NCBI GenBank assembly: GCA_012519905.1 | Contig: JAAYPG010000016.1 | Span: 956 to 64,955, forward strand | DNA from: Clostridiales bacterium | Lineage (GTDB): Bacteria; Bacillota; Clostridia; Lachnospirales; Lachnospiraceae | Direction: 5' to 3' | Length of the DNA stretch: 64,000 bases | Shown here: in pieces, positions 1 through 64,000 of the stretch | Position numbering within the stretch: position 1 is the stretch's first letter | Layout of the letters: every line of letters begins with the position of its first letter | The notes under the pieces: model-generated | What the model was told of the DNA's origin: nothing | What the model saw: the letters and a program-made list of their open reading frames with translations, nothing else | Database searches by the model: none | Position numbers and translations under genes: made by a program

Positions 1-1
1 T

Positions 2-658
2 AAATATTCAGAGCAAACACGTTACAAAGTAGGCCGTAGTCTTATTCGAATGATAAAAAGACGGGGACGAATTACTACCATTTCAACAGGCAAGGAATTT
101 CTTCCTAAGGATGGTGGTTATATTATGTATTCAAATCATCAAGGCAAATACGATATGCTAGGAATAGTATCAACACATGATAAACCTTGCGCTATTGTTA
201 TAGATAAGAAAACAACTAAAGAGATTATGCCAAGACTATATACAAGGCTAGTGAAAGGACAAAAATTAGATAAAAAAGACCCTAGACAGCAGGTCAAGGC
301 AATTTATCAGGTAATCAAAGAAATAAAAGAAGGGCGAAGATATCTGCTTTTCCCTGAAGGTGGTTATACAGATAATAAGAATACTCTCCTACCCTTCCAT
401 CCTGGTTCCTTTAAAATCCCTCTTAAAACAAAATGTCCGATTATACCAGTCGCTATATATGATTCCTATAAACCCTTTACTATCAATTCAATAAGAAGAG
501 TGACGACCCAGGTTCATTATCTGGAGCCCATCCTTTATGAGCAATATGCTGGAATGACAACAAGGGAAATCTCCGATCTAGTATACGAAAGAATAAGGAA
601 TAAGATCAACCAAATTGATAACAGTAAGCCCTATCTTACAACTAAAAAAGCCGTTTAA
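2..658 (+). CDS. plsC: 1-acyl-sn-glycerol-3-phosphate acyltransferase (PlsC family), 5' end outside window
   Basis: NHQGKYD (NHxxxxD) and FPEG acyltransferase motifs; frame stays open from position 2 (KYSEQTRYKVGRSLIRM), so the true start lies before the window. Confidence 0.85.
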   Translation, partial: KYSEQTRYKVGRSLIRMIKRRGRITTISTGKEFLPKDGGYIMYSNHQGKYDMLGIVSTHDKPCAIVIDKKTTKEIMPRLYTRLVKGQKLDKKDPRQQVKAIYQVIKEIKEGRRYLLFPEGGYTDNKNTLLPFHPGSFKIPLKTKCPIIPVAIYDSYKPFTINSIRRVTTQVHYLEPILYEQYAGMTTREISDLVYERIRNKINQIDNSKPYLTTKKAV

Positions 659-667
659 TAGTAGTGA

Positions 668-1264
668 TTAGGGCATATACCAATATGAATTAAACTTATG
701 GATATAGGTCTTGGCTCCTTTTGGCATTTGAGTAATTGCATTGAATACATTATAGTAGTCGCCCGCACCACCACTAATTGATATAGCCCCAAACACACCC
801 AAAAAACCAAGTGATGGAAATATCATTGCAATTATAAATGGTATAAACCCAAAGACAACATTTGGTAACAAGGACATAAATATAAAACGTCCTTTACTCA
901 ATTCTTCAGGGCTAGTAACAAACAACATGCCCTTGCTCAAGTATGTATATAGATATACCTCTTCCGTGAAGCATAATCCATGCAGTATTTCATGAGGAAA
1001 TAATGACAAAAGAGCCATAATAGACCCTGCCATAAGGGCAATATATGTTATTTCATCAGCTCGTAGATAAAATATGCCCATAAAAACAGCTACAATTACA
1101 AGGGCTAATACATTTCCGAATATAGCCATTTTCTTAGGGTTGTCAAACTCTTTAAATTTCACCGCTCCCGGCCTATGTTCCCTAGTGGGAAGTGATTCTG
1201 GATTACCATCAAACTTTCCTTTATAGATTAGCTTCATATCTGCCTCCTTATTGTTCATACCCAT
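668..1264 (-). CDS. DUF3267-like membrane putative zinc metallopeptidase
   Basis: HEILH zincin motif within hydrophobic segments, followed by GAGD motif. Confidence 0.7.
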   Translation of the reverse strand: MGMNNKEADMKLIYKGKFDGNPESLPTREHRPGAVKFKEFDNPKKMAIFGNVLALVIVAVFMGIFYLRADEITYIALMAGSIMALLSLFPHEILHGLCFTEEVYLYTYLSKGMLFVTSPEELSKGRFIFMSLLPNVVFGFIPFIIAMIFPSLGFLGVFGAISISGGAGDYYNVFNAITQMPKGAKTYIHKFNSYWYMP

Positions 1265-1405
1265 ACATTAACTTTATATTTCATAAAAATCAAGTAGAAA
1301 ACCATGAAATATATGGTAATATAGTAGGGGATACAAAAAACTATATAGAACAAAGGTTATAGCCTGTCATTTACTAGCTAATACATTAATTATAACAAGG
1401 AGAAG

Positions 1406-3064
1406 ATGATTATGGAGAAAATGCCAGAGGTTGTTTTATTAGACGACGGAAGTAAAATATGGGAGAACAAGTTTGAAAAATTTGAAGCAAAGGTATATTT
1501 GCCAAAGTGCGACCCAATCACAGATGTAATAAATTATGGATTTATGACACCTTATTTGCTGGTATTTGAAGAAAACAAATATAGCCCACATGAGGCAAAG
1601 AAGTTTGCTGATGAAAGTGGTCTCTCTAAGATTGCAGCCAAATACGGAGGCAGTGTTGTATTTATCTATCCTACCAATGAGGGAGGCTGGCACAAGGCTC
1701 CTGCTGATCTATTTGCTTCTATAATATCTGAGACGAAAATCAGCCAGTATTATAAGGATGGCGCAGCCATAATGCGTAACAGATTTACCGGCAACTGGGA
1801 AGGCATCTATATCAGGGGTGCCTTGCTGCGCAGTTACTTATATGGCTTTGGTGCATCTGCAGATTATATCGCCAAGTATTGCCTACAGAAGATAGAGGGA
1901 GATGGTTTGTACGGCAAGGGAGATATCACTCCAGTTGTCTGTATTTTACAGAATCTAAGTGTACTACCTAATCCTCAAAGAAGAGATATTCCTGTAATTT
2001 CTATAGGTAATAGTGCCGCTGCAAATGATGCTCTTAAGGCGGGCCTAGATGACCTACTTGTTAAGGAGACTGCTGATTACATAGATGATTTTAATGGCTT
2101 TATAAAAAAATATCGTCGCATGGTTGGATATCTGGATGTAGAACCTAATCTAGAAGAAATGGGAATGGTTGTCGAGCCTGGTTATTGTCTGGTTCCAACA
2201 TCCGTTGATAATCGGGGGGATGACAAAGATAGCAAGGAGCATAAAATAGGATATGTAGCATATTACAACCAGGGAATTTTGGATAAGGAGGAAGGGGTTC
2301 CTCTGGTTCTTTGTTTCCATGGTGGTGGAGATTCTGCCATGTGTATGGTGGCTTTGTCTGACTGGCATTTGGTTGTAGCAAAACATAATTTCCTTCTGGT
2401 AAGTGTTGAAAACCACTTAAATAGTACCGCAACTGAAATGATGGATTTGATTGCCCATCTGAAAGAAAAATATAATATTGACAGTGAAAGAATATATTCT
2501 ACTGGATTTTCCATGGGTGGTTGCAAGACCTGGGATATGTTTCAGGAGTACCCCAAGGTATTTGCAGCGGTTGCACCTATGTCCGCAACCTTTGATGTGG
2601 GCCTTAATGTGTTTGGTCAGCCTGTTCAAAACATTAATCAGGAAATAGCTCTTCCAGTATTCTATGTAGGTGGAGAAGATACACCCCTTCCTGAGCTACC
2701 TTTCCAGGAAGCAAAGTGCCTTAATCGTATGGCCTATGTTCTTAAGGTTAATAAGGCTAAAACAAAATATGATGTACAGTTTGAGGAAAAAGACCAGTGG
2801 ACAAATCCTATATGGGGTATTGATGGAGATGTAATATGTAAAGCAAAGGACGATGTTAGAGGCAGTATTCTTACCATGCATTTATTTGAAAGTGATAATG
2901 GCTGCTGCTATAGCATTTTCGCTAGTGCTAGTAATCAATCACATGAAATGAGGCATCTTAATTGTGAAAATGCCTGGAAATTCTTCAGTCAATTCCGTCG
3001 TCTACCCAACGGAGATATAGTAGGCGGTAAAATGGAAGATATCATAAAGCTCTATGACAATTAG
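1406..3064 (+). CDS. alpha/beta-hydrolase (PHB-depolymerase/esterase-like C-terminal domain, unassigned N-terminal ~290 aa)
   Basis: VLCFHGGG oxyanion motif, GFSMGG nucleophile elbow, QSHE candidate catalytic His; AAGGAG RBS. Confidence 0.75.
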   Translation: MIMEKMPEVVLLDDGSKIWENKFEKFEAKVYLPKCDPITDVINYGFMTPYLLVFEENKYSPHEAKKFADESGLSKIAAKYGGSVVFIYPTNEGGWHKAPADLFASIISETKISQYYKDGAAIMRNRFTGNWEGIYIRGALLRSYLYGFGASADYIAKYCLQKIEGDGLYGKGDITPVVCILQNLSVLPNPQRRDIPVISIGNSAAANDALKAGLDDLLVKETADYIDDFNGFIKKYRRMVGYLDVEPNLEEMGMVVEPGYCLVPTSVDNRGDDKDSKEHKIGYVAYYNQGILDKEEGVPLVLCFHGGGDSAMCMVALSDWHLVVAKHNFLLVSVENHLNSTATEMMDLIAHLKEKYNIDSERIYSTGFSMGGCKTWDMFQEYPKVFAAVAPMSATFDVGLNVFGQPVQNINQEIALPVFYVGGEDTPLPELPFQEAKCLNRMAYVLKVNKAKTKYDVQFEEKDQWTNPIWGIDGDVICKAKDDVRGSILTMHLFESDNGCCYSIFASASNQSHEMRHLNCENAWKFFSQFRRLPNGDIVGGKMEDIIKLYDN

Positions 3065-3124
3065 ATTAATTCCTAATGATAAAACACATGCGGGGATGAT
3101 GCAATTTCCCTAACATGCTTAATG

Positions 3125-3165
3125 AAAACAGGAGAGCTAGTAAAAAAACCTGGCTCTCCTGTTTT
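3125..3165. terminator. bidirectional intrinsic terminator between convergent genes
   Basis: AAAACAGGAGAGC...GCTCTCCTGTTTT inverted repeat. Confidence 0.8.
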
Positions 3166-3246
3166 TATATTATTATTGTTCTGCATAATTGATCAACTAA
3201 TTCTAAATCCATTTGCACTCAGCTATAATCTGATATAAAAGGTGAA

Positions 3247-4107
3247 TTAATCGTCTGTCTCCACTTTAGATTTTAATATATCGCCTGTAATTGCATCTAC
3301 TTTATATTCATATTCAAACTTGCCAACCTTAAAATCAATCTCATAGATTGCCCTATCATCGTCATCGTCGTCATCATCTAGTTCGATTTCTAGCCCTTTA
3401 ACTTTTGTAGCATCAACGCCTGCATGTTGGAACACAATTTCTTTTATTATAGCTTCACTAAGATAGCTTGTTGGTTGCTTAGTAGGTCTTGGGCTTTTAT
3501 CATTTTTCTTATTCTTATCTCTTTCCTCTGATTCAGTTCTTAATACTTCACCTGTGAATGCGTCAACCTCATATTCATATTCTGCCTCACTAGTCTTAAA
3601 CTCTATTTCATATACCACTTCGTAATCATCTTTGTCTAATTCGGCTTCATACTCTTTTATAGCAGATTCATTAAGGCCAGCATGGTTAAGTGCTATCTCT
3701 TTGGCTTTGTTTTTACCAATATATTTAGTGGATGTGGTTGTTTTAGAGCTTGCTGTATTATTTGAGCTGGTAGCCTTCTTATCTTCTCTATCATATTCTA
3801 ATACTGCTCCTGTTTTTGCATCAATTTTATATTCATATTCTGCATTATTGGTTTCAAAATCAATTTCATATACCGCCTTGTTATCATCATAATCAAAGTC
3901 AACTTTAAGCTCTGTTGCTTGATTCTTATCAACTTTACTATGGGCAAGGGCTATTGCAAGAGCTTCTTCTTTTCCAATATAAGAGGCTTTATCGGAAGTA
4001 TTGTTACTCTTATTAGTATCTTCATCATCGCCGTCTATAGAATAGTCCATAACTTCACCTGTTATGGCATGAATATCATACTCATACTCTATTCCTCCTA
4101 CCTTACC
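3247..4107 (-). pseudogene. multi-PepSY-domain protein, apparently 5'-truncated (ORF track start 4050)
   Basis: Three YEIxF..xxxEYEYxxDAxTGxVL PepSY repeats; a fourth half-repeat (GKVGGIEYEYDIHAITGEVM) continues in frame to 4107 and abuts the upstream gene's TAG; no signal peptide. Confidence 0.6.
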
Positions 4108-4998
4108 CTAGATTGACTTACTCCCTCTCTCAAAACTTCCTCTAGCTATAAAATCAAACACAAGTCTATTATTAATCATAAATCTATAACGAATTCTACA
4201 ATCAATGCTTTCATATACAATTCGAGTCATATTCCCTTTGACTGGCGCAAGTAGATTATGTGGATTTTCATCAATCAATAAGATTTGTAAATCATATCGA
4301 CCTTGTTGTAACCACAATTCTCTTGTACTATATTTCTTGATCTTCACTCCTAAATAAGTTGCCAACCGATATTCTTTACCACCATAATAAACAATTCCTA
4401 TGCAACCCTTAAAAGTTACTTTTCCAAATGGAATATCTGCTACTGATATCATTATAAGGTTATTTCCCCTGCTAGACCAACTGCATTGTGTCCAAAAGTA
4501 ATCTCTCGGGAATTCTATACCTCGATCCCCCTCCACATACCCCAGGCCCCGATTGAAACACATCTCTCTTCCATTAACATTTAGCCTTCCTGTGATCTTA
4601 TGTGCTAAGCTATATACACTATGGCGACATTGCATAAAGGGAAGGTATTTAAATGGCCCCATGATATCGTATTTGGGCGTTACGAACTTACTAAAATACA
4701 GTTTTCCTGTCACTGTGATTCGCTCTGTCCATATATCAAGAGCAATTCCTTCAGAAGTGAATATACTTTTACCTACCCGCACTCCGTTTCTTCTAGCTGA
4801 TACCGCAAAATCATTGATCGGATAGGTAATTTGATCAGAAGCGGTATTCATAATCACTTGGATAGAGGCTGACTTCTTGCCCTTCTCATCTATATGAAAG
4901 GCAGGGATAAACGATATAATATCTGTATCATTCTGATTTCTATAATACCATCCTTCGAAATAGCTTTTCTTTTTATATGTCCCCTTGAAATTAGGCAT
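4108..4998 (-). CDS. tocopherol cyclase-like (lipocalin/AttH-fold) protein
   Basis: YFEGWY and GYVEGDRG..FP..YFWTQC motifs typical of the family. Confidence 0.7.
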   Translation of the reverse strand: MPNFKGTYKKKSYFEGWYYRNQNDTDIISFIPAFHIDEKGKKSASIQVIMNTASDQITYPINDFAVSARRNGVRVGKSIFTSEGIALDIWTERITVTGKLYFSKFVTPKYDIMGPFKYLPFMQCRHSVYSLAHKITGRLNVNGREMCFNRGLGYVEGDRGIEFPRDYFWTQCSWSSRGNNLIMISVADIPFGKVTFKGCIGIVYYGGKEYRLATYLGVKIKKYSTRELWLQQGRYDLQILLIDENPHNLLAPVKGNMTRIVYESIDCRIRYRFMINNRLVFDFIARGSFERGSKSI

Positions 4999-5086
4999 AT
5001 TCTCTACCCCATTCTAGTTTGTTTTCTTCTACCTAAATTCAGTTTGGCACAATATTGAGGTTTTATACTTTTAATTATAATGTTTT

Positions 5087-5124
5087 TGGGGCTGTTCAAA
5101 ATATATCATTTTGAAACAGCCCCA
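5087..5124. terminator. stem-loop terminator downstream of laminaribiose phosphorylase
   Basis: TGGGGCTGTTCAAAA...TTTTGAAACAGCCCCA inverted repeat. Confidence 0.7.
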
Positions 5125-5157
5125 GATTAAGAGGTAAATGAGATTGATAATGTATGG

Positions 5158-7863
5158 CTATAATAGCTTAATTTCTATAGTATGACGATCATATGAATTA
5201 AGCTTACTAATCTTTGATTTTGATATTTGCTTCTTATTATTTATTGTTTCTCCGTTTAAGCATATATCAGATATTTTATAATTACCATATTGTTTTTTAT
5301 CTACATTATGATAGATGACTTTAAGCTTTTTATTGGCAAACACACAGGATACTGTGGCTTTACCTTCTTCATCAAATTGCTCAAGAAGAAGCTTTGGATC
5401 AAAGAACAGATTACCTGCGCTTCCTCTAACCCCATACATTTGAGTAAGGACAGTTAATAACAGCCAGCTAGCCGATCCGGTTAGGTAATGATACATACCT
5501 TCGCCCTTCTCATTAATGTATTCGGTAATACCCGGATAGACCTTACTCTTTTCAAAATTGCTAAGATGACGATATATACTATCTATAGCCTTAAAGCCTT
5601 CTCTTACAAATCCTCTCTTGTAGAGAGCGTAAGCATACATTACCGTCATGTGAGAAAATACAGCTCCGTTTTCCTTGTGTCCATAGGCAAAGCCAAACAT
5701 TCTCCCCAGGTCTGTCTTCAGCTCATGAAAATTAGTGTTTAGACGATATCCACCAATTTCCTCAGAGTATAAATATTTATCTGCCGCTTCTATAATCTTC
5801 TCCGTCTGCTCCTTAGTTGCTATGCCCGACATAATAGTAAATACTTGGCTGGTTAACATCATCCGCACCCCTAAGGATGTCTCTTGCTCTACTTGCCTTC
5901 CATTGTTATCATAATAGCCATTAAACCACGCATATCCCCCTCTTGTTGTAATCCATTCGCTCTCTCTGATATGCTTCTTGATCCATTCGCTTTTACCAAT
6001 GAGATTATCGTATAATTCATAACAATCCACTTCAATCTTTTTACCACTTATATGGTCCTTACAAAGATTGCAGAATTCATATAGGGTCTCTCTTTTTTCA
6101 TTTATATTATCATAATATTTAGGCCTGAGATTAAGAAGCACCCTAATCTCCTTGGCAATATACAGCTTGCTAATGCCAGTCTCATTTACCAGTCTTTTAA
6201 TCAAGCCAGCTATTTCCTCTAGGTTACTAGCATATGCAGCAGTAAAGGCTACACTCTCTCCTCTTTCAGCTGCCATATCCAGGGCATCATTCCAGTCTGC
6301 CCCTCGCAATCTAATATGATTATGCTCACCAACATCATAAAAGGATGTTAAATTCTGTACTAGAATATGCTCTAATATACTACCCTTATATACATTGCCT
6401 TCCTGGGTCATGAGTAGGTTTCCATCTTCCCTAGTCCACTTGGGATTCATCTCTTCTCCCCGATTAATTTGGCCATCTCTAAAATATTCCTTATCCTCAA
6501 GAAGCAGCTCCATATCCCCTGTTTGTTCTATATATAGACAAGTGGTAATAAAAGGCCAAACTCCATGATCCATCCATACCCGTGTTATATTGTTCCTATC
6601 AGCAATAAACTCACCGGGTTCACTTCCTATTATTGTTGCATTGGTTCCATCCATACGAATACCAGCAAAGTTGTTTAAGAGCATTTCTCTTACACCAGTA
6701 GGATTCATTACAAGTAAGGCCAAGCAGTCCTGCCACAAGTCCCTCCATCCTCGCCCACCCTTGCCATAATCATGATGGGGTAGAAAGGAACAGCCATATA
6801 TTCTTCTTAACATGGGCTGAAATGTAACCCAATACAACCATTGATCAAACTCATTGCTAGCTGTTTCAAATCTTATATTTATCTTATCCTTCCAATAAGC
6901 TTTTGTTATCTCTAAGGCCTTGATGAAGCCTTCTCTATATAAATATTTCTGTGCAGTATATATTAATTGGGATGCGTCCTTGCCATATCCTAGGACCAGA
7001 TAAAAAGCTTTCTCCTCACCCGGCTCCAGGCAAACTTCCCCAAAGCGTATTCCCCCTAAAGCCTCATAGCCACTGGTTTCATAGCCGCTAGGAAGAGGCT
7101 CTACCTTATCTGTCATAACAGCCTCAGGATTCTCTAATGACCCACCATTTCCTATATACTCTCCTAGGGTAGGATAGAATCCTACTATATTATTCCCATC
7201 CTCTGATTGACCAAAGAAACCATAGATTACATCATTAACCTTATGGCCTCTTTCATCAAAGCTAAGTGTAGGGTTTACAATTACACCAAACTCCATAGTG
7301 CTTATTCTATGTAATAGGGATGTAACATGTCTATGATCTCTTATATTATCTGCTGATCTTCCATAGATAGGCACTGCTGCAGTAGATGAAAATGTAATCC
7401 TTTCTGAACCCTGATTAGATATTATAAGTTGGGTTAATTCTACAGTATCACCATTACTGGGTACAAAGGAAGTTATTGTAGATTTAATACTTAACTTACT
7501 ATTGGATCTTGTAACTCTATGCCACATAATACCAGCTTCAAGCATGGTTTCTTCTTTATCATCATCGAATATAAGCATCTGCTGCCTGGCTGATACTCCT
7601 GTGGCTGACCATGGCTGCTGCCCCTTAATCTTGACCCAAAAATTTCTTGTACACTTTGTGCTATGTAGATTCTCACTACTTACAGGCTCTAACCAAAAAT
7701 GGTGCTGACCCATCTTTGAGTCACCCCCAAGATTGGGAGTAACACAGCTCATAACACCATTTTCATTAGCAAGAGGAAAGTATAGATAATTAGTAGTCTC
7801 AGGGTCTTTTAATTGAAATGTACCGTTTCTATCAATATACTTATACTGTTTCATTTCACTCAA
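5158..7863 (-). CDS. GH94 glycoside phosphorylase, laminaribiose-phosphorylase-like
   Basis: SFLPHHDYGKGGRGWRDLWQD, GADWNDALD, GHKENGAVFSHM, YLTGSASW; colinear with Paenibacillus laminaribiose phosphorylase as recalled; 901 aa. Confidence 0.85.
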   Translation of the reverse strand: MSEMKQYKYIDRNGTFQLKDPETTNYLYFPLANENGVMSCVTPNLGGDSKMGQHHFWLEPVSSENLHSTKCTRNFWVKIKGQQPWSATGVSARQQMLIFDDDKEETMLEAGIMWHRVTRSNSKLSIKSTITSFVPSNGDTVELTQLIISNQGSERITFSSTAAVPIYGRSADNIRDHRHVTSLLHRISTMEFGVIVNPTLSFDERGHKVNDVIYGFFGQSEDGNNIVGFYPTLGEYIGNGGSLENPEAVMTDKVEPLPSGYETSGYEALGGIRFGEVCLEPGEEKAFYLVLGYGKDASQLIYTAQKYLYREGFIKALEITKAYWKDKINIRFETASNEFDQWLYWVTFQPMLRRIYGCSFLPHHDYGKGGRGWRDLWQDCLALLVMNPTGVREMLLNNFAGIRMDGTNATIIGSEPGEFIADRNNITRVWMDHGVWPFITTCLYIEQTGDMELLLEDKEYFRDGQINRGEEMNPKWTREDGNLLMTQEGNVYKGSILEHILVQNLTSFYDVGEHNHIRLRGADWNDALDMAAERGESVAFTAAYASNLEEIAGLIKRLVNETGISKLYIAKEIRVLLNLRPKYYDNINEKRETLYEFCNLCKDHISGKKIEVDCYELYDNLIGKSEWIKKHIRESEWITTRGGYAWFNGYYDNNGRQVEQETSLGVRMMLTSQVFTIMSGIATKEQTEKIIEAADKYLYSEEIGGYRLNTNFHELKTDLGRMFGFAYGHKENGAVFSHMTVMYAYALYKRGFVREGFKAIDSIYRHLSNFEKSKVYPGITEYINEKGEGMYHYLTGSASWLLLTVLTQMYGVRGSAGNLFFDPKLLLEQFDEEGKATVSCVFANKKLKVIYHNVDKKQYGNYKISDICLNGETINNKKQISKSKISKLNSYDRHTIEIKLL

Positions 7864-7921
7864 ATCCTCTACCTTCTATTGGATACATTGCATGGCCATC
7901 CGGCTATATCTATTAATAAGC

Positions 7922-8788
7922 TTACTGAATATCATACTGCGTCACACGAATCCAATCATACTCTGCAGTAAGGGGAACCGTCCCATCATAGGCCTTTAGC
8001 CAGCTATCAACCCCTATTCCAGGCCATACATTCATCATAACCTTGCTTGGTGTTGAAGGAATATTATCTGTAGCAGTGTAAATAGCTTCTCCATCCACAT
8101 ACCAGGTGATTGAATCTGGTAGCCATTCAAAGGCATATGTGTGGAAGTCATCAGCTGCATCAAAGCCCAAATCATGCATATATTCATGGTTACCAATTCC
8201 ATTAGTAAAATAATTCAGTTGCATCTTACTGGTATCCTTACCTAAGAACTCAATATCAATCTCATCCCAAGGATTATTGTCACTGGGACCGGTATATGTA
8301 AAGAAGGAAGATACAACACCATTATTTTTGATTGGTTTCATTCTTACTTCATATAAGCCATAGCTATAAAATTCTCTAGAACGATATTCACTACCTGACC
8401 ATTTTGGCTTGGCATTTTCACCATCACTATCAATGGTCAGTCTCATAATTCCATCTGAAAATGTAAGATTATCTTTCCTCCAGGTGCAATCAAACATATG
8501 CCCATTGCTCCAGCCATCTGCTATTTCAAACATAGCAGAATCATATTCGTCTAAGTTGGTCTCAAAGGCTAATCTAGCTTCATAGTCTTTCAAGACCTCT
8601 TCCTCTATCTTATTATCTGCTCCAGGTGTGACTTTTACATCATCCATGTCGATATCTTGAACATTATCCTTATTATCCATATCCTGATCTCCATTCTGCT
8701 TCTTATTATTTGATTGACCACAGCCAACAAGTATAATTGATGTAGCTATAACCATCCCTAATAGCTTCAGTACTTTCTTCATATTCAT
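7922..8788 (-). CDS. GH16 lichenase (endo-beta-1,3-1,4-glucanase), lipoprotein
   Basis: WDEIDIEFLGKD catalytic motif and GVVSSFFTYTGP of Bacillus/Clostridium lichenases; lipobox ILVGC. Confidence 0.9.
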   Translation of the reverse strand: MNMKKVLKLLGMVIATSIILVGCGQSNNKKQNGDQDMDNKDNVQDIDMDDVKVTPGADNKIEEEVLKDYEARLAFETNLDEYDSAMFEIADGWSNGHMFDCTWRKDNLTFSDGIMRLTIDSDGENAKPKWSGSEYRSREFYSYGLYEVRMKPIKNNGVVSSFFTYTGPSDNNPWDEIDIEFLGKDTSKMQLNYFTNGIGNHEYMHDLGFDAADDFHTYAFEWLPDSITWYVDGEAIYTATDNIPSTPSKVMMNVWPGIGVDSWLKAYDGTVPLTAEYDWIRVTQYDIQ

Positions 8789-8820
8789 TGTCTCTATAAA
8801 GTCCTCCTATTACATAAAAA

Positions 8821-8871
8821 TACCCCTATTCCTCTATAGTATAACCTTTAATACTATAGAGGAATAGGGTA
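8821..8871 (-). terminator. 19-bp stem-loop between SBP gene and GH16 gene
   Basis: CCCTATTCCTCTATAGTAT (8824-8842) / ATACTATAGAGGAATAGGG (8851-8869); T5 tract follows on the minus strand. Confidence 0.7.
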
Positions 8872-8900
8872 TAAAATTATGATAATCTTAGGTTAAATTA

Positions 8901-10175
8901 TTATTGTTGAATAGTGATGCCCTCTATAAATCCTTGATAATCTATTTCATCTGCCATCATCTCATTTAGAGTATTATAGTATTGAGCAGAAAGCTCTTCT
9001 GTCATTATTTGATCATAAGCTGGATATAGGGTCCTATTTTTATTGATTTCCCAGATGGAATAAAGTAAGGGGAATTTCTGGGCATCAATACTTTGGTCAC
9101 GATAAACCGGAATTCCTCCCCCGATATCATTTACTATAATATCTGACACCTCATGCATTATGTCTATGTACATATCAATATAATCAGCCTTCTTAGGGAT
9201 AACCCCTTCCTTACTTATAACAAAGGTATCTACTACCCCTCCTATTCCTTCAGTGCTATTACCATTTGGAAAAGGGATTACTTCTACATTATTAGATACC
9301 TTAGAGCCCTCACCCTCAATAAGAGTGGTCGCCCAGCTCCCATAATAGAGCATAGCCCCTTCTCCTTGTGTAAAGGAATAGGCTGCATTATAGGCATCTA
9401 CCTCTAAGTAATCTTCCTGCCAGGCACTTTTTACAACCAAATCATATAATTTATGGGTGGCCTGTATATACTGCGGTGATAAGAATAAGGCTTTTTTGTT
9501 ACTGGCTTGTATTATATTATTACCCGATCCCTCTCCTTGAACTAAACTCATATAGTATAGAGAAGATACCCAGCCTTCCTTAGCACTGGTTATCATAGGT
9601 GTTTTATTCTTTTTATGTAATATATCTATAGTTTCTAATAAATGATTATAGTTCTTTGGGTATTCTAGGTTGTTCTGTTCGAATATATCCCGGTTACAAA
9701 ATAAGGCCGCTGTCCAACCGTAAAGTGGTAGGGCATAAGTCTTATTATTAAAGGTAAAGGCATCTAGCCCCCCTTCAGTAATCTCAGCATTAATCTGCTT
9801 CTTCTCTAATTCATGACTTATATCATATACCATATCCGCATCTACTAATCTTTCCAACTTGCTAAACCCCCACCAGAAAAACATATCTGGCAGATTATTG
9901 GTCATTAAGGCATTATTAATAGCTGCTTGATACACTTCATTTTTATAAACAGTAATATCAAATACTATATTGGGATTATTCTCTTCGTATTTTTTTATAA
10001 CCTTTCTTAAGGTTTCCTCAGTATCGCCATGTATAGTCCATACTGTTATTACCTCATCAGCCTTTTTACTAGCAGGCTCGTCACCCCAGATAAAATCTGA
10101 ATAAATCTTAATTAGAAAGGCACACAAGATAAGAGCTAAGACAATTACCAATCTTGTAAGCTGTTTACTTTTCAT
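8901..10175 (-). CDS. extracellular sugar solute-binding protein (family 1), N-terminal TM anchor, no canonical lipobox
   Basis: ITVWT..., LPDMFF, YALPLY, FTQGEGAMLYYGSW SBP_bac_1 pattern. Confidence 0.8.
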   Translation of the reverse strand: MKSKQLTRLVIVLALILCAFLIKIYSDFIWGDEPASKKADEVITVWTIHGDTEETLRKVIKKYEENNPNIVFDITVYKNEVYQAAINNALMTNNLPDMFFWWGFSKLERLVDADMVYDISHELEKKQINAEITEGGLDAFTFNNKTYALPLYGWTAALFCNRDIFEQNNLEYPKNYNHLLETIDILHKKNKTPMITSAKEGWVSSLYYMSLVQGEGSGNNIIQASNKKALFLSPQYIQATHKLYDLVVKSAWQEDYLEVDAYNAAYSFTQGEGAMLYYGSWATTLIEGEGSKVSNNVEVIPFPNGNSTEGIGGVVDTFVISKEGVIPKKADYIDMYIDIMHEVSDIIVNDIGGGIPVYRDQSIDAQKFPLLYSIWEINKNRTLYPAYDQIMTEELSAQYYNTLNEMMADEIDYQGFIEGITIQQ

Positions 10176-10317
10176 GCTTTCTAACCACCTTTCAGATTTT
10201 CCTTATTATAGCTATTTTATTATATCACACTTCATAATTATCAAACAAGCATATCAATTTAATCTTCTTAGCCTAATAATCTCTTTAGCCAGGTCTATAG
10301 AACTTCTTTGTACATGA

Positions 10318-10358
10318 AAAACTTAGATGAACACTTATCTCGTATTCATCTAAGTTTT
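10318..10358. terminator. intergenic 14-bp stem-loop
   Basis: AAAACTTAGATGAA / TTCATCTAAGTTTT perfect inverted repeat after the SBP gene ending at 10432. Confidence 0.6.
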
Positions 10359-10431
10359 ATGTGGCCTCAAATACGTAGGGGCATATTTGAGCACCGCTTC
10401 TTCTTACTTTACTTGGCTTCTAATATATGGC

Positions 10432-11904
10432 TTACTTAAAAAATGTATCTAGGGCATCCTGTACCTGTTGTTTATAGGTTTCTTGGAACTGTGCAGGTGT
10501 AACTGTTCCGTCAATTAAGGAATTAAAATCATAGCCAAATCCTAGGTTGTTATACATGTCAAATACTTCTCTACTACCTACATATGACATTACCTCAAAG
10601 TTCTCATTCTGAAGAGTTTCCTCCTTACCGGTTACTAGATACCACCAGAATAAGGACTCTCTCTGATCTGGCTCAGGCTTTCCTTCACTATAATTCCACA
10701 TATCATAAAGTACATTAAAGACAAGCTCTGGATCCTCTACGCCAGCTGGTATCATATAGTATTCTCCAGCTGATATCTTACCACCGTTGGTATTCTGATC
10801 TCCTGATGGTCCTACAGGCCATTGAACAAATACTGTATCAAATTCTAGGGTAACCCCGTTAACTCCAGTATAATCATAGTCTGCATGTTCTGATGCAATC
10901 CAAGCAGCTCCAGGCCAGAAGCCTATATTACCTTCTCTGTACTGGAAGGTCATAGCCTCGAAAACAGCATCTGAAAATTCATAGGGGTAGCAGACATTAT
11001 AGGTGTTATACATATCAGACATCATCTGAAGTACCTCACCAGTAGCTGCACTGGATAATTGCTCAGTCTTAGTTGCAGCTACATTGGCTCCATTACTCAT
11101 TAGAAGTTGCTCAAAAGTATACTGGTGAAAACCACAATATCCATATTGATCAACGGTTCCATCACCATCTGTATCCTGTGTTAATTTCTGTGCATATTCA
11201 ATGAACTTATCCCAGGTCCACTCACCTCTCTTATAAAGTTCACGGGGATCCTCTAGGTTGTTGTCTTGTAGCATCTGTAGATTAAATGCCAATGGATAAG
11301 TTGCCTCTATATTACTGGATAATTCTACCTTCTTTAGTAGATGAGCCTTGCCGTCTCCTAAATCAAGGTATTGTGCAACCTTCTGATTTGTGAATATATC
11401 AGAATCCGCAGGTAGAACTGTCTTTAAATCTGTTGCAAGGCCATTTATTGCTGCAGGTATACCAAAATTTAATTCAACTAGATAGATGTCACAATCCGGA
11501 GACCCTGCCAGTATTGATGTATTAATTGATTCCTTTACTCCCTCAAGAGTGAGGTTCTGCCAATAAAACTCTACATTGTATCTTTCCTCGATTGCCTTAA
11601 CATTATCAAACTTCCAATGAGCAGACTCAAGGCCTGAATAGCTTGGGTCGTCTTCAACTGATGTATGTGAACTATCATAATATTGTGGCCACCAGGTTCC
11701 TATGGTTATAATTCTCTTTTCTCCACTAGGTTTAGAAGCTTCAACATCTTTTTTATCTTCTTCCTTATCATTAGTATCAACATCTGTTTTATTAGTAACA
11801 CCTGTCTCAGTCTCATCCTTGGAATCCGGCTTACTACATGCAGTTATTCCTAGGATAAGGGTGCACACAAGAGCAAGTGAAAGTATTTTTTTAAATAACT
11901 TCAT
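10432..11904 (-). CDS. carbohydrate ABC transporter solute-binding lipoprotein
   Basis: Lipobox ITAC, acidic linker, YNVEF, GSPDCDI, GEWTWDKFIEYAQKLTQD SBP family-1 motifs. Confidence 0.85.
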   Translation of the reverse strand: MKLFKKILSLALVCTLILGITACSKPDSKDETETGVTNKTDVDTNDKEEDKKDVEASKPSGEKRIITIGTWWPQYYDSSHTSVEDDPSYSGLESAHWKFDNVKAIEERYNVEFYWQNLTLEGVKESINTSILAGSPDCDIYLVELNFGIPAAINGLATDLKTVLPADSDIFTNQKVAQYLDLGDGKAHLLKKVELSSNIEATYPLAFNLQMLQDNNLEDPRELYKRGEWTWDKFIEYAQKLTQDTDGDGTVDQYGYCGFHQYTFEQLLMSNGANVAATKTEQLSSAATGEVLQMMSDMYNTYNVCYPYEFSDAVFEAMTFQYREGNIGFWPGAAWIASEHADYDYTGVNGVTLEFDTVFVQWPVGPSGDQNTNGGKISAGEYYMIPAGVEDPELVFNVLYDMWNYSEGKPEPDQRESLFWWYLVTGKEETLQNENFEVMSYVGSREVFDMYNNLGFGYDFNSLIDGTVTPAQFQETYKQQVQDALDTFFK

Positions 11905-11967
11905 TCCTTTAACCTCCTTATTATTTGGCTCTTTTAGAATAATATATTTGGACTGGCTGTAAACCTT

Positions 11968-13920
11968 CTAGTATACTGGATATCCTAGAGTTACTTTATA
12001 TACCTCCCAAGGCATATCACTTTCACACTGTAGCTGACTTAAGTAGGTTACAAAATCATCGGTTCCACAAGCTTGTACTAGCTGGTCATAAGTTATCTGC
12101 GCCCTTTTACCATCATCAGCTGGTTTACCTTCAGGTCCATCAAATCCAACACGTTGCCAGCTAAATGGTGCTCCATCTACCCATGACTGGGCTACAAGCC
12201 AGATAAAACCGTCTGATTTGTAGTCTATAGTAATAACACATCCCGGTTGTATCAAGGCAGGATCAAGTGTTCCGTCCCATGCCAAGGTAGTCATATCAGC
12301 AGACTGTGCATATTCGCCAGCACTACCACCATTACCGATTTGAACTTCATTTTTTACAGATACAATACCTGAAGGATAGCCAATACTTACACTATAGACC
12401 TCCCAAGGCATATCACTTTCACATTGTAGCTGACTTAAGTAGGTTACAAAATCATCGGTTCCACAAGCTTGTACTAGCTGATCATAAGTTATCTGAGCCC
12501 TTTTACCATCATCAGCAGGTACACCTTCAGGTCCATCAAATCCAACACGTTGCCAGCTAAATGGCGCTCCATCTGCCCATGACTGAGCAACTAGCCACAT
12601 GCGTCCTTCAGATTTATAATCAATGTTTATAATACAGCCTGGCTGAATTAAGGCAGGATCAAGTGTTCCGCCCCATGCCAAGGTAGTCATATCCGCGGAC
12701 TGTGCATATTCACCTGCACTACCACCACTACCTATTTCTATCTCATCCCTTAATGATACTATTCCAGATCTTTCGCCAATGGTTACACTTGATACGGTCC
12801 AATCCAAATCACTTTCACATTGTAGCTGGCTTAAGTAGGTTACAAAATCATCTGTTTGACAGTACTCTACCATCTGCTCATAGGTAATCTGTGCTATAGT
12901 ACCACTTGGATTCTTAATAGATGCACCCCCGTCTGCTACTCGCTGCCAGCCAAATGGTGCTCCATCCTCCCAGGATTGTGCTACTAACCACATATCTCCT
13001 TGAGATTCATAGTATATATTAATAACTGTATTTTCCTTTATGAGAGCGGGATCTATGGTTCCACCCATAGCTAAAGTATTCATTCCAGTTCCCTGCTTAT
13101 AGGCTATATCACCATCATTGCTCCACAATTCAATTTCATTTTTAACAGGGATTAGATTTGTCCTATCAACCTCCGAGAAGCCTGGGGGCTCTGCAAATGC
13201 CACTGTGCTGTCAGCCTTGATAACATTACCAGCCTCGTCCATAACTCTGATATTATCAATAAAGATATTGGCATTTGGGCCACCAGCAGAAGGGCCATTA
13301 TCTGTCTGCAATGAAAGGATTATCATGTTCTGATAGCCAGAGATAAACTCTTCACCCTTATCAAGCACAGCTTTTGCAGTATTAGGGTTCTTAGTAGCTA
13401 GGTAAACTGAGAAAGGATCATTAGATTCTCTTCTCCCCTCACCACTGTATGCAGTTATTTTACCTGATGTAGCATAGAACTTTCCATCTGGATGCTCAGT
13501 TCCTACATCCATGGTTATAGTTCTTACATCAGCAATCTTATCCCCTACTAGACTTGCAATATCAATAGCAATATAAGGGATTTTGCCATTCATGTTAGTT
13601 ACCTTAAGTGCCTTGCTGTTATTAAAGTCAGCTATAGATAATTCTGAGGCATCAGCATTTGAAGGAGCCTTGTATACTGCCACAAACTCATAAAGCCCAT
13701 CTTCAAAGTCTATACTAGCTTCCTTTACCTCTACTACCGGCTCATTAGTTTCCTTCTTATCTTCAGTATCATCATCCTTGATGTCTTCCTTATCCGTTTC
13801 TTGGTCGGTTACCCCCGTTGGACTATCTGTCTCTTTGGTATCTTCTTTCTCCTTACAGCCTACCAAGGACAGAAGCATTATTGCGCAAAGTAAAAGCGCA
13901 AATAGTTTTTTTGCCTTCAA
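11968..13920 (-). CDS. non-catalytic surface lipoprotein with three tandem CBM-like (CBM65-like) modules
   Basis: TTG start with GGAGGAG RBS, lipobox LVGC, three ~132-aa Trp-rich repeats containing AQITY(E/D)Q....(G/Q)TDDF; no GH catalytic motif seen. Confidence 0.65.
   Translation of the reverse strand: MKAKKLFALLLCAIMLLSLVGCKEKEDTKETDSPTGVTDQETDKEDIKDDDTEDKKETNEPVVEVKEASIDFEDGLYEFVAVYKAPSNADASELSIADFNNSKALKVTNMNGKIPYIAIDIASLVGDKIADVRTITMDVGTEHPDGKFYATSGKITAYSGEGRRESNDPFSVYLATKNPNTAKAVLDKGEEFISGYQNMIILSLQTDNGPSAGGPNANIFIDNIRVMDEAGNVIKADSTVAFAEPPGFSEVDRTNLIPVKNEIELWSNDGDIAYKQGTGMNTLAMGGTIDPALIKENTVINIYYESQGDMWLVAQSWEDGAPFGWQRVADGGASIKNPSGTIAQITYEQMVEYCQTDDFVTYLSQLQCESDLDWTVSSVTIGERSGIVSLRDEIEIGSGGSAGEYAQSADMTTLAWGGTLDPALIQPGCIINIDYKSEGRMWLVAQSWADGAPFSWQRVGFDGPEGVPADDGKRAQITYDQLVQACGTDDFVTYLSQLQCESDMPWEVYSVSIGYPSGIVSVKNEVQIGNGGSAGEYAQSADMTTLAWDGTLDPALIQPGCVITIDYKSDGFIWLVAQSWVDGAPFSWQRVGFDGPEGKPADDGKRAQITYDQLVQACGTDDFVTYLSQLQCESDMPWEVYKVTLGYPVY
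11971..13150 (-). repeat. three intragenic tandem repeats, 396-bp period
   Basis: ACTTTCACA(T/C)TGTAGCTG(A/G)CTTAAGTAGGTTACAAAATCATC recurs at 12019, 12415 and 12811. Confidence 0.9.
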
Positions 13921-13982
13921 TTTTTACTCCTCCTTTTTTATAAAATACGTATTGAGTATTTCTTTGGGTGGAAGCATTTTTT

Positions 13983-14981
13983 CTATCCCACAATACCACT
14001 ACGCTCCACTCCCTCTATAAAGTATTTCTGAAGAGCAATATAGATAATAATAATCGGCAGCATTACAAGTACAATTCCAGCATCTAGATAGAGCTCTTGG
14101 ATGGTTGTATCCAGGATTTTATCTACATTCTTAATTGTTGCCTGTAGAGTTGTTAATTTCTTGCTGATTACAATATCCTCACTAATCAGAAACAACTTCG
14201 AATAAAATGTATCATTATACTGCCAAACCATAGAAAACACTGCTACGGTTATGACAGATGGTACCGCATTTACTAGCATGATCCTAAAATATGTGTACCA
14301 GGTACCAGCCCCGTCAACTAAGGCTGCCTCTTCAATTTCTTTTGGTAGGCCTCTGAAAAATTGATTAAATATATATATGTATAGGCCTGACCGAACTCCA
14401 CATCCAAATATTGTCATAATATACATTGGCACCGGAGTAGACATAAGATTTATGGGCTTCCCGGCAATTAAGCTAACTAAGCCCAAGGGATCGAAGTTTC
14501 TAAATGTCATATATATTGGAAGCATAATGGTATGATCCGGTATTACAATCATCACTACCACACAAGCGAACAAAAGCTTCTTAAATGGAAAGTTGAATCT
14601 TGCGAAGCCATAACCAACCATAGAGCATACAAATACTTGAATAAGCATAAGTGAACCAGAATATAAAAGATCTCTGCTTATTGTGGGTATATAGTTCAGG
14701 CGTTCCCAAGCAAGCCTATATCTTTCCAGGGTGGAATTCTGGGGTATCATATATACCATAGGATTATAGGCATCCGTATCAGACATAAATGAATTTACTA
14801 CCATTCCTATCACAGGAGCCAGAATAACATAGCAGATACCGATAATAACTATAAAACTAAACACTTTGATTATAAGGTGCTTGGTGCTTGATACCATTCC
14901 CTTTGTATAGTTAATATATTTAGGATTGGATGTAGTCATATTAAATCTTGATTTTGCTTTACTATCTACTTTTGAACTCAT
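13983..14981 (-). CDS. carbohydrate ABC transporter permease (MalG type)
   Basis: EAA loop LPKEIEEAALVDGAG; multiple TM segments. Confidence 0.9.
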   Translation of the reverse strand: MSSKVDSKAKSRFNMTTSNPKYINYTKGMVSSTKHLIIKVFSFIVIIGICYVILAPVIGMVVNSFMSDTDAYNPMVYMIPQNSTLERYRLAWERLNYIPTISRDLLYSGSLMLIQVFVCSMVGYGFARFNFPFKKLLFACVVVMIVIPDHTIMLPIYMTFRNFDPLGLVSLIAGKPINLMSTPVPMYIMTIFGCGVRSGLYIYIFNQFFRGLPKEIEEAALVDGAGTWYTYFRIMLVNAVPSVITVAVFSMVWQYNDTFYSKLFLISEDIVISKKLTTLQATIKNVDKILDTTIQELYLDAGIVLVMLPIIIIYIALQKYFIEGVERSGIVG

Positions 14982-14996
14982 AAGGCCACTCCCTTC

Positions 14997-15911
14997 CTAA
15001 TTATAATAAAAGGTTCTCTTCTGAATAAATCCACATATTAGGACCAATATGAGACAGATGATAACCGTACTAACCAGACTAAATACTGAGCTTAGGCCAT
15101 AATCAAAGCTAGTAAATGCCATGTCATAGGCGAGAGTAACAACCTCACTCTCTGCAAAATTGTCTATAACCGTATATACCACATTGGTTATAATATGGGG
15201 CATTACCATGGGAAATGTAACTCTCCAAAAAGTCTCATAGGCTGTTGCCCCCTCTATCTTAGCAACCTCATACATTGAGCCCGGTATGGACTGTAGGGCC
15301 GCTATGAATATAACTATTTGAACCCCTGAAGCTGTTATGATTTTGTTTATCCGGCCAACCGCAGCTACTATATAATCCAAAACTGCTTCGGGCATGGCAA
15401 AATCCTTAAACAGGTTGATATAATAGTTCACATCTACACCAGTGGATGAGCCTTCTGCTATCATCTGGCCACTCCCTGCAGATATACCCCCTGCCATCAT
15501 CTGCTGGCTTAATTCCAAGGCCCCTGATATGGCACTGCTATTAAGGATAACAGGAAGAAAGAATATAGCCCTAACTACTGTCCTTCCCTTAAACTCTTTA
15601 TTGAGAAGCATAGACATAAACAAGCTAAAGAATATAATAAGCGGTATATCTAGGATTATATTACCTACTGATGTAGTTAAAACCTGCTTAAAGGTTCCAT
15701 GCTCTCTAAAGGCATATATAAAGTTCTCTAGTCCAACAAATTTTAGCTCGTAGCCTCCAATGGCACCGACACTAAGCTCTGACAGACTAAATTGGGCTGT
15801 TAGTACAATACTTCTTATATAAAAGATAATAAAACCAACAAACCATGGAAGAATAAACATATAACCATTTATTATTTTTTTCTTAGTAAGGGTCAGCTTT
15901 TTTTTCTTCAT
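14997..15911 (-). CDS. carbohydrate ABC transporter permease (MalF type)
   Basis: LQSIPGSMYEVAKIEGATAYETFWRVTFP EAA loop. Confidence 0.9.
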   Translation of the reverse strand: MKKKKLTLTKKKIINGYMFILPWFVGFIIFYIRSIVLTAQFSLSELSVGAIGGYELKFVGLENFIYAFREHGTFKQVLTTSVGNIILDIPLIIFFSLFMSMLLNKEFKGRTVVRAIFFLPVILNSSAISGALELSQQMMAGGISAGSGQMIAEGSSTGVDVNYYINLFKDFAMPEAVLDYIVAAVGRINKIITASGVQIVIFIAALQSIPGSMYEVAKIEGATAYETFWRVTFPMVMPHIITNVVYTVIDNFAESEVVTLAYDMAFTSFDYGLSSVFSLVSTVIICLILVLICGFIQKRTFYYN

Positions 15912-18544
15912 TATTTAACCTCCCTTATCTCATAGGCCTTAGCCGGAATGGTTATTCCCTCCACAGCAACATCCTCTGACAGATAATTAATATAAAATAC
16001 GATACTGTTACTATAGGTAACCTTACTAATACCATCCCTAATAATCTCATAATCTATTATAGTCTCACCAGATACCCTACTTAATGCCTCATTTACATCC
16101 CGATATATTCCTACAGCTTCTTCTTTCCATAGGTCATACATGGTTGAATAATTTTTATGTAGTCCAGTATATTTCAATTCATTTGCACTTTTCTTTGTGA
16201 ACAGATAATGGGGAGAGGCCCCATATTCTATTAGGTTCAGGGTCAAATCAGCCCGATCTATATCATCATAGAAATTAATTAAGCCACCACTATAATCGAT
16301 GCTTCCATGAATAATCATCTGATATAAAGGAATATTGTCATCTACGATAAAATACCTGTTGTCACTCATGGGTACATTTATGATATCCGAGCTATATTTA
16401 AATGAATAATCATTGCCTCCGCTAACTAAGAGTTTCTTACCGGTAGCGCTTAGATTTTCAAACTGAGATATTACTACATCCAGCGCTTCTTCCCTATTAA
16501 TAAGATGTGTCCTCTTCTGATCTGAGTGTAAATCCTCTCCCAGATCCCTCAGAGATATACCATTAATATCAAGACCATCTATCCCCTTAATAAATCCATC
16601 CACATATCTTTGAAGGAACCTGGGTGATAGAAGATAATAGCCTGTCTCCGGATATCCCAGGGTAGAGGTCTTCGAAAGAGTGGCAGGATTTACATTGGCA
16701 AAATAAGCATAATAGCCGGCTCCATAATATCTTGAGGTTTCTTGATATTGGTTGTATCTCTTGCTTATATGGGACACCCTTTGAAATGAAGCCTCTCCAT
16801 AGAAGGACCCCCCATTGTCCTCAACCTTCTTACTTAATTCTTCTAAGCCAGATTTTCCCCCTAGCTTTCTAATTACTTTTACCCTATCAGACACATCATG
16901 GAAATACCCACCATTAAACCATCCCTGAAAATTCATTACCTGATTCTTAATTCCACTGGCCAGCAAATCATCAGATATATTAGCGGCATCCTTAAATGTT
17001 GTAACAGGATTAACAGATAAATACTGACTACCAAGAAAATATGCTGTTTCCTTAACGCCACCTACAAGATCATAGTAGAAGGGTATGTCACCATTACTAT
17101 TCTTTAGTGTAAGTACTCCTTCATCTATTAATCTTTGTCTATAATAATTAGCTATTCCACTATAGCCCGCATACTCATCTGTTAGCAGAGTGTATTTTAC
17201 ACTCAGATTGTAATCATATATATCATTTACCACTATGGGTAGGTCTGCCTCATTACCGGTATTGCCAAATAAGGAGAGAACATCATAGCCTCTTAGCTGA
17301 AAGGATGGATAGGCATAGTTGTAGCTACTATATTTACCACTTATACCTGCTGTGATATTGGCCAAAGACGCACCATCCTCTATGGTTGCTAGAACACTAA
17401 AGTCATCTCTACATATACCAAACAGCCCCAGCCTTGCTTGCTCTGTATATTCAGATTGTGTCAAACTATCTGATATAGGGTCAAGATTATATATATACTG
17501 AGAATAATCAGCTGCATTAATCTTTCCGTTATTAAAGTTAATAATTGAACCAGAACCATTGGGAACAACCATATAGCCTGACTCATCCGCTCCTGCTGCC
17601 CCCATATATCTATGTAATTGGATTCTATATATCTTGGCTCCACCAAACTCCTTAATTTTGCCGGTGGGAATAGATACTAGAAGTCCATCATCCTCAAGCC
17701 TATATTCTAATGGGATTATAAAAGATACTGCCTCCCTGTCGTCCTCAAACCCGGCCAGCTCCATTTGCTCATAATATTCATCCTCTGTAAATCCAACATT
17801 CTCAAGAAAGCCGTTTATCTTCTGAATAGTTACCTTATTCTTCTGAGCCACACCGTTTAATTCGAGCATGCCAGGAACAGTCTTACTATCCCTATAATAA
17901 CGTCCTAAGGCTTGGGCATCATTTTCAGCTAGCTTTGATTGTAGCTCCTCAAGCTTCTCACTGGTCATGAATATGGGTACAATCCCTGTGGCCGTACCGC
18001 TATAGTCACCTAAATCATAGATATAACGTATACCATCCTTAATCGCTTCAACCTCCAGTTGCCCACGCTCCACTGACATACTATAGGAGTCATATACTCC
18101 GGAGGCTCTATTCTTATTGAAGTAATTAATAATAAATTGAGATTTAAGATAACGTTTATTTGTATCATTTGCTATGGGATCATCATCTGCATTTAGGGGG
18201 TTGGAATATATGACCGCCTGATTCCTCTTATCATAAACTGCAACCTCTGCTGTCTTAGTATTTGTATATAATTTAAGGTGTTTATTTTCTGCCACCAAAT
18301 CCATACCCTTAACTGAAGGGCTTTCATCAGGGATAGCAGCAAATTCTTTACCCTCATCATAATCATAGGTAGATAGATACTCTTTATATCCATCATAGGA
18401 GTAAAAGCGTATATAGTAATACAAAAGCCACCCTAATAAACACAACACAGCTAAACCAAGGATACATAACCCTACTCTTCTTGATAGCCTTTTATTAACA
18501 TATTTTCTATTTTTATGTTTGGGTTTTTTTATTGATAATATCAT
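15911..18544 (-). CDS. DUF5696-like membrane-anchored extracellular protein
   Basis: N-terminal TM, ENKHLKLY, GYMVVPNGSGSII, YQMIIHGSIDY pattern; position after Yip1 in this cassette type. Confidence 0.7.
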   Translation of the reverse strand: MILSIKKPKHKNRKYVNKRLSRRVGLCILGLAVLCLLGWLLYYYIRFYSYDGYKEYLSTYDYDEGKEFAAIPDESPSVKGMDLVAENKHLKLYTNTKTAEVAVYDKRNQAVIYSNPLNADDDPIANDTNKRYLKSQFIINYFNKNRASGVYDSYSMSVERGQLEVEAIKDGIRYIYDLGDYSGTATGIVPIFMTSEKLEELQSKLAENDAQALGRYYRDSKTVPGMLELNGVAQKNKVTIQKINGFLENVGFTEDEYYEQMELAGFEDDREAVSFIIPLEYRLEDDGLLVSIPTGKIKEFGGAKIYRIQLHRYMGAAGADESGYMVVPNGSGSIINFNNGKINAADYSQYIYNLDPISDSLTQSEYTEQARLGLFGICRDDFSVLATIEDGASLANITAGISGKYSSYNYAYPSFQLRGYDVLSLFGNTGNEADLPIVVNDIYDYNLSVKYTLLTDEYAGYSGIANYYRQRLIDEGVLTLKNSNGDIPFYYDLVGGVKETAYFLGSQYLSVNPVTTFKDAANISDDLLASGIKNQVMNFQGWFNGGYFHDVSDRVKVIRKLGGKSGLEELSKKVEDNGGSFYGEASFQRVSHISKRYNQYQETSRYYGAGYYAYFANVNPATLSKTSTLGYPETGYYLLSPRFLQRYVDGFIKGIDGLDINGISLRDLGEDLHSDQKRTHLINREEALDVVISQFENLSATGKKLLVSGGNDYSFKYSSDIINVPMSDNRYFIVDDNIPLYQMIIHGSIDYSGGLINFYDDIDRADLTLNLIEYGASPHYLFTKKSANELKYTGLHKNYSTMYDLWKEEAVGIYRDVNEALSRVSGETIIDYEIIRDGISKVTYSNSIVFYINYLSEDVAVEGITIPAKAYEIREVK

Positions 18545-18590
18545 TTTCTCCCCCGTTCTACTTATAAATCTTAATACTAATAAGCCTGGA

Positions 18591-19226
18591 CTAAATTCTA
18601 TATATAATCTCTATATAGATACTATAAAAGAAGTTATAAATCTGATATATCAGGTCTGCCAGCAGTAAGGCAATAAAGATAATAATAAAGGCTGCCACCA
18701 TAGTAAGAAATAGTGTTACTAAGGTTTTAGCTAATGAATAATTGTGTACCTGCATGATACCCACTAACATCATAATCATTGTATAGGCTATGCCTACAAA
18801 CAATATAAGATAATAGAAGGCTTCCTCCCCATCGGCTATAAACAAGCTGATTATGGTTGCTAGATTTAGGAATATAATCAAAGGAACCATGGAATAACCT
18901 ATAGCAATAGCAATGTCCTTTAATCTACCCTCACCCTCCATCAGACAGGTTATAGACCAGTTGCTGACACAGAGAAGGACATATAATAATAGAACACCAC
19001 CAAGCTCATACAAGCTATCAATTGTACGAGGATCCAAATCATTAACTACAAAGCTTGCCATTAATCGATTTAAGGAAAAGCTTAAAGAAAATATCATAAC
19101 CAATAAAAGGGCTATGGGTATACTTCCTCTGTCTTGATGGCGAATCCAGTAATAACCATCCACAGGATGAGAAACCGTATAAAACAGATGCTTCCACTTA
19201 TCCTTAGAGAAATATTTAGTCATCAA
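18591..19226 (-). CDS. Yip1-domain membrane protein
   Basis: Five TM segments, HPVDGYYWIR, EGEGRLKDI pattern; follows the NHL gene. Confidence 0.75.
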   Translation of the reverse strand: MMTKYFSKDKWKHLFYTVSHPVDGYYWIRHQDRGSIPIALLLVMIFSLSFSLNRLMASFVVNDLDPRTIDSLYELGGVLLLYVLLCVSNWSITCLMEGEGRLKDIAIAIGYSMVPLIIFLNLATIISLFIADGEEAFYYLILFVGIAYTMIMMLVGIMQVHNYSLAKTLVTLFLTMVAAFIIIFIALLLADLIYQIYNFFYSIYIEIIYRI

Positions 19227-20715
19227 GCAGTCCCCTTTCCTTATTTATTCCCTTCCTTCTCCTATAGATTCGTCTTCCCACAGTAATCACAACCACAAGT
19301 AGGACAAGGCCTGTTAAGATATAACTCATATTTTCCTTAAGGACCTCATTTCGATATCTCCTAAAAGCTATGGAGTAATACTCGCTGCTCATACCTTTTT
19401 TGAGGTATTCCATGGCTTTTATATACTCTCCTGATGTCAGGTAAGCCTTACCTATACCTATATATGCCAGTTCATTATTCTCATCCAGTCTAAGAACCTT
19501 TTCCCACAATTGTACTGCCTTAGTCTCATCACCATCATACCTAAGGCCCACCGCTTCATTTATTAGGTTCCCATACTCTGTCTCTACAAATGTCAGAATT
19601 TCTGCTCGGTTTGCATCTAGTACGATTATTGTATCCCCAATGTTCTCAATAGCTACGGGGGTAACAAAGGTTCCTTCTTGAGTACCAAGGCCACCAAATA
19701 TATAGAGTAGATTACCCTCATGATCATATGTAAATACTCTTCCACGCTTCCTATCTAGAAGCGAATACATTCCCTTTTGGCGGTATACCACATCAGTAAT
19801 CTGGGAGGCTCCTGAATATTTGGTAAAGCCATCAACCTGAAGATCACCACCAAGGTTTTCATTACGGCCCTTTTTTATTACATCCTGTCCCCTCGGATTT
19901 AACCTTCTAATGGCCTGTATCCCATTCTCATCAATATTTGAGGCATATACAAAGCCATCATCATCAATATCTATACCTGTAAACTCCGTAGGGATAAAAA
20001 GCCTTTGGTTAGATCGCTCCTCCTTAGTGGCTATTCTTTTCCAGAACTTCTCCCATAGGGAGATTTTCACCTCTATGGTTCCAATAAACCCAATAAATTC
20101 ACCGTTATTCTCAAAAACCATAATACCTTCAAACATATTCTGTGCTATGCAAAATACTCTATCAGCGTAGTCCACCGATACCTTTAAAGGTGTAAACACA
20201 TATCCATCCTCTAGGATCTCTGAGCTGGGGTTTTTAATTATTTTTACTAGCTTGTAGTCCTTATCAAATACCACGATCCTATTCTTATAAGAATCAGCTA
20301 CATACAGCTCATTTTTTATAGACACACAGACACCAGTTGGAAATGAAAATGAATCGTTCTCCCCCTGATTATCAAAGCTCTCAATAACCTTAATAACCTT
20401 AGTCATTTTACTATCAAGTATAATGATTCTGTTATTACCTGTGTCTGCAATTACTACATCACCTTCAGGGGTCTTGCATATATCCCTGGGGTTAGAGAAA
20501 ACTCCTAGGGCCTCCCCTTCATATACAAGCTGAGTTCCTGATATTGAACCAGAGGGAATATAGGCAGCAGGGGTATAGACAATATCCTCATAATAATTAT
20601 AGTTGTATGTGTCATAGGGCAGTTCATTTGCAAGAACAGGACTGAAATTGCTTGCTAGAAAGGTCATTATGATTAAAGCTAATATGATCTTTTTAAGTTT
20701 AAGTAATGATTTCAT
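19216..20715 (-). CDS. NHL-repeat beta-propeller protein with TPR-like segment and C-terminal TM anchor
   Basis: IADTGNNRII, VADSYKNRIVVFD NHL repeats; start moved to MKSLL at 20715 (AGGGGG RBS, avoids overlap). Confidence 0.8.
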   Translation of the reverse strand: MKSLLKLKKIILALIIMTFLASNFSPVLANELPYDTYNYNYYEDIVYTPAAYIPSGSISGTQLVYEGEALGVFSNPRDICKTPEGDVVIADTGNNRIIILDSKMTKVIKVIESFDNQGENDSFSFPTGVCVSIKNELYVADSYKNRIVVFDKDYKLVKIIKNPSSEILEDGYVFTPLKVSVDYADRVFCIAQNMFEGIMVFENNGEFIGFIGTIEVKISLWEKFWKRIATKEERSNQRLFIPTEFTGIDIDDDGFVYASNIDENGIQAIRRLNPRGQDVIKKGRNENLGGDLQVDGFTKYSGASQITDVVYRQKGMYSLLDRKRGRVFTYDHEGNLLYIFGGLGTQEGTFVTPVAIENIGDTIIVLDANRAEILTFVETEYGNLINEAVGLRYDGDETKAVQLWEKVLRLDENNELAYIGIGKAYLTSGEYIKAMEYLKKGMSSEYYSIAFRRYRNEVLKENMSYILTGLVLLVVVITVGRRIYRRRKGINKERGLLDD

Positions 20716-20723
20716 ATTTCCCC

Positions 20724-21632
20724 CTATTCCTTCATACCTGAGGTTGTCATGGTTTCCATAATGTTGCTTTGACAAATCAGGAAAAATGTAATGGGAACTG
20801 CTGCAATAATAAATGTGACCGCTGCTCCTGCTCCTGCTCTGGCAGCACCACCCTGGACAATCTGCTGTAGGGCATACTGCAGAGGCTTTAATTCCTCATC
20901 TCTTAAAAATGTTCCTCCAGTATTTCCCCACATCTGCTGAAACTGGAAAATAGCCAATGTCAGCCAAGCCGGTTTAACATTGGGCATGACAATTGTCCAA
21001 AACACACGAAATTCTCCTGCTCCATCTATCTTTGCAGATTCCATCAGAGAATCAGGCAGCTGCTCCATAAACTGCTTCATCAGGTATAGCCCCATACCAA
21101 AGGCCCAGGACGGAAGTATAAGGGCTAGATATGTATTGTTTATATTAAGCCAGGATATTATCAGATATTGAGGTATCTGAGTTACCTGCCAGGTGAACAT
21201 CATAGATAATACAACCATGCTAAATAAGATGTTCCTACCTGGAAACTTGTGCTTAGCTAAGGGATAAGAGGCAAGTGATGCTATTATTACGTGTCCTACC
21301 ATACCCCCTACTGTTATTATTATTGTATTTATAATATAGCGGGAGAATGGCACCCAGGTATCATTCATTAAGACAAAGAGATCAGTGAAATTCTCTAGAG
21401 TTGGGTTCTTAACAAATATTTTCGGTGGATACTGAAACAGTTCATCTAAAGGCTTTAATGTATTATTTATTATCATGACCAGAGGTAAGGCCATAAAGAT
21501 ACCACACACAAACATTAGTAAAAATAAAAGTCCATTGCCCGCCTTAGACCTGTTAAGCTGCTTTTGCTTTGTTCTCATCCACCAGGGAACCCATCTACGG
21601 TCAGAATAATCTATTATTTCTCTCCTTCTCAT
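20724..21632 (-). CDS. carbohydrate ABC transporter permease (MalG type), second pair
   Basis: LPDSLMESAKIDGAGEFRVFW EAA loop. Confidence 0.9.
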   Translation of the reverse strand: MRRREIIDYSDRRWVPWWMRTKQKQLNRSKAGNGLLFLLMFVCGIFMALPLVMIINNTLKPLDELFQYPPKIFVKNPTLENFTDLFVLMNDTWVPFSRYIINTIIITVGGMVGHVIIASLASYPLAKHKFPGRNILFSMVVLSMMFTWQVTQIPQYLIISWLNINNTYLALILPSWAFGMGLYLMKQFMEQLPDSLMESAKIDGAGEFRVFWTIVMPNVKPAWLTLAIFQFQQMWGNTGGTFLRDEELKPLQYALQQIVQGGAARAGAGAAVTFIIAAVPITFFLICQSNIMETMTTSGMKE

Positions 21633-22579
21633 TATTCACCAACCCTCCTAAGTACTCTCTGCACCAGCTTATTTGTACCTACCATTAGTAGAAATAGAAT
21701 GGTAGCTATAGCAGATGCATAGCCCATTTCAAATCTTGTGGAACCATAGTCAATTAGGTGGGTAACCACAGTGGCACCGGCATAGTTTACCGATGGATTA
21801 CCTGCCAGGTAGATAGAGACATCTGCCACAGCAAAGGATTGGGTGATCTGCATAACAGCACCAAACATAAGCTGAGGCTTCATAGCAGGAAGTGTAACAA
21901 ACCAAAGCTCCTGCCACCTGTTCTTAACACCATCAATAGCAGCCGCCTCATATAGACTTTTATCTATAGTCTGAAGCCCTGCGATAAAGGCTAAGAAGCC
22001 AGTACCTAAGCTTAACCATAGCTGTACTATTATAAGTACAGGAAGGATAAACTTTTCTGTCTTTAGCCATAAGATAGCCTCATTTATAAATTCATACTTG
22101 AGTAATAATCCATTTAGATAGCCATAACGGTCTCCTGTAAGAATAAGATTCCATACCACATAGGCATTTCCACATATGCTGGGTGCATAAAATATAAGCG
22201 TTAGAAAGGCCCTTACCTTTCCTTTATACTCATTAATTATCCATGCAAATAATAGACATAGCATATAGCTAATGGGTCCGGTTATAGCGGCAAATATAAT
22301 TGTGTTCTTCAGTGAAACTATGAAGATATCATCTTCAAGAAATAGCTTGATATAGTTCTTCCATCCTACAAATTCGGGCATCTCAAGCACATTAAAGCTT
22401 GTAAAGCTAAGTATTATGGACATCAATACCGGTAGCACTGTAAATAAGAAGAAGAGTATAAAATATGGGGCCACCATAGCATAGGATACCTTGTTTTTTT
22501 TCATTTCATATCTGAGGGTTCGTAGCTTATCAGCAAAGCTTATGGCACCTTCAGTTGTCTTTGCTTTCTTAGTTGCCAT
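21632..22579 (-). CDS. carbohydrate ABC transporter permease (MalF type), second pair
   Basis: LQTIDKSLYEAAAIDGV EAA loop; start moved to MATKK at 22579 (GAGGAGG RBS). Confidence 0.9.
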   Translation of the reverse strand: MATKKAKTTEGAISFADKLRTLRYEMKKNKVSYAMVAPYFILFFLFTVLPVLMSIILSFTSFNVLEMPEFVGWKNYIKLFLEDDIFIVSLKNTIIFAAITGPISYMLCLLFAWIINEYKGKVRAFLTLIFYAPSICGNAYVVWNLILTGDRYGYLNGLLLKYEFINEAILWLKTEKFILPVLIIVQLWLSLGTGFLAFIAGLQTIDKSLYEAAAIDGVKNRWQELWFVTLPAMKPQLMFGAVMQITQSFAVADVSIYLAGNPSVNYAGATVVTHLIDYGSTRFEMGYASAIATILFLLMVGTNKLVQRVLRRVGE

Positions 22580-25500
22580 TACCAATCCTCCTCTTAACGG
22601 AGGATTTCTCCTCCTCATTTAATTCTAAATTTAAACTACCTATAACAGAGGATTTATTCTCACCCTCTTTGTCTATATCCAGCTCATCCATCTTATAGGC
22701 TATCTCAGCATTGATATATATTACCTTCTCCATAAGTTCTTCCCTTGGAGTAGCTGTATCTGTATCAGTTGTTACTGTATAGAAGGCATTGTTAACATTA
22801 CGCCATGAATAATAACCTCCAGGAACCTGGGGTATTCCCCTGGTCTGATTAAACTGAGCCATAAGGGCCTTATAATCATCAACAGGCCATGACAAATTCT
22901 CCAGAGCCTCCAGATTAGCTGTTGCCACCCTTGCACTGGATCCCATTAGGCTTTCCATCTCTCTTCCGAACATTGTCTGTGTAGCTGCAGAGGTCCACCA
23001 CTTTAAAAACTCCCAGCTTTCCTCTGGATATTCGGTATCAGCCATAATAAGGTCAGCAAGACCTATGCTTCCTGTGGTATGGTTGATGCTTCCATCCTCC
23101 TCTAATATTCCAGGAACCACAGTGAAATCCCAGAGGCCTTTTATATCAGGAGCTGAGACCTGAAGGTTGTTATAGAATTGATAATCTGCAATTATTATTG
23201 GACACTCTCCAGTCCTAAAACGCTCCTCTACACTGGTTTCCTTATCCAGCTTATAGTCAGTATAAAACTCACAATATTCTTTAAATACATTGATTGAGAT
23301 TTCAGAATCAAGGGCTGAAGCGCTACCATCGGCATTATAATAGGAGCCACCCATTTGATATAACATCATAGCAAAGACCTGTTCGCCAGGAAGCATACCA
23401 AATTCCATCTGGTTCTTTGACAGCACTGTCATAGCCACCTTGACCTCATCCCATGTCCTTGGTAACTGTAGCCCAATCTCAGCTAATATATCCATCCTGT
23501 AGAACATCATAAGAAAGGACTGGGTATCAGGCAGAGCATATACTGCATCCTTATATGTAAAAGGTACCATTGCACTTTCTGAGAACCTGGCAGCCACCTC
23601 TGGATAATCCTCAAATTCAGTTAAATCCAGAACGGCGTTACGTATACCATAATTCACAGGAGTGTCATTGGCTGAACTAATCATACCAGCGGCCACTTGA
23701 CCAGTAGCCACTTGAGTTGGCCCAACCTGGATGGCCACGTCAGGCCCTTCGCCGGCTAGCGTCGCCTTCAGCAGTGTGCCCATATCAACCAGCTGTACAT
23801 TGACATTTATATCTGTCTCATTAGTAAAGGTATCATCTATTAAGGATTTGATAACATTAGCCTGATCTCTTCCTGTTCCTATCCAAAGGGTTAGGGTAAC
23901 ATTTTCAGAATCCACATCAGCAACATTACCAATCATGTTATAGTCAATTATAAAGGAGTAAAAAAGTCGTTTTATTTCATAGACTAGCTTAGACCAAAAT
24001 GATGTGTTCTCGTATTCCACTTCTACATCAGGGGAATATATATTTATTCTATCAAGGGCTAAGGGCTGCTGAATAACCTGGGTAATCCAATTACCACAAG
24101 CTCTTACATTTACCTTATAGGAGCTTATTACCTTAATAAAATCCTCCTGGTCCTTAATGAGCTGTGTCAACTGGTCCCTCATGGTTCTAAGAACCGTCTC
24201 CTTATCTGAGTTGCTTCCTGCAACCTCTCTAAGCCTTAAAATAACGCCCTCAATCTGGTCTCTAACATCAATAAGCTCTGCCTCAAGACCCGGTAGGGTT
24301 GCTTCTATCTGGTAATCCCTATAGATATCTGGGGCTACTCCTGTAATTCGGATGACTTTACGGTATATAGAGTTGAGCTTTTTAACTGCATCCTCTACCT
24401 CACTTACGATATCTGAGAATTCACCCAGTACAACCTCCATTCGGATAGTATGATTACCTTTTTCTAGATAAAAATAATAGGGCCTTTCTTCATCATCAGA
24501 TAGGACTATATTCCTCCAACGGGAATTATACTTAAATTGATAGTCCGACATTTCCTCAAAGGGTACTTCCCCATCTATAGTTATTTTTCTTGATACATTT
24601 ATTCCACGAAGGTAGCTTTGCTTAGCATGTAAGGATATATTGTAATATCCTGTTTCAGCCACATCAAAAGACCATTCTATCCACTGCCCAGAATCCCTCC
24701 AGGAATTATCTCCAATGGTATTGTTAAGAAGTGTTTTAGAGCTTGAGGGATATATAGCTGGTGAGGATTGATCCTGCTTAGGATATAGCATTTGAGAAGA
24801 TGTCATCGAGGCATTCTCGGCTTCAATCCTTATATATTGCCCCCTGCTTTCCTCTGCTCCTGCCTGATTCCAGCTATTAATTGTAGAATCATAATCCATA
24901 ATTTTTTCGACATTCTTCAGGCTTATCTCGTGAATAAGCATCGGCTCTCTTAAGGAAAGCATGGATATAGTGTGATTGCCCTTGGTTAGGTATATTGCCA
25001 AGGGACTTGTGATATATCCGTTATTATCATAGCAATATGAGGATATCCACTGTGGTGCCTCTACACTGCGGGGCTTTATGTCATTGCCCTGATTGTCCTT
25101 CTCCCAATTTCTCATGGTAACTCCATGATTATCAATAAAAGTATCCTGTATCTCAGTCTTCCATATTCTATAGAATTCAATTAAAGCCATCTCATTATAG
25201 GGAAGCTTGCCATCTACAAAAAAGCTTCTTTGAATATCTGAACTTCTTCCCTCCACAGGGAAATACAATAATGAAAGATAGTAAAAGCCACTCTCTTCTA
25301 CCTGAATTTCATATTCTATTAAGGAATTGTCCGCAGTTAATACACTGTCTCCTGCCATCCCGTCATAATCCTTATATAGCTCTGGTTCAACCTCCAGCCC
25401 GTCCTCTTCATATCTCACAAAATCCGTTGCAGCTATAACTATTTCCGTCTCGGGATAGGTTTCATCATAGGCTGCTATGTATTCCTTATAATTAGGAATT

Positions 25501-25661
25501 GTGCTATCTATGGAATAGGTATTAACAATATTCTTAAACTCCTCCTGTTTTATGTCAGTTGAAGCCCAAGCATGAGTTACAGATGCTTGTAACATAATAC
25601 CCATTATTGAAGCAGTCAGAAGCACTGCCACTATTCTTTTGAAATATTGCTTTTTTAGCAC
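22569..25661 (-). CDS. large (~1030 aa) extracellular solute-binding protein with N-terminal beta-sandwich (CBM-like) and coiled-coil regions
   Basis: C-terminal SBP family-1 domain (TLTLWIGTGRDQANVI..GPDVAI); N-terminal IEAE/WIEWSFDV..GYYNI CBM-like strands; probable GTG start at 25661 (ORF track 25703). Confidence 0.75.
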   Translation of the reverse strand: MLKKQYFKRIVAVLLTASIMGIMLQASVTHAWASTDIKQEEFKNIVNTYSIDSTIPNYKEYIAAYDETYPETEIVIAATDFVRYEEDGLEVEPELYKDYDGMAGDSVLTADNSLIEYEIQVEESGFYYLSLLYFPVEGRSSDIQRSFFVDGKLPYNEMALIEFYRIWKTEIQDTFIDNHGVTMRNWEKDNQGNDIKPRSVEAPQWISSYCYDNNGYITSPLAIYLTKGNHTISMLSLREPMLIHEISLKNVEKIMDYDSTINSWNQAGAEESRGQYIRIEAENASMTSSQMLYPKQDQSSPAIYPSSSKTLLNNTIGDNSWRDSGQWIEWSFDVAETGYYNISLHAKQSYLRGINVSRKITIDGEVPFEEMSDYQFKYNSRWRNIVLSDDEERPYYFYLEKGNHTIRMEVVLGEFSDIVSEVEDAVKKLNSIYRKVIRITGVAPDIYRDYQIEATLPGLEAELIDVRDQIEGVILRLREVAGSNSDKETVLRTMRDQLTQLIKDQEDFIKVISSYKVNVRACGNWITQVIQQPLALDRINIYSPDVEVEYENTSFWSKLVYEIKRLFYSFIIDYNMIGNVADVDSENVTLTLWIGTGRDQANVIKSLIDDTFTNETDINVNVQLVDMGTLLKATLAGEGPDVAIQVGPTQVATGQVAAGMISSANDTPVNYGIRNAVLDLTEFEDYPEVAARFSESAMVPFTYKDAVYALPDTQSFLMMFYRMDILAEIGLQLPRTWDEVKVAMTVLSKNQMEFGMLPGEQVFAMMLYQMGGSYYNADGSASALDSEISINVFKEYCEFYTDYKLDKETSVEERFRTGECPIIIADYQFYNNLQVSAPDIKGLWDFTVVPGILEEDGSINHTTGSIGLADLIMADTEYPEESWEFLKWWTSAATQTMFGREMESLMGSSARVATANLEALENLSWPVDDYKALMAQFNQTRGIPQVPGGYYSWRNVNNAFYTVTTDTDTATPREELMEKVIYINAEIAYKMDELDIDKEGENKSSVIGSLNLELNEEEKSSVKRRIGNGN

Positions 25662-25742
25662 ACTTATACCCCTTTCAAGCTTTGGTCCTATTTTTCCAGA
25701 CATCTCCTTATGATTAATTATAGAATAAATAGTCTTATCTAA

Positions 25743-25762
25743 TAACTATGTAAAATTACGAT
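25743..25762 (-). promoter_or_regulatory. candidate activator box, 20 nt upstream of a TATAAT -10 (25717-25722)
   Basis: TAACTATGTAAAATTACGAT (plus strand); 17/20 identical to 31905-31924 with identical spacing to a -10-like hexamer. Confidence 0.6.
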
Positions 25763-25787
25763 ATAGGAGGACAAAATTCTGAAAAAA

Positions 25788-25980
25788 GAGGCTGTCGCAG
25801 AAATGTAAGAGGGAGTGTATATATTCCATCACACACTGATTAGTAGTACAGTTTACTATGATTTGTAAATCTTAATCGGACTAAAGTCCGCTTTCGATAA
25901 TACAAATCATAGTAAACCGTTCTCCTAAATGTGCATGATTGGAACATATACGCTCCCTTAATTACTTCTGCGACAGCCTC
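25788..25980. mobile_element. 193-bp MITE/REP-like element with nested inverted repeats
   Basis: 15-bp perfect terminal IR GAGGCTGTCGCAGAA extending to ~40 bp imperfect; inner 17-bp IR GTTTACTATGATTTGTA; core hairpin CGGACTAAAGTCCG; no ORF, no obvious target-site duplication. Confidence 0.55.
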
Positions 25981-26008
25981 ATGTTCTAATTACTATATTT
26001 AATTTGCT

Positions 26009-27748
26009 TTAATTACAAGCTACCTTTAATATTATTCTGGTGTAGCTATTTGCTTCTGATTGAATTTCCATAATTTCATTCATATCTTTTGTCTCATATA
26101 AAAGCGCTAGGCGATTTAAGACAGACTTCAAACCAAACCCTGACTTTACATCTAACTGCTCACCACTCATAATCCTATCTATGGTCACTGGGCTCATACC
26201 AACCCCGTCATCCTCAACGATTATCTCTGCATAATCTTCTCTCCTTCTTACTATAATAGATATATTTACAGGCTGTCCAATAGTCTTTATCCCGTATTTT
26301 ATACTGTTCTCCACCAGTGTCTGAATAGTCATCTTTGGTATCTGTAAGGATAGTAAGCTCTCATCGATATCCTTATTAAGAATTAGTATATTGGGATTTC
26401 TAATCAAGGCTATTTTTATATAATCCTGAACAATGCCCAATTCTCCTTCTAGAGATATAATGTCATTACCATGATTCAAACAAGCACGATAATAGCTAGC
26501 CAGGGTAGTTATCAACTGCTTTGCTGATTCCTTCTCCTCAACACTAACTAAGATGCTGGCTGCATTAAGAGTATTGTATAGAAAATGTGGCTTTATCTGA
26601 TGGTTAATAACTGATAGCTCCAATTGTCTTTGTAGTTTTTCTCTATTCTCCACATCCTCCATCAGGCCCCTAATCTGAGACATCATTTCATTTAGAGCAT
26701 TTGAAATATCATCTGCTTCTGAATAATACTTTTCATTGGGAAAGCTTATATTCAGATTCCCCTCGTTAGTAATCTCCTTAGCTCTTTCAGCTATTATTTC
26801 AAGAGGGACGATAACACGTTTCTTAAGAACCACAGATGCTATTATTGTGAAACCAATAATGACTATAAGCATAAACACTATGGCAAATTCCACATTATTA
26901 CCATGGATAGATTGCTTGGATGAAATCATGATAATTCCATCTATACTAGATAGGATATTGGCACTGTATCTATCAGGCATTTCTCCCAAGTTGTCTTCAT
27001 ATGCCTTAAGCATTTGCAAATCCTTACCAAGGGACGCGCTAGAGATATTACCTGGGAAGGTAATAACTTTATCAGATGCACTCTTGATAAGTATCTCATT
27101 CTCCTTATCTAAATACTTCATGATTTCCCCTTGAAGCTGATTAATATCCATAAATACAACAAGATAACCTAAGTGCTCCATCATATCCTTAGACCTTATA
27201 TTACTTACAAGATAGATTATATTCCTATCTACCTCTACATTATCTGTACCTATCTCCCAGTAAAAATCTCCCCTTAGACTATGATTTTCATCTATGGACA
27301 AATTATCGATGGTTTTCTTTTGATCAAAATTATATACTGGATATTTAAACTCAGATACTATAGAATCCTCGCATATAATATGTACAGAGGATATGAGATC
27401 CTGCTGGGCCATCCTTCTCATAATAAGGCTACCAAGAAGGTTATTCCTTATGTCATGGTTTCTTGTAAAGATATCATGCAGTTCATCATCAACTACAAGC
27501 TCATCTGCAAATATCTTTATATCATCCAATTTGGAATTAATTATATAAGTCACAATACCTAATGATTTATCATTATTTATTGCTTGTCGATGGGTCAATT
27601 CCTTACTGGTAATCCCAATAAAGATAACAATACCAAGAACCATAGAAATAATCATAACTCGGATATAGCTACCAAGTAATACATTGGTAATGGTGGCATT
27701 ATAATATGTTTTATCTGGTTTTCTGCTCCATATACTCATAATTTTCAC
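26009..27748 (-). CDS. sensor histidine kinase (YesM/LytS-type) with HAMP domain
   Basis: Two TM segments, QIKPHFLYNTLN, QTLVENSIKYG, EDDGVGM, GFGLKSV. Confidence 0.9.
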   Translation of the reverse strand: MKIMSIWSRKPDKTYYNATITNVLLGSYIRVMIISMVLGIVIFIGITSKELTHRQAINNDKSLGIVTYIINSKLDDIKIFADELVVDDELHDIFTRNHDIRNNLLGSLIMRRMAQQDLISSVHIICEDSIVSEFKYPVYNFDQKKTIDNLSIDENHSLRGDFYWEIGTDNVEVDRNIIYLVSNIRSKDMMEHLGYLVVFMDINQLQGEIMKYLDKENEILIKSASDKVITFPGNISSASLGKDLQMLKAYEDNLGEMPDRYSANILSSIDGIIMISSKQSIHGNNVEFAIVFMLIVIIGFTIIASVVLKKRVIVPLEIIAERAKEITNEGNLNISFPNEKYYSEADDISNALNEMMSQIRGLMEDVENREKLQRQLELSVINHQIKPHFLYNTLNAASILVSVEEKESAKQLITTLASYYRACLNHGNDIISLEGELGIVQDYIKIALIRNPNILILNKDIDESLLSLQIPKMTIQTLVENSIKYGIKTIGQPVNISIIVRRREDYAEIIVEDDGVGMSPVTIDRIMSGEQLDVKSGFGLKSVLNRLALLYETKDMNEIMEIQSEANSYTRIILKVACN

Positions 27749-28781
27749 ACTCAGCTTTTTTATATTCTTGCGGTGTCATATCACAGTATCTCTTAAATAA
27801 TTGCGTAAAATAAGTTGTGTCCACATATCCTAAGAGATTACTTACCTCATATATCCTCATATTCTTTTCCTTCAGTAGATACTTGGCCCGTTGCATCTTT
27901 AATTTAGTCACATAATTTAAGAAATTTTGTCCAGTCTCCTGCTTAAATAGACTACAAAAATAATTCTTGCTGATGCCTAAAACCTTACCTATTTCTGTGA
28001 GTGTAATTTTCTTATCAATATTATCTATCACATAATTGCAGGCCTGTCTTACTATATTATCCTTATATATCAAATAATACTTTTCTAGTATCTCAAAGAT
28101 TCTATTTATTTCCTGCTTAAAGTCAGCTATCAAATCTGCTTTACTAATAAATCGCTTGTTTTTTATGTTTAAGTAGGTATCCAGCTTCTCAAGCTTGTTT
28201 AAGCTTTTATATTTCTTATTAACATTGTTTACAATGGTCTCTAGAATATAAATGAAACGAAAGCAGGTTCCTTTAATATCGCTATCACCGTATTCCATCT
28301 CCTCATCTATAATTCTTTCCATAAGCTCAAAGACAAGAGGGTCAGTAAGAAGTACAGCATCTATCAATTTGTTGTCTAGCTCACTGTTAAATTCTCTCTC
28401 CATAGTAAAGGCTAGATTTTTCTTTATATCTACTAAGGTTTCACATATCTGACTTTCTATGATAGGCTTTAATATATAACCTGCTACTCCATATTTTATA
28501 GCGGCTTTGGCATATTCAAACTCTGCATATGCAGTCAAAATAACTACAACAGTCTTGCTCTTTCTTTCATTAATTCTCTTTATGTACTCAATACCATCCA
28601 TGATTGGCATTTCAATATCTGTAATAACCAGATCGATTTTATGATTATCCAGCTGCTCTAAAGCTTCTACCCCGTTTTGTGCCTCGCATACAAGTTTAAA
28701 TCCATATTCTTCCCAAGGTATTAGTTTCTTTAGCCCAACTCTAACTATTGGTTCATCATCAACAATCTGAACATTAATCAT
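27711..28781 (-). CDS. response regulator with AraC-type HTH (YesN-like)
   Basis: IVDDE, TDIEMP receiver domain; YFCSLFKQETG..YFTQLFKRYCDMTPQEYKK AraC domain. Confidence 0.9.
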   Translation of the reverse strand: MINVQIVDDEPIVRVGLKKLIPWEEYGFKLVCEAQNGVEALEQLDNHKIDLVITDIEMPIMDGIEYIKRINERKSKTVVVILTAYAEFEYAKAAIKYGVAGYILKPIIESQICETLVDIKKNLAFTMEREFNSELDNKLIDAVLLTDPLVFELMERIIDEEMEYGDSDIKGTCFRFIYILETIVNNVNKKYKSLNKLEKLDTYLNIKNKRFISKADLIADFKQEINRIFEILEKYYLIYKDNIVRQACNYVIDNIDKKITLTEIGKVLGISKNYFCSLFKQETGQNFLNYVTKLKMQRAKYLLKEKNMRIYEVSNLLGYVDTTYFTQLFKRYCDMTPQEYKKAECENYEYMEQKTR

Positions 28782-28863
28782 TCATCATACCTCCCCCATA
28801 TAATATCTGCTTGCAACAAAACCTCAGCTATTAATAGACTATATAATTTTAACAAAAAATACA

Positions 28864-28900
28864 AGCCATAGATAAAACTTTTTGTGTATTATCTATGGCT
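28864..28900. terminator. terminator after cellodextrin phosphorylase
   Basis: AGCCATAGATAA / TTATCTATGGCT 12-bp inverted repeat. Confidence 0.7.
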
Positions 28901-28908
28901 AAATATCA

Positions 28909-31833
28909 TTAATTAAACCTTATATGTACTTGATGGTTAGTTCCATCATTTACGAGTTTGATTCTATTCTCATCTATAATTTCATTATCAAGGGATATAG
29001 TATAATTAAAATCCTTTAGCCTATAAAATCCTTTAGGTTTTTGAATCATAATCCTATAATGACTATCTAGGTAACGTAAGGTATAGCTCATATCTTCCTC
29101 TTCATGGGATAATAATGGATTAATAATCAAGCTATCACCCTGATACTCTATACCCAGCATCTCAAAGATAGTAAGAGAAAGCCATGTAGATGTTCCACTT
29201 AAGGTAGGTCCAATATGCTCCCCTGTGAAGCTATTGATATACTGAGTACACCATCTAGGATTTCCACAAAGCTCATAGGGATTATCAAATGTATTATAGG
29301 GTAGTGCCCTATCAACCATCCAGTATGCTAAATCTCTAAGCCTTATTGCCAACTCCTGATTATGCACCTCTTTAGCTGCTTTTATCATTGCTGCTGTTGC
29401 CATCATGGAGGCATGCTTAAAGATAGCTCCATTTTCCCTATCTCCTGGAAAATACTCTCCTGTAGCAGTCGTCTTGGATACTCTTGATAGATCCGTAGGA
29501 CTCATTAGCATAAATCCAAAGGGCTTCTTCAGATGTTTTTCAACTTGATTAAGCATTATCTCTATCTGCTGCTCAGTAGCCTCTCCTGATAATATGGACC
29601 AGCTGAAGGAGTTTAGGAAATAGGTTCCATCTATATTAGCGTCACTGGAAAATCCATCATTTTTAGCACCAAGATAGGTTATATCTTCACCAAAACGGTT
29701 AAACAAGACACGGGCAAAAAAATCTTCTTTCCAGCAATTCTTCTGTAGAGACTGACTTAAGCTATCTATACTTTGCTCAAGCTCCTTCTGGTATTCAAAA
29801 TCCTTAAGGAGCTTAGCCATCTCTTTCAAATACTCCATGGCCAGCCTTAAGAGGAATCCATTCATAACACTTTCTGAATAATAATCTATGGGGCCCTCAG
29901 AATTCTCCTTATCCTTACCAGATAAATATTTGGAATCTACCTTTAGACAATCATTCCAATCAGCAAAGTCTATAAGTGGCAGCCCATGCTTACCAATAGA
30001 TTTCTTACTTGAATAATGAATAATAGCCTTTAGGGTATTATATACACTTCTCTTTTTTTTATCAGTTTCAGGGATTTCATGTGATTTCTTCAAAAAGTCG
30101 GTATCCTGGGAGAACTGGATATATCTATAAATTGCTTGGATTAGCCATAGGCCATCATCAGACCATTTACCTGGCTCCTTTCCCTTCCAAAAGAAATTAT
30201 GGTAGCAATAACCTGCTTCAAAAACCTTCTCAGTCCATTGCATTAGTAATTCCTTTACAAATTCCTCTTTACCCATAGACATAAAATAATACATTGAAGC
30301 ATAGATATCTTGAATTTCTCGAAAGCCAATCTCTCTATATCCCTTCTGTGTTAGGTCAAAGGACCTTGAAACGAAGGTTTGATATAAAACCTGGAAGGGT
30401 AGGTTATTGTTAATGTACTTGTTGTATTTTACATTCTGTGAATCTATGGACAGGTATGATTTATATTGTGAATACCAATCCATATGCTCTTCAAAGCATT
30501 TATCTAACATATCCTTATGACTAAATTTATTATGTAATTCCTCTAGCTGGGCAAATATAATATCATCAGCTACATCATCACCCAATAAGGATATTAGACC
30601 TGCATATTGATCAGCTATGACTTCCTCTTGGGGATCCAAGGTAAAATCCTTGCCCAGCGATATAAAGGCTGGCCCTTTTATACCCAGCTTATTAGATAGC
30701 TTCATTAGCCCTTGGGGATAATATAGATTACCATTTCCAATAAAATCAGCATAATTGGTTCCAATTTCCTCTGGGAATAATTTATCGCCTTTTTTATAGA
30801 ACATGCCCGACATAAATCTAAGGTCCTTTTGGCAGGTATTTGGATAGTAATGTGGTAGGTAGGCTAGAAAATCGCCATTCTTACTCTGAACCATACCAGA
30901 CTCCATTATAATTGTAGAATATACCACATCCTCCATGAAGGCTCCTGGAACTGGAGAGCCCATCATACCCGTCATTACAATCCTCAAATCCCTCTTCCTA
31001 TTACCTATATTATTTATAAAAATACGTTGAACCTCTGTAGCAATGGGTAAGCCCTTGTACTGTGGAAGGAGGAATATTCTCCTTTTGACCTCTAAGCCAC
31101 ATTCAGTTATATATTCAATCTCTGTGTAATTGTTAGAATGCCTACATACAGCAGATTTAATATTACTATCAGTAACATTAGCTGAATAGAAGATTTGCTT
31201 CCCCTTTTCAAGAATATAAAACTGCCTATTAGCAGGAAATCCATTTTCTTCTGGCAGCATATCCCATCTGGTCGCCAATACCTGGGTAGCAGCGTGAGAC
31301 CTAAAGCTACCTCCTCCCAGCCTGTCAACTACAGATTTGGGAGTTGTCTGCAAAGGATAAGGAAAATCCATACGGTTGCCCAATAGCATATTTGTAGAAA
31401 AATGCGGACTTGGAGAGGGCTTTTTCAGATCAATGATATGATCTCCATTGGCATCCAAATAACCTACCCAATGAGTATAATCTGAAAGACGCTCTATAAT
31501 ATGGACTTGAATATCCTTATCTATTAGCCTATTTTCAAGGCTTCCATTACTATATACATAATGATTAACCTGATTTCCTTCCCAATCAATTTGTAAGAAG
31601 TGAGATTCCTCTTTTGATAGACCTCTTAAATACTCTCCTACTATTACACTCTTATAGAGCTCCTTAAAGGCTGGTATCTGATATATAAAATCCCCAATTA
31701 CTATCAAGTGCTTTAAGCTGATATCATTAAATTGGTAGTCATAATATCTGTTATCATCTAATAGTTCCCCAAAATATTTATGGGCTAACACCTTTGAATC
31801 ACCCAGTATATCTCTTGCATTTAGCCTATGCAT
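28909..31833 (-). CDS. GH94 cellodextrin phosphorylase (C. thermocellum CDP type)
   Basis: LQTTPKSVVDR.G.GSFRSHAATQVLATR, EENGFPANRQFY, QKGYREIGFREIQD, ADWNDCL motifs match C. thermocellum CDP as recalled; 974 aa with N-terminal extension. Confidence 0.85.
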   Translation of the reverse strand: MHRLNARDILGDSKVLAHKYFGELLDDNRYYDYQFNDISLKHLIVIGDFIYQIPAFKELYKSVIVGEYLRGLSKEESHFLQIDWEGNQVNHYVYSNGSLENRLIDKDIQVHIIERLSDYTHWVGYLDANGDHIIDLKKPSPSPHFSTNMLLGNRMDFPYPLQTTPKSVVDRLGGGSFRSHAATQVLATRWDMLPEENGFPANRQFYILEKGKQIFYSANVTDSNIKSAVCRHSNNYTEIEYITECGLEVKRRIFLLPQYKGLPIATEVQRIFINNIGNRKRDLRIVMTGMMGSPVPGAFMEDVVYSTIIMESGMVQSKNGDFLAYLPHYYPNTCQKDLRFMSGMFYKKGDKLFPEEIGTNYADFIGNGNLYYPQGLMKLSNKLGIKGPAFISLGKDFTLDPQEEVIADQYAGLISLLGDDVADDIIFAQLEELHNKFSHKDMLDKCFEEHMDWYSQYKSYLSIDSQNVKYNKYINNNLPFQVLYQTFVSRSFDLTQKGYREIGFREIQDIYASMYYFMSMGKEEFVKELLMQWTEKVFEAGYCYHNFFWKGKEPGKWSDDGLWLIQAIYRYIQFSQDTDFLKKSHEIPETDKKKRSVYNTLKAIIHYSSKKSIGKHGLPLIDFADWNDCLKVDSKYLSGKDKENSEGPIDYYSESVMNGFLLRLAMEYLKEMAKLLKDFEYQKELEQSIDSLSQSLQKNCWKEDFFARVLFNRFGEDITYLGAKNDGFSSDANIDGTYFLNSFSWSILSGEATEQQIEIMLNQVEKHLKKPFGFMLMSPTDLSRVSKTTATGEYFPGDRENGAIFKHASMMATAAMIKAAKEVHNQELAIRLRDLAYWMVDRALPYNTFDNPYELCGNPRWCTQYINSFTGEHIGPTLSGTSTWLSLTIFEMLGIEYQGDSLIINPLLSHEEEDMSYTLRYLDSHYRIMIQKPKGFYRLKDFNYTISLDNEIIDENRIKLVNDGTNHQVHIRFN

Positions 31834-31904
31834 TATATGTCCCCCTCATCTTATATATTAAGATATTTATTCAATTTAATGTTAGCCCATATTATCTATG
31901 TTGT

Positions 31905-31945
31905 TAACCATGCAATATTACGATTAACTATGATAATATTATGAT
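31905..31945 (-). promoter_or_regulatory. tandem candidate activator boxes upstream of CDP
   Basis: TAACCATGCAATATTACGAT (31905-31924) plus a degenerate copy TAACTATGATAATATTATGAT (31925-31945); TAACAT -10-like hexamer 20 nt downstream on the minus strand (31879-31884). Confidence 0.6.
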
Positions 31946-32179
31946 ATTGCTAACTAGTGGGTTTTCATCAAACTCTCTCAAATATTCTAATCCATTTTTT
32001 AGTATAAGCATTTACACAATTATACTTTTTATTTCTATTTATTCTAGCATTTGATATAATATATAAGAGATATAAAGCTTTAATTTCCCTAATCTACGGA
32101 TAGTAGATATAGTTCAACTAGCCATATGTTTTGCTTTGGAGCAAAAAAATATATGATAAAGAAAAAAAGAAGGTGTAAA

Positions 32180-32791
32180 ATGGATAATAGAAAGATAGGA
32201 TATTTTATAGCAGATTGTCGAAAAGAAAAGCAGATTACACAGCAACAGCTAGCTGATAAACTTAATATTACTAATAAAGCAGTCTCGAAATGGGAAACAG
32301 GAAATGGCTTTCCCGACATTTCAGTCTTACCAGATTTGGCTGACATATTAGGGGTGACCGTAGATGAAATACTTAGAGCTAAAAAAAGCGAGAATGATCA
32401 AGACCTTCTTGACCATAAATATAATGATAAAACCATCAGTAATGATTCAGATAATGTGATGAGTTATTTGGTTAATAAATCAATCGCCAAATTTAGACTA
32501 ATGTCCTCATTTAGTATGATTCTATCTGCATTCGGTATATTACTACAATTCTTTATTTGGATGGAGACAAGAAATTTGACTGGTTGGTTCTTTGGTTCTT
32601 GGCTAGGGATATGTGGTGCTGGTATTTTTATATACTATCGAGCTTTAATGAAAAATCAAATTCTTGCTTATAATAAGTCAGCCATTAACAAGATATATGT
32701 AAGTGATATAAGTAATCCCTACCTTAAATCCTTAGTATCCATATGGGGAGTTATGTTGTTTACACTTATATTTTATATATTTAATGTATAG
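32180..32791 (+). CDS. XRE-family HTH regulator with C-terminal TM segments
   Basis: TQQQLADKLNITNKAVSKWETG..PDI; start moved to 32180 (AAGGTG RBS); palindrome ATCTAC-N5-GTAGAT at 32092-32108. Confidence 0.85.
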   Translation: MDNRKIGYFIADCRKEKQITQQQLADKLNITNKAVSKWETGNGFPDISVLPDLADILGVTVDEILRAKKSENDQDLLDHKYNDKTISNDSDNVMSYLVNKSIAKFRLMSSFSMILSAFGILLQFFIWMETRNLTGWFFGSWLGICGAGIFIYYRALMKNQILAYNKSAINKIYVSDISNPYLKSLVSIWGVMLFTLIFYIFNV

Positions 32792-32893
32792 TTAATGTAT
32801 TTGCCTTTCATAATTTAACCTAGAATAAAAACTTCCTTTTTTAGGGTGCTTATGTTATTATTGTATTCATATTACATTATGGAGACAAAAATA

Positions 32894-33679
32894 ATGCAAA
32901 GAACTTGGAAGCAAGACCTTAAATACGGATTAAAAAGAGGGCTACCCATTGCACTGGGATATGTCCCAGTATCATTTACCTTTGGACTTATGGCCGTCTC
33001 AGGGGGTATACCCATCTGGATGGCTGTATTCATATCTTTATCCAATCTGACCTCTGCAGGACAGTTTGCAGGTACCAATTTAATTATATTGGGTGCTGGT
33101 TACTTTGAGATAACACTAACAACTTTTATTATTAATATACGCTATATGCTGATGTCACTTTCCTTAACGCAGAGACTAGATAAAAATATGAATCTGCCCA
33201 AACGTTTACTGGTTGGCTATGGTGTAACAGATGAAATTTTTTCGATTGCCTCTATGGAAGAAGGAACTCTTAGATTTCCATATCTTCTAGGACTGATAAT
33301 GGGACCTGTCCTTGGCTGGACCACAGGCACCGCCCTAGGGGCTATCATTAGCGCTGCTCTTCCTGAGAGCTTAAGTAATGCCATGGGGATAGCACTTTAT
33401 GGGATGTTTATAGCCATCATACTTCCTGTTGCCAAAAAATCAAAGCCGGTTTCCATGATTATAGCCATATCAGTAATGGTAGTTTGTATTTTACGATATC
33501 TACCCCTCTTTCAGATCGTCTCATCAGGCTTTCGTGTTATTATAGCAACCATTATCGCTGCCGGAATTGGTGCATTTCTTTTTCCCATAGCTGATAATGA
33601 AGATTTAGGGGAAGATAGATCATCTGGCCAAGATATAACTATCGAGCAGGATGAAGAGGAAGGTGGAAATCTAATATGA
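32894..33679 (+). CDS. azlC: AzlC-family branched-chain amino acid exporter permease
   Basis: PIALGYVPVSFTFG, SAGQFA, NIRYMLMS, TDEIF; start moved to 32894. Confidence 0.85.
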   Translation: MQRTWKQDLKYGLKRGLPIALGYVPVSFTFGLMAVSGGIPIWMAVFISLSNLTSAGQFAGTNLIILGAGYFEITLTTFIINIRYMLMSLSLTQRLDKNMNLPKRLLVGYGVTDEIFSIASMEEGTLRFPYLLGLIMGPVLGWTTGTALGAIISAALPESLSNAMGIALYGMFIAIILPVAKKSKPVSMIIAISVMVVCILRYLPLFQIVSSGFRVIIATIIAAGIGAFLFPIADNEDLGEDRSSGQDITIEQDEEEGGNLI

Positions 33680-33984
33680 ATTTAAACTATGCATTTATAG
33701 CTGTTCTTCTTATGGCATTAGTTACCTATATACCTAGAGTTCTTCCTATAGTGGTTTTTAGAAGAGAGATTAAATCAAAATATATTAAATCCTTCCTAAG
33801 GTATGTACCCTATGCGGTACTTGGGGCATTGACATTTCCGGATATTTTTTATTCAACACAAAACATTTTAACAGCCATATGCGGAACTGCTGTTGCACTG
33901 ATACTAGCCTATAGAAATAAAAGCCTGGTTGTAGTTGCAATCGGTGCAATAGTTACAGTCTATATCACAGGATTAATTATATAA
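33676..33984 (+). CDS. azlD: AzlD-family membrane protein
   Basis: VTYIPRVLP, FLRYVPYAVLGAL; overlaps the azlC stop codon. Confidence 0.85.
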   Translation: MNLNYAFIAVLLMALVTYIPRVLPIVVFRREIKSKYIKSFLRYVPYAVLGALTFPDIFYSTQNILTAICGTAVALILAYRNKSLVVVAIGAIVTVYITGLII

Positions 33985-34027
33985 GCAATTAATATAGAAA
34001 GTTATATAATTTTATAGAGAAGGTCAC

Positions 34028-34056
34028 TTGGCACAATTAGGAAATCATGATATAAT
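34028..34056 (+). promoter_or_regulatory. sigmaA promoter for leader ORF and CD3324-family gene
   Basis: TTGGCA-17 nt-TATAAT with TG extended -10. Confidence 0.7.
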
Positions 34057-34144
34057 CCATTTATAATTAATAACAAAGAGTTTTGCAGTTTATATGATCT
34101 ACTCATGATCATAATAAGCCACAGTAATCAAGTAGGAGGTATAT

Positions 34145-34171
34145 ATGAGAAGGTATGTTTATTTTGCATAG
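34145..34171 (+). CDS. candidate 8-aa leader peptide MRRYVYFA
   Basis: GGAGGT RBS at 34135-34140; stop codon abuts an imperfect hairpin 34171-34217. Confidence 0.5.
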   Translation: MRRYVYFA

Positions 34172-34253
34172 CATTGGCTATTGCAATTTAATTAGATAAA
34201 TTTGTTATAGCCATTGCTGAATCCTAAGCAATATATATAATTTGGGAGGGCAT

Positions 34254-34529
34254 ATGGGCTATTTTAGAGCGGAAGAAATTCTGCCAACACATATAATAGA
34301 AATGATACAGAATTATATAGATGGTGAAAACATCTATATTCCAAGAAAAGAAAGCAATAAAAAGGAATGGGGTTCACAGACCTTAATAAGACAAGAGCTA
34401 GCGGATAGAAATTCTTCAATTTACACTGATTATAAGAAGGGTTATAAGGTATCTGAATTAGCAGCTAAGTATTTCTTGTCAGAAAAAAGCATACATCGAA
34501 TTATTCGTGATATGAAGAATAACAACTAG
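34254..34529 (+). CDS. CD3324-family / Mor-like HTH protein
   Basis: MGY.RAEEILP..IIEMIQ.Y.DG..IYIPRK..WG...RN..IY, LAAKYFLSEKSI.RII pattern; start moved to ATG 34254. Confidence 0.75.
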   Translation: MGYFRAEEILPTHIIEMIQNYIDGENIYIPRKESNKKEWGSQTLIRQELADRNSSIYTDYKKGYKVSELAAKYFLSEKSIHRIIRDMKNNN

Positions 34530-34533
34530 GAAT

Positions 34534-34565
34534 TGAGTCGGTTTGAATAACCGGCTCATTTTTTT
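34534..34565 (+). terminator. intrinsic terminator
   Basis: TGAGTCGGTT-TGAAT-AACCGGCTCA followed by T7. Confidence 0.8.
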
Positions 34566-34681
34566 GTTCCCATTAGGATGCGCATTCTTTATTCTAAAAT
34601 ATCTCCATCTATAGATGCTAGAATTTATATTCATATGTAATAGCCTTTGCAGATCCTAAGTATTTTATAAGGAGATGTATA

Positions 34682-34885
34682 ATGAGCTATTTAGTTAAGA
34701 ATGAAAGTAGCATCGCCCCTAACCAATCATTTACTATAGTTCGTAAATGCTCAGGCTGCGGAAAAAAGTCTATATATATTAATAGCTATAAGTTTCGGGT
34801 AAACGCTAATGGTAATAGAATTGATGTATGGTTAATATATCAATGTAGAAGTTCTTATATTTATCAGGAGGTTGTTTTCAAGTAG
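34682..34885 (+). pseudogene. DUF1062-like N-terminal fragment
   Basis: CSGCG..FRVNANGNRIDVWLIYQC motif, then the frame leaves the family pattern and stops at 67 aa. Confidence 0.65.
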
Positions 34886-34968
34886 GCCACTGCATACTTG
34901 ATAATCAACCTCCTGGCTCTTTATTTAATAGCTTACTTATATATTTTCTTCCTGCATTATTTTAAAAA

Positions 34969-35394
34969 CTATATGATTTGTCCGCCGGGCTCTGAGATGT
35001 TTTTTAGGGCTTCTTCAGCACTGGTCCCAGCTGTGGGTTCAAGTGAAATGTCACCCAGAGAAACAATACCAACTAGGCTATTATTCTCGACAATAGGCAG
35101 TCTCCTGACCTGGCGATCACTCATTATACTTGCAGCATCCTGAACATCCATATCAGGATTTCCAACGACCAGATTAGTTGACATAACATCACGTACTCTC
35201 TGATTATCAACCTGTCCGGGAGCCACAGACCTTACGGCTATATCACGATCAGTAATAATTCCAATTATTTTATCATCAGTACATACAGGAATTGAGCCAA
35301 CATTATATTGCTTCATGAGCCTAGCCGCTCTCTCAATCGTATCATCAGATCTTAGTGTGGCAATATCCTTTGTCATAATATCTCTGATTTTCAT
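34969..35394 (-). CDS. tandem CBS-domain protein
   Basis: MKIRDIMT..., IGIITDRDI, VRRLPIVE..LVGIVSLGDI. Confidence 0.9.
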   Translation of the reverse strand: MKIRDIMTKDIATLRSDDTIERAARLMKQYNVGSIPVCTDDKIIGIITDRDIAVRSVAPGQVDNQRVRDVMSTNLVVGNPDMDVQDAASIMSDRQVRRLPIVENNSLVGIVSLGDISLEPTAGTSAEEALKNISEPGGQII

Positions 35395-35487
35395 GATTTA
35401 CCTCCATTCTATCAAATAGCTACGAATATGTCTTTCAACCCACCTTCGCACTATCATTGATAGAATTCCCACAGAGGATTATTTTTA

Positions 35488-36513
35488 TTATAATAAGTTC
35501 ACAAAATAGCAAATTGCATATAAAAGTAATAGATGAGCCGGGTAGAACAGATAGAATATATACTTTAGACTCAAACCACGTTTTCCATTGTATGCTCGAA
35601 TGAATAATAGGTTGAAAAATGTAACCGCTTCTACAAAGGTCATTATAGTAAGTGTGATGCATCCTGCAAGCATAGATTTGATATGTGATTTTCGATAACC
35701 ATACATAATGGCAATCGTAAGCACTCCAAATGCAGAATAGTCAGTCCTAAGTACCTGAGCCAAGGCCATGCCGGCAACTAATACTAACAGGTCAGCAAAC
35801 CGAACGCTACTTACCTCTAAAGAATTTTTCTTTATCATTATAATATAAACCACCAGCATAATAAGGCCAACAATTATGCTAATAATAAGGTAAACCTTAA
35901 GCCAATTATGTGCTTCTTCCCCCCTTATGATGGTATAAATGAAGCTAATAATATTCATAAAAAAATATGTAATCGCGAATCCTGCAGCCATAGCACCCGC
36001 AGCCGCCATAAATGGTAGCCACTTTTTATTTATGACCTTCTCTTTAATCAAGTAGAAGCCTTGCATAACAAGGAGTCCGATTAATAGAGTAAAGAAAACA
36101 TTTTGATGATTGTTATTAAAAGAACCATAAAATGCAAGGTCAAAGGGAAACTCCGAAATCAATGCAAAAATAGCAAGGCGAATAGCATATTTCAAACGGT
36201 TACTAGTATATATAAAACCTTCTATTAATAGAAAACAGAATATGGGAAAGGCTAGCCTACCTATCAATCGCATCAGCCCATAGGACAATATCAGGCCAAA
36301 ATTTTCTCCAATAAAATCTCCTAATAACTGCAAATCACTCTGATCAATTTTATCTAGACCTTTCATGATAAAGATTCTATCTATAATAACAGCAGCTGAA
36401 TGATCTATTAACATTGAAATTATAGCAATTATTTTTAGACTACTACCTGTAATTCCATTTCTTTGCTTTCTTATTCCACTTCCATTATTCAGGCTTTTTG
36501 TAACACTATTCAT
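35488..36513 (-). CDS. TraX-family membrane protein (putative acyltransferase)
   Basis: LKIIAIISMLIDH, GRLAFPIFCFLLIEGF.YT, SEFPF, QNVFFTL, FY.FYP.HL. Confidence 0.8.
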   Translation of the reverse strand: MNSVTKSLNNGSGIRKQRNGITGSSLKIIAIISMLIDHSAAVIIDRIFIMKGLDKIDQSDLQLLGDFIGENFGLILSYGLMRLIGRLAFPIFCFLLIEGFIYTSNRLKYAIRLAIFALISEFPFDLAFYGSFNNNHQNVFFTLLIGLLVMQGFYLIKEKVINKKWLPFMAAAGAMAAGFAITYFFMNIISFIYTIIRGEEAHNWLKVYLIISIIVGLIMLVVYIIMIKKNSLEVSSVRFADLLVLVAGMALAQVLRTDYSAFGVLTIAIMYGYRKSHIKSMLAGCITLTIMTFVEAVTFFNLLFIRAYNGKRGLSLKYIFYLFYPAHLLLLYAICYFVNLL

Positions 36514-36580
36514 GACTGACCCCCCACTCTAAAGTATTTGATTATTATGATACATCATTTATAACATTTATTTACAGTCA

Positions 36581-37381
36581 TTACAAGATAAACTTTTCAA
36601 TAACATGGGCAACCCCATCCTCTTCATTTGAAAGAGTAATATAGTCTGCTACCGACTTAGCATCATCTGTTGCATTAGCCATGGCAACACCCAATCCGGC
36701 ATATTTTATCATAGCAATATCATTTTCTGCATCACCTATACATATTACTTCCTTTGCCTCTATACCAAGCTCCTTTGCAATAAGTGAAACCCCAACTCCT
36801 TTATCCACTCCCTTATCCAAGAACTCTAGAAAAATTGGTGCACTTCTAAGTATATTATACTTTTCTTTCACCCACTGTGGAATTAGGGGTATGATTTTAT
36901 CTAATTTCTTCGGATCATCAATGAACATCACCTTTACTATATTAGTGGACTCATCGATATCTTCAATATTCCCTTCAATTACTGGTATTTTATTTATGCT
37001 GGATTCTACATGGGTATATGGATTGTTCCTAGGGGTCAATACACTGGTTTCTGTCAAGGCATGAATATTTACATCCAGTTCATTGCTTACCTTATACAAT
37101 TCTTTATAGGATGTAATGGATAAGGGCCTATCTATAAGAACCTTTTTTCCATTGGTACTTTGGACAAGGGCTCCATTATATACAACCACAAAATCGTTCT
37201 CATTAAATAGTTCCAGTTCATTAATATAAGGCAGAACTCCATCAAATGGCCTTCCGGTAGCTAGAACTACACTTATTCCTTTTTCCTGCAACTTTCTTAT
37301 GTCCGCCTTGCATCTATTTGAAATTTCCTTCTTTTCATTTAATAGGGTTCCATCCATATCAATAGCTAGCAATTTATACAT
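36581..37381 (-). CDS. Cof-type HAD-IIB hydrolase (sugar-phosphate phosphatase)
   Basis: AIDMDGTLL, ATGR, DKG, GDAENDIAM, GVAMAN. Confidence 0.9.
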   Translation of the reverse strand: MYKLLAIDMDGTLLNEKKEISNRCKADIRKLQEKGISVVLATGRPFDGVLPYINELELFNENDFVVVYNGALVQSTNGKKVLIDRPLSITSYKELYKVSNELDVNIHALTETSVLTPRNNPYTHVESSINKIPVIEGNIEDIDESTNIVKVMFIDDPKKLDKIIPLIPQWVKEKYNILRSAPIFLEFLDKGVDKGVGVSLIAKELGIEAKEVICIGDAENDIAMIKYAGLGVAMANATDDAKSVADYITLSNEEDGVAHVIEKFIL

Positions 37382-37481
37382 TATCTGTCTCCTTTTATAG
37401 ATTGATTATCCATGCATATATCATTTTAGACTTCACATAGACATTTCTATTCTACATTAGTTGCATGTTTTACGCAATCAG

Positions 37482-37494
37482 TGTACCCGGTACA
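37482..37494. repeat. palindrome family TGTACC(C/G)GGTACA, copy 1
   Basis: TGTACCCGGTACA between divergent genes. Confidence 0.7.
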
Positions 37495-37574
37495 GTAATT
37501 ATTTTACTTTTCCTCTCCAATGCTCTATAATAAGGTGGAGCCAAATAAATACAATATATACAAGGAGAAAGTAT

Positions 37575-38249
37575 ATGAAGGTAGTAGCATTACATGGGCA
37601 GAAGCACAAAGGAAGTACATATCATATAAGTAAAATGCTAATAGATAAGCTAGACTGTGCTAAAGAGGAAGTTAAGGAGTATTATGTAAATGATATCTCT
37701 GATTGTATAGGATGCTTTCAATGCATAATTAAGGGAGAAGACAACTGTCCACATCGTAGCCAGACAGATGATATTATACAAGCAATTGAAGAAGCCGATG
37801 TAATACTTATTGATTCGCCAAATTATGTGATGAATATGTCTGGTCAATTGAAAACATTTTTTGATCACATGGGATACCGGTGGATGCCCCACAGACCACA
37901 CCCTTCAATGAAGCGAAAAATCGGTGTTGCCATCTCAACTACAGCCGGAATGGGAGCGAAAAAAGTTACCAAGCTGATTGCATCCCAGATGTTTTGGTGG
38001 TCAGTAGGCAAAATATATAGAATCCCCGTAGCTGTAGCTGCTATGAGCTGGAATACAGTAAGTGACAATATAAAAACTAAAGTTGAAAAGAAAACTACAA
38101 AAGTAGCTAGAGAAATAAATAGAAAATCTGGGCATATAAAACCTGGGATAAGGACCAAATTTGTGTTTAATATAATAAAGAATATGCATAAGGGACAGGA
38201 TTATAATCTGGTTGATAAAAATTATTGGAAGGATCAGGGTTGGATTTAA
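37575..38249 (+). CDS. flavodoxin-like NADPH-dependent FMN reductase / iron-sulfur flavoprotein
   Basis: CIGCFQC..CP, EADVILIDSPNY, SGQLKTFFD; start moved to 37575 (AAGGAG RBS). Confidence 0.85.
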   Translation: MKVVALHGQKHKGSTYHISKMLIDKLDCAKEEVKEYYVNDISDCIGCFQCIIKGEDNCPHRSQTDDIIQAIEEADVILIDSPNYVMNMSGQLKTFFDHMGYRWMPHRPHPSMKRKIGVAISTTAGMGAKKVTKLIASQMFWWSVGKIYRIPVAVAAMSWNTVSDNIKTKVEKKTTKVAREINRKSGHIKPGIRTKFVFNIIKNMHKGQDYNLVDKNYWKDQGWI

Positions 38250-38258
38250 TTATACATA

Positions 38259-38287
38259 TTGACAGATCTATATTTAGCTGTTAAGAT
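38259..38287 (+). promoter_or_regulatory. sigmaA promoter of the aspS leader
   Basis: TTGACA-17 nt-TAAGAT. Confidence 0.8.
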
Positions 38288-38315
38288 ATCATAAATTTGA
38301 AAGGAAATATTTATC

Positions 38316-38363
38316 ATGCGTAATTTACTTTGTAAGAAGCAGAATAGGGACGACGATTTCTAG
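38316..38363 (+). CDS. candidate aspS leader peptide MRNLLCKKQNRDDDF
   Basis: GAAAGGA RBS at 38299-38305; three consecutive Asp codons GAC GAC GAT two codons before TAG. Confidence 0.75.
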   Translation: MRNLLCKKQNRDDDF

Positions 38364-38477
38364 CGCATGTATCTATGAATTATCAATCATAGGTACACGC
38401 GCTCTTAGTGTTGTGCCTATGTGGAAATATTTCAAAGAGCCACATTGGTAGTTAATATTACTGGTGAGGCTCTTTTT
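38362..38477 (+). promoter_or_regulatory. candidate ribosome-mediated transcription attenuator of aspS
   Basis: Mutually exclusive pairings 1:2, 2:3, 3:4 and a 4:5 terminator (38436-38473) ending in T5. Confidence 0.7.
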
Positions 38478-38618
38478 GTATATATAAACTTTTATACTGA
38501 AGGGAAGTGATGGTATGGGACATTTTGACGATGTCTTTATGGATACGGATAGGCAAAAGGTATTTATTAAATAATTTCTTTTATTAATTATCTATCACGT
38601 TAAAGAATGGAGGTCAAA

Positions 38619-39944
38619 ATGAAGACGCTAAAAGGAATAGTTGAATACCCCAATATGGGAGTCGAGTATATATCCAAGTGTATCGGTAGCAGGTTAAACT
38701 TGCATGGAAGCATCTATAAGATTAGGAAAATGAGTGGTTTTGCTTTTGTCCTACTTAGGACCAAAAGAGATATAATTCAATGTATCTATGGAGAAGATTT
38801 TTCCAATTTCAGTTTAGATATGTTAAAAGAAGAATGCTGCATAAATCTTTCAGCAGATGTCATCAAAGAAGAACGTTCTCGAACAGGATGGGAGCTTAGA
38901 ATGATAGATATTGAAATTTTATCAGAGCCCTTAGCCGAGAGCCCTATTGTTATTAATAATAAACTTGTTGATACCTCCCTCGAAAACCTCTTAGATTATA
39001 GACCTATAACTCTAAGAAACGAAAAGGAAAGAGCTATATTCAAGCTCCAGGAGGGTATATGTAGAGGCTTTCGCAAGTTCTTGTCAGAGCAAGGCTTTAC
39101 TGAAATACATTCCCCAAAAATAGTATCCTCCGGGGCAGAGGGTGGGGCAAATATCTTTCATCTTAACTATTTTGGTGAGGATGCATATCTTGCCCAGAGC
39201 CCACAGTTCTATAAGCAGATGATGGTTGGCGTGTTTGAAAGAGTATACGAAATTGCCCCGGTGTTTCGTGCCGAGAAGCATGATACCTCGAGACATCTCA
39301 ATGAGTATATCAGCGTAGATTTTGAGATGGGGTATATTGAAAGCTTTGAAGACGTAATGAACATGGAGGTTGCTATGCTTAAATACGTTCTTGAAATTCT
39401 AAAAGAAAATTATAGTCATGAACTAGAGCTCCTTAAGGTTACACTTCCAAGTATAACAAGCATACCTTCTATTAAATTTATAGAGGCTAAAGAATTAATA
39501 TCAAGAAAGTACAAAAGAACCATTAGGGATTACGATGATTTTGAACCTGAAGAGGAAAAGTTACTCACAGAAATATTCAAAAAGGAATATAGTTCAGATT
39601 TTGTATTTGTGACCCACTATCCCAGATCAAAAAGACCATTTTATGCTATGGAGGACCCAAGTAATCCTGATGAAACCTTAAGCTTTGACCTGCTCTTTCG
39701 TGGTCTCGAGATAACAACTGGCGGTCAGAGAATCCATAATTACAAAGAGCAGATACAGAAAATGAAGCGGTTAAACATGAACATTGAGCTATTTGAAAGC
39801 TATCTAATGATTCACAAATATGGGATGCCCCCTCATGGTGGCCTAGGTCTTGGATTGGAACGCTTTACTAGCAAGCTTTTAAATCAGGACAATGTAAGAC
39901 TTGCAACCTTATTTCCAAGGGATATCAATCGCGTGACACCCTAA
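38619..39944 (+). CDS. aspS: aspartyl-tRNA synthetase, short archaeal-like (probably non-discriminating) type
   Basis: GAEGG, YLAQSPQFYKQ, FRAEK, EITTGGQR, GMPPHGGLGLGLER, LFPRD; ~441 aa; start moved to 38619 (GGAGGT RBS). Confidence 0.9.
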   Translation: MKTLKGIVEYPNMGVEYISKCIGSRLNLHGSIYKIRKMSGFAFVLLRTKRDIIQCIYGEDFSNFSLDMLKEECCINLSADVIKEERSRTGWELRMIDIEILSEPLAESPIVINNKLVDTSLENLLDYRPITLRNEKERAIFKLQEGICRGFRKFLSEQGFTEIHSPKIVSSGAEGGANIFHLNYFGEDAYLAQSPQFYKQMMVGVFERVYEIAPVFRAEKHDTSRHLNEYISVDFEMGYIESFEDVMNMEVAMLKYVLEILKENYSHELELLKVTLPSITSIPSIKFIEAKELISRKYKRTIRDYDDFEPEEEKLLTEIFKKEYSSDFVFVTHYPRSKRPFYAMEDPSNPDETLSFDLLFRGLEITTGGQRIHNYKEQIQKMKRLNMNIELFESYLMIHKYGMPPHGGLGLGLERFTSKLLNQDNVRLATLFPRDINRVTP

Positions 39945-39946
39945 TG

Positions 39947-39976
39947 TGTACCCGGTACAAATCTGTACCGGGTACC
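39947..39976. repeat. palindrome family, paired copies forming a 12-bp hairpin right after the aspS stop
   Basis: GTACCCGGTACA-AATC-TGTACCGGGTAC. Confidence 0.75.
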
Positions 39977-40022
39977 AAACTTTTTGCATAGAATATATAA
40001 AAAGCCAGCAAAGGTTATAAAA

Positions 40023-40262
40023 ATGAATAAATTTATATCCCATTTAATGAAGCTATGCTTACTTATTGGTTTGTTAGTATTGACTGCTACAATCGTAATT
40101 CAACTTAGCTGGAGAATATACATATTAATATATACGAGATATTTCTGGGGCTTATTCTTTCCCCATGCCAAGCTTCAAACTATAGTGGTTTTTATTGTAC
40201 TAATATTAATCCTTCTTTCACTCTGTATAACCATGCTATACAAAAGGATAAAAAACCGCTAA
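40023..40262 (+). CDS. small hypothetical membrane protein (2 TM)
   Basis: Two hydrophobic segments; ATG at 40023; weak RBS. Confidence 0.4.
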   Translation: MNKFISHLMKLCLLIGLLVLTATIVIQLSWRIYILIYTRYFWGLFFPHAKLQTIVVFIVLILILLSLCITMLYKRIKNR

Positions 40263-40267
40263 ATAAC

Positions 40268-40362
40268 TGTACCAATGTAAAGTGTACCAATGTAAAGTGT
40301 GTAAAGTGTACCGGGTACACTAGCTGTACCCGGTACACTTTACACGGTACACTTTACATTGA
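40268..40362. repeat. expanded palindrome-family element with AATGTAAAGTGT sub-repeats
   Basis: CAATGTAAAGTGTACC (40273-40288) and GTGTAAAGTGTACCGGGTACA (40299-40319) are exact reverse complements of the right arm starting at 40325. Confidence 0.8.
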
Positions 40363-40384
40363 CATAATGATATAATTTATTATA

Positions 40385-41302
40385 ATGTCAATAGAAATAA
40401 ATGGAAGGATTGGCTATATGTCATATAAATTTATCATAAAAATAGCTCCGTTAATAACTTTGGTATCATTATGCACCCTTTTTATTGGATGTAAGAAGGC
40501 AAATCATCGCACAATAGCTGTTAGTGATCCCCTTGAAAAATCACAGATAATCCGACTGACAATAGACAGTAAGTACCTAGACAAGCCGGTGCCCTATATT
40601 GTTTATCTACCTAAGGGCTACGGGGATGGTAGGGAATATCCTGTATGGTATGGGCTCCATGGCTTTAGTATGAATGAAACAATGTGGATTGATAATGGAG
40701 TAGCGGAGGCTGCTGATGAATTGATAGACAGTGGTGAAATAGAGCCCCTAATTATGGTTTTCCCATATGTTAAGGATGCCAGTTTAAAGGAAATTGAAGC
40801 TGATTTAAAGGATGATGGGAAATTAGATGAAAGAAATGTTGATAAATTTATTAGCAAAGAATTAATTCCATACATAGACTCGCAGTACTTCACCATCACA
40901 TCACAGGATGGGCGATTTATAGGGGGCTTTTCTATGGGTGGAATGATAGCACTAAGAATCGCCTTCCATCATACTGATTTATTCACGAAGGTGGGTGGCT
41001 ACAGTGCAGGAGTCCTATCAAATGATTATTCCGATAGGCAGCTTGAAAAATGGCTGTTTCCTAATGATGATGTAGATGAGATAGATGATGTTGCCGCATT
41101 TGCAAAGGAAAAAGGTTTCATCAACCTTAATATATATTTAGATGCAGGCAACTCCAACGATCCTTTCACTGTCGGCCTAGAATCCCTATATGAAGCACTA
41201 AAGCTTCGTAATATTAAGTCCGAATTTATGATATATGATGGTGGACATTCATTACAGACAGACCTTATAAAGGATTACCTGAAATTTTATACCGGGACAT
41301 AA
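40385..41302 (+). CDS. esterase (CE1/Fes-like alpha/beta hydrolase), probable lipoprotein
   Basis: YLPKGY..YPVWYGLHG, IGGFSMGG, YLDAGNSND, GGHS; LFIGC lipobox; exact start uncertain. Confidence 0.8.
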   Translation: MSIEINGRIGYMSYKFIIKIAPLITLVSLCTLFIGCKKANHRTIAVSDPLEKSQIIRLTIDSKYLDKPVPYIVYLPKGYGDGREYPVWYGLHGFSMNETMWIDNGVAEAADELIDSGEIEPLIMVFPYVKDASLKEIEADLKDDGKLDERNVDKFISKELIPYIDSQYFTITSQDGRFIGGFSMGGMIALRIAFHHTDLFTKVGGYSAGVLSNDYSDRQLEKWLFPNDDVDEIDDVAAFAKEKGFINLNIYLDAGNSNDPFTVGLESLYEALKLRNIKSEFMIYDGGHSLQTDLIKDYLKFYTGT

Positions 41303-41338
41303 CAACGAGTGCCACGCTTGGCGAGGTACTCGTTGTTA
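41300..41338. terminator. hairpin between convergent genes
   Basis: TAACAACGAGT...ACTCGTTGTTA. Confidence 0.7.
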
Positions 41339-41383
41339 ATAAATACATGGGAAGTTGATATTTTTTCAACTGCCCATATTATA

Positions 41384-42306
41384 TTAGTTTTCTCTTTTCA
41401 TTACTAGCAATTGTCCATCATTACTACCCAGAGTAAGATATAATCCATCACTTGAAATATACACTCTATTAACTATAAAGCCCTCTTTAGGTTCGAGCTT
41501 TTCCGATGTCCAATTTTCTCCCCCATCGTTGGTAGTCAGGCAAAAGGCCTTAGTCCCTTCACCTGGTACTATACTTGAAAATATAACGACTCCCTTATCC
41601 TCATCAGTAAAGCAGATATCTGCCATGGATGTACTTTTTTTGTACAAACCGGGATTCCCCTTTTCATCAATAACCCCATAGCTTTCAAAATCTAAATCCC
41701 TACTAGACCATGTGGATCCGCCATCTGCTGTTGTATAAAACAATCCATTGTTAGTCAAGAGATATCCATCTTCCTGAGTTCTTAAGCATATGGCCGCAAT
41801 ACTTTTTATATCCTCCGGCAAATCAAGCTCTGTCCATGTGCTCCCGCCATCATTAGTTTTAGCACATTTTTTATTATATGCAATCCAGCCTACCTTATCA
41901 TCGATAAAGTCAATAGCAAGATGCATGCCCCCTAGATTAATATCTGTTACTTCACTCCAGGTCTTTCCACCATCCTTGGTCACCCGTACATTATTATTAC
42001 CCCCAGACCAAGCAAGATTCTCATAACTATATCCAGACAGTAAAGACACTTAGAGCTGTTTTCAGCTTCCGCCCATGTCTTACCTTGGTCATTGGTATAG
42101 TATATTTCTCCATCAAAGCCTACAGTAAGCCCGAAGTTTTCATTGTGGAAGCCTTCGATGATAGAAGAATGAACTATACTACTATCTACTACAGTATCCC
42201 ATTTAGCTGCAGGGGCTGAAGTCTCTTTGTTTTTAGAGCATCCCGTAAGCAGCATAAGAGTAATAATAATACTTACTAGTAAAATGTTAATTAGCTTTTT
42301 CATCAT
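41384..42306 (-). pseudogene. YCF48/BNR-repeat beta-propeller lipoprotein split by a single-base frameshift
   Basis: ORFs 41980-42306 (lipobox LTGC) and 41384-42049 both carry TxDGGxTW repeats; adding one G at 42024/42025 restores ..CLDIVDENLAW.. Confidence 0.75.
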
Positions 42307-42430
42307 GATACCCCCCCTATTTTATCCAAGACTCAATTATTGCTCCCCAAACATATATCAGCTGAGTCATGCTAATTTATACATTTTATCCCCGTTATAC
42401 TTTTTATTATATGTTATTCTTTACTGGAAA

Positions 42431-43492
42431 TCAATTACATTTTTTCACTAGATACAATTCTGTTATAATAGCTGCCACTACACCTATTATAACCATTAGC
42501 ATCCTTTTTCTTAGAATAATATCTTTATAATATTGCGCCATACCCTCTTTTCTACTTAAGGAAAATATAATCAACTTTAATTTACTTATAAAAAAGTCAA
42601 AATCTGACCACTTGTTAGGAATCATTGAGCTTGGGTAATAGATATACATATTTGTTAACTTTATTAATATGATGCTCAAGAGAATAAGCCCAACAATTCC
42701 AATAAGGGTTAATACAGGTGAAGCATTTAGTGAGTATACTTTGCGGCTGGCGTATATTAGTATATACAGAGCGCTAAACCATAAAGGGATATGTATTAGC
42801 ATATAGGAAAGCTTCTGATTTTGATAGCCGTCTATATATGTATCAGGTGTGCCAAGTCCATTTGTAGTAATAAATCTTTCTGCCAAAAGCTTGGCATTCT
42901 CTGTATCAGTGTAGGACATCTCCAGGCAGCTATATTTTTTATCATCTAGACTCTTATATGGGCCTTCTTCCTCCTGAATTATCATAACATTACTATCAAT
43001 CTCATCTATCACACCCCGTATTATGTACTCTTTATTATGAATGCAAGACTTCATTCCTACGACATTAGGGTTACCATATAACCTATAGGCTGTGGCCCTG
43101 TCGATGACACATCCCATTTTGTCCTCAGCTGTAAGATATCCTCCATACAGCATTGATACCGGATATATCTTTGACATATCTCCTGCCACTGTTATTAGGG
43201 ATATCTTCATTGAATTACCTTTTCCTTCATTGGTAATATCAATATTCTCCTCCCTCTGCCATAGGGTTATTTCAGGAATATAGTTATCCTCTCTTGATAT
43301 CATATCTTCTAGAATAATATCTATCTGTTGCCTAGTTATTACAGGCTCATGGTATCTAACACTAACAGCACTATGATAGTCGGAAATATACATTTGATTT
43401 ATAATAGAAACAATCCAAAGAAATGCACCTACTACCAATGTCGTTATCTTCCATATAAATCTTCTTCTAAAATGAATCTGCTTATGCATCAT
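42431..43492 (-). CDS. ABC transporter permease with MacB-like periplasmic domain
   Basis: N-terminal TM, GCVIDRATAYRLYG..VVG..EYIIRGVI MacB periplasmic pattern, C-terminal TMs. Confidence 0.65.
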   Translation of the reverse strand: MMHKQIHFRRRFIWKITTLVVGAFLWIVSIINQMYISDYHSAVSVRYHEPVITRQQIDIILEDMISREDNYIPEITLWQREENIDITNEGKGNSMKISLITVAGDMSKIYPVSMLYGGYLTAEDKMGCVIDRATAYRLYGNPNVVGMKSCIHNKEYIIRGVIDEIDSNVMIIQEEEGPYKSLDDKKYSCLEMSYTDTENAKLLAERFITTNGLGTPDTYIDGYQNQKLSYMLIHIPLWFSALYILIYASRKVYSLNASPVLTLIGIVGLILLSIILIKLTNMYIYYPSSMIPNKWSDFDFFISKLKLIIFSLSRKEGMAQYYKDIILRKRMLMVIIGVVAAIITELYLVKKCN

Positions 43493-43556
43493 TATATAAT
43501 CTCCTAAGCTATTCTATATGAATGCAACCTAGCTTTTATGGTTTTATCCCCCAAAG

Positions 43557-44132
43557 CTATTCAACACGAACCCTATCTCCTGGATTTATATATTTATTGC
43601 TATCTGTTATAACCTGGCTCTTCCCTATTAATCCTTCTACAGCCACAATAGATGTGCCTTTAGCTAATAGATTCACGTTTCTGCGTACTGCAATTAGCTG
43701 TGTACCAAGAATATCTTCCTGTTCATCTATTACCAACACATAGTAGCCATAGTTATCCTCACGAAGCGCTTGTATCGGGATACATTGATTATATTGCTCT
43801 GTTTCTGTAGTAATCTTAAATTTAGCCTTTTCTCCCAAATAATAGTCTCCCCCCTGAGGCAAACTAGAGATAAACTCTGTCATCCCCTCTTTGTTAATCG
43901 ATATCTTCCCTATCTCTGAATCGATAGAGTTCCTCTTACCCGCTAAAGTAACATTAACATTGTCACCCAAGTCAATTCTGATCGTACTCTTGCTGTCATA
44001 TGCTCCCTTAAATACATAATTACCAGTTCCTATCTTTATTAATTCTTCACCGGTCGTAGTTCTACCAGCAACTAAATCGATATGTGTAACAACTCCCTCA
44101 TAAGGAGAAAGCACTTGACCAGAGAGCTCCAT
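43557..44132 (-). pseudogene. efflux periplasmic adaptor (HlyD-like), C-terminal fragment
   Basis: SPYEGVVT, CIPIQALREDN..YVLV, GDRVRVE; N-terminal TM and coiled coil absent. Confidence 0.65.
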
Positions 44133-44547
44133 TAATGCAGCGACCTATCACCCCTAAGATACCGTTCAGCCTCGTCTAGAATCATATCAATCATAGTCAT
44201 ATCATTTTCCATCGGTCCTTCTAAAGACTTTATCTGTTCATAAATGGCTTTTCTATCTTCTAGTGTAGGATATTCTGCATAGATCATATAATCCTCTCCA
44301 CCAGCAGATTGTACTATATCATTATCTTTACTACCAGTTCCTCCATAGCTGCCTTATTCACAGCGAAGCCATCATTTAAGTCTGCGCTCTGAACCTCTTC
44401 GGAGAATAATAGTTGCACAAATTCCTTAGCCAGTTTCTTATTTGAGGCTTCATCTACATTCTTGTCATTTACTCCTTTTGAACCACAGCCTGTCATTGCC
44501 ATAACAAGCAAGACAAAGATAATTGTTAAAGATACCACCTTTTTCAT
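44132..44547 (-). pseudogene. solute-binding lipoprotein remnant with internal deletion and frameshift
   Basis: Lipobox MTGC joined directly to C-terminal NKKLAKEFVQLLFSEEVQ..GFAVNKAA; another frame reads MIDMILDEAERYLRGDRSL. Confidence 0.65.
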
Positions 44548-44741
44548 ACAAAATCTCTCCGCTACTTATTGGCATTATTTTATGGGGTACTTCTGTACCA
44601 ACTTAATACAATTATAATTTTTATATATCTAATTAATCTCTAAATCAAACACCCAATTTTTAGAGAAATATTAGAGAAATAAATGGTAATATGTTATAGT
44701 ATAGAAACTAGGAGAATTTACCTTATAAGGGGAGTGCTATT

Positions 44742-44991
44742 TATGAAGCTTTTGACTACCACTATTTCAACAGAAGGAGCTATGCTTTGAGCTTGACCTG
44801 CAAGAGGATGAACTTCCTATAATATCTGGAGATAAGGATAGACTAAAGCAAATCCTATCTATACTACTGGACAATTCCATAGCCTATACCCCTCCCGGCA
44901 AGAAAGTAATATTACGACAGGCAAGATCTCAGTCCGAGATACAGAAGATGGCGGTGCAACCTTTGTGATAACTGTACCCGGTACAGTTTAG
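44742..44991 (+). pseudogene. histidine kinase HATPase remnant
   Basis: GDKDRLKQILSILLDNSIAYTP (N box) joined to GKISVRDTEDGGATFVITVP; D/F/G1 boxes missing; not in ORF track. Confidence 0.7.
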
Positions 44992-45002
44992 TATCGGGTA
45001 CA
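44970..45002. repeat. palindrome family copy plus degenerate second copy
   Basis: AACTGTACCCGGTACAGTT, then GTATCGGGTACA. Confidence 0.7.
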
Positions 45003-45161
45003 AGCTAGACTTTTCATCCACAAAATGCTATAATAATAAATGTAATTAACAGACCTACCTCAACTATGAGTTGGTCTATTTTTTATCGTTCTATAACTGT
45101 CAAATAATAGTTATCAGAACTGAATACAATCTAATATATTACTAGAATTATGGAGCATAAA

Positions 45162-46094
45162 ATGAAAAGACATTTATTAAGGACACTATTAGCATCAATA
45201 ATCTTTATTCTACTATCATTTGTTGTACGTACATACCCTGATGGCTTTATCAATAGCTTTGGAGATATAAACCTCTCCCATGAGGATGATAAGGAGTATC
45301 CTCTATTAAAAGTACATTTTATAGATGTAGGTCAGGGCGATGCTATACTAATACAATCAGAGGACAGCCATATGCTAATTGACGCAGGAGAAAGGCATAA
45401 TAGCGATACTTTAATCAGTTATCTAAGAGAAAATAGTGTTAGCAAATTAGAATATGTAATAGCTACACATCCCCATAGCGATCATATAGGAAGCCTTGCA
45501 AATGTGATTGACAACTTCCAAATAGGTAAAATAATTATGCCTGATGCTATAAGTACTACAAAGACTTTTGAAAACTTATTAGATACAATAGCCAAGAATA
45601 ATTTAAAAATTACTAAGCCTATAATAGGGACTGAATATATTTTAGGGAGCGCCTCCTTCGTTATTATAGCCCCCAATGGAAGCAATTATAAGAATTTGAA
45701 TGATTATAGCGTGGGTATAAAGCTGAAGCACAATGAAAACTCTTTTGTCTTTACCGGTGATGCAGAAAAACTCTCTGAAAATGAAATGCTAGAAAATGGA
45801 ATTAACTTAAAGGCAGATGTATTTAAACTAGCCCATCATGGTTCTTCCACCAGTAATAGTGATGACTTTTTGGATGCAGTTGATCCAATGATATGTGTTG
45901 TCAGTGCGAAAAAAGATAATTCATATGGTCACCCGCATGTGGAGATTATGCAGGCTATGAAGGATAGAAATATAATTTTGTATAGAACAGATGAACAGGG
46001 TACAATTATCCTTGAATCTGATGGCAAAACCATAACAGCCAATACAAGGCCCTATAAGATAAGCGAAAAGGATACTATTCGTTCCAAACCATAG
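45162..46094 (+). CDS. ComEC/Rec2-like MBL-fold metallo-hydrolase, secreted
   Basis: FIDVGQGDA, THPHSDHIG, FTGDAE, HHGS, YGHPH, YRTDEQG; start moved to 45162. Confidence 0.9.
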   Translation: MKRHLLRTLLASIIFILLSFVVRTYPDGFINSFGDINLSHEDDKEYPLLKVHFIDVGQGDAILIQSEDSHMLIDAGERHNSDTLISYLRENSVSKLEYVIATHPHSDHIGSLANVIDNFQIGKIIMPDAISTTKTFENLLDTIAKNNLKITKPIIGTEYILGSASFVIIAPNGSNYKNLNDYSVGIKLKHNENSFVFTGDAEKLSENEMLENGINLKADVFKLAHHGSSTSNSDDFLDAVDPMICVVSAKKDNSYGHPHVEIMQAMKDRNIILYRTDEQGTIILESDGKTITANTRPYKISEKDTIRSKP

Positions 46095-46110
46095 TTAAAA
46101 GGAGCTTGCC

Positions 46111-46329
46111 ATGAAAAGATATATCGTTGATAGATTTGAAGATCCTTATGCCATATGTGAAAATGAAAAAGGGGATTTTGTTAATATTGAAAAAGAACTG
46201 CTTCCTCCTGAAACCAAGGAAGGCGACCACCTCTATATCCATGAGGATGGAACTTATTATATTGATTATAAAGCTACCGAGGAAAGTCGAAAGCGTATTC
46301 GCAAAAAGCTAGATAGTCTATTCGAGTAA
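46111..46329 (+). CDS. DUF3006-domain protein
   Basis: IVDRFE..YAICE, LPPETKEGD; usual partner of the MBL gene. Confidence 0.85.
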   Translation: MKRYIVDRFEDPYAICENEKGDFVNIEKELLPPETKEGDHLYIHEDGTYYIDYKATEESRKRIRKKLDSLFE

Positions 46330-46458
46330 TTTAATGGGACATATAGGTATAACCATAACACACTGCTTAAAAAAAGCAGATAAAATATTTTGGTTCATAC
46401 CTATATGTCCCTCTTATATTATGATATACCTCGGATATGGCCTCCTGACTTTCAGTCT

Positions 46459-49400
46459 CTATGACAGCTCCCAGCTGGCTTTACTGCCCTTTTCACTTTT
46501 TGTTACAACTAGCTTGGTGCCTATCTGTGCCTTAAGCTCTGTGACATGGGATATAATACCTACCAACCTCTTACCACCGGATAAATCATTAAGTATCTTT
46601 ATGGCCTGCATTCTGGTATCTTCACTTAAGGAGCCAAAGCCTTCATCAATAAACATGGTATCAATATGTATACTGCCCGCTGTATTTTGAATAATGTCCG
46701 ACATACCAAGAGCCATAGACAGGGCCGCCATAAATGATTCTCCACCTGATAGAGTCTTCACATCACGAACCTGATCATTTACCATGCTATATACATCAAG
46801 GTCTAGTCCTACTTCACCTTGCCCTGATAAATCCTCCAATTCACGACATTTTAGAATAAACTGATTATTGGACATTGTATAGAGTCTCTTATTGGCCTCA
46901 TTAAGAATCATGTTAAAGTATCTTCTCTGGATGTAAGTCTGAAAATTAAGATGTCTACCACTAAGCTTACCAGTCGCAGTATCTGCCAATCTGCTTATGG
47001 CACTATAGGTCTTCATAAACTTTTTCCTATCATTTATAAGCCTTACTAGTCTAGTGTAGACCTCCTCATTTCTAGTACGAATTCCATATATGGTTTTGCT
47101 TTCCTCTTCCAAATTATTCTTAGCCTCATTAAGCTCCTTCTGCTTAAGTATCAGCTCCTCGGTTTGGATTCTGGATTTTCCTTTTGTTTGCTCCTTATAA
47201 TTCTCAATACTTGTACTATTTTTGATGTTCTCTTCCCGATATTCCTGTTCTAGTAGACTTAACTCTTCGATTCGCTGAGGGCTTAATCTAGCTAACCTGT
47301 ACTCCTCCAAATCTAAGAAACCTTGCTTTGTTAATTCGCTATTTAACTCTTTCTCTAATTTTTCTATGTCCTGTAAAAGCCTACTATAACTTTCTTCCTC
47401 TGTCCTTAGATTACCAATCTTCTCATTGGTAGCATTAACTATGGCCTGATATACTTCGGTCGCAGCCACTTTTGCCTCTTCTAATTCATCTAGCCTGGCT
47501 TTTAAAGCTATAAGTTCTCTCTCACTATGGGCTTTACTTTCATAAATTAAGTTCTTCTTAAGTTCCACTATCCTGGTATCAATCTTTATAAGGCCAGCAG
47601 CAACTTCCTGTCTTGCCTTATCAGCCTCATCCCTATCCTTCTCATGGGCTTCTATAGCTTCCTCTAGCTCCTTAATTCTTTTCTCATTTAGGGAAAATGT
47701 TTTCATAGCCTCTTCTGCCTGAGCCTTTTTTTCCATGTCAAGCTTAAGCTGACTATTGCATTGCTCTAATATAGAATCGATATCAGTATCAGCTATATTA
47801 GTAGAATTAATAGAAGCATTAATAACCCTCTTTCCCTCATGGACTGCAAGATCAAGCCTCTTCTCGTAGCTTTTCTTGGCATCCTGCAGGACTTCATATT
47901 TTTGTTGCTTAAGGTTAAGGGCATCATCCATATCCTTCTTGGCAGCCCGTAGCTTACTTTCATCTATTATATGATAATCGCTCCCTGCCTTTTTAGGATG
48001 GGAAGTAGAGCCACATACAGGACAAGCATGCCCATCTTCAAGAGTCGCAGCAAGTATACCCGCCTGTCCTTCTATGAAGCTGTGATATAATTCATCATAT
48101 TGATTTCTTAATAGTTCATAAGCCTCACTGACCTTCTTATAATCTTTTTCTTCATCTTCATATATAGCATAAAGCTGCTTCATTGATGCAATGGACTTAA
48201 TAAGCCCTTCCAAAGCATCCCTTCTTTCAATTAATCTATCAACCTTGTCTTTAAGCTGAGTGTATTGATCCCCTAGCCCCTTTAGCTCCTCCTGCTTCTC
48301 AGACAATATAATCCTACTTTTCTTTTCTTCTTCGATAAGTCCGATAATTCTGGTATACTCTTCATCTGTTTTATTCTTGTTCTCTTCTAGGGCCATCTTC
48401 TCGGTCTTATATGTATCAAGCTCCTCATACTTGGGAAGTAAGCTTGTGATGGAACTGATTTTAGCAATAAGTCCTGGACTGCTCTCGCTATGCTCTTTTT
48501 CTTTTTGCTCCTTATCCTTCTTTAGACCCTCTAACCTCTCCCTGTTCTCATCAAGCCAGGACTTAATATCAGTAATTCTATTCATACATTCAGATAAGTC
48601 CTTCTGCTTATTAAGGAAGGCTTCTTCCTTGGACTCTACAACTTGTGCCTTCTTAGCTTTTTCTACACTAAGTTTAAGCTCAGCCATCTCATCCTTTCTT
48701 TGATCCAGCTCTTCCTTTTTTAGCAGAGCTACTTCTAAGGTATCAAAGAGCCTGTTGTTATCCTCGGCCTGCTCAATCTTTGTGTTAATCTCATCCAGCT
48801 CTTGTCCCTTCTCAATCTGTTCTTTCTTTATCTCATCTTCCTTATCCTTCGCCTCATTAATGATAAGACCTATAAGTTCAAGTTGCTTATCTGAATCGGT
48901 CTCTGTAAATGGTGGCATATCCTCCCACAGCATAGAATATTCACTGTCTTTTATACATCTTATATCCTCTGTCTCACGGATTATGTCCTTCTTATTATCA
49001 GCCAACTGTCCATAGATAGACTTTGCTCTTGCTTTTAGTTCCTCCTCAATCAACCAATAAATTCTTGTGTTAAATATTTTGGCAAATATCTCTTTTCTTT
49101 CCTTGGAGGATGCATGAAGTAATTTAAGAAAATCCCCCTGGGCTATCATAGCAATCTGCGTAAACTGATTCACATCAAGACCAATAAGATCAACTATCTT
49201 CTGATTAGTCTCTTTTATCTTACCTGTATATTCCTTACCATCAGGCATAATTAGAGTGACAGTAGGCTGGTCGGTGGTCATGGTAAACTCTCCGTCCTTA
49301 TTCCTCCTCTTACTCAAACGCTCCTGTCTGGGACTTCTGATTATAGTATATGTCTTCCCGTGATATATAAAGCTATATTCAACATAGGTTCTGGTGTCAT

Positions 49401-49614
49401 CATCGGCATATTGGCTGCGCATCATCTCTCCATTACGCTTACCGCCACTGGTTTGATCATAGAGGGCATAGGTAATGGCATCAAATATGGTAGTCTTTCC
49501 AGCACCTGTATCACCGGTAATTAGAAATATTCCACTGGCTACATCAGAAAAATTAACAATCTCCTCCCCAGCGTAGGATCCGAAGGCTGACATTTTAATA
49601 TATATAGGTTTCAT
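46459..49614 (-). CDS. sbcC: SbcC/Rad50-type SMC ATPase
   Basis: GDTGAGKTT Walker A, QGDF Q-loop, long coiled coil with CPVC hook, LSGGE, FIDEGFGSL. Confidence 0.92.
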   Translation of the reverse strand: MKPIYIKMSAFGSYAGEEIVNFSDVASGIFLITGDTGAGKTTIFDAITYALYDQTSGGKRNGEMMRSQYADDDTRTYVEYSFIYHGKTYTIIRSPRQERLSKRRNKDGEFTMTTDQPTVTLIMPDGKEYTGKIKETNQKIVDLIGLDVNQFTQIAMIAQGDFLKLLHASSKERKEIFAKIFNTRIYWLIEEELKARAKSIYGQLADNKKDIIRETEDIRCIKDSEYSMLWEDMPPFTETDSDKQLELIGLIINEAKDKEDEIKKEQIEKGQELDEINTKIEQAEDNNRLFDTLEVALLKKEELDQRKDEMAELKLSVEKAKKAQVVESKEEAFLNKQKDLSECMNRITDIKSWLDENRERLEGLKKDKEQKEKEHSESSPGLIAKISSITSLLPKYEELDTYKTEKMALEENKNKTDEEYTRIIGLIEEEKKSRIILSEKQEELKGLGDQYTQLKDKVDRLIERRDALEGLIKSIASMKQLYAIYEDEEKDYKKVSEAYELLRNQYDELYHSFIEGQAGILAATLEDGHACPVCGSTSHPKKAGSDYHIIDESKLRAAKKDMDDALNLKQQKYEVLQDAKKSYEKRLDLAVHEGKRVINASINSTNIADTDIDSILEQCNSQLKLDMEKKAQAEEAMKTFSLNEKRIKELEEAIEAHEKDRDEADKARQEVAAGLIKIDTRIVELKKNLIYESKAHSERELIALKARLDELEEAKVAATEVYQAIVNATNEKIGNLRTEEESYSRLLQDIEKLEKELNSELTKQGFLDLEEYRLARLSPQRIEELSLLEQEYREENIKNSTSIENYKEQTKGKSRIQTEELILKQKELNEAKNNLEEESKTIYGIRTRNEEVYTRLVRLINDRKKFMKTYSAISRLADTATGKLSGRHLNFQTYIQRRYFNMILNEANKRLYTMSNNQFILKCRELEDLSGQGEVGLDLDVYSMVNDQVRDVKTLSGGESFMAALSMALGMSDIIQNTAGSIHIDTMFIDEGFGSLSEDTRMQAIKILNDLSGGKRLVGIISHVTELKAQIGTKLVVTKSEKGSKASWELS

Positions 49615-50796
49615 CTATTCATCTCCTTCCGTAGCTATAGGCGTATGAAGCTTACTAATTACATCCAGCATAATCTGCTCTTCCTCACTGCTCATGGGAG
49701 CCCCTTGCATTTCCTGATAAAACTGCTTAAAAGCCTCGAAGGGATTAAGCGTAGTGACCTTAAAGTCAACCTGCTCAAGTTGGGCTCTTGTCCTATTATT
49801 CTCAACCTTAAGCTCAAGAATATGGTCGTAATGCTCCTCTAACTGATCCTTTGGCTTATATATTTCATCCTCATCAGTTATGGTTATACTTAGATAATCA
49901 TGTCTATTCTCATCACTTGCTCTACTTATTATGTCACTTAAGAGACCCTTCTCACTTCTTACATCACGAAGGGCAGCTAGCGGTATCCTATCTATGATAA
50001 TATCAGTGCCTTTATCGTTAATAGTAACCATGGTAATAGCCTTTATATGTTTCTCCTCGCTAACGGAGTATTTTAACGGACTACCACTGTACCTGATATG
50101 ACTCCTACCTATACTTTGAGCTCCATGAAGATGGCCTAAGGCAACATAATCAAAGTCTTTTACCGCCTCAATATCCACACTATCAATCCCCCCGACGGTT
50201 ATATATACCTGCTCAGAATCACAGGTATCGGGAGACTTATCCCCTGATACATAGAACTGATGGGATATCAAAACATTTCGCTTACTATAATCAATATCCT
50301 CTCTAGCAATAAGTGCCTTAATAGCGCTATCGTAGCTGGTTATAACACCCTCATCAAAGAGATGCCTGACATAACCGGGCTTGGTAAAGGGAAGCATATA
50401 GAAATTCACTTCTCCGAATTCATCCTTTAGCACAATCTTCTTGAGGTATTCCTTGTCACAACTGGGAGGCTGAACAGATATAAATATATTATGCTTCTCC
50501 AAGAATGTACTGGCATAATTTAATCTTTCAGCAGAATCATGATTACCAGCTATAATCAGAACAGGAATATGGGGCTCTATCCGGGATAGGTTGTTGAGAA
50601 ACTGATTAAATATGGTATAGGACTCTGCAGAAGGAACTGATTTGTCATAGATATCCCCTGCAATTATAAGCACATCCGGTCTTAGCTCCTTGGCTTTATC
50701 AACAATCTGCTCCAGTATAGCCATCTGGTCTTCCTTCATATTGTAATAATGTAGCTGCTTACCGATATGTAAATCCGAAATATGAAATATTTTCAT
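49615..50796 (-). CDS. sbcD: SbcD nuclease
   Basis: SDLHIG, AGDIYD, GNHD, LGHLH, YSGSPLKYS. Confidence 0.93.
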   Translation of the reverse strand: MKIFHISDLHIGKQLHYYNMKEDQMAILEQIVDKAKELRPDVLIIAGDIYDKSVPSAESYTIFNQFLNNLSRIEPHIPVLIIAGNHDSAERLNYASTFLEKHNIFISVQPPSCDKEYLKKIVLKDEFGEVNFYMLPFTKPGYVRHLFDEGVITSYDSAIKALIAREDIDYSKRNVLISHQFYVSGDKSPDTCDSEQVYITVGGIDSVDIEAVKDFDYVALGHLHGAQSIGRSHIRYSGSPLKYSVSEEKHIKAITMVTINDKGTDIIIDRIPLAALRDVRSEKGLLSDIISRASDENRHDYLSITITDEDEIYKPKDQLEEHYDHILELKVENNRTRAQLEQVDFKVTTLNPFEAFKQFYQEMQGAPMSSEEEQIMLDVISKLHTPIATEGDE

Positions 50797-50998
50797 GACA
50801 TCCTCCTTCTATATAGACATTCATTGAATCTGTAATCCGGCACTAATTATTCATACATTTTAAGATTTATTTACAATAGTTGTTTGACATTTTTCTATCA
50901 TATAAAAATAAATTCGTCTTTTATTAAGTATTATAACATAGGACTCTTCCATACTGTGACAAATAAATAAAATATGCTATAATTACCAAAAAGGTTAA

Positions 50999-51013
50999 TC
51001 AACCATTAGTTGA
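50999..51013. promoter_or_regulatory. candidate XRE operator TCAAC-N5-GTTGA
   Basis: Palindrome just downstream of GTGACA-16-TATAAT (50956-50983); degenerate copy at ~51022-51036. Confidence 0.5.
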
Positions 51014-51125
51014 GTGAAATATAAACCTATGGTTGTGAAAAAACCAGAAAATCAACTAATATTCCCTTTTATCTCTAAGGATTACGGGTTACAATTTTAC
51101 CATCAAGAAGGGAGAGTGATATATA

Positions 51126-51620
51126 ATGTCAAAATCAATAGGTAATAGAATATCACAATTAAGAAGAGAAAAAGGAATTACTCAGGAGGATATGGCTGAA
51201 AGGTTGGGAGTCACACCCCAGGCAGTATCAAAATGGGAGAACGACATATCATATCCCGACATCCTGTTACTGCCGAAAATATCCAAGTTGTTAGGTGTTA
51301 CTGTAGACGAGCTTCTATCTGGTGAAAGTAAAAAGGATACTGAGTTTTTACCTGAGGGCAAACGAAAAAACATAGACGATATGATGTTTAGAATTTATGT
51401 AAATTCTGCCGCTGGTGATAAGGTAAGGGTTAACCTTCCCATGGCTCTTGTAAAAATGGGATTAGAAATGGGTATGAATATGCCTCAGGTATCAGGTAAT
51501 GATGCATTAAAGGAAATTAATTTCGAACAGCTTATCTATATGGTAGAGTCAGGACTAATCGGAAAGCTAGTTGAAGTAGAGAGTGCAGATGGTGATACAG
51601 TAGAAATAGTGGTGGAATAA
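51126..51620 (+). CDS. XRE-family HTH regulator with C-terminal DUF2089-like domain
   Basis: TQEDMAERLGVTPQAVSKWEN..PDI; KVRVNLPM..GKLVEVES C-terminal domain. Confidence 0.8.
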   Translation: MSKSIGNRISQLRREKGITQEDMAERLGVTPQAVSKWENDISYPDILLLPKISKLLGVTVDELLSGESKKDTEFLPEGKRKNIDDMMFRIYVNSAAGDKVRVNLPMALVKMGLEMGMNMPQVSGNDALKEINFEQLIYMVESGLIGKLVEVESADGDTVEIVVE

Positions 51621-51621
51621 T

Positions 51622-51879
51622 ATGAAGATAACAATCCAGTCCCCCGGTGAGAAAACCATTAAAATTGCTATCCCTACACGAATGCTCTTTAACGGATTAA
51701 CAGCTAAGCTAGGGTTTGCTTCTATTAGAAAATATGTATCTACTGAAGAACTTAACTTAAGCTCCGCCGATTTAAAGAGATTAGTGAAGGAGATTAGGAA
51801 AACCAAAAATAAATACCCCCATCTGGAGCTAGTAAATGTGGAAAGCAGTGATGGGAGCAAGATTATAATTAAGTTGTAG
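51622..51879 (+). CDS. hypothetical protein, coupled to upstream regulator
   Basis: Start 1 nt after the upstream stop; similar IKIAIP..ELVNVESSDG pattern. Confidence 0.7.
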   Translation: MKITIQSPGEKTIKIAIPTRMLFNGLTAKLGFASIRKYVSTEELNLSSADLKRLVKEIRKTKNKYPHLELVNVESSDGSKIIIKL

Positions 51880-51932
51880 GTTAGCTATAAGACAAGGGTA
51901 GATACATTATACTAATTAAGTTCTAAAATCAC

Positions 51933-51969
51933 GGTAGGGTGCCCCTTATGTAAAGATGGGCACCCTGCT
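51933..51969. terminator. terminator between convergent units
   Basis: AGGGTGCCC / GGGCACCCT stem. Confidence 0.7.
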
Positions 51970-52086
51970 TATATGTTATTATATCTGATTTATCTTACAT
52001 TTTATTTCACTTATGAACAATTACCACGCATTTTATAGGCAATATCTTATGCAAAGTTCTTGATACTACTACAATTATACTGTAGG

Positions 52087-53436
52087 TTAACCAAGGACGA
52101 TGCCTGTTATGACGAAATAGAATATCAGTGATATGGCATCTACTATGGTGGTTATGAAGGGACTAGCCATTACAGCTGGATCAAAGCCAATTTTCTTGGC
52201 CAACATGGGAAGAGTAGATCCTACCATCTTGGCAATTATTACTGTTACTAATAAGGTTATACTTACTATCAGGGAAATACTAAAGCCTACCTTGTCAAAT
52301 AGCATTAGTTTAGCGAAATTAAATACGGAAAGTGTTAATCCACTTAATATAGCTACTTTTGATTCCTTCCATAGAACCTTGAATATATCTTTAAACTCCA
52401 GCTCGTGTAATGATAGACCGCGGATAATGGTTACTGAAGATTGACTTCCTGAGTTACCACCTGTGTCCATCAGCATAGGGATATAAGCGGTAAGAACCAC
52501 ATATGTTTTTAGAGCATTTTCAAAGCGTGTTATTATCATACCCGTAAATGTAGCTGATATCATCAGTATAAGCAACCAGGGCATTCTACTCATCCATATA
52601 TCCATTGTAGTTTTCTTAAGATAAGGTGTATCCGAAGGGGTTATCGCAGCCATTAATTCGATATCCTCTGTTGTCTCCTTCTCCAGTACGTCCCAAGCAT
52701 CGTCAATGGTTACAATACCGACCATTCTATTATCCTTATCCACCACTGGCAATACAGTCAAGTCGTATTTACCAAACATGTTGGCTACTTCTTCCTGATC
52801 CTCAAGGGTATGGACTGAAATCACATTCCTGTCCATTAGCTCTTCGATTGTGTGGTCATCCTCAGAGAGTATGATAGTCCTCAGGGTTATATAGCCAATC
52901 AAATGATTAACATTATCGGTAACATAACAGGCATCTATAGTCTCGCTATCAAGGCCAATTCTGCGGATTTTTCCAATAGCATCAGCTATAGTCATGTCAG
53001 ACCGTAAACTGACAAATTCAGTGGTCATAATGCTCCCAGCTGAATCCTGTGGGTAATTTAATATCTGATTGATGGTCTTACGGGTACTCTCTGTTGAATT
53101 CTTAAGTATCCTCTTTACTACATTGGCAGGCATCTCCTCCAAAATGTATACCATATCATCAATGTACAGATCACTAATCATTTCCTTAAGCTCTGTATCA
53201 GAAAAGCTATCGATAAGTGTCCTCTGTTGATCAGTATCCATCTCTATAAATGTATCTGATGCCAAGTCCTTAGGTAAAAGCCTAAATACCAAAGTCAAGC
53301 TTCTTTCTGGAAATTCGCTTAAAAGCATGGCTAAGTCATAGGGATTTATAGCTGAGATAGTTTCCTTAAGGTCTTTGTACCTTTTTTCCTCAATCATTCT
53401 AAGTATGTCTTTTTCAAAATCTGTAAATTTTGCCAT
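52087..53436 (-). CDS. mgtE: magnesium transporter MgtE
   Basis: MgtE N-domain, YPQDSAGSIMT CBS pair, R.PWLLILM, DTGGNSGSQS, DPAVMASPFITTIVD. Confidence 0.95.
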   Translation of the reverse strand: MAKFTDFEKDILRMIEEKRYKDLKETISAINPYDLAMLLSEFPERSLTLVFRLLPKDLASDTFIEMDTDQQRTLIDSFSDTELKEMISDLYIDDMVYILEEMPANVVKRILKNSTESTRKTINQILNYPQDSAGSIMTTEFVSLRSDMTIADAIGKIRRIGLDSETIDACYVTDNVNHLIGYITLRTIILSEDDHTIEELMDRNVISVHTLEDQEEVANMFGKYDLTVLPVVDKDNRMVGIVTIDDAWDVLEKETTEDIELMAAITPSDTPYLKKTTMDIWMSRMPWLLILMISATFTGMIITRFENALKTYVVLTAYIPMLMDTGGNSGSQSSVTIIRGLSLHELEFKDIFKVLWKESKVAILSGLTLSVFNFAKLMLFDKVGFSISLIVSITLLVTVIIAKMVGSTLPMLAKKIGFDPAVMASPFITTIVDAISLIFYFVITGIVLG

Positions 53437-53508
53437 ATTCTTCTCCCTCCAAGCATAACTAAAGTATCATGTCTGATACACTCTACCATACCTGGCAGGA
53501 GTAAGGCA

Positions 53509-53610
53509 TCAATTAAATGAAGCAACAATAATAACAGACACAACCATAGTTATGCTTATAATTTTTCTTTTTAAACCAAATATGCTGCTACAACTACCGT
53601 CAGCATCCAT
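53509..53610 (-). CDS. candidate 33-aa mgtE leader peptide MDADGSCSSIFGLKRKIISITMVVSVIIVASFN
   Basis: GAAAGGGG RBS; lies between a sigmaA promoter and mgtE; internal 11-mer pairs with the sequence adjacent to the mgtE SD. Confidence 0.6.
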   Translation of the reverse strand: MDADGSCSSIFGLKRKIISITMVVSVIIVASFN

Positions 53611-53657
53611 TATTATATTCGCCCCTTTCATATTGTTTATTACTTTTCTACATAGAT

Positions 53658-53686
53658 AGTCTAACTTCTAATTAAAAACATGTCAA
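53658..53686 (-). promoter_or_regulatory. sigmaA promoter of mgtE leader
   Basis: TTGACA-17 nt-TAGACT on the minus strand. Confidence 0.75.
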
Positions 53687-53724
53687 GGTAATTATTTACT
53701 ATATGTCAAACGTTTATTAGGTTG

Positions 53725-54650
53725 CTATAGTATTACCAAGGAGGCATCCTTATAAAGCGCCCTTGCTATAGCTATCTTCTGTGATTGACCTCCAGAGAAC
53801 TCCACTCCCTGACTATCGTACTCCTTACCAAACAAGGTCTTTATCCCATTAGGAAGCTCCATAATTTTATCCTTAATCTCTACCTCATCAAGTATTTTAT
53901 TCACTCTTTCATCATCTTCTCCTGCAGGCTTACATGTAATATTCTCCTGTATAGAGAAATTAAATAGCTTGTAATCCTGAAATACCGCCGCAATACTAGC
54001 AAGAAGTATCCGGCCGGAATCTGGAGAAAATAATCCAGTCAGCAGTTTAACAAAAGTAGTTTTACCTGCACCGTTAATGCCTACAAGGGCGAGCTTTTGT
54101 CCTGCAGGTATTTTTAAAGAAAAGTTCTCATATATGTTCTTATCTGTATCAGGATATTTAAAGCTTACATTGTCAAACTCAATTTCTAGAGGAGTATCTT
54201 TATCTAAGGCTAAAAGTTCTCCCCCTGTCTCTCCTAGATCTTCATCTAAGAACTTGAAAAGATCCTTGACATGCATTTGCTCTCTTATAATATCTGTAAT
54301 ACTCCCCGATAAGGATGTCATCTTCTGTGACAATGTAGATGTAGCAATAATAAACATAGAAAAATCGGCGATGGGCATTCCTTTTACCGTCAGATATGTA
54401 AGGATACCATAAGTAGCAATATCAGATAGCAAAAGTGTCATTAGCGCTATAAAAGTGCCGTCATCTTAGGGTATGAGAAGTATATCAGCCATTGTTGAAA
54501 AAAGTTAAATATGACTCCCGCAGCAAAAAAGACTGCTGCTATTCTTATAACCCCCCCATAACTCGGGAGCAGGCCCTGTAAGGTAGTCTATTAAAACCTT
54601 TGGCAAGGCAATGGATAAGAGGGGTACAACCAGGTAGCTAATGGTTTAAC
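53725..54650 (-). pseudogene. ABC transporter (fused permease/ATPase) remnant
   Basis: GINGAGKTT and FSGGQ retained; short deletion after GRILL; stops before Walker B; N-terminal TM fragment (VVPLLSIALPKVLIDY..) upstream is frameshifted in a G7 run. Confidence 0.75.
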
Positions 54651-54739
54651 TAATTTTCAATAAATTATAACATATAATACTAATTAATGGAAGCCGTGGT
54701 CTTTTATGTAATAGGACGAGCTTTCTTTTACATAATGAT

Positions 54740-54779
54740 AGGGCATATCTATTTTCCCATAGGAATATAGATATGCCCT
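54740..54779. terminator. terminator downstream of LCP gene
   Basis: AGGGCATATCTAT / ATAGATATGCCCT. Confidence 0.7.
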
Positions 54780-54814
54780 GCTAGTAATGAATAGCCGTTT
54801 TCAATTTTGAATTA

Positions 54815-55957
54815 TTATTTTACCTTTTCCAGGGCGGCCTTAGCCTCCTCCTCAGTATATCCAAAGATGAATTTATAAAGCTCTATCCGATTTGTTTCCC
54901 AATCAAGTAAAATAGGATAACCGATACCATTATGCTTTTTTGGTGCCTCATATGCTCCATCCACAGGAACTCTGAAAGTCTCCAATTTTGTCATCTTATT
55001 CTCAATAACAGCCTCCATCATTTTCTCAATCTGCTTTTGATCTAAGTCTGTTTTGACATAGCTTAAAGCTTGGGTACTTATAGGTATTATCTTAAGAAGA
55101 TTTTTTGATGACATCAGGCTATCAAACATTGCCCCTAAGGCTCTTTGCTGACGTACTACACGGCCATAATCATAGTTAGCTCCACCAAGGGTCTTAACCT
55201 TCCTAACTCTAACATATCCCATGACCTGATTACCATTCATCTTATTTACACCAGCTACTACATTTCTATTGGACTTCTTTGATATATAGTTGGTCCTATT
55301 AAGGTATTTCGCTTCTTCTTTACCCAGCTCAATTTCGACTCCGCCTAGTAAATCAACAATATTTTCAAATGCTTCAAAATTCACTGATGCATAACCATCA
55401 ATCTGTATCTTATAATTCTTCTCTATGGTTTCAATTAATAAATCAACACCACCTTTAGAATAGGCCGAGTTCAACTTATTAGCCTTATACCCAGGAATAT
55501 CAACATAGCTATCCCTAAGAAGTGAGGTCAGTTTAACCTTGCCATCCTTAGTATTAATGGTTCCAATCATCATGGCATCTGTATTTCTGGCACCGCCAAT
55601 TTCTTCTATACCAAAAACAAGATAATTATATACATAATCTTCACGGACTACATTCTCAGAAGGCTTTCTTCTGTTGATAACCTCCTTGTCCTCCTCATCC
55701 GGCTCATTATGCTGAACATTGTTGTATACAAATTTGCTTGCGGCTTTATAAAGTAGACTTCTGCCCGGCTTGGTTCCAACCATTAATAAGAGCAAGACCA
55801 GTATCAGCAGAAGCGTGATACCCGTAGCCTTAAGAAATCTATATTTTTTCTTTTTGCCCTTTTTAGGTCTTTTTTTATCTATCTGAGGATTCTTATCCTC
55901 ATTCAATATATCAAGAACCTGTTGTTTTAACAGTTCTTCTGTATGTTTATCCTTCAT
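54815..55957 (-). CDS. LytR-CpsA-Psr (LCP) family glycopolymer transferase
   Basis: RNTDAMMI, SLLRDSYV, KLNSAY..GG, YVRVR..DYGRVVRQQ; start moved to 55957. Confidence 0.9.
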   Translation of the reverse strand: MKDKHTEELLKQQVLDILNEDKNPQIDKKRPKKGKKKKYRFLKATGITLLLILVLLLLMVGTKPGRSLLYKAASKFVYNNVQHNEPDEEDKEVINRRKPSENVVREDYVYNYLVFGIEEIGGARNTDAMMIGTINTKDGKVKLTSLLRDSYVDIPGYKANKLNSAYSKGGVDLLIETIEKNYKIQIDGYASVNFEAFENIVDLLGGVEIELGKEEAKYLNRTNYISKKSNRNVVAGVNKMNGNQVMGYVRVRKVKTLGGANYDYGRVVRQQRALGAMFDSLMSSKNLLKIIPISTQALSYVKTDLDQKQIEKMMEAVIENKMTKLETFRVPVDGAYEAPKKHNGIGYPILLDWETNRIELYKFIFGYTEEEAKAALEKVK

Positions 55958-56147
55958 AATAATCCCCTCTTTTTCTAATAGGTCAACTGTAAAACAGCTT
56001 CTAAATGTCATTTTCCGATAAATTGCTATCTTATTTTATCATATATTCCCGAAATTTAAAGTACTATTAAAAGATTTAAAGAAAATTTAAGATTCAAGAC
56101 TTATTACCAAAGACTTCCAAATGCTAAAAACTACCTGTATTTTTAGA

Positions 56148-56175
56148 TTGACTTTTTAAATAGTTTTGATATACT
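56148..56175 (+). promoter_or_regulatory. sigmaA promoter for tRNA pair
   Basis: TTGACT-16 nt-TATACT with TG extension. Confidence 0.65.
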
Positions 56176-56185
56176 TGATATTACT

Positions 56186-56258
56186 GGGGCATTAGCGCAG
56201 CTGGGAGCGCACCACACTGGCAGTGTGGGGGTCAGGGGTTCGAATCCCCTATGCTCCA
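56186..56258 (+). tRNA. tRNA-Ala (GGC)
   Basis: Acceptor GGGGCAT/ATGCTCC, anticodon arm CCACA-CTGGCAG-TGTGG, TTCGAA loop; CCA not encoded. Confidence 0.95.
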
Positions 56259-56294
56259 TTTAATTATCATTAATTATATATACATTAATATTTT

Positions 56295-56368
56295 GGAGTC
56301 ATAGCTCAGCTGGGACGAGCGTTCGCTTGACGTGCGAAAGGTCATGGGTTCGAACCCCTTTGACTCCA
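56295..56368 (+). tRNA. tRNA-Val (GAC)
   Basis: Acceptor GGAGTCA/TGACTCC, anticodon arm TTCGC-TTGACGT-GCGAA, TTCGAA loop; one T-stem mismatch; CCA not encoded. Confidence 0.9.
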
Positions 56369-56375
56369 TTATGCT

Positions 56376-56406
56376 GGATCCATCCTTCCTTGATGGATCT
56401 TTTTTT
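56376..56406 (+). terminator. terminator of tRNA operon
   Basis: GATCCATC / GATGGATC followed by T7. Confidence 0.8.
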
Positions 56407-56540
56407 GTAGTTTGATGGTATCAGGCCCATTACAGGCACATTAAAGGCATAATGAAAGACCCATCAAAGATGAGTCTTTCATATCCCCATATACCCGTTG
56501 CCAATAAAATGGCAATGTATAAGAAACTGTCATGTTAATT

Positions 56541-57413
56541 TTATCCCACTATACTAGCTCTTGCTTTTAAAACATCCACCACTCGTTCTGAAGATAGAGG
56601 GATACATAAGAGGAAGCCCTGACCTCCTTCACAGGAGTTTTTCCTTAAATACTCCAGTTGTGCTAAAGTCTCAATTCCTTCTGCCACAACCTTAAATCTT
56701 AAGTCATGGGCCATGGTGAGAATATTCTTTGTAATTGATGTCTCCTCACTACAGTAGGGAATTGATCGTATAAAGCTTTTATCTATCTTAATTATATCTA
56801 TTGGTAATTTTAGAAGATGTGTTAATGATGAATATCCGGTCCCAAAATCGTCAAGCGCGAACCTTATGCCATATTTCCTAAGTCTGTTTATTCTTTCCAA
56901 AGCTAAATCGATATTAGCAATAACCACCGATTCTGTAATCTCAAATATAATTGTCTTATAATTCACCTTATACGATGATATGATGTCTTCAATAATCTTA
57001 AAATTATCTTCACTATCTATTGATCTACTGGATAGGTTGATTGAAAGCTCTATATGCCCTAAATCCTCCTGCTCCCATAATTTCTTTTGCTCCAGAGCCT
57101 TGCAGATAATCATGCGCTCCAACTCATAAATTATGTTAGTTTTCTCTGCCAGAGGTATAAAAGCATCTGGTGGTATCATACCTTTTTCAGGTGAAATCCA
57201 TCGAACTAAAGCCTCTACACCAATTATCTCATTGGATTCGAGATTGTACTCAGGCTGGTAAAACAGTGTGAACTCGTCTCTGGCTATGCCAGTCTGGATG
57301 CTGTTTACCATTCTATTATTTCCTAAATTCTTAACTATTTTATTTTTCATTCTACATATCTTAGAAATAATACCTTTGCTTGAATCATTGTATTTTTGTT
57401 TATATTTCTCCAT
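56541..57413 (-). CDS. stand-alone EAL-domain c-di-GMP phosphodiesterase
   Basis: YQP, GVEALVRW, FEITE, DDFGTGYSSL, IKIDKSF, VAEGIET, QGFL. Confidence 0.9.
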   Translation of the reverse strand: MEKYKQKYNDSSKGIISKICRMKNKIVKNLGNNRMVNSIQTGIARDEFTLFYQPEYNLESNEIIGVEALVRWISPEKGMIPPDAFIPLAEKTNIIYELERMIICKALEQKKLWEQEDLGHIELSINLSSRSIDSEDNFKIIEDIISSYKVNYKTIIFEITESVVIANIDLALERINRLRKYGIRFALDDFGTGYSSLTHLLKLPIDIIKIDKSFIRSIPYCSEETSITKNILTMAHDLRFKVVAEGIETLAQLEYLRKNSCEGGQGFLLCIPLSSERVVDVLKARASIVG

Positions 57414-57492
57414 ATGTATTCCTTATGCTTTTGCTAATGAATCACCATGTTCGTCTGACAATTACATCATAATATATTAAAAACCAAAAAAC

Positions 57493-57541
57493 CATGTCGT
57501 ATTTGGAAAATTTTTATTAAAAATTTTCCAAATACGACATG
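57493..57541. promoter_or_regulatory. perfect 24-bp inverted repeat (24+1+24) in divergent promoter region
   Basis: CATGTCGTATTTGGAAAATTTTTA-T-TAAAAATTTTCCAAATACGACATG; ends at the -35 position of a TATAAT (57563-57568). Confidence 0.6.
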
Positions 57542-57659
57542 TTAATCAACATTTAATCATAATATAATGAGGTTGCTTAAGGAAATGACAGATAATTGTA
57601 GTGCAGTTCCTATAAGCAACCCCATATTAACCAGTCAATAAATTAAGGAGGTAGTATTT

Positions 57660-57803
57660 ATGAAGAAACTAAAAAGTTTACTCGTAGTAACAACATTACT
57701 TATGGTATTAGGTTTTGTACTCCCAGCTGCAGGTCCAAATCCTGACGAGGGCATTACAGTAGCTAGTAATGGTCCTCCAATTGATAGCCTTGGTTTATTC
57801 TAA
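57660..57803 (+). CDS. candidate quorum-sensing propeptide, 47 aa (MKKLKSLLVVTTLLMVLGFVLPAAGPNPDEGITVASNGPPIDSLGLF)
   Basis: AAGGAGGT RBS; basic N-region, hydrophobic H-region and PAA-G cleavage-like site; stop codon 2 nt from the stop of the convergent HTH-TPR gene. Confidence 0.7.
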   Translation: MKKLKSLLVVTTLLMVLGFVLPAAGPNPDEGITVASNGPPIDSLGLF

Positions 57804-57805
57804 CA

Positions 57806-58744
57806 CTAGACACATAGCATTATATCATAATTTATAGCTAGGTGACTCTTAATGAACTGTTCCATATAGGACTGTTGCATAGCACAAGCTATATAATAAG
57901 CTTTCTTAAGATAGTTAATACATACTCTCTTGTTCTCAGGTGGTAATATCCCCTTATCTATTAGTTGCTCCTTGTTCCAGGCATAATTATATAATAGATG
58001 GGGGAGAGCATTACCAATTTTAAACTCCCTACATATCTCTATTCCTTCTTTAGCAGTTTCAATTGCCCTCTGATGCTCTTCTAGTAAGCCATACCATTTT
58101 GATATGCTATAAAGTACAACCACCTGCATGGTAGACCTTTGCTCTTCTTCTATGTAACTTTGCTTTACTGCACTATTCACTTCCTCGAGAATATCAATTC
58201 CCTTCTGATATTCTTCCTTCTCTGAATATGCTGTGGATATATTTAAAAGTATTGTAACTTCATTATAATTAAGTGGCCAATTAGCTAATGATATCTCCCC
58301 ATATCTGGGAATAGTTATACGGATCGCCTTACGTAATTCATCTAGGAATTCATCTGTGCTGATACGCTTAAGACGATATTTTACCAAGCTTTCTGCCCGG
58401 GTGATAAACTGCCTATCAAGGTTGGTATCACCCAGTAGCATTTTTATGTCCTCTAATATATATTCAGCCCTATGATATTCATAGGTTTGAATACTCGTTT
58501 CAAACTGTCGCATCTTCTCCAATACCTTATAATCAGAAACAGACAACATAGAGTAAGCACGATCTCTTATCCTGCCCATCCGTTCCATCAAAAGTTCATA
58601 TACATCCTTACCTGGATTTTGCCTTCCTGTCTCTATCCTAGAAAGGGTCTCCACGGAACAGATATCCTCACAGAGCTGTTCCTGGGTAATAGAGAGAGAC
58701 TTTCTGGTCATTCGAATTATATCTCCTAATCGATATCTACCCAT
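57806..58744 (-). CDS. HTH-TPR regulator (RRNPP/Rgg-PlcR-like), second of tandem pair
   Basis: SITQEQLCEDICSVETLSRIETG XRE-type HTH, then helical TPR-like repeats. Confidence 0.8.
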   Translation of the reverse strand: MGRYRLGDIIRMTRKSLSITQEQLCEDICSVETLSRIETGRQNPGKDVYELLMERMGRIRDRAYSMLSVSDYKVLEKMRQFETSIQTYEYHRAEYILEDIKMLLGDTNLDRQFITRAESLVKYRLKRISTDEFLDELRKAIRITIPRYGEISLANWPLNYNEVTILLNISTAYSEKEEYQKGIDILEEVNSAVKQSYIEEEQRSTMQVVVLYSISKWYGLLEEHQRAIETAKEGIEICREFKIGNALPHLLYNYAWNKEQLIDKGILPPENKRVCINYLKKAYYIACAMQQSYMEQFIKSHLAINYDIMLCV

Positions 58745-59709
58745 TGGTATTCCTCCTGTAAATGTTTCTTAATCTTGTCAGCGACGGTTTCTTCTTCAAA
58801 AAAAGTAAATAAATGATATGCCTTCAGGTATAGCCTGATACATTCACTCTTGTCACATGTCTCCCACAGGCCAGCTGACTTAAATTTTCCCTCTGTAGCC
58901 TGTGCTTTTACAAAAAATATTTCACCCAGATAATCCATCCTACGGCTGCCCTTATTCATCTCTAGTCCCTTATTACACAGCTCCAAAGCTTTATCAAGTT
59001 GGTTTTGCTCTAATAAAAAACGGCCTCCTATAGCAGCTACCTTGGGGTAGATGCTAACATTATGCTCCATATGATTATGCCAAAACATATAATCAATTAT
59101 TTGATTTAATGTCTTTTCTGCCCTATCCACCATCTTATACAATATCATTTTTTCTAACATTTCTAGTATAATACCAAACTCTGTATAACTTAAAAAATAC
59201 TCTGCTAATGCTTCTGTACTAAAATCAGGTACTGTACATGTTATAGCCTTAACCAGCATATCTATAGTAGCTTCTGGCCTGCCCCCCTCTAGCTCATTTA
59301 ACCTTGCCTTGCACAACATTATAAACTGCTTATGGGGAGTCCCCTTATCGGATGCCAACTTATCGTACTCCTTAACTAGTTTATAAGCCTCATCAATAGC
59401 TTTGTCTTCTATCAACCTGTTAATTTCCATCCTGCTTTGATAGACCTCATAATCAAAATCTGTAAGAATGAGTTCAAATTGGTAGGGTATCTTTCCAAGC
59501 CTCTCTAAGAGGGTCTCTAATATAAAGGCATCTATGTCTCTTTCCCCTGCCTCAATCCTCGACAAGGTGGATACAGAGCAAATCCCCTTACATAATTTAC
59601 TTTGAGATATGTGGTATATGTCCCGAAAATATTGAATCGCCGAGCCTATATTATTATTACTATAGAGCTCCATATCTTTATTCGTATCTTTATATATATC
59701 TTTATACAT
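58726..59709 (-). CDS. HTH-TPR regulator (RRNPP/Rgg-PlcR-like), first of tandem pair
   Basis: ISQSKLCKGICSVSTLSRIEAG HTH plus TPR-like region; overlaps the next gene by 19 nt; GAGGAG RBS. Confidence 0.8.
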   Translation of the reverse strand: MYKDIYKDTNKDMELYSNNNIGSAIQYFRDIYHISQSKLCKGICSVSTLSRIEAGERDIDAFILETLLERLGKIPYQFELILTDFDYEVYQSRMEINRLIEDKAIDEAYKLVKEYDKLASDKGTPHKQFIMLCKARLNELEGGRPEATIDMLVKAITCTVPDFSTEALAEYFLSYTEFGIILEMLEKMILYKMVDRAEKTLNQIIDYMFWHNHMEHNVSIYPKVAAIGGRFLLEQNQLDKALELCNKGLEMNKGSRRMDYLGEIFFVKAQATEGKFKSAGLWETCDKSECIRLYLKAYHLFTFFEEETVADKIKKHLQEEYQWVDID

Positions 59710-59980
59710 TCTTTACTCCTCTGTAAGACTAATATAGACACCAGAACCCAATATGCCTTTTAACTTGTTAAGCTTGTATACTAATATTTTACATCATTTT
59801 GTATATTAATACAAATACAAAGCTGATTTTTCTAAAAAGTTCAATAAAAGTTAACATCTTACGTAAGAAAAGCTACCCACTTATCTAAAGCTCACATATA
59901 AACCAGATAAGATCGGTTATACTGTATTGCTCGATATTGGGTAGCTTATGCTATTTAGCTATTATATTTGCTAATTTAGA

Positions 59981-60466
59981 CTAGAAACATAGATGAAAAA
60001 GTATTCTGTTGATACGAATTCTGTCATATTCCCATCTATTCCTGCGCCAGCGAAAACCCTCTATGGTGTTTCGATCTATGAATACGGGATAAAACCAGAA
60101 ATTATTACCGTTTATTAACCATATAAAGGTGAACCTATTCAAGCAACCACGTAAATTCCTCGGTGCTCTACGCTGGTCAATAATCCTTCCACCAAATGGA
60201 CCTCTAAAATCCAAAGGTCCGGACAGCTGCTGTTCCCCTTCTCTCGGAAGTTGTGGTGTAAAGCTTGGAGGTGCTGATGGAGGTTGCCCCTGTGGTGTCT
60301 GCGGTCTGCTTGGGCCTGGTCCTTGGGGTCCCTGCGGTCTGCCTGGGCCTGGTCCTTGAGGTCCCTGCGGTCTGCCTGGGCCTGGTCCTTGGGGAGGAAC
60401 AAACTGTTGATATTTCATCGGTTGCTGCTTATTATCAGCCCTTTGATTATCTTCTTCTTTATTCAA
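59981..60466 (-). CDS. Pro/Gly/Gln-rich protein with Trp/Arg-rich C-terminal domain, probable spore protein
   Basis: CLNRFTFIWL.NG..FWFYP....GFRW domain; probable TTG start at 60466 (GAGAGGT RBS); sigmaK-like promoter upstream. Confidence 0.6.
   Translation of the reverse strand: MNKEEDNQRADNKQQPMKYQQFVPPQGPGPGRPQGPQGPGPGRPQGPQGPGPSRPQTPQGQPPSAPPSFTPQLPREGEQQLSGPLDFRGPFGGRIIDQRRAPRNLRGCLNRFTFIWLINGNNFWFYPVFIDRNTIEGFRWRRNRWEYDRIRINRILFHLCF
60290..60388 (-). repeat. three 33-bp tandem repeats encoding GPGPGRPQGPQ
   Basis: Direct repeats visible in DNA and protein. Confidence 0.85.
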
Positions 60467-60501
60467 TGAATTTACCTCTCTTTGTATCAATGTTCACAAT
60501 A

Positions 60502-60529
60502 TATTTTATGAACAATATAGAAAAGAGTT
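60502..60529 (-). promoter_or_regulatory. sigmaK-like promoter
   Basis: AC-17 nt-CATAAAATA on the minus strand. Confidence 0.45.
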
Positions 60530-60686
60530 CTAAAATTCCTTTTTTCGGTAAATACGTATGGATATACAATATGATATTAGCAAGCAAATTAGCATAGCAA
60601 TAGGTGCAATAATATTAATCTTATCTTTAACTGTCCAAAGAGCCTCTGTAAACCATTCAGGGAGAATGATCTTATTCTCCTTTATT

Positions 60687-60995
60687 TTATTTTTTATTAA
60701 CACCTATCTGACTTCTTAAATCCTTGGACATATTTTCAGCCGGGCTTCCCCAGATACGAATTGAGCCTTGGTCAGGATAAATCAAATTCATAATTGCCTT
60801 TAAAGTGGTGGTTTTACCCGCTCCATTCTCTCCAACAAAGCCCATAATTGAGCCAGATGGAACCTTAAAGCTAACCTTATCCAAAAAGAACCCATCATAA
60901 CGCTTGGATATATTATCAATTTCTATAGCGTATTTTGAAGACACATTCGACTCTGGCTTTTGATACATTGTACTAACCATATTACTCCTCCTCAT
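60687..60995 (-). pseudogene. ABC transporter ATP-binding subunit, N-terminal fragment
   Basis: GENGAGKTT present; stops at 102 aa before signature and Walker B; no permease follows. Confidence 0.75.
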
Positions 60996-61356
60996 AAATC
61001 ATTCTCATAATTTCTTGTAGTTCTTCTAAGGCTATGCCTCCCGCTTTTGCTCCTTCAACAGCCATAGTCAGATGTTCCTCCACAATTCTCAGCTGTTCTT
61101 CCCTAACGAACTCCATATTCTTATCAGCTATGAAGCTTCCCTTGCCCATGACTGTATATATAAACCCGTCTCTCTCCAAATCCTCATAGGCCCGCTTCGT
61201 GGTAATTACACTAATACGAAGCTCCTTAGCCAGCATTCTCATGGACGGAAGCTGATCACCTGTAGCAAGCTCTCCACTAATAATCATCTGCTTTATCTGG
61301 CTAGTAATCTGCTCATATATGGGTTTATCACTGGAATTACTAATCAAAATATTCAT
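60982..61356 (-). CDS. GntR-family regulator (YtrA subfamily)
   Basis: PIYEQI, LPSMRMLAKELRISVITTKRAYEDLE.DGFI...GKGSF. Confidence 0.92.
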   Translation of the reverse strand: MNILISNSSDKPIYEQITSQIKQMIISGELATGDQLPSMRMLAKELRISVITTKRAYEDLERDGFIYTVMGKGSFIADKNMEFVREEQLRIVEEHLTMAVEGAKAGGIALEELQEIMRMIYEEE

Positions 61357-61500
61357 GGCTTATACTAAAATCCAAGATCCTCATAGATCCCTTGTGGATT
61401 ATGCTCCTTTCCCACCTATTGTCAAAGATATCTATATCCTCTTTTTAGTGTATTCACTTGTATGTCTATCAATATTAGGCTTTATTAACACGCATATAAT

Positions 61501-61548
61501 GTGTATACCGTTTATATACACTATAACACCGTGTCTAATACCTGTCAA
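61501..61548 (-). promoter_or_regulatory. sigmaA promoter with overlapping YtrA-type palindrome
   Basis: TTGACA-17-TATAGT (61548-61520); GTGTATA-N7-TATACAC at 61501-61521. Confidence 0.6.
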
Positions 61549-61706
61549 TATAGAAATTTGATAGAACTTGCCTTATCTACTAGGACGAACTTTCTTATTA
61601 TATAAAAAAGCGCCATACCTATACAGATAAACACTAGGAATGACACTTTTTATAAATATGTTATAAGACAGGTAAAAGGCCCTGGCTTAGAATTACTTTA
61701 CTTTAG

Positions 61707-62735
61707 TTACAGGATATCCAGATAAGCTTTAATAAGCTTCAAGGTGTTCCCAAGTCCTTTAATATGGGTTCTCTCCATTCCGTGGGATGAGTGGACCCCT
61801 TGGCCGATTAATGCACCACGGATGTTGTGCCCTCCCCGAAGGGCTGCCGATACATCAGAACCATAATGGGGAAATATATCTACCACATAATCAATCTTGT
61901 TTTCTTTTGCGAGATCTATAAGCCTGCCCGTCATATCATAATCATAAGGGCCGGTAGAATCCTTGGCACAAATCGATACCTTGTATTCCGAGCCATTCAG
62001 ATCATCTCCTACAACTCCCATATCCACGGCGATGATCTCCGTAATGTCCTCAGGTATCCAGCTGGCTCCAAAACCTACCTCCTCATAATTACTAATTAGA
62101 ATCTTTAAGCTCTTGTTTGGTTCCAGTTTCTTTTCTGACATTTCCTTAAGCAAGCCTAACAATACTGCTACTGATGCCTTATCATCTAAATGTCTGGACT
62201 TTATGAAGCCATTTTTAGTATATTCAAATACCGCATCAAAGCTGATGTAGTCTCCGCTATTAATCCCCAGGGCAAGTACGTCACCCTTACTATCAACTAT
62301 CTCATCTATACGTACTATCATGTTCCTATCAGTTCGTTCCATTGTCCTTGCATCATCATAGCTATGTACAGATGAACTCTTAATTAATATAGTTCCAGTA
62401 TATATTCTTCCATCCCTAGTATGAATCTTGCAATAGCTACCCTCTACACTATGCATAGTATATCCACCAACCATAGTAAATCTTAGGGTTCCGTCACTAT
62501 CTATGGAGCGGACCATGGCACCCAAGGTGTCTACATGGGCAGACAGGCCAATCGTCTCCTCTTCTCTGCCCTTCACCGATATAACCAAACCGCCCTTCCT
62601 GCTCATCTCACAGGAATAGCCAAAGCTCTCTGCCTCAGCTCTTACATAATCCATTATCTGTTTGGTAAAGCCTGATGGGCTTGGTATGTTAACAAGTTTC
62701 TCTAGAGTATCTACAATATAATCTTTAATCATCAT
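61707..62735 (-). CDS. M42-family metallo-aminopeptidase
   Basis: SAHVDTLG, SRHLDDK, EEVG, AVDMG, HSSHGMER; start moved to 62735. Confidence 0.9.
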   Translation of the reverse strand: MMIKDYIVDTLEKLVNIPSPSGFTKQIMDYVRAEAESFGYSCEMSRKGGLVISVKGREEETIGLSAHVDTLGAMVRSIDSDGTLRFTMVGGYTMHSVEGSYCKIHTRDGRIYTGTILIKSSSVHSYDDARTMERTDRNMIVRIDEIVDSKGDVLALGINSGDYISFDAVFEYTKNGFIKSRHLDDKASVAVLLGLLKEMSEKKLEPNKSLKILISNYEEVGFGASWIPEDITEIIAVDMGVVGDDLNGSEYKVSICAKDSTGPYDYDMTGRLIDLAKENKIDYVVDIFPHYGSDVSAALRGGHNIRGALIGQGVHSSHGMERTHIKGLGNTLKLIKAYLDIL

Positions 62736-62780
62736 TAGGTCACCTTTCTCACATTCATTCATCATTTATCATATACAAGT

Positions 62781-63080
62781 CTATAAATCTCCTGTATAAC
62801 CACATTTAGGACAGGATTTATAATCGATATCATAGGAGTGGTTGCATTTTGTGCATTTCTTTTTCTCTGTAGATAGTAATTTCAGCTTATTCTCATGGTG
62901 ATCAAGCTTATTAAGAATCTCCTCCTGGTTACTTAGAATATTTGCCAGAGCTATAAACAAGACAGCAAATACACCATTAACCATTAATAGAGTAAAGCTA
63001 AATGGTATAACTCCTAATATTGGGGCAAATACTGCATAGCCTATAATAATTACTGCACATAGATATAAAATCCAAACCAT
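62781..63080 (-). CDS. small membrane protein with C-terminal zinc ribbon
   Basis: Two TMs; CTKC..CPKC; AAGGAG RBS. Confidence 0.75.
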   Translation of the reverse strand: MVWILYLCAVIIIGYAVFAPILGVIPFSFTLLMVNGVFAVLFIALANILSNQEEILNKLDHHENKLKLLSTEKKKCTKCNHSYDIDYKSCPKCGYTGDL

Positions 63081-63133
63081 AACAAACTCCTTTCAACATA
63101 AGTAATATGTATTTGATTATATTAAGTAGCTTT

Positions 63134-63412
63134 TTACATACTTATCACTTGGTATCCCTCTTCGATATATTTTTTCATTCCTACATGGCCATTCATATCA
63201 TCTAACATTGCAAGACCAGAGCCTAGATTATCATCATAAACTCCAAGAACCTTAGAGCATGCAAGACAAATACCTGCTATAATCCCTGCTTCTTTTGCTC
63301 TTTTATAAAAATGATTGCTTTCCTTCTCAAAGACAGGCACTAATGTTACAGATTGGCCCTCTATTATAATCTTCACTTCTGCTTCTGCTTCATGTAAGTC
63401 AAGTGCATTCAT
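63134..63412 (-). CDS. DsrE-like small protein, possibly 5'-truncated
   Basis: NALDL, C.ACSKVLG, GH pattern of DsrE-like proteins; no RBS, and the usual N-terminal segment is not encoded in frame upstream. Confidence 0.5.
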   Translation of the reverse strand: MNALDLHEAEAEVKIIIEGQSVTLVPVFEKESNHFYKRAKEAGIIAGICLACSKVLGVYDDNLGSGLAMLDDMNGHVGMKKYIEEGYQVISM

Positions 63413-63566
63413 CTTAGCAAGCTTAAGAAAAAGTTTAGCATATATGTTGTTAATTTACAATAAAGCTTTGAATTATGGCTTAGGAGAATTATTTGCTGAT
63501 TATATGAAATAATAAGAATTGAATATATTGACTGCTAATTATATATCTAAGGAATGGAGTATGCAT

Positions 63567-64000
63567 ATGGGAGTATCACATAAAGGAGCCATATCACTTG
63601 GTCTTCTATATATACCGGTTGGCTTGTATACAACTACAAGAGATAATGATATTCGCTTTAACCAGCTATGTAAGGATACTAAGGAGCGGGTTAAATACAA
63701 AAAATATTGTCCTAGCTGCAACAAGGAAGTGAAATCTGATGATATTATTAAGGGATATGAGTATGAAGTAGATAAATATGTGACAATGACACAGGACGAA
63801 TTGGAGAAAATCAAAACCAAGAAGGACAAGACAATTCACATCATACAGTTTGTCAATCTCCCAGAGATTGATCAGATTTATTACGAAAAAAACTATTATG
63901 CCATACCAGATACAGGAGCAGAAAAAGCCTTTGAATTACTTCGAACTGCTATGCTCTCGGAGGGTAAGGTGGCCCTAGCTAAGACGGTTATTGGTACAAA
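63567..64000 (+). CDS. ku: Ku NHEJ DNA end-binding protein, runs off the window (not in ORF track)
   Basis: MGVSHKGAISLGLLYIPVGLY..DIRFNQL..RVKYKKYC..IIKGYEY..YYAIPD..FELLR; GGAG RBS. Confidence 0.92.
   Translation, partial: MGVSHKGAISLGLLYIPVGLYTTTRDNDIRFNQLCKDTKERVKYKKYCPSCNKEVKSDDIIKGYEYEVDKYVTMTQDELEKIKTKKDKTIHIIQFVNLPEIDQIYYEKNYYAIPDTGAEKAFELLRTAMLSEGKVALAKTVIGT

Follow-up and report, generated by a model that had tools for sequence, protein, structure and literature searches.

Mixed-linkage (1,3;1,4)-β-glucan is a major cereal fibre, and to our knowledge its use by Gram-positive anaerobes is known in detail for Blautia producta only. The locus described here raises the question as to whether such a bacterium may dismantle this polymer with two different phosphorylases. 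It occupies positions 5158–31833 on the minus strand of the window, by which we mean the whole 64-kb stretch of DNA that was analysed, and comprises genes for a GH16 enzyme, two GH94 enzymes, a histidine kinase, a response regulator, and ABC transport. A first-pass annotation had described a single locus holding a lichenase, a cellodextrin phosphorylase (CDP)-type GH94, a laminaribiose phosphorylase (LBP)-type GH94, and a two-component system, and we found every one of these genes in place. The same annotation spoke of one importer. Transport genes are indeed present, but they form two permease pairs with three genes of binding-protein type, whose products are a fusion protein of 1044 aa, a lipoprotein of 490 aa, and a membrane-anchored protein of 424 aa. 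Four other genes had gone unmentioned, which encode a lipoprotein carrying CBM65 three times, an NHL/TPR protein, a membrane protein of the Yip1 family, and a DUF5696 protein of 877 aa.

Judging from sequence, we assign a probability of roughly two in three to the reading that this locus serves the utilization of mixed-linkage β-glucan in an uncultured Herbinix/Mobilitalea-like member of the Lachnospiraceae (biogas, compost, manure) by way of a lichenase, a CDP, and an LBP. Gram-positive polysaccharide utilization loci have been defined as the combination of a regulator, one or more enzymes that degrade polysaccharide, plus a transporter (definition quoted in PMC10318527). These elements are co-located here, and a shared operator is found in addition. 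The locus is also transcribed in nature, as metatranscriptomes of compost, sludge, and biogas reactors include contigs that match all of its parts at identities of at least 95% (most at least 99%).

Three Predicted Glucan-Degrading Enzymes

The GH16 gene (7922–8788, minus strand) codes for a 288-aa lipoprotein with an LVGC lipobox at residues 20–23. Its best structural match is 3I4I (293 bits). Wild-type and circularly permuted 1,3-1,4-β-glucanase entries score 246–293 bits and 3D6E scores 228 bits, whereas β-1,3-glucanases reach at most 52 bits. The catalytic motif DEIDIEFLG starts at residue 175, with the EIDIE core at 176. This protein is therefore predicted to be a lichenase of the Bacillus type that releases G4G3G and G4G4G3G.

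The CDP-type GH94 (974 aa; 28909–31833, minus strand) aligns end to end with the cellodextrin phosphorylase of Clostridium thermocellum (CtCDP) at 988 bits. Residues 16–973 match residues 17–983 of 8H6H, including the extra N-terminal domain, and the protein also aligns with 5NZ7. The residues listed for CtCDP (PMC5667895) are the catalytic Asp624, the platform Trp622, Cys625, Arg496, Gln874, Tyr804, Glu810, Phe815, and His817, the last assigned through homology with other enzymes of GH94, together with Asp297 and Tyr300 of subsite +2. In the alignment all of them are identical in the 974-aa protein, where W626, D628, and C629 correspond to Trp622, Asp624, and Cys625. By this measure the enzyme is predicted to have cellodextrin phosphorylase activity, which covers β-1,4 glucosides of DP 3 or more and excludes cellobiose. 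Two features of CtCDP are not kept, neither of which is a proven requirement for activity: Glu328 of subsite +3 aligns with Thr333, and canonical CDPs have about 13 residues more in the loop that follows DWNDCLK. The catalytic loop of CtCDP is itself 12 residues longer than that of cellobiose phosphorylase.

The short loop is common to a clade of 974–981-aa CDPs, which could mean that this clade is a dedicated 3-O-β-cello-oligosyl-glucose phosphorylase with a new EC activity, within an otherwise unchanged pathway. The loop difference from the canonical CDPs of 989–990 aa and the replaced Glu328 would fit this idea. It would also fit that, of the six CDP homologues that we examined at contig level, five lie in loci with a GH16 gene, the exception being a 56%-identical orphan. 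On the other hand, every residue that contacts subsites −1, +1, and +2 in CtCDP is kept, the loop that differs is disordered in CtCDP, and more distant CDPs linked to LBP (loci L095 and L051) keep a long or intermediate loop. We consider such a shift in specificity unlikely and prefer the reading that an ordinary CDP type acts in this pathway. CtCDP binds laminaribiose in subsites +1/+2, although PMC9293210 terms this disaccharide a non-natural ligand. Phosphorolysis of G4G3G by a CDP with the extra N-terminal domain has not been reported, and such entries are marked "NA" in Table 3 of PMC10318527. The GH94 of B. producta, BpGH94, does cleave G4G3G to laminaribiose (PMC10318527).

The LBP-type GH94 (901 aa; 5158–7863, minus strand, with ATG at 7854 as the likelier start) matches the Paenibacillus laminaribiose phosphorylase 6GGY (PsLBP) with 1080 bits in a nearly gapless alignment. 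The PsLBP type is marked by a WND catalytic motif, an RD motif (D375), and a conserved phosphate-binding histidine (PMC6771811). The corresponding motifs in the 901-aa protein are ADWND (D526), GGRGWRD (R374-D375), and ENGAVFSH (H738). Since indels over 872 residues are limited to one or two positions, the β-hairpin "gate" and the "upper strand" (residues 465–480) that restrict the PsLBP site to a disaccharide are presumably kept as well. Laminaribiose phosphorylase activity is the predicted function. Neither GH94 protein has a signal peptide, and both are assigned to the cytoplasm.

The locus had also been said to lack a β-glucosidase. Consistent with this claim, Pfam searches detected no GH1 or GH3 domain in the scanned open reading frames of at least 100 aa, which cover the locus and most of the remaining window. 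The caveat is the DUF5696 protein, which has a glycosidase-like fold and is placed outside the cell (see below). β-Glucosidases may be encoded elsewhere in the genome. The same domain scan revealed no cellobiose phosphorylase in the locus or window.

The Same Locus Type in Other Genomes

A search for co-occurrence of the three enzyme families, as the first-pass annotation had suggested, recovered the CDP/GH16/LBP set in several lineages of Lachnospiraceae and Clostridium. The complete set of CDP, regulator, kinase, importer, sensor-like binding protein, GH16, and LBP recurs in other genomes, including that of the cultured Herbinix hemicellulosilytica T3/55. Across lineages the locus type is kept with proteins that are 50–87% identical and with differing gene orders. 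Loci L088 and L093 read CDP-RR-HK-SBP-perm-perm-SBP-GH16-LBP, and L093, which is 99.9% identical to H. hemicellulosilytica T3/55, shares its chromosomal neighbourhood with the window. The Mobilitalea locus L007 reads CDP-RR-HK-SBP-GH16-LBP, followed by the uptake cassette described below. The Cellulosilyticum-like loci L035 and L094 read MCP-CDP-LBP-RR-HK-SBP-perm-perm-SBP, with GH16 next in L035, and in L051 and L095 CDP, GH16, and LBP occur in other orders. The CDP and LBP genes are directly adjacent in L031, L035, L094, and L095. Among the LBP loci that we examined, lichenase-type GH16 is found only in those of the CDP/regulator type, and it is the sole endo-enzyme conserved across this type, rather than a cellulase or a laminarinase. 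Because the enzyme set recurs in independent genomes and shares a cis-element (next section), its co-location is not a matter of chance.

Proposed Sensor, Operator-Like Sites, and Transcription Units

The regulatory genes code for a response regulator with an AraC-type DNA-binding domain (27711–28781; Response_reg, HTH_18) and a membrane histidine kinase (26009–27748; His_kinase/HATPase_c), both on the minus strand. The 424-aa sugar-binding protein (8901–10175, minus strand) has a membrane anchor instead of a lipobox, and its gene has its own promoter region with no operator. In all versions of the locus this gene stays beside GH16 while the importer varies. By analogy with CuaDSR (PMC6720390), we propose that the 424-aa protein is the ligand sensor for the kinase in a three-component system. 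The likeness is one of composition (a binding-protein-like sensor, a kinase, and a regulator encoded with ABC and phosphorylase genes).

We first spotted the operator-like motif by eye in the window and then examined it across genomes with a 22-nt matrix that was trained on other genomes only, leaving the window out. The top three matches in the window (at 25765, 31927, and 8886) all lie on the coding strand in upstream regions. The best match (25744–25765, minus strand, 27.5 bits) precedes the first gene of the cassette, with TATAAT 21 nt downstream. The second-best (24.3 bits) belongs to a pair of copies upstream of CDP (31906–31948, minus strand) whose starts are 21 bp apart and which is followed after 21 nt by the −10-like TAACAT. 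This repeat has counterparts in L007, L088, and L093. The third (8865–8886, 15.5 bits), which scores below the best shuffle (18.9), overlaps the 5′ arm of a hairpin with a 19-bp stem and a U-run (8824–8869; together 8824–8886, minus strand) and has counterparts in L007, L035, L087, L088, and L093. This hairpin would end the preceding unit, and the GH16-LBP transcript would start from a −10-like TATACT that it contains.

Sites like the one ahead of the cassette also precede the ordinary importer genes in L008, L035, L087, and L088, which were part of the training set, and in the held-out L093 and L094. In L093 the matrix finds matches at the same three positions, namely CDP, importer, and GH16-LBP. 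In 1.29 Mb of sequence from 70 control LBP loci, the matrix gives no match of at least 19 bits. The AraC-type regulator is the putative binder of these ATCGTAATTTT-type operator-like sites.

The locus is divided into five transcription units bounded by stem-loops, all features given here being on the minus strand. One terminator-like stem-loop with a U-run follows CDP (28860–28900) and has a counterpart in L007, and another stem-loop follows LBP at the end of the locus (5085–5125). Between the kinase gene and the cassette lies a near-perfect nested hairpin of about 195 nt with a U-run (25790–25980; −111 kcal/mol, z −17.6), which is probably a terminator. This hairpin probably also belongs to a repeated, strongly represented element, with a word depth of up to about 800 and with differing flanks in metatranscriptome contigs.

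A Ten-Gene Uptake Cassette

The ordinary three-gene importer of this locus type is replaced here by a cassette of ten genes (10432–25703, minus strand), which includes the two ABC permease pairs and two binding proteins. The first gene codes for a secreted 1044-aa protein whose family-1 sugar-binding domain is fused to about 600 N-terminal residues of unknown nature (22569–25703). Domain searches identified the products of the following genes as the first permease pair (20724–22618; 21632–22618 and 20724–21632), a secreted NHL-repeat/TPR protein (19216–20775, likely start codon near 20718), a Yip1-family membrane protein (18591–19226), the DUF5696 protein (15911–18544), the second permease pair (13983–15911; 14997–15911 and 13983–14981), and the lipoprotein with three CBM65 modules and an LVGC lipobox (11968–13920). 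The last gene codes for the 490-aa sugar-binding lipoprotein (10432–11904; assigned by domain and lipobox) and is followed by two stem-loops. The CBM65 family binds barley β-glucan, lichenan, and konjac glucomannan but not β-1,3-glucans (PMC3576085), and we propose that the CBM65 lipoprotein is a surface binder of polysaccharide.

In three other Lachnospiraceae a cassette with the same gene order adjoins genes for GH26+CBM35, GH130, and GH5. Since it accompanies the mannan enzymes GH26 and GH130 there, its ligand in the present locus is deduced from context and operator alone. The cassette could in principle be a mannan or glucomannan importer that was inserted by accident and has no role in β-glucan use, in which case a transporter encoded elsewhere would import the lichenase products. 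The binding of konjac glucomannan by CBM65 would suit this scenario, and so would the metatranscriptome depth of the cassette genes, which exceeds that of GH16, LBP, and CDP, although depth was taken per contig and is a poor gauge of co-expression. Several observations speak against it. The cassette occupies the exact site of SBP-perm-perm in the orthologous Herbinix locus, and it carries the operator of the ordinary importers, whereas no operator match is found in the mannan-type cassettes. In Mobilitalea a cassette is again attached to this locus type (L007), operator included, and an operator-like site also precedes the cassette in L038. The window contains no GH26 or GH130 by Pfam domain scan. 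Finally, the CBM65 protein and the 490-aa binding protein, which would contact the substrate, are the parts that diverge most between cassette versions. An accidental insertion thus appears very improbable, and we retain the cassette as the importer of the mixed-linkage glucan pathway.

The DUF5696 protein (877 aa) is fixed in the membrane by an N-in anchor, with its body outside the cell, and the stop codon of its gene overlaps with the beginning of the permease gene that follows. A structure model of moderate quality (pLDDT 72, pTM 0.74) predicts a three-domain fold resembling GH129/GH101 with a central (β/α)8 barrel. With this model, Foldseek returned 5OPQ (E 1e-24, TM 0.63 by target) and 5WZN as top matches, followed by GH101, GH36, GH31, and GH97, while a profile search against PDB sequences gave only a weak hit to 5WZN (E = 2.8). 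Asp492 does not vary, and subfamilies that are 23% identical share acidic residues near positions 735 and 773. Our full-text literature search found no paper on DUF5696. Based on the model, this protein is a candidate new glycosidase family, and the locus may therefore hold a further glycosidase. Because the anchor places it outside the cell, it has no bearing on the claim about intracellular bonds. A core of DUF5696 and permease genes was also seen beside GH161-LBP loci for β-1,3-glucans.

More broadly, the cassette might be an unrecognized modular surface machine of Gram-positive bacteria for capture, processing, and import of β-linked plant glycans, exchangeable between utilization loci, serving mixed-linkage glucan here and mannan elsewhere, with DUF5696 as founder of a new glycoside hydrolase family that is a distant relation of GH129/GH101. 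We offer this proposal tentatively and with more doubt than conviction.

Proposed Pathway

From these elements we infer the substrate, the order of reactions, the roles of the binding proteins, and activation by the regulator. The CBM65 lipoprotein would hold the polymer at the cell surface, where the lichenase would cut it to oligosaccharides, for the most part G4G3G and G4G4G3G, that end in 3-linked glucose. The cassette's ABC systems would import these products. In the cytoplasm, CDP would remove β-1,4-linked glucose from the nonreducing end as Glc-1-P down to laminaribiose, which LBP would convert to Glc-1-P and glucose. By stoichiometry, a trisaccharide would yield two Glc-1-P and one glucose, saving one more ATP per oligosaccharide than the route of B. 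producta. The 424-aa binding protein, the kinase, and the AraC-type regulator would act as a three-component sensor that activates the three promoters of CDP, cassette, and GH16-LBP through their common operator.

The presence of CDP without cellobiose phosphorylase, and of LBP without a β-1,3-oligoglucan phosphorylase, fits substrates whose last disaccharide is laminaribiose. The two enzymes might instead serve a general β-glucan and cellodextrin locus, with CDP acting on cellodextrins from cellulose (and a cellobiose enzyme encoded elsewhere) and LBP on laminaribiose from β-1,3-glucan, rather than in sequence on one substrate. Enzymes of the CtCDP type classically act on cellodextrins, and LBP usually resides in β-1,3-glucan loci, a GH161 phosphorylase adjoining it in 45 of 80 LBP loci (Pfam of cluster representatives). 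Some loci also have additional genes, such as a GH5 "cellulase" in L087 and L095 and a GH161-sized gene in L028, L040, and L095. Against this division of labour stand the lichenase-type GH16 as the only conserved endo-enzyme, the absence of cellobiose phosphorylase and β-glucosidase from the locus and window as scanned, the placement of CDP and GH16-LBP under one operator, and a CBM65 family that does not bind β-1,3-glucans. We regard it as distinctly unlikely. Nothing that we found contradicts the sequential route from lichenase to CDP to LBP put forward in the first-pass annotation, the support for coupling these enzymes being in silico throughout.

Relation to Known Systems

The closest precedent is the locus of B. 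producta ATCC 27340 (PMC10318527), another Firmicute, in which the GH16 is attached to the cell and is accompanied by an ABC importer, an AraC-type regulator, and a cytoplasmic GH94. The first-pass annotation had described that system as combining one GH94 with GH3 hydrolysis, which is correct. Its GH94 phosphorolyses G4G3G and G4G4G3G to disaccharides and Glc-1-P and is inactive on laminaribiose (PMC10318527). The B. producta enzyme lacks the CDP N-terminal domain and is 23% identical to CtCDP (PMC10318527), whereas the present enzyme is of the full-length CDP type. To hydrolyse laminaribiose and cellobiose, B. producta relies on two GH3 enzymes whose genes lie elsewhere, while here LBP is part of the locus and no GH3 was found in the scanned reading frames. 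The GH16 of B. producta is multimodular with CBM4. The present one is a bare lipoprotein with the CBMs on a separate lipoprotein, and the ten-gene cassette as importer is a further difference.

Two phosphorylases in sequence, beside an ABC importer and GH16, have been proposed for tandem GH161 and GH94 (LBP) loci for β-1,3-glucans (PMC6484121). In those loci the first enzyme is β-1,3-specific and the GH16, where present, is usually of the laminarinase type, in contrast to the β-1,4-specific CDP type and the lichenase found here. In the cua cluster of Ruminiclostridium cellulolyticum (cuaDSR and cuaABC-cbpA; PMC6720390), a three-component system governs an ABC importer and a GH94 phosphorylase that serve β-glucan oligosaccharides, which resembles the arrangement proposed here. 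However, its substrates are cellodextrins and cellobiose, it has a single cellobiose phosphorylase and no extracellular enzyme in the cluster, and, unlike in the cua gene order, the sensor-like binding protein here is encoded separately downstream of the importer. The mixed-linkage glucan PUL of Bacteroides ovatus (PMC11418011, PMC10318527) also has a surface lipoprotein GH16 that yields G4G3G and G4G4G3G, glycan-binding proteins, and laminaribiose as last intermediate, but it is a Gram-negative, SusC/D-based system with periplasmic GH3 hydrolysis and no phosphorylase.

The two-phosphorylase design had been presented as possibly undescribed. We found no description of a CDP and LBP route for mixed-linkage glucan in the literature. 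The pairing itself has probably been seen before: as far as the accessions given in PMC8950772 go, characterized CDP/LBP enzymes among the metagenomic fosmid GH94 proteins of MacDonald et al. 2019 have consecutive GenBank numbers (QCO92991/QCO92990 and QCO92946/QCO92945), which suggests that their genes are adjacent, as in L031, L035, L094, and L095.

Nature has in effect run a clean experiment by exchanging an importer for a cassette while the operator stayed the same, and the exchange points to an uncharacterized uptake apparatus. If the proposed pathway is true, the locus would serve as a marker in metagenomes, with H. hemicellulosilytica T3/55 as a cultured test organism, and would yield a natural pair of enzymes with which to synthesize or break down defined mixed-linkage oligosaccharides. 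No design known for mixed-linkage glucan would spare more ATP than one in which phosphate cleaves both the β-1,4 bonds and the final β-1,3 bond, and this would help account for how fit such Lachnospiraceae are in energy-limited digesters, compost, and guts.

Gene Content of the Locus

The locus at 5158–31833 is a single block of 16 genes, every one of which lies on the minus strand. By Pfam assignment and in the order of transcription, the block begins with a GH94 protein of 974 aa (28909–31833), an AraC-type response regulator (27711–28781), and a histidine kinase (26009–27748). There follow a 1044-aa binding-protein fusion (22569–25703), two permeases (21632–22618 and 20724–21632), an NHL/TPR protein (19216–20775), a Yip1 membrane protein (18591–19226), an 877-aa DUF5696 protein (15911–18544), a second pair of permeases (14997–15911 and 13983–14981), a protein with three CBM65 modules (11968–13920), and a 490-aa binding protein (10432–11904). 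The last three genes code for a 424-aa binding protein (8901–10175), a 288-aa GH16 protein (7922–8788), and a 901-aa GH94 protein (5158–7863). NCBIfam provided no useful names for ten of the locus proteins. The GH16, CBM65, and 490-aa proteins are lipoproteins, the 424-aa and DUF5696 proteins carry membrane anchors, and signal peptides are absent from both GH94 proteins.

Together with homology searches, these assignments confirm the first-pass annotation in that a lichenase-type GH16, a cellodextrin-phosphorylase-type GH94 (CDP, 974 aa), a laminaribiose-phosphorylase-type GH94 (LBP, 901 aa), and two-component genes share one locus. The statement that this locus lacks a β-glucosidase also holds, since Pfam identified no GH1 or GH3 protein in the locus or among the other scanned open reading frames (ORFs) of the window. 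The proposed single importer had to be revised: transport genes are present, but as two permease pairs within a ten-gene cassette (10432–25703).

In all contigs of the same species, LBP and a stem-loop are followed by a gene (4108–4998) for a 296-aa protein, whose match to a tocopherol-cyclase-like domain is weak. In Mobilitalea, LBP is followed by the cassette and not by this gene, which probably lies outside the locus.

Two Phosphorylases and a Lichenase

CDP aligns end to end with the cellodextrin phosphorylase from C. thermocellum (CtCDP), extra N-terminal domain included (988 bits). The two proteins are identical at Trp622, Asp624, Cys625, Arg496, Gln874, Tyr804, Glu810, Phe815, Asp297, and Tyr300, which in CtCDP contact phosphate and subsites −1, +1, and +2 (PMC5667895). 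The window protein also keeps His817, whose assignment rests on homology with other GH94 enzymes, and has Thr in place of Glu328 from subsite +3 of CtCDP. The catalytic loop after the DWNDCLK motif (29830–29960, residues about 625–668) is approximately 13 residues shorter than in canonical CDPs of 989–990 aa, a feature common to the clade of 974–981-aa CDPs found in these loci. LBP gives a nearly gap-free alignment with laminaribiose phosphorylase from Paenibacillus (1080 bits) and contains the WND, RD, and His motifs described for this enzyme (PMC6771811). The nearest solved structures to the GH16 protein are 1,3-1,4-β-glucanases, and its sequence includes a DEIDIEF motif and an LVGC lipobox. 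A biosynthetic role, with the phosphorylases running in reverse, was rejected because the locus holds an extracellular endo-glucanase and importers.

With this enzyme set, CDP would trim the lichenase products of mixed-linkage β-glucan to laminaribiose and LBP would finish the degradation, so that the trisaccharide G4G3G would yield two Glc-1-P and one Glc. Published biochemistry covers parts of this route. A GH94 enzyme from B. producta cuts G4G3G and G4G4G3G to disaccharides, is inactive on laminaribiose, and leaves this product to hydrolysis by GH3 enzymes (PMC10318527). The use of one GH94 together with GH3 activity in B. producta agrees with the first-pass annotation. In the case of C. 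thermocellum CDP, STD-NMR located laminaribiose in the acceptor subsites (PMC9293210). We found no literature report on phosphorolysis of G4G3G by a CDP with the N-terminal domain.

Recurrence of the Enzyme Set

To place this gene set in context, we compared 80 LBP-centered loci, one genome per species. LBP adjoins a gene for a protein of about 1059 aa in 45 of the 80. This neighbor is a GH161 β-1,3-glucan phosphorylase (810 bits to 9QQK), and the GH161–LBP tandem has been proposed to act on β-1,3-glucans (PMC6484121). Other frequent genes across the 80 loci are those for LacI, GH30, laminarinase-type GH16, and GH17-like proteins. Pairing of LBP with CDP occurs in a minority. The CDP–LBP loci, and others with the same type of regulator, encode lichenase-type GH16 proteins that are 54–74% identical to that of the window. 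Starting from CDP homologues instead, we found GH16 in the same locus in five of six contigs examined, and LBP as well in at least four. Hence, the three families co-occur in several lineages, as the first-pass annotation had suggested checking.

The order of the genes varies. In its canonical form, found in two loci (L088 and L093), it reads CDP, regulator, kinase, binding protein, two permeases, second binding protein, GH16, and LBP. The metagenome contig L093 matches H. hemicellulosilytica T3/55 at 99.9% identity and shares the chromosomal neighborhood of the window (HTH, SbcD, SbcC, metallo-β-lactamase, and HAD hydrolase genes). In three Cellulosilyticum-like loci (L031, L035, and L094) CDP adjoins LBP, and two Clostridia loci (L051 and L095) contain the three enzymes in still other orders. 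Because the set is kept across these rearrangements, the comparison argues for selection acting on the enzyme combination.

Directly upstream of CDP, three loci contain a gene for a methyl-accepting chemotaxis protein (L035, 5682–7469; L051, 2843–4654; L094, 8232–9980), possibly for chemotaxis toward the oligosaccharides handled by these loci. The T3/55 record (L008, 6958–8389) is about 1.4 kb longer than L093 (20676–20692) between the gene for the sensor-like binding protein and GH16. Within this additional DNA, possibly a mobile element, an ORF of 315 aa runs on the opposite strand. Two apparent contexts were discarded. A lichenase gene beside phosphoglucomutase (L003) is located on a pseudo-contig of short pieces with 100-N spacers (GCA_900198705.1, FZPS01000072.1, a 6.4-Mb record), one 3.3-kb piece of which is 99.85% identical to 5515–8839 of the window. 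L038 seems to lack 15 kb, but this record contains a 100-N run, and the deletion is probably an effect of scaffold joining.

A Shared Operator

Stem-loops after CDP, the kinase gene, the 490-aa and 424-aa binding-protein genes, and LBP divide the locus into five putative units: CDP, regulator–kinase, cassette, 424-aa protein, and GH16–LBP. Overall, consensus scans for σ70 promoters and terminators performed at chance level, and only a hairpin at 8869–8824 stood out. A recurring motif was first spotted by eye in three intergenic regions and then tested across genomes to avoid circularity. A loose regular expression proved too permissive and was replaced by a 22-nt position weight matrix built from sites in six other genomes only. 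When both strands of the 64-kb window were scanned with this matrix, the three top matches overall were located upstream of the first cassette gene (25765, 27.5 bits), CDP (31927, 24.3 bits), and GH16 (8886, 15.5 bits), all on the coding strand; 30 shuffles scored 18.9 at best. The top three matches in L093, which was left out of training, occupy the same three positions, and in L094 the importer site is the best match. No match of 19 bits or more occurs in 70 control LBP loci (1.29 Mb). The exact pattern ATCRTAATWTT has no match in Mobilitalea (L007), where sites one or two bases off were found by eye and with the matrix. In the window, L088, and L007, CDP is preceded by two copies of the motif whose starts are separated by 21 bp. 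At each of the three promoters of the window, the site is followed after 21 nt by a −10-like hexamer, which was read from the sequence by eye.

Of the five units, this operator marks only the three "output" units (CDP, cassette, and GH16–LBP). The 424-aa binding protein may serve as a ligand sensor comparable to CuaD in the CuaDSR system (PMC6720390), because it is membrane-anchored, would be expressed separately, and holds its position while the importer varies.

The Cassette and DUF5696

The ten genes from 25703 to 10432 fill the slot that in Herbinix is occupied by a binding protein and two permeases. The same cassette occurs in unchanged order, with 38–83% identity per gene, in three other Lachnospiraceae (L090, L091 from Anaerotaenia torta, and L092; about 2500–18000 in each). 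A GH26–CBM35 gene is located directly upstream in all three, and two have GH130, GH5, or LacI genes on the downstream side, which identifies these as mannan-type loci. A matrix scan revealed no operator at these mannan-type cassettes. Conservation is highest for the permeases and lowest for the CBM65 and 490-aa binding proteins. Since the CBM65 family binds barley β-glucan, lichenan, and konjac glucomannan, and not laminarin or curdlan (PMC3576085), the cassette fits a use for glucan and glucomannan alike.

A distant core of DUF5696 and two permeases (23–25% identity) lies beside GH161–LBP loci in Eubacterium species. In these loci (L058, L066, L073, L085, and L086, first 5 kb) it is found directly upstream of laminarinase-type GH16, LacI, GH161, and LBP; the contigs or flanks end within or just before DUF5696, so that the available sequence covers only this part of a possible cassette. 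The predicted model of DUF5696 (pLDDT 72, pTM 0.74) resembles GH129 and GH101, then GH36, GH31, and GH97, with marginal support at the sequence level, as a profile search against PDB sequences gave no significant match. A few acidic residues are kept across the two DUF5696 subfamilies, and the gene overlaps, with its stop codon, the start of the permease gene that comes next. A full-text literature search returned no paper on DUF5696. Sequence searches identified no PDB match for the CBM65 protein and no Pfam or PDB relative for the first 600 residues of the 1044-aa fusion.

Occurrence and Transcription

Genes identical to those of the window are found on biogas-fermenter contigs, and the window DNA is present in sludge, manure, and compost metagenomes. 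Among species representatives, the LBP sequence is closest to those of an uncultured Herbinix with 83%, a Mobilitalea MAG with 77%, and Herbinix hemicellulosilytica with 70% identity. Every part of the locus is represented in metatranscriptome contigs, which come from compost, bioreactor sludge, and a biogas fermenter and mostly match with at least 99% identity. Depth peaks over the genes that encode the 490-aa binding protein, the CBM65 protein, and the second permeases. This coverage shows that the locus is transcribed in nature, not that any particular substrate induces it. At 22617–22672 and 25849–25909, single metatranscriptome contigs from compost lack 54 and 59 bases, respectively, and carry a few unmatched letters; strain variation or the assembly of repeats is the probable cause.

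The kinase gene and the cassette are separated by a nested, almost perfect hairpin (25790–25980, minus strand; −111 kcal/mol, z −17.6) that spans about 195 nt and carries a U-run. Word depth over the core of this hairpin rises to about 800 in the metatranscriptome contigs, compared to 1–10 for neighboring genes. Since many of these contigs run from the hairpin into unrelated flanks, it belongs to a palindromic element that is repeated and strongly represented, and of which the window has a single copy. At gathering thresholds, Rfam matched only two tRNAs in the window and not this hairpin.

Conclusion

The pathway interpretation is supported in silico, and we give the overall model of the locus odds of about two in three. 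The suggestion that the design may be undescribed stands in part: full-text literature searches found no description of a CDP–LBP route for mixed-linkage glucan, but the locus from B. producta, the GH161–GH94 tandems, the cua cluster, and two characterized metagenomic CDP/LBP pairs with consecutive accessions (QCO92945/46 and QCO92990/91) are partial precedents. The less expected part of this locus is not the pathway, but the cassette and DUF5696.

Follow-up and report, generated by a model that had tools for sequence, protein, structure and literature searches.

The leader of aspS in this 64-kb window (the whole stretch of DNA that was analysed, 64,000 nucleotides, forward strand) is very probably a ribosome-mediated leader-peptide transcription attenuator, which would read the supply of Asp-tRNA(Asp) and set the transcription of the gene for a non-discriminating aspartyl-tRNA synthetase (AspRS). 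It is most likely an uncatalogued new member of the leader-peptide attenuator class; neither an Asp-specific leader-peptide attenuator nor an attenuator of aspS was found in Rfam 15 or in the full-text literature searched, in agreement with an earlier note on this DNA, whose author knew of no Asp-sensing attenuator of this kind. The promoter, the Shine-Dalgarno (SD) sequence, the 15-aa upstream open reading frame (uORF1), the five pairing segments, and the terminator described in that note are all present; a sixth segment, here called segment 0, had been missed. The leader and its gene comprise the following features.

38259-38287, + strand: sigma-A type promoter TTGACA-17-TAAGAT with a TG extension (promoter scan)
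About 38294, + strand: predicted transcription start (from the promoter position)
38300-38305, + strand: SD of uORF1, AAAGGA, 10 nt before the ATG (sequence)
38316 (ATG) to 38361-38363 (TAG), + strand: uORF1, 15-aa leader peptide MRNLLCKKQNRDDDF, ending in NRDDDF before the stop (reading frame, comparison with relatives)
38349-38357, + strand: regulatory Asp codons GAC GAC GAU (sequence, kept in relatives)
38344-38355, + strand: segment 0, AUAGG.ACGACG, partner of segment 3 around the 1:2 hairpin (minimum free energy (MFE) folding, covariation)
38362-38378, + strand: segment 1, 5' arm of the 1:2 hairpin, overlapping the UAG stop (MFE, covariation)
38387-38403, + strand: segment 2, 3' arm of 1:2, in which CAUAGGUACA is the alternative partner of segment 3 (pairing, covariation)
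38409-38424, + strand: segment 3, the pivot UGUUGUGCCUAUGUGG, with segments 0, 2, or 4 as alternative partners (covariation)
38436-38452, + strand: segment 4, terminator 5' arm, of which 38440-38450 also takes part in the 3:4 antiterminator (folding, covariation)
38457-38477, + strand: segment 5, terminator 3' arm, and the T5 run at 38473-38477 (folding, covariation)
38499-38511, + strand: extended SD of uORF2, GAAGGGAAGUGAU (comparison with relatives)
38515-38574, + strand: uORF2, MGHFDDVFMDTDRQKVFIK followed by a stop, a second conserved Asp-codon uORF (comparison with relatives)
38518-38536, + strand: hairpin GGACA/UGUCU just 3' of the uORF2 start, its loop containing the first Asp codon (covariation)
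38609-38613, + strand: SD of aspS, GGAGG (sequence)
38619-39944, + strand: aspS, archaeal-type non-discriminating aspartyl-tRNA synthetase, 441 aa (protein-family match)
39948-39975, + strand: intrinsic terminator of aspS (terminator scan)

The gene under control does encode an AspRS, as previously read, but its product is the short archaeal-type, non-discriminating enzyme, unlike the 590-aa bacterial AspS, and matches NF003483 (aspartate--tRNA(Asn) ligase) with 546.6 bits against a cut-off of 353. Likewise, uORF1 does lie upstream of the synthetase gene but not directly so, as the aspS start codon is 255 nt past the uORF1 stop and uORF2 sits between the two. Because aspS is followed by an intrinsic terminator of its own, it appears to be monocistronic. 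Of 80 Lachnospiraceae genomes, about 75 have the same leader upstream of their ortholog of aspS, and a covariance model built on it (R1) detects one copy per locus, always before aspS, with no further copy in the 64-kb window or in the flanks of the other loci. Metagenome matches obtained by DNA pattern alone tell the same story: 66 of the 70 complete elements with enough adjoining sequence precede an AspRS homolog, the four exceptions being one orphan copy and three contigs that carry the first aspS codons and then diverge, which we read as assembly chimeras. The linkage of leader and aspS is strict in about 140 loci.

The window contains no match to the T-box or to any other Rfam family at gathering scores (93 bits for the T-box, RF00230), and the T-box is also missing from the matches at E<=10 on positions 38150-38700, which confirms the absence reported in the earlier note. 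The best matches at that permissive level are chance, terminator-like hairpins (e.g. P37, 24 bits against a threshold of 50), and none belongs to a His, Trp, Thr, Leu, or leu/phe leader family; nor is there a T-box motif of the GGGUGGNACC type in the window or in the leader-bearing loci. Distant orthologs of the gene, which served as positive controls, do carry a T-box (108.9 bits in L077 and 51.2 bits in L075). The proposal that the attenuator stands in place of a T-box is therefore borne out, with the amendment that the specifier of these T-boxes is Asn (AAC) and not Asp. The presence of an Asn T-box at the same place in orthologs outside the clade shows that the gene is normally under tRNA-charging control and that the sensor has been exchanged.

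Comparison of 72 related leaders reveals a coding signature in uORF1. ATG codons preceded by an SD are in frame with the Asp codons rather than out of frame in a ratio of 74:2, and the 30 nt before the Asp codons contain a single stop codon in this frame versus 95 and 89 in the two remaining frames. In nearly all 72 relatives the in-frame ATG has an SD-like motif before it, the distance from the ATG to the first Asp codon (Asp1) is 33 nt at 39 sites and 36 nt at 26 (11-12 codons), and an in-frame stop closely follows the Asp codons. In 43 of the 62 relatives whose best promoter-like site scored at least 9/12, 25-34 nt separate the end of the -10 element from the downstream uORF1 ATG. Translation of uORF1 is probable. 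The Asp run, whose conservation the earlier note had proposed to check, is kept: of 108 distinct leaders, 104 have Asp at all three regulatory positions and 3 have D-N-D, Asn at the middle codon being the sole substitute. This set was itself partly selected for the triplet, its metagenome members having been found by a pattern that includes it, and, being chosen by regular expression, it left no room for other variants. Outside this set, D-T-D occurs in L058 and D-A-D (GAC GCT GAT) in L059. Synonymous choice across the triplet is nearly frozen (GAC 107/107, GAC 98, and GAU 105, with the Arg codon always AGG), so the conservation of DDD in part reflects an RNA-pairing constraint and is by itself no proof of codon function; the D-to-N variants also keep the 0:3 pair, as an A-U in place of a G.U.

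The signal might also be the nascent peptide (..K-L-N-R-D-D-D) and not the decoding of its codons, the ribosome responding either through a Mg2+-sensing destabilisation by the acidic run or through a drug- or metabolite-dependent arrest of the TnaC/ErmCL type. Such a peptide would account for the semi-conserved Leu or Met at position -3 (CTG 28, TTG 19, CTT 7, ATG 23) and Lys at position -4 (AAA 28, AAG 16), where the codons are synonymous-variable, and for the fixed distance of 11-12 codons between the start and the Asp run, which a starvation sensor would not obviously need; short acidic runs near the N-terminus can reportedly destabilise ribosomes, as described by Chadani and colleagues in 2017. 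However, the N-terminal half of the peptide varies among relatives, and uORF2 again keeps Asp codons, there with free synonymous choice. Moreover, the regulated gene is always that for AspRS and essentially nothing else, and its ortholog elsewhere is under a T-box, making the decoding of Asp codons the simplest signal. A nascent-peptide signal is, on balance, improbable.

The stretch from 38294 to 38480 folds with -66.7 kcal/mol compared with -37.7 +/- 3.9 kcal/mol for dinucleotide shuffles (z = -7.5), and 0 of 200 shuffles fold as well. Helix 1:2 has 16 of 17 positions paired, including one G.U, with one A.C mismatch (-22.4 kcal/mol), helix 2:3 has 10 bp (-11.7 kcal/mol), helix 3:4 has 10 of 11 positions paired and overlaps the terminator 5' arm (-11.1 kcal/mol), and the terminator 4:5 spans 38436-38473 (-19.2 kcal/mol) and runs into the T5 stretch at 38473-38477. 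A simple terminator scan of the window did not pick up 4:5, probably because its uninterrupted inner stem has only 2 G-C pairs before an A.A mismatch. Segment 0, on the other hand, adds a helix that closes around 1:2, so that 0:3 and 1:2 together reach -36.9 kcal/mol compared with -22.4 kcal/mol for 1:2 alone. The combined states amount to -56.1 kcal/mol for 0:3 with 1:2 and 4:5, -33.5 kcal/mol for 1:2 with 3:4, and -30.9 kcal/mol for 2:3 with 4:5, and the MFE of the untranslated leader is a long, stable 0:3/1:2 helical stack followed by the terminator.

All four helices drawn in the earlier note (1:2, 2:3, 3:4, and 4:5) are conserved among relatives and show covariation, a result obtained with an unfitted MAFFT alignment as well as with a 70-row model alignment; overall, about 82-98% of the helix positions are paired. 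For 1:2, 92.9% are paired and both sides have changed in 9 of 16 pairs; for 2:3 and 3:4, the values are 97.9-99.4% and 82-85%, with 2 covarying pairs each; for the terminator, 87.7% are paired and both sides have changed in 16/16 pairs, the hairpin and its T-run being present in 64 of 72 relatives. The additional helix 0:3 is paired in 96.5% and 93.3% of cells and has one covarying pair (UA 46, CG 13, UG 7; 70 leaders). One column of segment 3, occupied by A or G, has covarying partners in three segments, namely 0, 2, and 4. Conservation is concentrated in those helices that have two or three alternative partners, and the loops, the internal-loop linkers, and the spacer between segments 3 and 4 vary freely in sequence and length, as expected where only pairing matters.

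The stability of the 0:3/1:2 stack raises a further alternative, namely a riboswitch-like or factor-binding RNA in which Asp, Asn, tRNA, or AspRS binds the stack and the ORF is incidental. AspRS and ThrRS are known to autoregulate by mRNA binding in other organisms, the untranslated MFE with its stack and terminator resembles an aptamer with its expression platform, and the core is kept at the nucleotide level, synonymous sites included (AAYAGG GAC GAC GAU, AGCGC, CAUAGGURCA.GCGCU, and GUGUUGURCCUAUGUGG). Nevertheless, an RNA of this type needs neither an in-frame SD-ATG (74 versus 2) nor stop depletion in one frame (1 versus 95 and 89) nor a stop just past the Asp codons, and the sites that would form its pocket, i.e. 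the hairpin loop, the linkers, and the 3-4 spacer, are variable, whereas conservation lies in the multi-partner helices. The leader also has no GUC anticodon mimic, T-box sequence, or Rfam match. A metabolite-binding riboswitch and a protein-binding RNA were rejected on the reading-frame constraint and the variable loops, and we regard this class of explanation as very unlikely.

In the attenuation model, transcription would start near 38294 and a ribosome would load on uORF1 at once, while six segments, namely 0 (AUAGG plus the Asp codons), 1, 2, 3, 4, and 5, would compete for partners as they emerge. With no ribosome on the leader, or with one already released, 1:2 would form and segment 0 would zip onto segment 3 around it, leaving segment 4 free to build the terminator 4:5, at which RNA polymerase would halt on the T-run 38473-38477. 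A ribosome reaching the UAG (38361) would cover most of segment 1, segment 2 would then pair with segment 3, and 4:5 would again terminate transcription. A ribosome awaiting Asp-tRNA, with Asp1 or the second Asp codon (Asp2) in its A site, would cover segment 0 but not segment 1; 1:2 would hold segment 2, and segment 3, left without an upstream partner, would capture the emerging segment 4. Once 3:4 had formed, no terminator could arise and transcription would run on into aspS.

To examine this model, 61 leaders, each truncated ahead of segment 5, were folded under ribosome masks and scored for the partner that segment 3 takes. By masked MFE, segment 3 pairs with segment 4 in 46/61 leaders when the A site is at Asp1 or Asp2 and with segment 2 in 46/61 when the ribosome is at the stop, which upholds the stall and stop logic of the earlier note. 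That note had also taken read-through to be the default of an untranslated leader; because segment 0 pairs with segment 3, which it does in 46/61 leaders without a ribosome, the untranslated leader is instead predicted to terminate. In 15/61 leaders, 3:4 is predicted to form even without a ribosome. The masked MFEs of the window's own leader are ambiguous (5'-UTR pairing at Asp1, 2:3 at Asp2, and 3:4 at the third Asp codon) because an AU-rich stretch of the 5'-UTR pairs with the 3:4 loop. Full-length leaders at equilibrium form the terminator in 84-92% under every ribosome mask; this folding was dropped as a test of the switch since the terminator wins in all states and the states are indistinguishable, and scoring any pairing of the terminator 5' arm was dropped as too noisy. 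The near-constant presence of the terminator at equilibrium implies that the switch must be kinetic, and because the ribosome edges of the stalled and stop positions lie only 6-12 nt apart, the logic hinges on where the footprint is assumed to end. From eight metatranscriptome runs came only 2-30x contigs covering aspS and two isolated contigs on the leader, too sparse for the detection of a 3' end at 38477 or of uORF translation; one contig (X31) starts upstream of the promoter. Searching with the loci of L. phytofermentans and Kineothrix turned up no usable runs. In silico, the leader contains an SD-preceded ORF, cognate codons, a terminator, an antiterminator mutually exclusive with that terminator, and an anti-antiterminator upstream, and the selection between antiterminator and terminator by codon placement is a result of the masked-MFE model only (46/61 in each state).

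There is hardly any room for a reading without a regulated switch, in which uORF1, as a small independent gene or 5' leader, would end in a constitutive terminator of its own, and aspS transcripts would come from another promoter or from basal leakage: the terminator does form at equilibrium in nearly every modelled state, and contig X31 indicates that other transcripts may cross the region, but the conserved, covarying helices 2:3 and 3:4 that overlap the terminator arm, the three-way covariation of segment 3, and the linkage in about 140 loci would be left unexplained, and the promoter scan found no promoter-like site between the terminator 4:5 and aspS in the window.

Downstream of the attenuator lies uORF2, an element that the earlier reader had missed. 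It is present in 67/81 loci, with ATG (55), GTG (7), or TTG (3) as start codon, and its SD in relatives matches 11-13 of the 15 bases of AGAAAGGAGGUGAUC, which we take to be the complement of the 16S rRNA 3' tail. Codon 10 is Asp in 65/65, with the adjacent codon 9 variable, and codon 5 is Asp as either GAC (36) or GAT (29), pointing to an independent selection for Asp codons within the same leader. Three of the 5 predicted pairs of the hairpin at its start show compensatory changes (GC, AU, and CG types). The 3' arm of this hairpin shows stronger complementarity to the ribosome-binding site (RBS) of aspS (-6.9 kcal/mol) than shuffled controls do (-4.7 kcal/mol, p about 1e-8), but their pairing is part of the MFE in only 13/63 leaders and the spacing ranges from 55 to 491 nt. 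No second intrinsic terminator is consistently present after uORF2 in the leaders of relatives, and the window has no significantly stable structure in 38479-38640 (z = -1.3). Hypothetically, uORF2 would most likely be a second, optional module acting as a post-transcriptional, Asp-dependent checkpoint, at which a stalled ribosome could unmask the aspS RBS or shield the 5' region of the mRNA. More speculatively, and on present evidence doubtful, the whole leader may be a two-stage sensor of Asp-tRNA that arose in the Lachnospiraceae ancestor and displaced the Asn T-box, with the transcription attenuator as the first stage and uORF2 as a second, at which a stalled ribosome would raise aspS translation or block 5' decay of the read-through mRNA. 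If true, it would be a composite ribosome-based sensor of a type that has been described for no synthetase gene, and would report naturally on how transcription and translation are coupled in Clostridia. Being a separate and well-conserved element, uORF2 deserves its own study.

In Firmicutes, T-boxes are the textbook regulators of synthetase genes, and here a ribosome-read attenuator would take their place across the whole family Lachnospiraceae, to which many dominant genera of gut, rumen, and biogas habitats belong (Roseburia, Blautia, Dorea, Fusicatenibacter, Lacrimispora, and Herbinix). On this one gene, a sensor would have been replaced by another, a clean natural example of such an exchange. 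The attenuator would also imply that, in Clostridia, the ribosome is near enough to RNA polymerase to decide termination; transcription-translation coupling in B. subtilis is reportedly weak, as described by Johnson and colleagues in 2020, which speaks against the model, and coupling of this sort bears on the generality of the "runaway transcription" reported for that species. From a practical point of view, hundreds of genomes that now show nothing in this 350-nt gap can be annotated with the help of the covariance model and both uORFs.

Among known systems, the pheST attenuator of E. coli controls phenylalanyl-tRNA synthetase through a leader peptide with Phe codons. It shares with the Lachnospiraceae leader the combination of a synthetase gene with a cognate-codon leader peptide, alternative hairpins, and an intrinsic terminator, with charged tRNA as the signal, but it is proteobacterial, senses Phe and not Asp, and has no sequence similarity to this leader, which in turn has six segments, with segment 0 wrapping 1:2, and a second uORF downstream. 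Six segments (A-F) are also found in the enterobacterial his operon attenuator (Rfam His_leader, RF00514), where, as proposed here, the terminator forms when the leader is untranslated or the ribosome has reached the stop, and a stalled ribosome masks the first segment to give the antiterminator. There, however, A pairs with B, whereas here segment 0 reaches over the closed 1:2 hairpin to its partner, segment 3, and there are seven regulatory codons as opposed to three. The Asn T-boxes of the distant orthologs share with the Asp leader the orthologous gene, the position, the terminator/antiterminator output, and tRNA charging as the signal; a T-box of this kind is also said, by Saad and colleagues in 2012, to control the tRNA-dependent asparagine operon of Clostridium acetobutylicum. 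A T-box binds uncharged tRNA directly and in these orthologs reads AAC, whereas the Asp leader lacks Stem I, the specifier loop, and the T-box sequence and, in the proposed model, would need a translating ribosome and read Asp codons. The view, held in the earlier note, that attenuators of this type are mainly proteobacterial is softened by Firmicute cases, namely the His leader peptides that precede a hisS paralog and hisZ in the Bacillus cereus group (Naville & Gautheret 2010, PMC2965389), the His-leader attenuators of Peptostreptococcaceae and Erysipelotrichales (PMC9413887), and the ribosome-mediated transcription attenuation of bmrB-bmrCD in B. subtilis (PMC4191407). As in bmrCD and erm/cat, a ribosome stalled on a leader ORF would select the RNA structure in a Firmicute, and these systems are a possible model for uORF2, but they sense ribosome-targeting antibiotics and not the supply of one aminoacyl-tRNA. 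The Firmicute His leaders come closer, being regular leader-peptide attenuators where relatives use a T-box and in one case controlling a synthetase paralog; they concern another amino acid, gene, and lineage, are predicted in few species, and have no second uORF, whereas the Asp leader is family-wide, with more than 100 distinct leaders.

The earlier note had placed a promoter, a Shine-Dalgarno sequence (SD), a small upstream ORF (uORF1) and the RNA helices 1:2, 2:3, 3:4 and 4:5 (named after the segments that pair) 5' of aspS; the first three were borne out by inspection of the sequence of 37900-38900, and the helices were all recovered by folding. The leader RNA (38294-38480) has a minimum free energy (MFE) of -66.7 kcal/mol, against -37.7 +/- 3.9 kcal/mol for dinucleotide shuffles (z = -7.5; 0 of 200 shuffles as low). 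The note's reading that no T-box is present also holds, because RF00230 gave no match even at E<=10 on 38150-38700, where the Rfam hits were confined to the terminator hairpin and were weak and due to chance. Across the window, the Rfam matches above threshold are two tRNAs and no other family; tandem tRNA-Ala(GGC) and tRNA-Val(GAC) genes lie at 56185-56369.

Features of the aspS leader in the window, 5' to 3'
38259-38287: sigma-A type promoter, TTGACA-17-TAAGAT with TG extension
38300-38305: SD of uORF1, AAAGGA
38316 (ATG) to 38361-38363 (TAG): uORF1, peptide MRNLLCKKQNRDDDF
38344-38355: segment 0
38349-38357: Asp codons GAC GAC GAU of uORF1
38362-38378, 38387-38403, 38409-38424, 38436-38452 and 38457-38477: segments 1 to 5
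38473-38477: T5 following helix 4:5
38499-38511: extended SD of uORF2, GAAGGGAAGUGAU
38515-38574: uORF2, MGHFDDVFMDTDRQKVFIK (MGHFDDVFMD...), between leader terminator and aspS
38609-38613: SD of aspS, GGAGG
38619-39944: aspS

The helices are conserved among relatives, as is a fifth one, 0:3, formed by a sixth segment. In 31 leaders aligned with MAFFT, with no fitting to structure, between 84.5% and 99.4% of cells are paired, against 18-59% for all five helices when the 3' partners were slid by 1-3 columns as a control.

Leader helices: predicted energy in the window; cells paired in the MAFFT alignment of 31 leaders
0:3: adds about 14.5 kcal/mol (0:3 + 1:2, -36.9 kcal/mol, vs 1:2 alone, -22.4 kcal/mol); 96.5%
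1:2: -22.4 kcal/mol; 93.4%
2:3: -11.7 kcal/mol; 99.4%
3:4: -11.1 kcal/mol; 84.5%
4:5 (terminator): -19.2 kcal/mol; 87.2%

From this alignment a covariance model was made, which yielded a second alignment of 70 rows, fitted to 0:3, 1:2 and 4:5 and unfitted to 2:3 and 3:4, in which all 16 terminator pairs and 9 of the 16 pairs of 1:2 have changed on both sides. A single column of segment 3, the R of CCURUG (A or G), covaries with its partners in segment 0 (UA 46, CG 13, UG 7), segment 2 (UA 44, CG 16, UG 4) and segment 4 (AU 43, GC 9, GU 8), which is the pattern expected of a pivot strand with three alternative partners. That one strand pairs with three partners accounts for the strong conservation of the core sequence, while the hairpin loops, the linkers and the spacer between segments 3 and 4 vary freely in sequence and length among leaders, which argues against a ligand or protein pocket. 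One subfamily of related loci (L047, L055, L057, L067, L076) has segments 2, 3 and 4 rewritten (CCACGGC / GCCGUGG / ACCAUGG) with all pairings kept; its uORF1 still reads ..ACAGG GAC GAC GAU, and its complementarity to segment 3 looks weaker by eye.

The scan of one genome per species gave 80 ortholog loci at 56-84% identity, nearly all from Lachnospiraceae (Herbinix, Anaerocolumna, Lacrimispora, Hungatella, Roseburia, Acetatifactor, Fusicatenibacter, Dorea, Blautia, Eisenbergiella, Kineothrix and others), and about 60 of these carry a small upstream ORF ending in ...LNRDDD(x). When the 72 leaders analysable for the uORF1 frame were anchored on the Asp triplet, the distance from an SD-preceded ATG to the first Asp codon was 33 nt at 39 sites and 36 nt at 26 sites, and such ATGs 13-60 nt from the Asp codons were in frame in 74 cases vs 2 out of frame. 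Within the 30 nt 5' of the Asp codons, stop codons number 95 and 89 in the two alternative frames and just 1 in that of the uORF. The N-terminal residues show no conservation among relatives, and a promoter-like site ends 25-34 nt 5' of the ATG in most leaders. The frame bias, the depletion of stops and the promoter spacing are together what is expected of an ORF that is translated and lies at the extreme 5' end of the transcript. As for the Asp run, whose conservation the earlier note had proposed to check, all three codons specify Asp in 104 of 108 distinct leaders from genomes and metagenomes, a count that is partly selected because the metagenome leaders were retrieved with a pattern containing the triplet. 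The sole replacement in this set is Asn at the middle codon, the only variant that the defining regular expression admitted; variants outside it occur in two related loci, L058 (D-T-D) and L059 (D-A-D). The synonymous sites of the Asp codons are nearly frozen and the Arg codon is always AGG in the 108 leaders, so conservation of the Asp codons is partly an RNA constraint; the D-to-N variants preserve the 0:3 pair. Codon -2 before the Asp run (38343-38345) has the form NAY throughout (Asn 75, His 22, Tyr 8; n = 108), most likely through the pairing constraint on AYAGG. Codons of the NAY type, present at this position and at codons 3, 5, 6 and 10 of uORF2, are read by tRNAs able to carry queuosine.

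The earlier note had drawn five segments and derived read-through as the default of an untranslated leader; segment 0 contradicts this. Segment 0 (AAUAGGGAC) almost duplicates segment 2 (CAUAGGUAC), and in the window MFE it pairs with segment 3 around a closed 1:2 (AUAGG 38344-48 with CCUAU 38416-20; ACGACG 38350-55 with UGUUGU 38409-14). Segment 3 would thus be held without translation, 4:5 would form, and termination is predicted, the same default as in the his attenuator, where an untranslated leader terminates. At equilibrium, and under every mask, 84-92% of full-length leaders fold with the terminator, as expected of a kinetic switch, so these folds do not discriminate between states. For masked folding, 61 leaders were cut just 5' of segment 5, with a ribosome footprint of 27 nt (-15 to +11 relative to the first base of the A site).

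Predominant partner of segment 3 in masked folds of 61 leaders
No ribosome: mostly segment 0, 46/61
A site on Asp1: mostly segment 4, 46/61
A site on Asp2: mostly segment 4, 46/61
A site on Asp3: segment 4 (35) or segment 2 (22), 57/61
A site on stop: mostly segment 2, 46/61

The predicted default state is not followed by 15 of the 61 leaders. Read-through would be confined to ribosomes that cover segment 0 and leave segment 1 free, which is the position of the Asp codons, a switch logic resting on a difference of 6-12 nt in the leading edge of the ribosome. The window's own masked folds are less clean, as its AU-rich 5' UTR GGAAAUAUUU can pair with the 3:4 loop and MFE folding cannot combine such a pseudoknot-type contact with 3:4. 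This SD region of uORF1 (38303-38312) is complementary to the antiterminator loop (38424-38433) in the window and its closest relatives, L001 and L002, and could form a lineage-specific pseudoknot or sequester the SD.

The covariance model found one leader copy per locus, always 5' of aspS on the coding strand, and no second copy in the 64-kb window. A scan of metagenome contigs by DNA pattern, without protein information, gave 119 loci, 87 of which also have the segment-3 motif; an AspRS homolog is encoded downstream in 66 of the 70 motif-bearing loci with at least 700 nt of downstream sequence. Of the four exceptions, three carry the first aspS codons and then diverge, which we read as assembly chimeras, and one is an orphan copy. 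On the metagenome contig L172 (~9622, - strand), the leader and terminator stand without aspS, apparently joined to the tail of an ORF 5' of them, and may be an orphan or decaying copy. The most distant orthologs (L074, L075, L077 and L078; 56-60% identity) have no leader and carry a T-box instead (108.9 bits in L077, 51.2 in L075, 42.3 in L074 and L078), indicating that the gene is normally controlled by tRNA charging and that the Lachnospiraceae lineage replaced the sensor. Alignment of L077 and L075 with RF00230 points to AAC (Asn) as their specifier. A glycine riboswitch aptamer, unrelated to the leader, lies ~2.8 kb 5' of the T-box-controlled ortholog in L074 (99-191, -) and L078 (82-174, -).

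The regulated gene encodes a 441-aa archaeal-type enzyme, annotated as non-discriminating, and not the 590-aa AspS: against NF003483 aspartate--tRNA(Asn) ligase its product scores 546.6 bits (cut-off 353), and the bacterial aspS models match it in part only. An Asn T-box fits the role of a non-discriminating AspRS in making Asn-tRNA(Asn), and Saad et al. reportedly described one in 2012 on the C. acetobutylicum operon of such an enzyme. The leader may guard Asp-tRNA(Asp), Asn-tRNA(Asn) or both. aspS is monocistronic: a terminator of its own lies at 39948-39975, and the esterase gene that follows has a perfect promoter at 40359. The interval that separates aspS from the esterase gene holds two strong terminator-like palindromes, 39948-39975 (+) and 40299-40345 (-); with their common core GTACCCGGTAC/GTACCGGGTAC they resemble a repeated palindromic element. 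Biogas-fermenter, compost and manure metagenomes contain this aspS locus and its protein in identical form, and the nearest genome matches are Herbinix MAGs (80-84% identity). Metatranscriptome contigs from compost, sludge and biogas show aspS expressed at a low level; for the leader, one contig covers 38208-38454 and another 38429-38605, at a depth of 2-4 that is too shallow to bear on a 3' end at the T-run.

A second conserved Asp-codon uORF had been missed by the earlier note. Of 81 related loci, 67 have this uORF2, and L026 has a D-N variant of it; the start codon is ATG (55), GTG (7) or TTG (3). Its SD agrees with AGAAAGGAGGUGAUC, the complement of the 16S rRNA 3' tail, at 11-13 of 15 bases, and a 5-6 bp hairpin GGRCAU/AUGYCC lies directly 3' of the start (38518-38536), with compensatory changes at three pairs. 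Asp stands at codon 10 in all of 65 distinct leaders, beside a codon 9 that varies; at codon 5, where the regular expression required Asp, the choice between GAC (36) and GAT (29) is free, and codon 6 is GAU or UAU (AAU in L026). The C-terminus and stop position vary, the stop overlapping the aspS start as UAAUG in Lacrimispora. No terminator follows uORF2 in the leaders compared, and 38479-38640 of the window is not unusually structured (z = -1.3). About 8-9 loci lack uORF2, and in most of them hardly any sequence separates the terminator from aspS; in L079, uORF2 is the sole element. This makes uORF2 an accessory module. The 3' arm of its hairpin is more complementary to the aspS ribosome-binding site than shuffled controls (-6.9 vs -4.7 kcal/mol) and pairs with it in the MFE of 13 of 63 leaders only. 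As hypotheses, uORF2 may act by translational attenuation or through a stalled ribosome protecting the 5' region of the mRNA. Five loci (L007, L008, L010, L011, L019) have a conserved hairpin GACCGGCUGUGUCUGCGCUAUGGCACGGUACGGUC between uORF2 and aspS, just 5' of the aspS SD, as a clade-specific extra element.

In the literature searched, neither an Asp-codon leader nor an attenuator of aspS turned up, and Rfam 15 holds no family matching the leader. The function that we infer throughout would place it in the class of classical leader-peptide attenuators. By function, its nearest analogue is E. coli pheST, where a synthetase is controlled by codons of its own amino acid; by architecture, it is the six-segment his attenuator. 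In phylogenetic context, the nearest cases are the His leader peptides of Bacilli, which replace T-boxes 5' of a hisS paralog and hisZ (PMC2965389), and the His-leader attenuators of other Firmicutes (PMC9413887). For B. subtilis bmrCD, experiments have demonstrated transcription attenuation mediated by the ribosome (PMC4191407). Two features of the Asp leader are unusual, namely the wrapping of segment 0 around hairpin 1:2 and the presence of a second Asp-codon uORF.

Follow-up and report, generated by a model that had tools for sequence, protein, structure and literature searches.

The mgtE locus

The window is the whole stretch of DNA that was analysed, 64 000 nucleotides from a Clostridiales bacterium (Lachnospiraceae; assembly GCA_012519905.1, contig JAAYPG010000016.1), and all positions are numbered within it. 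On its minus strand a short leader ORF lies between a promoter and the Mg2+ channel gene mgtE:

53658 to 53686, minus strand: sigma-A-type promoter with 10 of 12 consensus matches
53622 to 53629, minus strand: leader SD GAAAGGGG, read from the sequence, 11 nt before the ATG
53509 to 53610, minus strand: leader ORF of 33 codons plus TGA (53511-53509), recognized by conservation
52087 to 53436, minus strand: mgtE, Mg2+ channel of 449 aa, the presumed regulated gene, identified with TIGR00400

The mgtE product scores 475 bits against TIGR00400 (cut-off 232.75), and its homologues carry the Pfam domains MgtE_N, CBS and MgtE. The gene starts with ATG (AUG in the RNA) at 53436-53434, preceded by the SD GGAGGGAG at 53450-53443. 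The promoter consists of a -35 box TTGACA (53686-53681), a 17-nt spacer and a -10 box TAGACT (53663-53658), and transcription probably starts near 53651; the arrangement TTGACA-N17-TAGACT/TAAACT also occurs 5′ of the leader in the related loci L001, L003-L007, L206, L208 and L211. Metatranscriptome contigs ending at 53630 and 53621 place leader and mgtE on one RNA; being assembled contigs that carry neither 5′ ends nor footprints, they are weak as promoter evidence.

A preliminary description of this locus had placed promoter, ribosome-binding site and leader ORF at the same minus-strand positions, and had proposed Mg2+ control of mgtE without an M-box. The M-box is indeed missing: the region 53300-53850 has no relevant Rfam match even at E ≤ 10, the window does not reach the gathering score (44 bits) of the M-box model RF00380, and at gathering threshold the whole window yields two tRNAs only.

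A family of leaders before Mg2+ importers

At least 139 distinct leaders across Clostridia start M-D-[ATGS]-[GDE]-[SGN]-[ST] and are 20-45 codons long, a count of unique sequences that combines genomes with a metagenome scan giving at least 120 matches. Among 80 genome mgtE loci sampled from Clostridia, 61 have a leader starting with ATG and five more have a GTG-start variant. Of the 120 metagenome matches listed, mgtE follows closely in 95, and 18 are too short to show the next gene; two precede a gene for an MgtA-type Mg2+ P-type ATPase (TIGR01524, 1093 bits), three are chance matches, one has an IS630 insertion and one is a chimeric contig. Carriers include gut and rumen Oscillospiraceae, Ruminococcus and Lachnospiraceae, and the cultured Herbinix luporum and H. 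hemicellulosilytica have a close variant. Compact variants have the leader stop only 17-24 nt before the transporter start.

The window shares the traits of this family. Its leader has an SD followed by AUG-GAY and reads MDADGS, the 33-codon ORF pairs at its 3′ end with its own TIR (the 42-bp hairpin P1, below), and it lies directly 5′ of a Mg2+ importer gene, mgtE, with the SD in an anti-SD hairpin (P2). An nhmmer profile built from members outside the window group has its top window match at 53616-53587 (E = 0.049), and the codon pattern ATG-GAY-GCN-GAY-RGT-AGT is common to the window and group B. The family is absent from Rfam 15, and no description was found in the literature searched. Judged by sequence, the leader belongs to a large family of what appear to be regulatory leaders preceding Mg2+ importers in Clostridia.

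Four loci (L017, L018, L032 and L054) have an M-box of 97-105 bits 5′ of the leader; counting L038 as well, the true M-boxes score 96-105 bits. A scan of 24 related loci against Rfam at gathering threshold returned only genuine M-boxes 5′ of the leader. Because the M-box precedes the leader, and in L017 an intrinsic terminator of its own can be read between the two, we regard M-box and leader as separate modules.

Reading frame and peptide

The window ORF begins with the ATG at 53610 and encodes MDADGSCSSIFGLKRKIISITMVVSVIIVASFN, in which conservation is limited to the N-terminus (MDADGSC) and the SIT codons (AGCAUAACU); an upstream in-frame ATG at 53631 is not conserved. In leaders listed from genome loci, the conserved ATG has an SD-like purine tract (GAAAGGAG, GTGAGGTG, AGAGGCGA, AAGGAGG) at proper spacing before it, with a sequence that varies. 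In all 139 unique leaders frame 0 stays open over 20-45 codons (median 30). A stop ahead of codon 21 closes frame +1 in 37% and frame +2 in 86% of them, and both of these frames span 1-140 codons. Over codons 2-14 the mean entropy is 1.37 at third positions versus 0.97 and 0.99 at positions 1 and 2, and GCN, ACN, GGN and CGN codons are each seen with all four third bases. There is three-base periodicity at codons 3, 6, 12 and 13, and length differences between the AUG and a conserved CGA codon preserve the reading frame. The leader ORF is thus probably translated. The preliminary description had asked whether the peptide is conserved; the N-terminus, together with SD, start codon and length, is found again in at least 139 unique copies.

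Conservation of the peptide is limited to roughly 14 residues at the N-terminus (M-D-A-G/D-S-S/T-x-G-x-x-x-G-R-S/R, with MDADGSC in the window type) and does not extend to the C-terminal half. The acidic start singled out earlier is part of this conserved stretch: of 49 aligned leaders, 48 have Asp as the second residue and one has Glu; the fourth residue is Asp in the window type, and the fifth is Gly or Ser. At codon 5 (AGU) the third base is invariant, and codon 13 is CGA in 38 of the 49. Much of this apparent peptide conservation can be explained at the RNA level, since the blocks GGAAGUA, GGCAC and GGCCGAAGU pair with the anti-SD region. Each leader peptide holds only 1-3 acidic residues. 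Destabilization of the ribosome by long D/E runs was considered and does not suit such a peptide; the mgtQ precedent (below) alone keeps that idea.

Predicted hairpins P1 and P2

The strands that enter the predicted structures are:

53587 to 53635, minus strand: P1 5′ strand (seg 1), with leader SD, AUG and codons 1-8, from MFE folds
53510 to 53555, minus strand: P1 3′ strand (seg 2 plus the ORF 3′ end), codons 19-33, from MFE folds
53531 to 53558, minus strand: 5′ strand of the alternative helix ALT′, from duplex prediction, shuffles and an alignment of 11 relatives
53474 to 53508, minus strand: anti-TIR strand, which is the P2 5′ strand, from the predicted fold
53431 to 53469, minus strand: P2 3′ strand, with seg 4, mgtE SD and mgtE AUG, from the predicted fold

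The whole leader folds at -70.6 kcal/mol, compared with -46.7 ± 4.1 for shuffled sequences (z = -5.8; 0 of 200 shuffles as good). In the predicted fold P1 comprises 42 bp (53635-53587 with 53555-53510; -38 kcal/mol) and encloses the leader SD and AUG and the entire ORF. Across the family, the leader TIR finds its best partner 0-40 nt 5′ of the leader stop in 128 of 139 copies (92%), with a pairing energy of -22.5 versus -16.9 kcal/mol for shuffled TIRs. Since the 3′ half of the leader aligns poorly, RNAalifold gave no consensus structure for a MAFFT alignment of 79 representatives, and structures were tested instead by duplex statistics and concatenated-segment alignments. In a first window-group alignment of eight sequences, which included the Herbinix-type L007, 79% of P1 cells are paired, versus 39-47% when the strands are slid, and 13 pairs are changed on both sides (0 of 500 shuffles). 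With 11 window-type sequences pairing is again 79% (37-47% slid), and the count of changes is not significant (68 of 500).

The anti-TIR strand, UGCCUUACUCC, begins directly after the leader stop codon. Its first part, UGCCUUA (53508-53502), is predicted to pair with the mgtE AUG region, and CUCCUGCC... from 53501 onward with the mgtE SD. The succession of TGA or TAA and TGCCTTACTCCTGCC is kept in most window-type relatives, L211 and L206 deviating. P2 thus has 25+6 bp (53501-53474 with 53469-53443, and an outer 6 bp of 53508-53502 with 53437-53431), is predicted to sequester both SD and AUG of mgtE, and folds alone at -28.7 kcal/mol. No intrinsic terminator is predicted in the window leader and no U-tract follows P2, which points to translational control rather than intrinsic termination. 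The two small hairpins of the preliminary description are really this one long anti-SD hairpin, and its picture needs the further change that the leader ORF itself lies within P1.

Predicted alternative pairings

The 11-mer AAGCATAACTA (53557-53547), within the leader ORF, is, as had been reported, the perfect complement of TAGTTATGCTT (53461-53451), which abuts the mgtE SD (53450-53443). It forms the core of ALT′, a predicted pairing of 26-29 bp between the P1 3′ strand and the P2 3′ strand (2:4 pairing). The 5′ side of the core is U+AAGCAUAACUA (53558-53547, including the 11-mer), its 3′ side is seg 4, UAGUUAUGCUU+G (53461-53450), and in the window the extension GUUGUGUCUG.UAU (53544-53531) is added. 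The ALT′ 5′ strand overlaps the P1 3′ strand, so these two are mutually exclusive; P1, P2 and ALT′ share strands and hence exclude each other. The predicted architecture is therefore that of the ermC type, a leader ORF with an SD-sequestering hairpin and a mutually exclusive alternative helix.

In the window ALT′ has 29 bp at -28.3 kcal/mol (z = 5.1 against shuffles). Nine window-type leaders, three of them fetched independently, have duplexes of 26-29 bp with z = 1.9-5.6, and L206, with its truncated ORF, has z = 1.0. The core is kept in all 11 window-type relatives (93.2% of cells paired versus 29-38% slid). Two of its pairs show compensatory changes, and the covariation score is 0.097 against 0.053 in shuffles, of which 12 of 500 reach 0.097. 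The covariation for which the preliminary description had called is present within one subgroup only, and for the 12-bp core it is marginal, with two pairs and with P1 and P2 also constraining both arms. ALT′ is absent from Herbinix-type and all other family members. The extension was rejected as a conserved in-register helix (57% of cells paired), yet each lineage has its own duplex of 26-29 bp.

The rest of the family has a different pairing, ALT (1:3), which joins leader codons 3-16 (GGAAGUA..GGCAC..GGNCGAAGU) to the anti-SD region. Here 74.8% of cells are paired versus 39-50% slid, with 31 double-change cells (0 of 500) and a mean energy of -30.0 versus -21.7 kcal/mol for the control. In some members, such as L118, the ALT (ON) fold is the MFE without any ribosome. 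The pairing of seg 1 with the anti-SD strand, an SD mimic, is real in the main family and was rejected for the window, where its z is about 0 (at most 1.7 in window-type relatives). Lacking ALT and having the 2:4 pairing instead, the window represents a variant subgroup. That the same exclusivity is reached in two different ways argues, in our view, for selection on the alternative state. Once ALT′ has formed, a pseudoknot could still bring the anti-SD strand to the SD.

Models of ribosome occupancy

Partition functions were calculated for RNA in which the footprint of a ribosome was masked. Averaged over nine window-type leaders, the mgtE SD is unpaired with a probability of 0.15 in free RNA and of 0.28 with a ribosome from the leader SD to codon 4, a position in which ALT′ is the leading pairing (probability 0.48-0.97) in L004, L005, L006 and L211. 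With a ribosome at the stop codon the mean becomes 0.43 (footprint +15 nt) or 0.64 (+18 nt), SD access rising in nine of nine save L211 at +15 (0.17 to 0.16). For the leader of the window the equilibrium effect is small: its SD is unpaired at 0.23 in free RNA and at 0.28 under the standard footprint, it takes the +18 nt footprint to reach 0.59, and the 2:4 pairing has a probability of at most 0.1. The 11-mer helix never beats the local anti-SD hairpin there in these thermodynamic models, and is iso-energetic only with a ribosome holding the leader SD through codons 3-4. Of the earlier suggestion that ribosome progress through the leader gates mgtE, the predicted change in SD access stands, and a winning 11-mer helix in the window does not.

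Family-wide (n = 63), the SD is unpaired at 0.27 in free RNA and at 0.32-0.34 with a ribosome at the last codons. A ribosome over codons 5-14 lowers the predicted access in the main family (0.19 versus 0.27), so the sign of the coupling depends on where the ribosome dwells. In the models a ribosome at the leader stop, abutting the anti-TIR strand, is the more consistent predicted trigger. Since P1 is so stable, initiation on the leader must be kinetic, that is, co-transcriptional.

Proposed mechanism and alternatives

We think it somewhat probable that the mgtE 5′ leader acts as a uORF-dependent translational switch with positive coupling. The data directly give the sequence elements and how far they are conserved, the neighbouring genes, and the predicted helices with their covariation; from these we infer translation of the ORF, the direction of the coupling and Mg2+ as its signal. 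In the OFF state, which is predicted to be the ground state of RNA free of ribosomes, leader SD/AUG and the 33-codon ORF would be buried in P1, and SD and AUG of mgtE in P2. A ribosome loaded on the leader, most plausibly during transcription and before the P1 3′ strand exists, would hold P1 apart. The freed P1 3′ strand (core AAGCAUAACUA) could then pair with the P2 3′ strand (UAGUUAUGCUU beside the SD) as ALT′, and a ribosome at the UGA would sit on the anti-TIR strand UGCCUUACUCC; ALT′ and the stop-codon ribosome would together open P2 and let mgtE be translated. The presumed input is Mg2+, which may act via leader initiation or P1 stability, or via ribosomes that dwell or abort at the acidic, conserved beginning of the peptide (Asp2, Asp4), as is reported for Salmonella mgtQ and mgtL. 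The link to Mg2+ is strengthened by the occurrence of the same leader before two unrelated Mg2+ importers, in some cases in series with an M-box. It is conceivable, if doubtful, that the 14 conserved N-terminal residues form a nascent peptide that reads Mg2+ or ribosome integrity in the exit tunnel by pausing or aborting the ribosome.

Two other accounts keep the RNA structures and change the part of the ribosome. In one, which we hold to be rather unlikely, the RNA alone would switch between P1+P2 and ALT/ALT′ in answer to Mg2+ or another ligand, with the ORF incidental or secondary. This would explain why the strongest main-family blocks are those that pair with the anti-SD region, why the third positions of codons 5 and 13 are nearly fixed, why the C-terminal half of the peptide drifts, and why L206 and L207 tolerate an ORF that UAA UAA, close ahead of seg 2, shortens to 14 codons; it also suits an exceptionally stable free-RNA fold and members such as L118 whose ribosome-free MFE is ON. 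It leaves unexplained that every copy has an AUG or GUG at the right distance from SD-like tracts that themselves vary, that frame 0 alone keeps to a narrow 20-45 codons, that frame is maintained up to the CGA codon despite length differences, that codons 3, 6, 12 and 13 are periodic, and that the stop codon falls at the 5′ edge of the anti-SD strand; nor was a conserved unpaired core resembling a ligand pocket identified. In the other account, a little less probable still, efficient leader translation keeps mgtE OFF, and its failure or abortion at low Mg2+ permits an alternative ON fold. The main family lends itself to this, for seg 1 (codons 3-16) captures the anti-SD strand there, and masking it, besides the drop from 0.27 to 0.19, decreases SD access by more than 0.15 in 16-19% of sequences and increases it in 0-3%. 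Members with ALT as ribosome-free MFE point the same way, an acidic N-terminus fits ribosome destabilization or abortion at low Mg2+, and translation efficiency of the mgtQ uORF is inversely correlated with mgtB (PMC8092293). In the window type, by contrast, the ribosome-free MFE is OFF (P1+P2), all modelled ribosome positions raise or keep SD access (save L211 at +15), and without translation P1 should form first and lock the RNA OFF; the stop-to-start spacings of the compact variants are, moreover, typical of positive coupling.

The preliminary description had also offered a small MgtS-like membrane modulator, pointing to the hydrophobic tail of the peptide. A functional small protein of this kind (MgtS-, MgtR- or PmrR-like, or a type I toxin) is very improbable. 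The window peptide does have a hydrophobic C-terminus of 17 residues and a weak match to PmrR (14.8 bits; cut-off 30). The ORF is mostly left uncalled by gene callers, and of ten leader peptides looked up exactly, eight are absent from the protein collection and two, from relatives, are named ‘hypothetical protein’. The tail, however, is confined to the window and a few relatives, and is missing in close relatives as in the rest of the family, where C-termini are variable and often charged (…MDVSFFIDASI, …KHPYFAHAPVI, …TFH, …KDVFIDIDASFI, …IKHPYFAHAPVI). No hydrophobic transmembrane segment is conserved among them, and since the tail is not conserved we reject a membrane-peptide role. Conservation is confined to the N-terminal stretch, and the C-terminal codons follow the RNA pairing. 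The peptide has no match in Pfam or NCBIfam, and the place directly 5′ of Mg2+ transporters is fixed across orders. Mere coincidence of an ORF and a complementarity in an AT-rich intergenic region is the least credible reading of all. We roughly estimate a probability of about 0.02-0.08 that 361 nt of such sequence contain a perfect 11-nt inverted repeat by chance, which alone is not decisive; the conservation of the leader in 139 unique copies refutes chance, and the fold z-score, the duplex z-scores of the nine window-type relatives and their 93% pairing (29-38% slid) argue against it as well.

Comparison with known systems

The enterobacterial mgtA gene has in its 5′ UTR the leader ORF mgtL, whose translation dynamics select alternative RNA structures according to Mg2+; MgtL is Pro-rich, and mgtL acts on Rho-dependent transcription termination. 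The clostridial leader likewise is an ORF in the 5′ UTR of a Mg2+ transporter gene. It differs in having an SD/AUG-sequestering hairpin and no predicted intrinsic terminator, and neither the window peptide, as had been observed before, nor the family N-terminal consensus contains Pro. The corA leader is related to that of mgtL (PMC11552253). The M-box (ykoK, RF00380) occupies the same niche in Firmicutes, the 5′ leader of mgtE or mgtA; it has no ORF, and the window has no match to it at E ≤ 10. With the ermC and ermB leaders the clostridial leader shares a leader ORF, an SD in a hairpin and, as predicted here, a ribosome position that chooses among exclusive helices. Those leaders, however, respond to antibiotic-stalled ribosomes, use a 2:3 anti-sequestering helix, leave the leader TIR free and are unrelated to metal homeostasis, whereas the gene context here is Mg2+ import, not resistance.

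In Mycobacterium tuberculosis the pe20 M-box controls the uORF rv1805A (PMC12810186). Loci of the L017 type resemble it in having an M-box and then a conserved small uORF before Mg2+-related genes. The pe20 M-box itself gates uORF translation and Rho-dependent termination (PMC12810186), whereas the L017 M-box is followed by an intrinsic terminator of its own, with the leader behind it as an independent unit, and the peptide is unrelated to rv1805A. The ‘mgtE motif’ of the Breaker laboratory (SRC-65-1), reported with 32 representatives from Thioalkalivibrio only (PMC11109978), is also a structured candidate riboswitch 5′ of mgtE with SD and AUG at a stem base; it has no uORF and a different structure.

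The closest tested analogue is Salmonella mgtQ, a translation-aborting uORF in the mgtC-mgtB intergenic region, translation of which releases the sequestered mgtB RBS and for which Asp2 and Glu5 are needed (PMC8092293). Both are short ORFs 5′ of a gene for a Mg2+ transporter, with the RBS of that gene held in a stem-loop, four RNA segments in alternative pairings and translational control (predicted here). In mgtQ occupancy of the uORF frees the downstream RBS, as the models predict for the clostridial leader, and both have acidic residues near the N-terminus, Asp2/Glu5 in mgtQ and Asp2/Asp4 in the clostridial leader, where they may matter by analogy. The mgtQ ORF has eight codons and is intergenic in Enterobacteria; the clostridial ORF has 20-45 codons and lies in 5′ UTRs of Clostridia. 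The two have no sequence similarity, the clostridial uORF also has its own SD/AUG buried (in P1), and the alternative helix is 2:3 in mgtQ and 2:4 (window type) or 1:3 (rest of the family) here.

Significance

For annotation, the leader adds a small ORF that is conserved and mostly goes uncalled, and a cis-regulatory element that Rfam 15 lacks. The tested models of Mg2+ control over transporter genes are the M-box (Bacillus), the enterobacterial mgtL, the mgtQ and mgtCBR leaders and the mycobacterial M-box with a uORF; the clostridial leader would be another route. If confirmed, it would offer a natural experiment in the evolution of RNA switches, in which sister subgroups keep P1 and P2 and differ in a 1:3 or 2:4 alternative, and would show an M-box and a uORF switch stacked in series. 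Should the conserved N-terminus prove to be a nascent regulatory peptide, it would define a new family of arrest or abort peptides, widespread in gut, rumen and digester Clostridia and acting on two unrelated Mg2+ importers; with the M-box this would give two-tier control in some genomes, of transcription and then of translation. Experiments are feasible, because both Herbinix species with a close variant of the leader are cultured, and the leader would give a candidate, open to testing, for a Mg2+ sensor of Gram-positive anaerobes that works through a nascent peptide or through coupled translation.

The leader and its predicted fold

The mgtE leader, the 5′ region of the gene with its 33-codon ORF, has the following features. 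Those preceding the mgtE ORF were assigned from sequence, and the two hairpins, P1 (segments 1 and 2) and P2 (segments 3 and 4), belong to the predicted fold.

53686-53681 and 53663-53658, minus: -35 box TTGACA and -10 box TAGACT (17-nt spacer) of a sigma-A-type promoter
53629-53622, minus: leader Shine-Dalgarno (SD) sequence GAAAGGGG
53610 to TGA 53511-53509, minus: leader ORF, 33 codons
53450-53443, minus: mgtE SD GGAGGGAG
53436 (ATG) to 52087, minus: mgtE ORF (TIGR00400, 475 bits, cut-off 233)
53635-53587 with 53555-53510, minus: P1, 42 bp, enclosing the leader SD, AUG and entire ORF
53501-53474 with 53469-53443, minus: P2, 25 bp, with an outer 6 bp (53508-53502 with 53437-53431), burying the mgtE SD and AUG

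The 236-nt leader has a minimum free energy of -70.6 kcal/mol (z = -5.8 against dinucleotide shuffles), in a predicted fold of two long hairpins. The 5′ strand of P2 (UGCCUUACUCCUGCC) starts at the first nucleotide past the leader UGA. Both hairpins are predicted to be kept at 55 °C (-36 kcal/mol), which matters because the host organism is found in biogas and compost metagenomes. No intrinsic terminator was predicted in the window leader, which points to translational control. Neither the M-box model (RF00380) nor any other Rfam family matched the leader, even at E ≤ 10.

The preliminary description had proposed that the ORF is coupled to the mgtE translation initiation region (TIR, the SD/AUG region) through pairing of an 11-mer at 53557-53547 with 53461-53451. 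This complementarity is exact, and coupling by base pairing stands; the structure proposed was incomplete, lacking P1, P2 and the adjacency of P2 to the stop codon. Two population variants in RNA contigs match the state of related loci L002 and L003, and neither falls within the 11-mer. One (53480, U>A on the RNA strand) affects the upper part of the P2 stem, at a U-A pair of the window not shared by the relatives; the other (53545, G>A) turns ACUAUGG into ACUAUAG and replaces Met22 by Ile.

Upstream of the promoter, the ORF at 53725-54441 (minus) appears to be an ABC-transporter ATPase fragment, ending where we presume the Walker B motif would lie. In three runs, metatranscriptome contigs depart from the window sequence at precisely 53718 and 53740, suggesting that a strain-specific deletion or rearrangement has its junction ~35 nt ahead of the -35 box. 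An ABC ATPase gene is found at the corresponding place in L001, L209, L211, L213, L218 and L219. Two tRNA genes (56186-56258 and 56295-56368, plus) lie ~2.5 kb from the leader, and the recurrence of a similar pair near mgtE in L001 and L005 indicates conserved synteny.

Family extent and gene context

The leader is widespread. A search with the MgtE protein, limited to a single genome of each species, gave 80 loci, 61 of which have an upstream ORF starting M-D/E-[ATGS]-[GDE], 100-460 nt from mgtE; a further five carry GTG-start variants. The M-box-free ORF noticed in the window is conserved. The hosts, by record title, include Herbinix, Capillibacterium, Hydrogenispora, Christensenellaceae, Ruminococcus, Oscillospiraceae, Acutalibacter, Lachnospiraceae and others, and MgtE identity falls as low as ~55%.

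A metagenome scan independent of mgtE, with the pattern ATGGAYNNNGGNAGTAN{3,27}GGNCGAAGT, matched at least 120 loci. Among the 120 matches listed, mgtE lies downstream in 95 and an MgtA-type Mg2+ P-type ATPase (TIGR01524, 1093 bits) in two; 18 contigs are too short to judge, three are chance matches, one is a chimeric contig and one has an IS630 insertion downstream. Since the leader precedes both mgtE and MgtA-type ATPases, the element goes with Mg2+ import and not with a single gene family. The two ATPase loci, L124 and L181, have leaders MDTGSSNDIKPKGRS... and MDAGSNGAGSNGRS..., and P1 is very clear in L181 (GUGAGGUGAAAAAAAUGGACGCGGGAAG paired with CUUUCUGCGCCAUUUUUCACU). In L081 (minus strand of the locus) the IS630-family transposase gene directly follows a typical leader (MDAGSSSGTSAGRSQREPK...), ~150-750 nt past its ATG, in the position of mgtE in related contigs.

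No Pfam or NCBIfam model matched the leader peptides; eight of ten were absent from a collection of 15 billion proteins and the other two were named 'hypothetical'. The leader was found neither in Rfam 15 nor in the literature searched.

Translation of the leader ORF

Tracts resembling an SD but differing in sequence (GAAAGGAG, GTGAGGTG, AGAGGCGA, AAGGAGG) always lie 7-11 nt before the invariant start codon. Among the 139 unique leaders in the matches listed, frame 0 is open for 20-45 codons (median 30); a stop occurs before codon 21 in 37% in frame +1 and in 86% in frame +2, and these two frames run for 1-140 codons. The distance from the AUG to a conserved CGA codon changes in whole codons only. 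Within codons 2-14, columns at positions 1, 2 and 3 have mean entropies of 0.97, 0.99 and 1.37, and GCN(3), ACN(6), GGN(12) and CGN(13) each occur with all four third bases. The ORF is therefore likely translated, judging from these patterns.

Several features count against a purely peptide-level reading: codons 5 (AGU) and 13 (CGA) are nearly fixed, the C-terminal half of the peptide is not conserved as protein, and the ORF has only 14 codons in L206/L207. The second of these also goes against the suggestion, made as an alternative in the preliminary description, of a small membrane peptide, which was wrong. The L206/L207 ORF (~537-581; MDDDGSYSILYLKL), from a window-type relative with Asp at positions 2-4 (MDDDGS in L206), ends at two successive UAA codons immediately ahead of segment AAGCAUAACUA, and both alternative pairings described below are weak there (z ~1 and 0.1). 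Taken together, the family's patterns of variation indicate that coding and RNA constraints both act on the leader sequence.

Two alternative helices

P1 is family-wide: in 128 of the 139 leaders among the matches listed, the leader TIR (-18 to +9) pairs best with a stretch 0-40 nt before the leader stop, with a mean duplex energy of -22.5 kcal/mol against -16.9 for shuffled TIRs. In most of the family, conserved blocks within codons 3-16 (GGAAGUA, GGCAC, GGNCGAAGU) are also complementary to a segment containing the anti-SD (ACUUCC); in most representatives this segment starts between -3 and +25 nt relative to the leader stop. In L118, for example, GGAAGU..CGGCACG..GGCCGAAGUA lies opposite UACUUCGGCC..CGUGUCGG..ACUUCC. 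This helix between segments 1 and 3, ALT, averages -30.0 kcal/mol (coding-region control, -21.7); in a 28-sequence alignment its pairing reaches 74.8%, compared with 39-50% when partners are slid, and its 31 double-change cells were reached by 0/500 shuffles. ALT uses strands of both P1 and P2, so that the family would have two states, with both TIRs closed or both open.

For the subgroup of the window, extra close relatives were fetched. Its leaders (MDADGSC...SIT...) comprise the window's own, L001, L003-L006, L208, L210 and L211; the sister Herbinix-type leaders (MDAGSSNGIPDRS...) are those of H. luporum, H. hemicellulosilytica, L007, L213, L218 and L219. Significant 1:3 complementarity is absent from the nine window-type leaders (z -1.2 to 1.7). 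Instead, the 3′ strand of P1 can pair with the 3′ half of P2 in a 2:4 duplex, ALT′, of 26-29 bp (z = 1.9-5.6, -21 to -35 kcal/mol). Herbinix-type leaders show the reverse (2:4, z ≤ 1.1; 1:3, z 2.3-3.3).

The invariant core of ALT′ is the 11-mer of the preliminary description plus a U-G pair. Across 11 window-type sequences 93.2% of core cells are paired, compared with 29-38% for slid partners, with compensatory changes at two pairs (U-G to A-U or G-C; A-U to C-G) and a covariation score of 0.097 against 0.053 for shuffles, reached by 12/500. The flanking extension is lineage-specific in sequence and out of register in the alignment, with complementarity kept. Segments 2 and 4 form perfect Watson-Crick pairs, and 1:2 and 3:4 are rich in G-U pairs; complementarity is therefore non-transitive, and looks tuned. 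The best argument for a function of this helix is that ALT′ takes the place of ALT in one clade.

Direction of coupling

Modeled energies and accessibilities for ribosome positions are as follows.

Best fold with P2 kept, and with 2:4 forced, in the window (kcal/mol)
Free RNA: -69.9; -48.5
Ribosome on leader TIR: -45.2; -43.9
Ribosome holding SD through codons 3-4: -42.8; -42.8

Mean unpaired probability of the mgtE SD in nine window-type leaders (model)
Free RNA: 0.15
Ribosome from SD to codon 4: 0.28
Ribosome at stop, +15 nt footprint: 0.43
Ribosome at stop, +18 nt footprint: 0.64

With a ribosome at codons 3-4 the window states are iso-energetic in the model, yet the ensemble probability of 2:4 is ≤0.1; in L004, L005, L006 and L211 an early ribosome makes 2:4 the leading pairing (0.48-0.97). 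The +18 footprint at the stop raises SD accessibility in 9/9 window-type leaders. For the window alone the modeled effect is modest: from 0.23 the value reaches 0.28, and 0.59 if the longer footprint is used. Family-wide (n=63), the model gives 0.27 in free RNA; a ribosome covering codons 5-14 lowers this to 0.19, and one at the last codons raises it to 0.32-0.34. Nine compact variants have 17-24 nt between leader stop and transporter start.

A ribosome at the leader 3′ end may thus open the transporter TIR by three routes: in the window type it would cover the anti-TIR strand directly, in the main family it would free segment 1 to capture the anti-SD, and in the compact type simple proximity would suffice. 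Because these converge, we infer from the models that leader translation is coupled positively to transporter translation.

M-boxes and other RNAs at related loci

A genuine M-box (97-105 bits) lies upstream of the leader in L017, L018, L032 and L054, where the two are separate regulatory modules in series. The L017 tandem (2620-3001) has the aptamer at 2620-2779, an intrinsic terminator at ~2786-2820 (GCTCATATCG...CGATATGAGC, then a T-run), the leader SD and ORF (ATG 2836), and then mgtE. Upstream of mgtE in L038 (2526-2892), an M-box (95.8 bits) is followed by a full-length Clostridiales-1 RNA (RF01699, 106.6 bits), which takes the place held by the leader ORF at other loci; Rfam types it as an sRNA gene; in L038 it sits within the 5′ leader of a Mg2+ transporter gene. 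A lysine riboswitch upstream of the leader on the opposite strand in L065 (2536-2707, minus) and a 6S RNA downstream of mgtE in L054 (4376-4572, minus) are probably unrelated neighbours.

Signal and relation to known systems

The signal would presumably be Mg2+, because the leader precedes two unrelated importers, stands in series with M-boxes at some loci, and has a precedent. In Salmonella, translating the 8-codon mgtQ frees a sequestered mgtB ribosome-binding site and needs the ribosome-destabilising Asp2 and Glu5 (PMC8092293). The acidic start noted in the window is conserved: among 49 aligned leaders, 48 have Asp at position 2 and one has Glu, and the window type adds Asp4. Mg2+ could affect P1 stability or leader initiation while the RNA is being transcribed, or alter how long ribosomes dwell on the acidic N-terminus or whether they abort there.

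Of the first interpretation, then, the conserved M-box-free ORF, the pairing with the mgtE TIR and the acidic start were retained; the membrane peptide was not, and the structure had to be completed. The 'mgtE motif' described in the literature is another RNA, reported from Thioalkalivibrio only. As known here from sequence and models, the leader would work like the mgtQ/mgtL-type and erm-type leader-ORF switches, though it is not an M-box and probably belongs to neither the mgtQ/mgtL-type nor the erm-type group. The cultured Herbinix luporum and H. hemicellulosilytica (L203-L205) carry the sister leader, with conserved synteny (mgtE is preceded by LytR_cpsA_psr and followed by an aldo/keto reductase), and the leader is therefore experimentally approachable.
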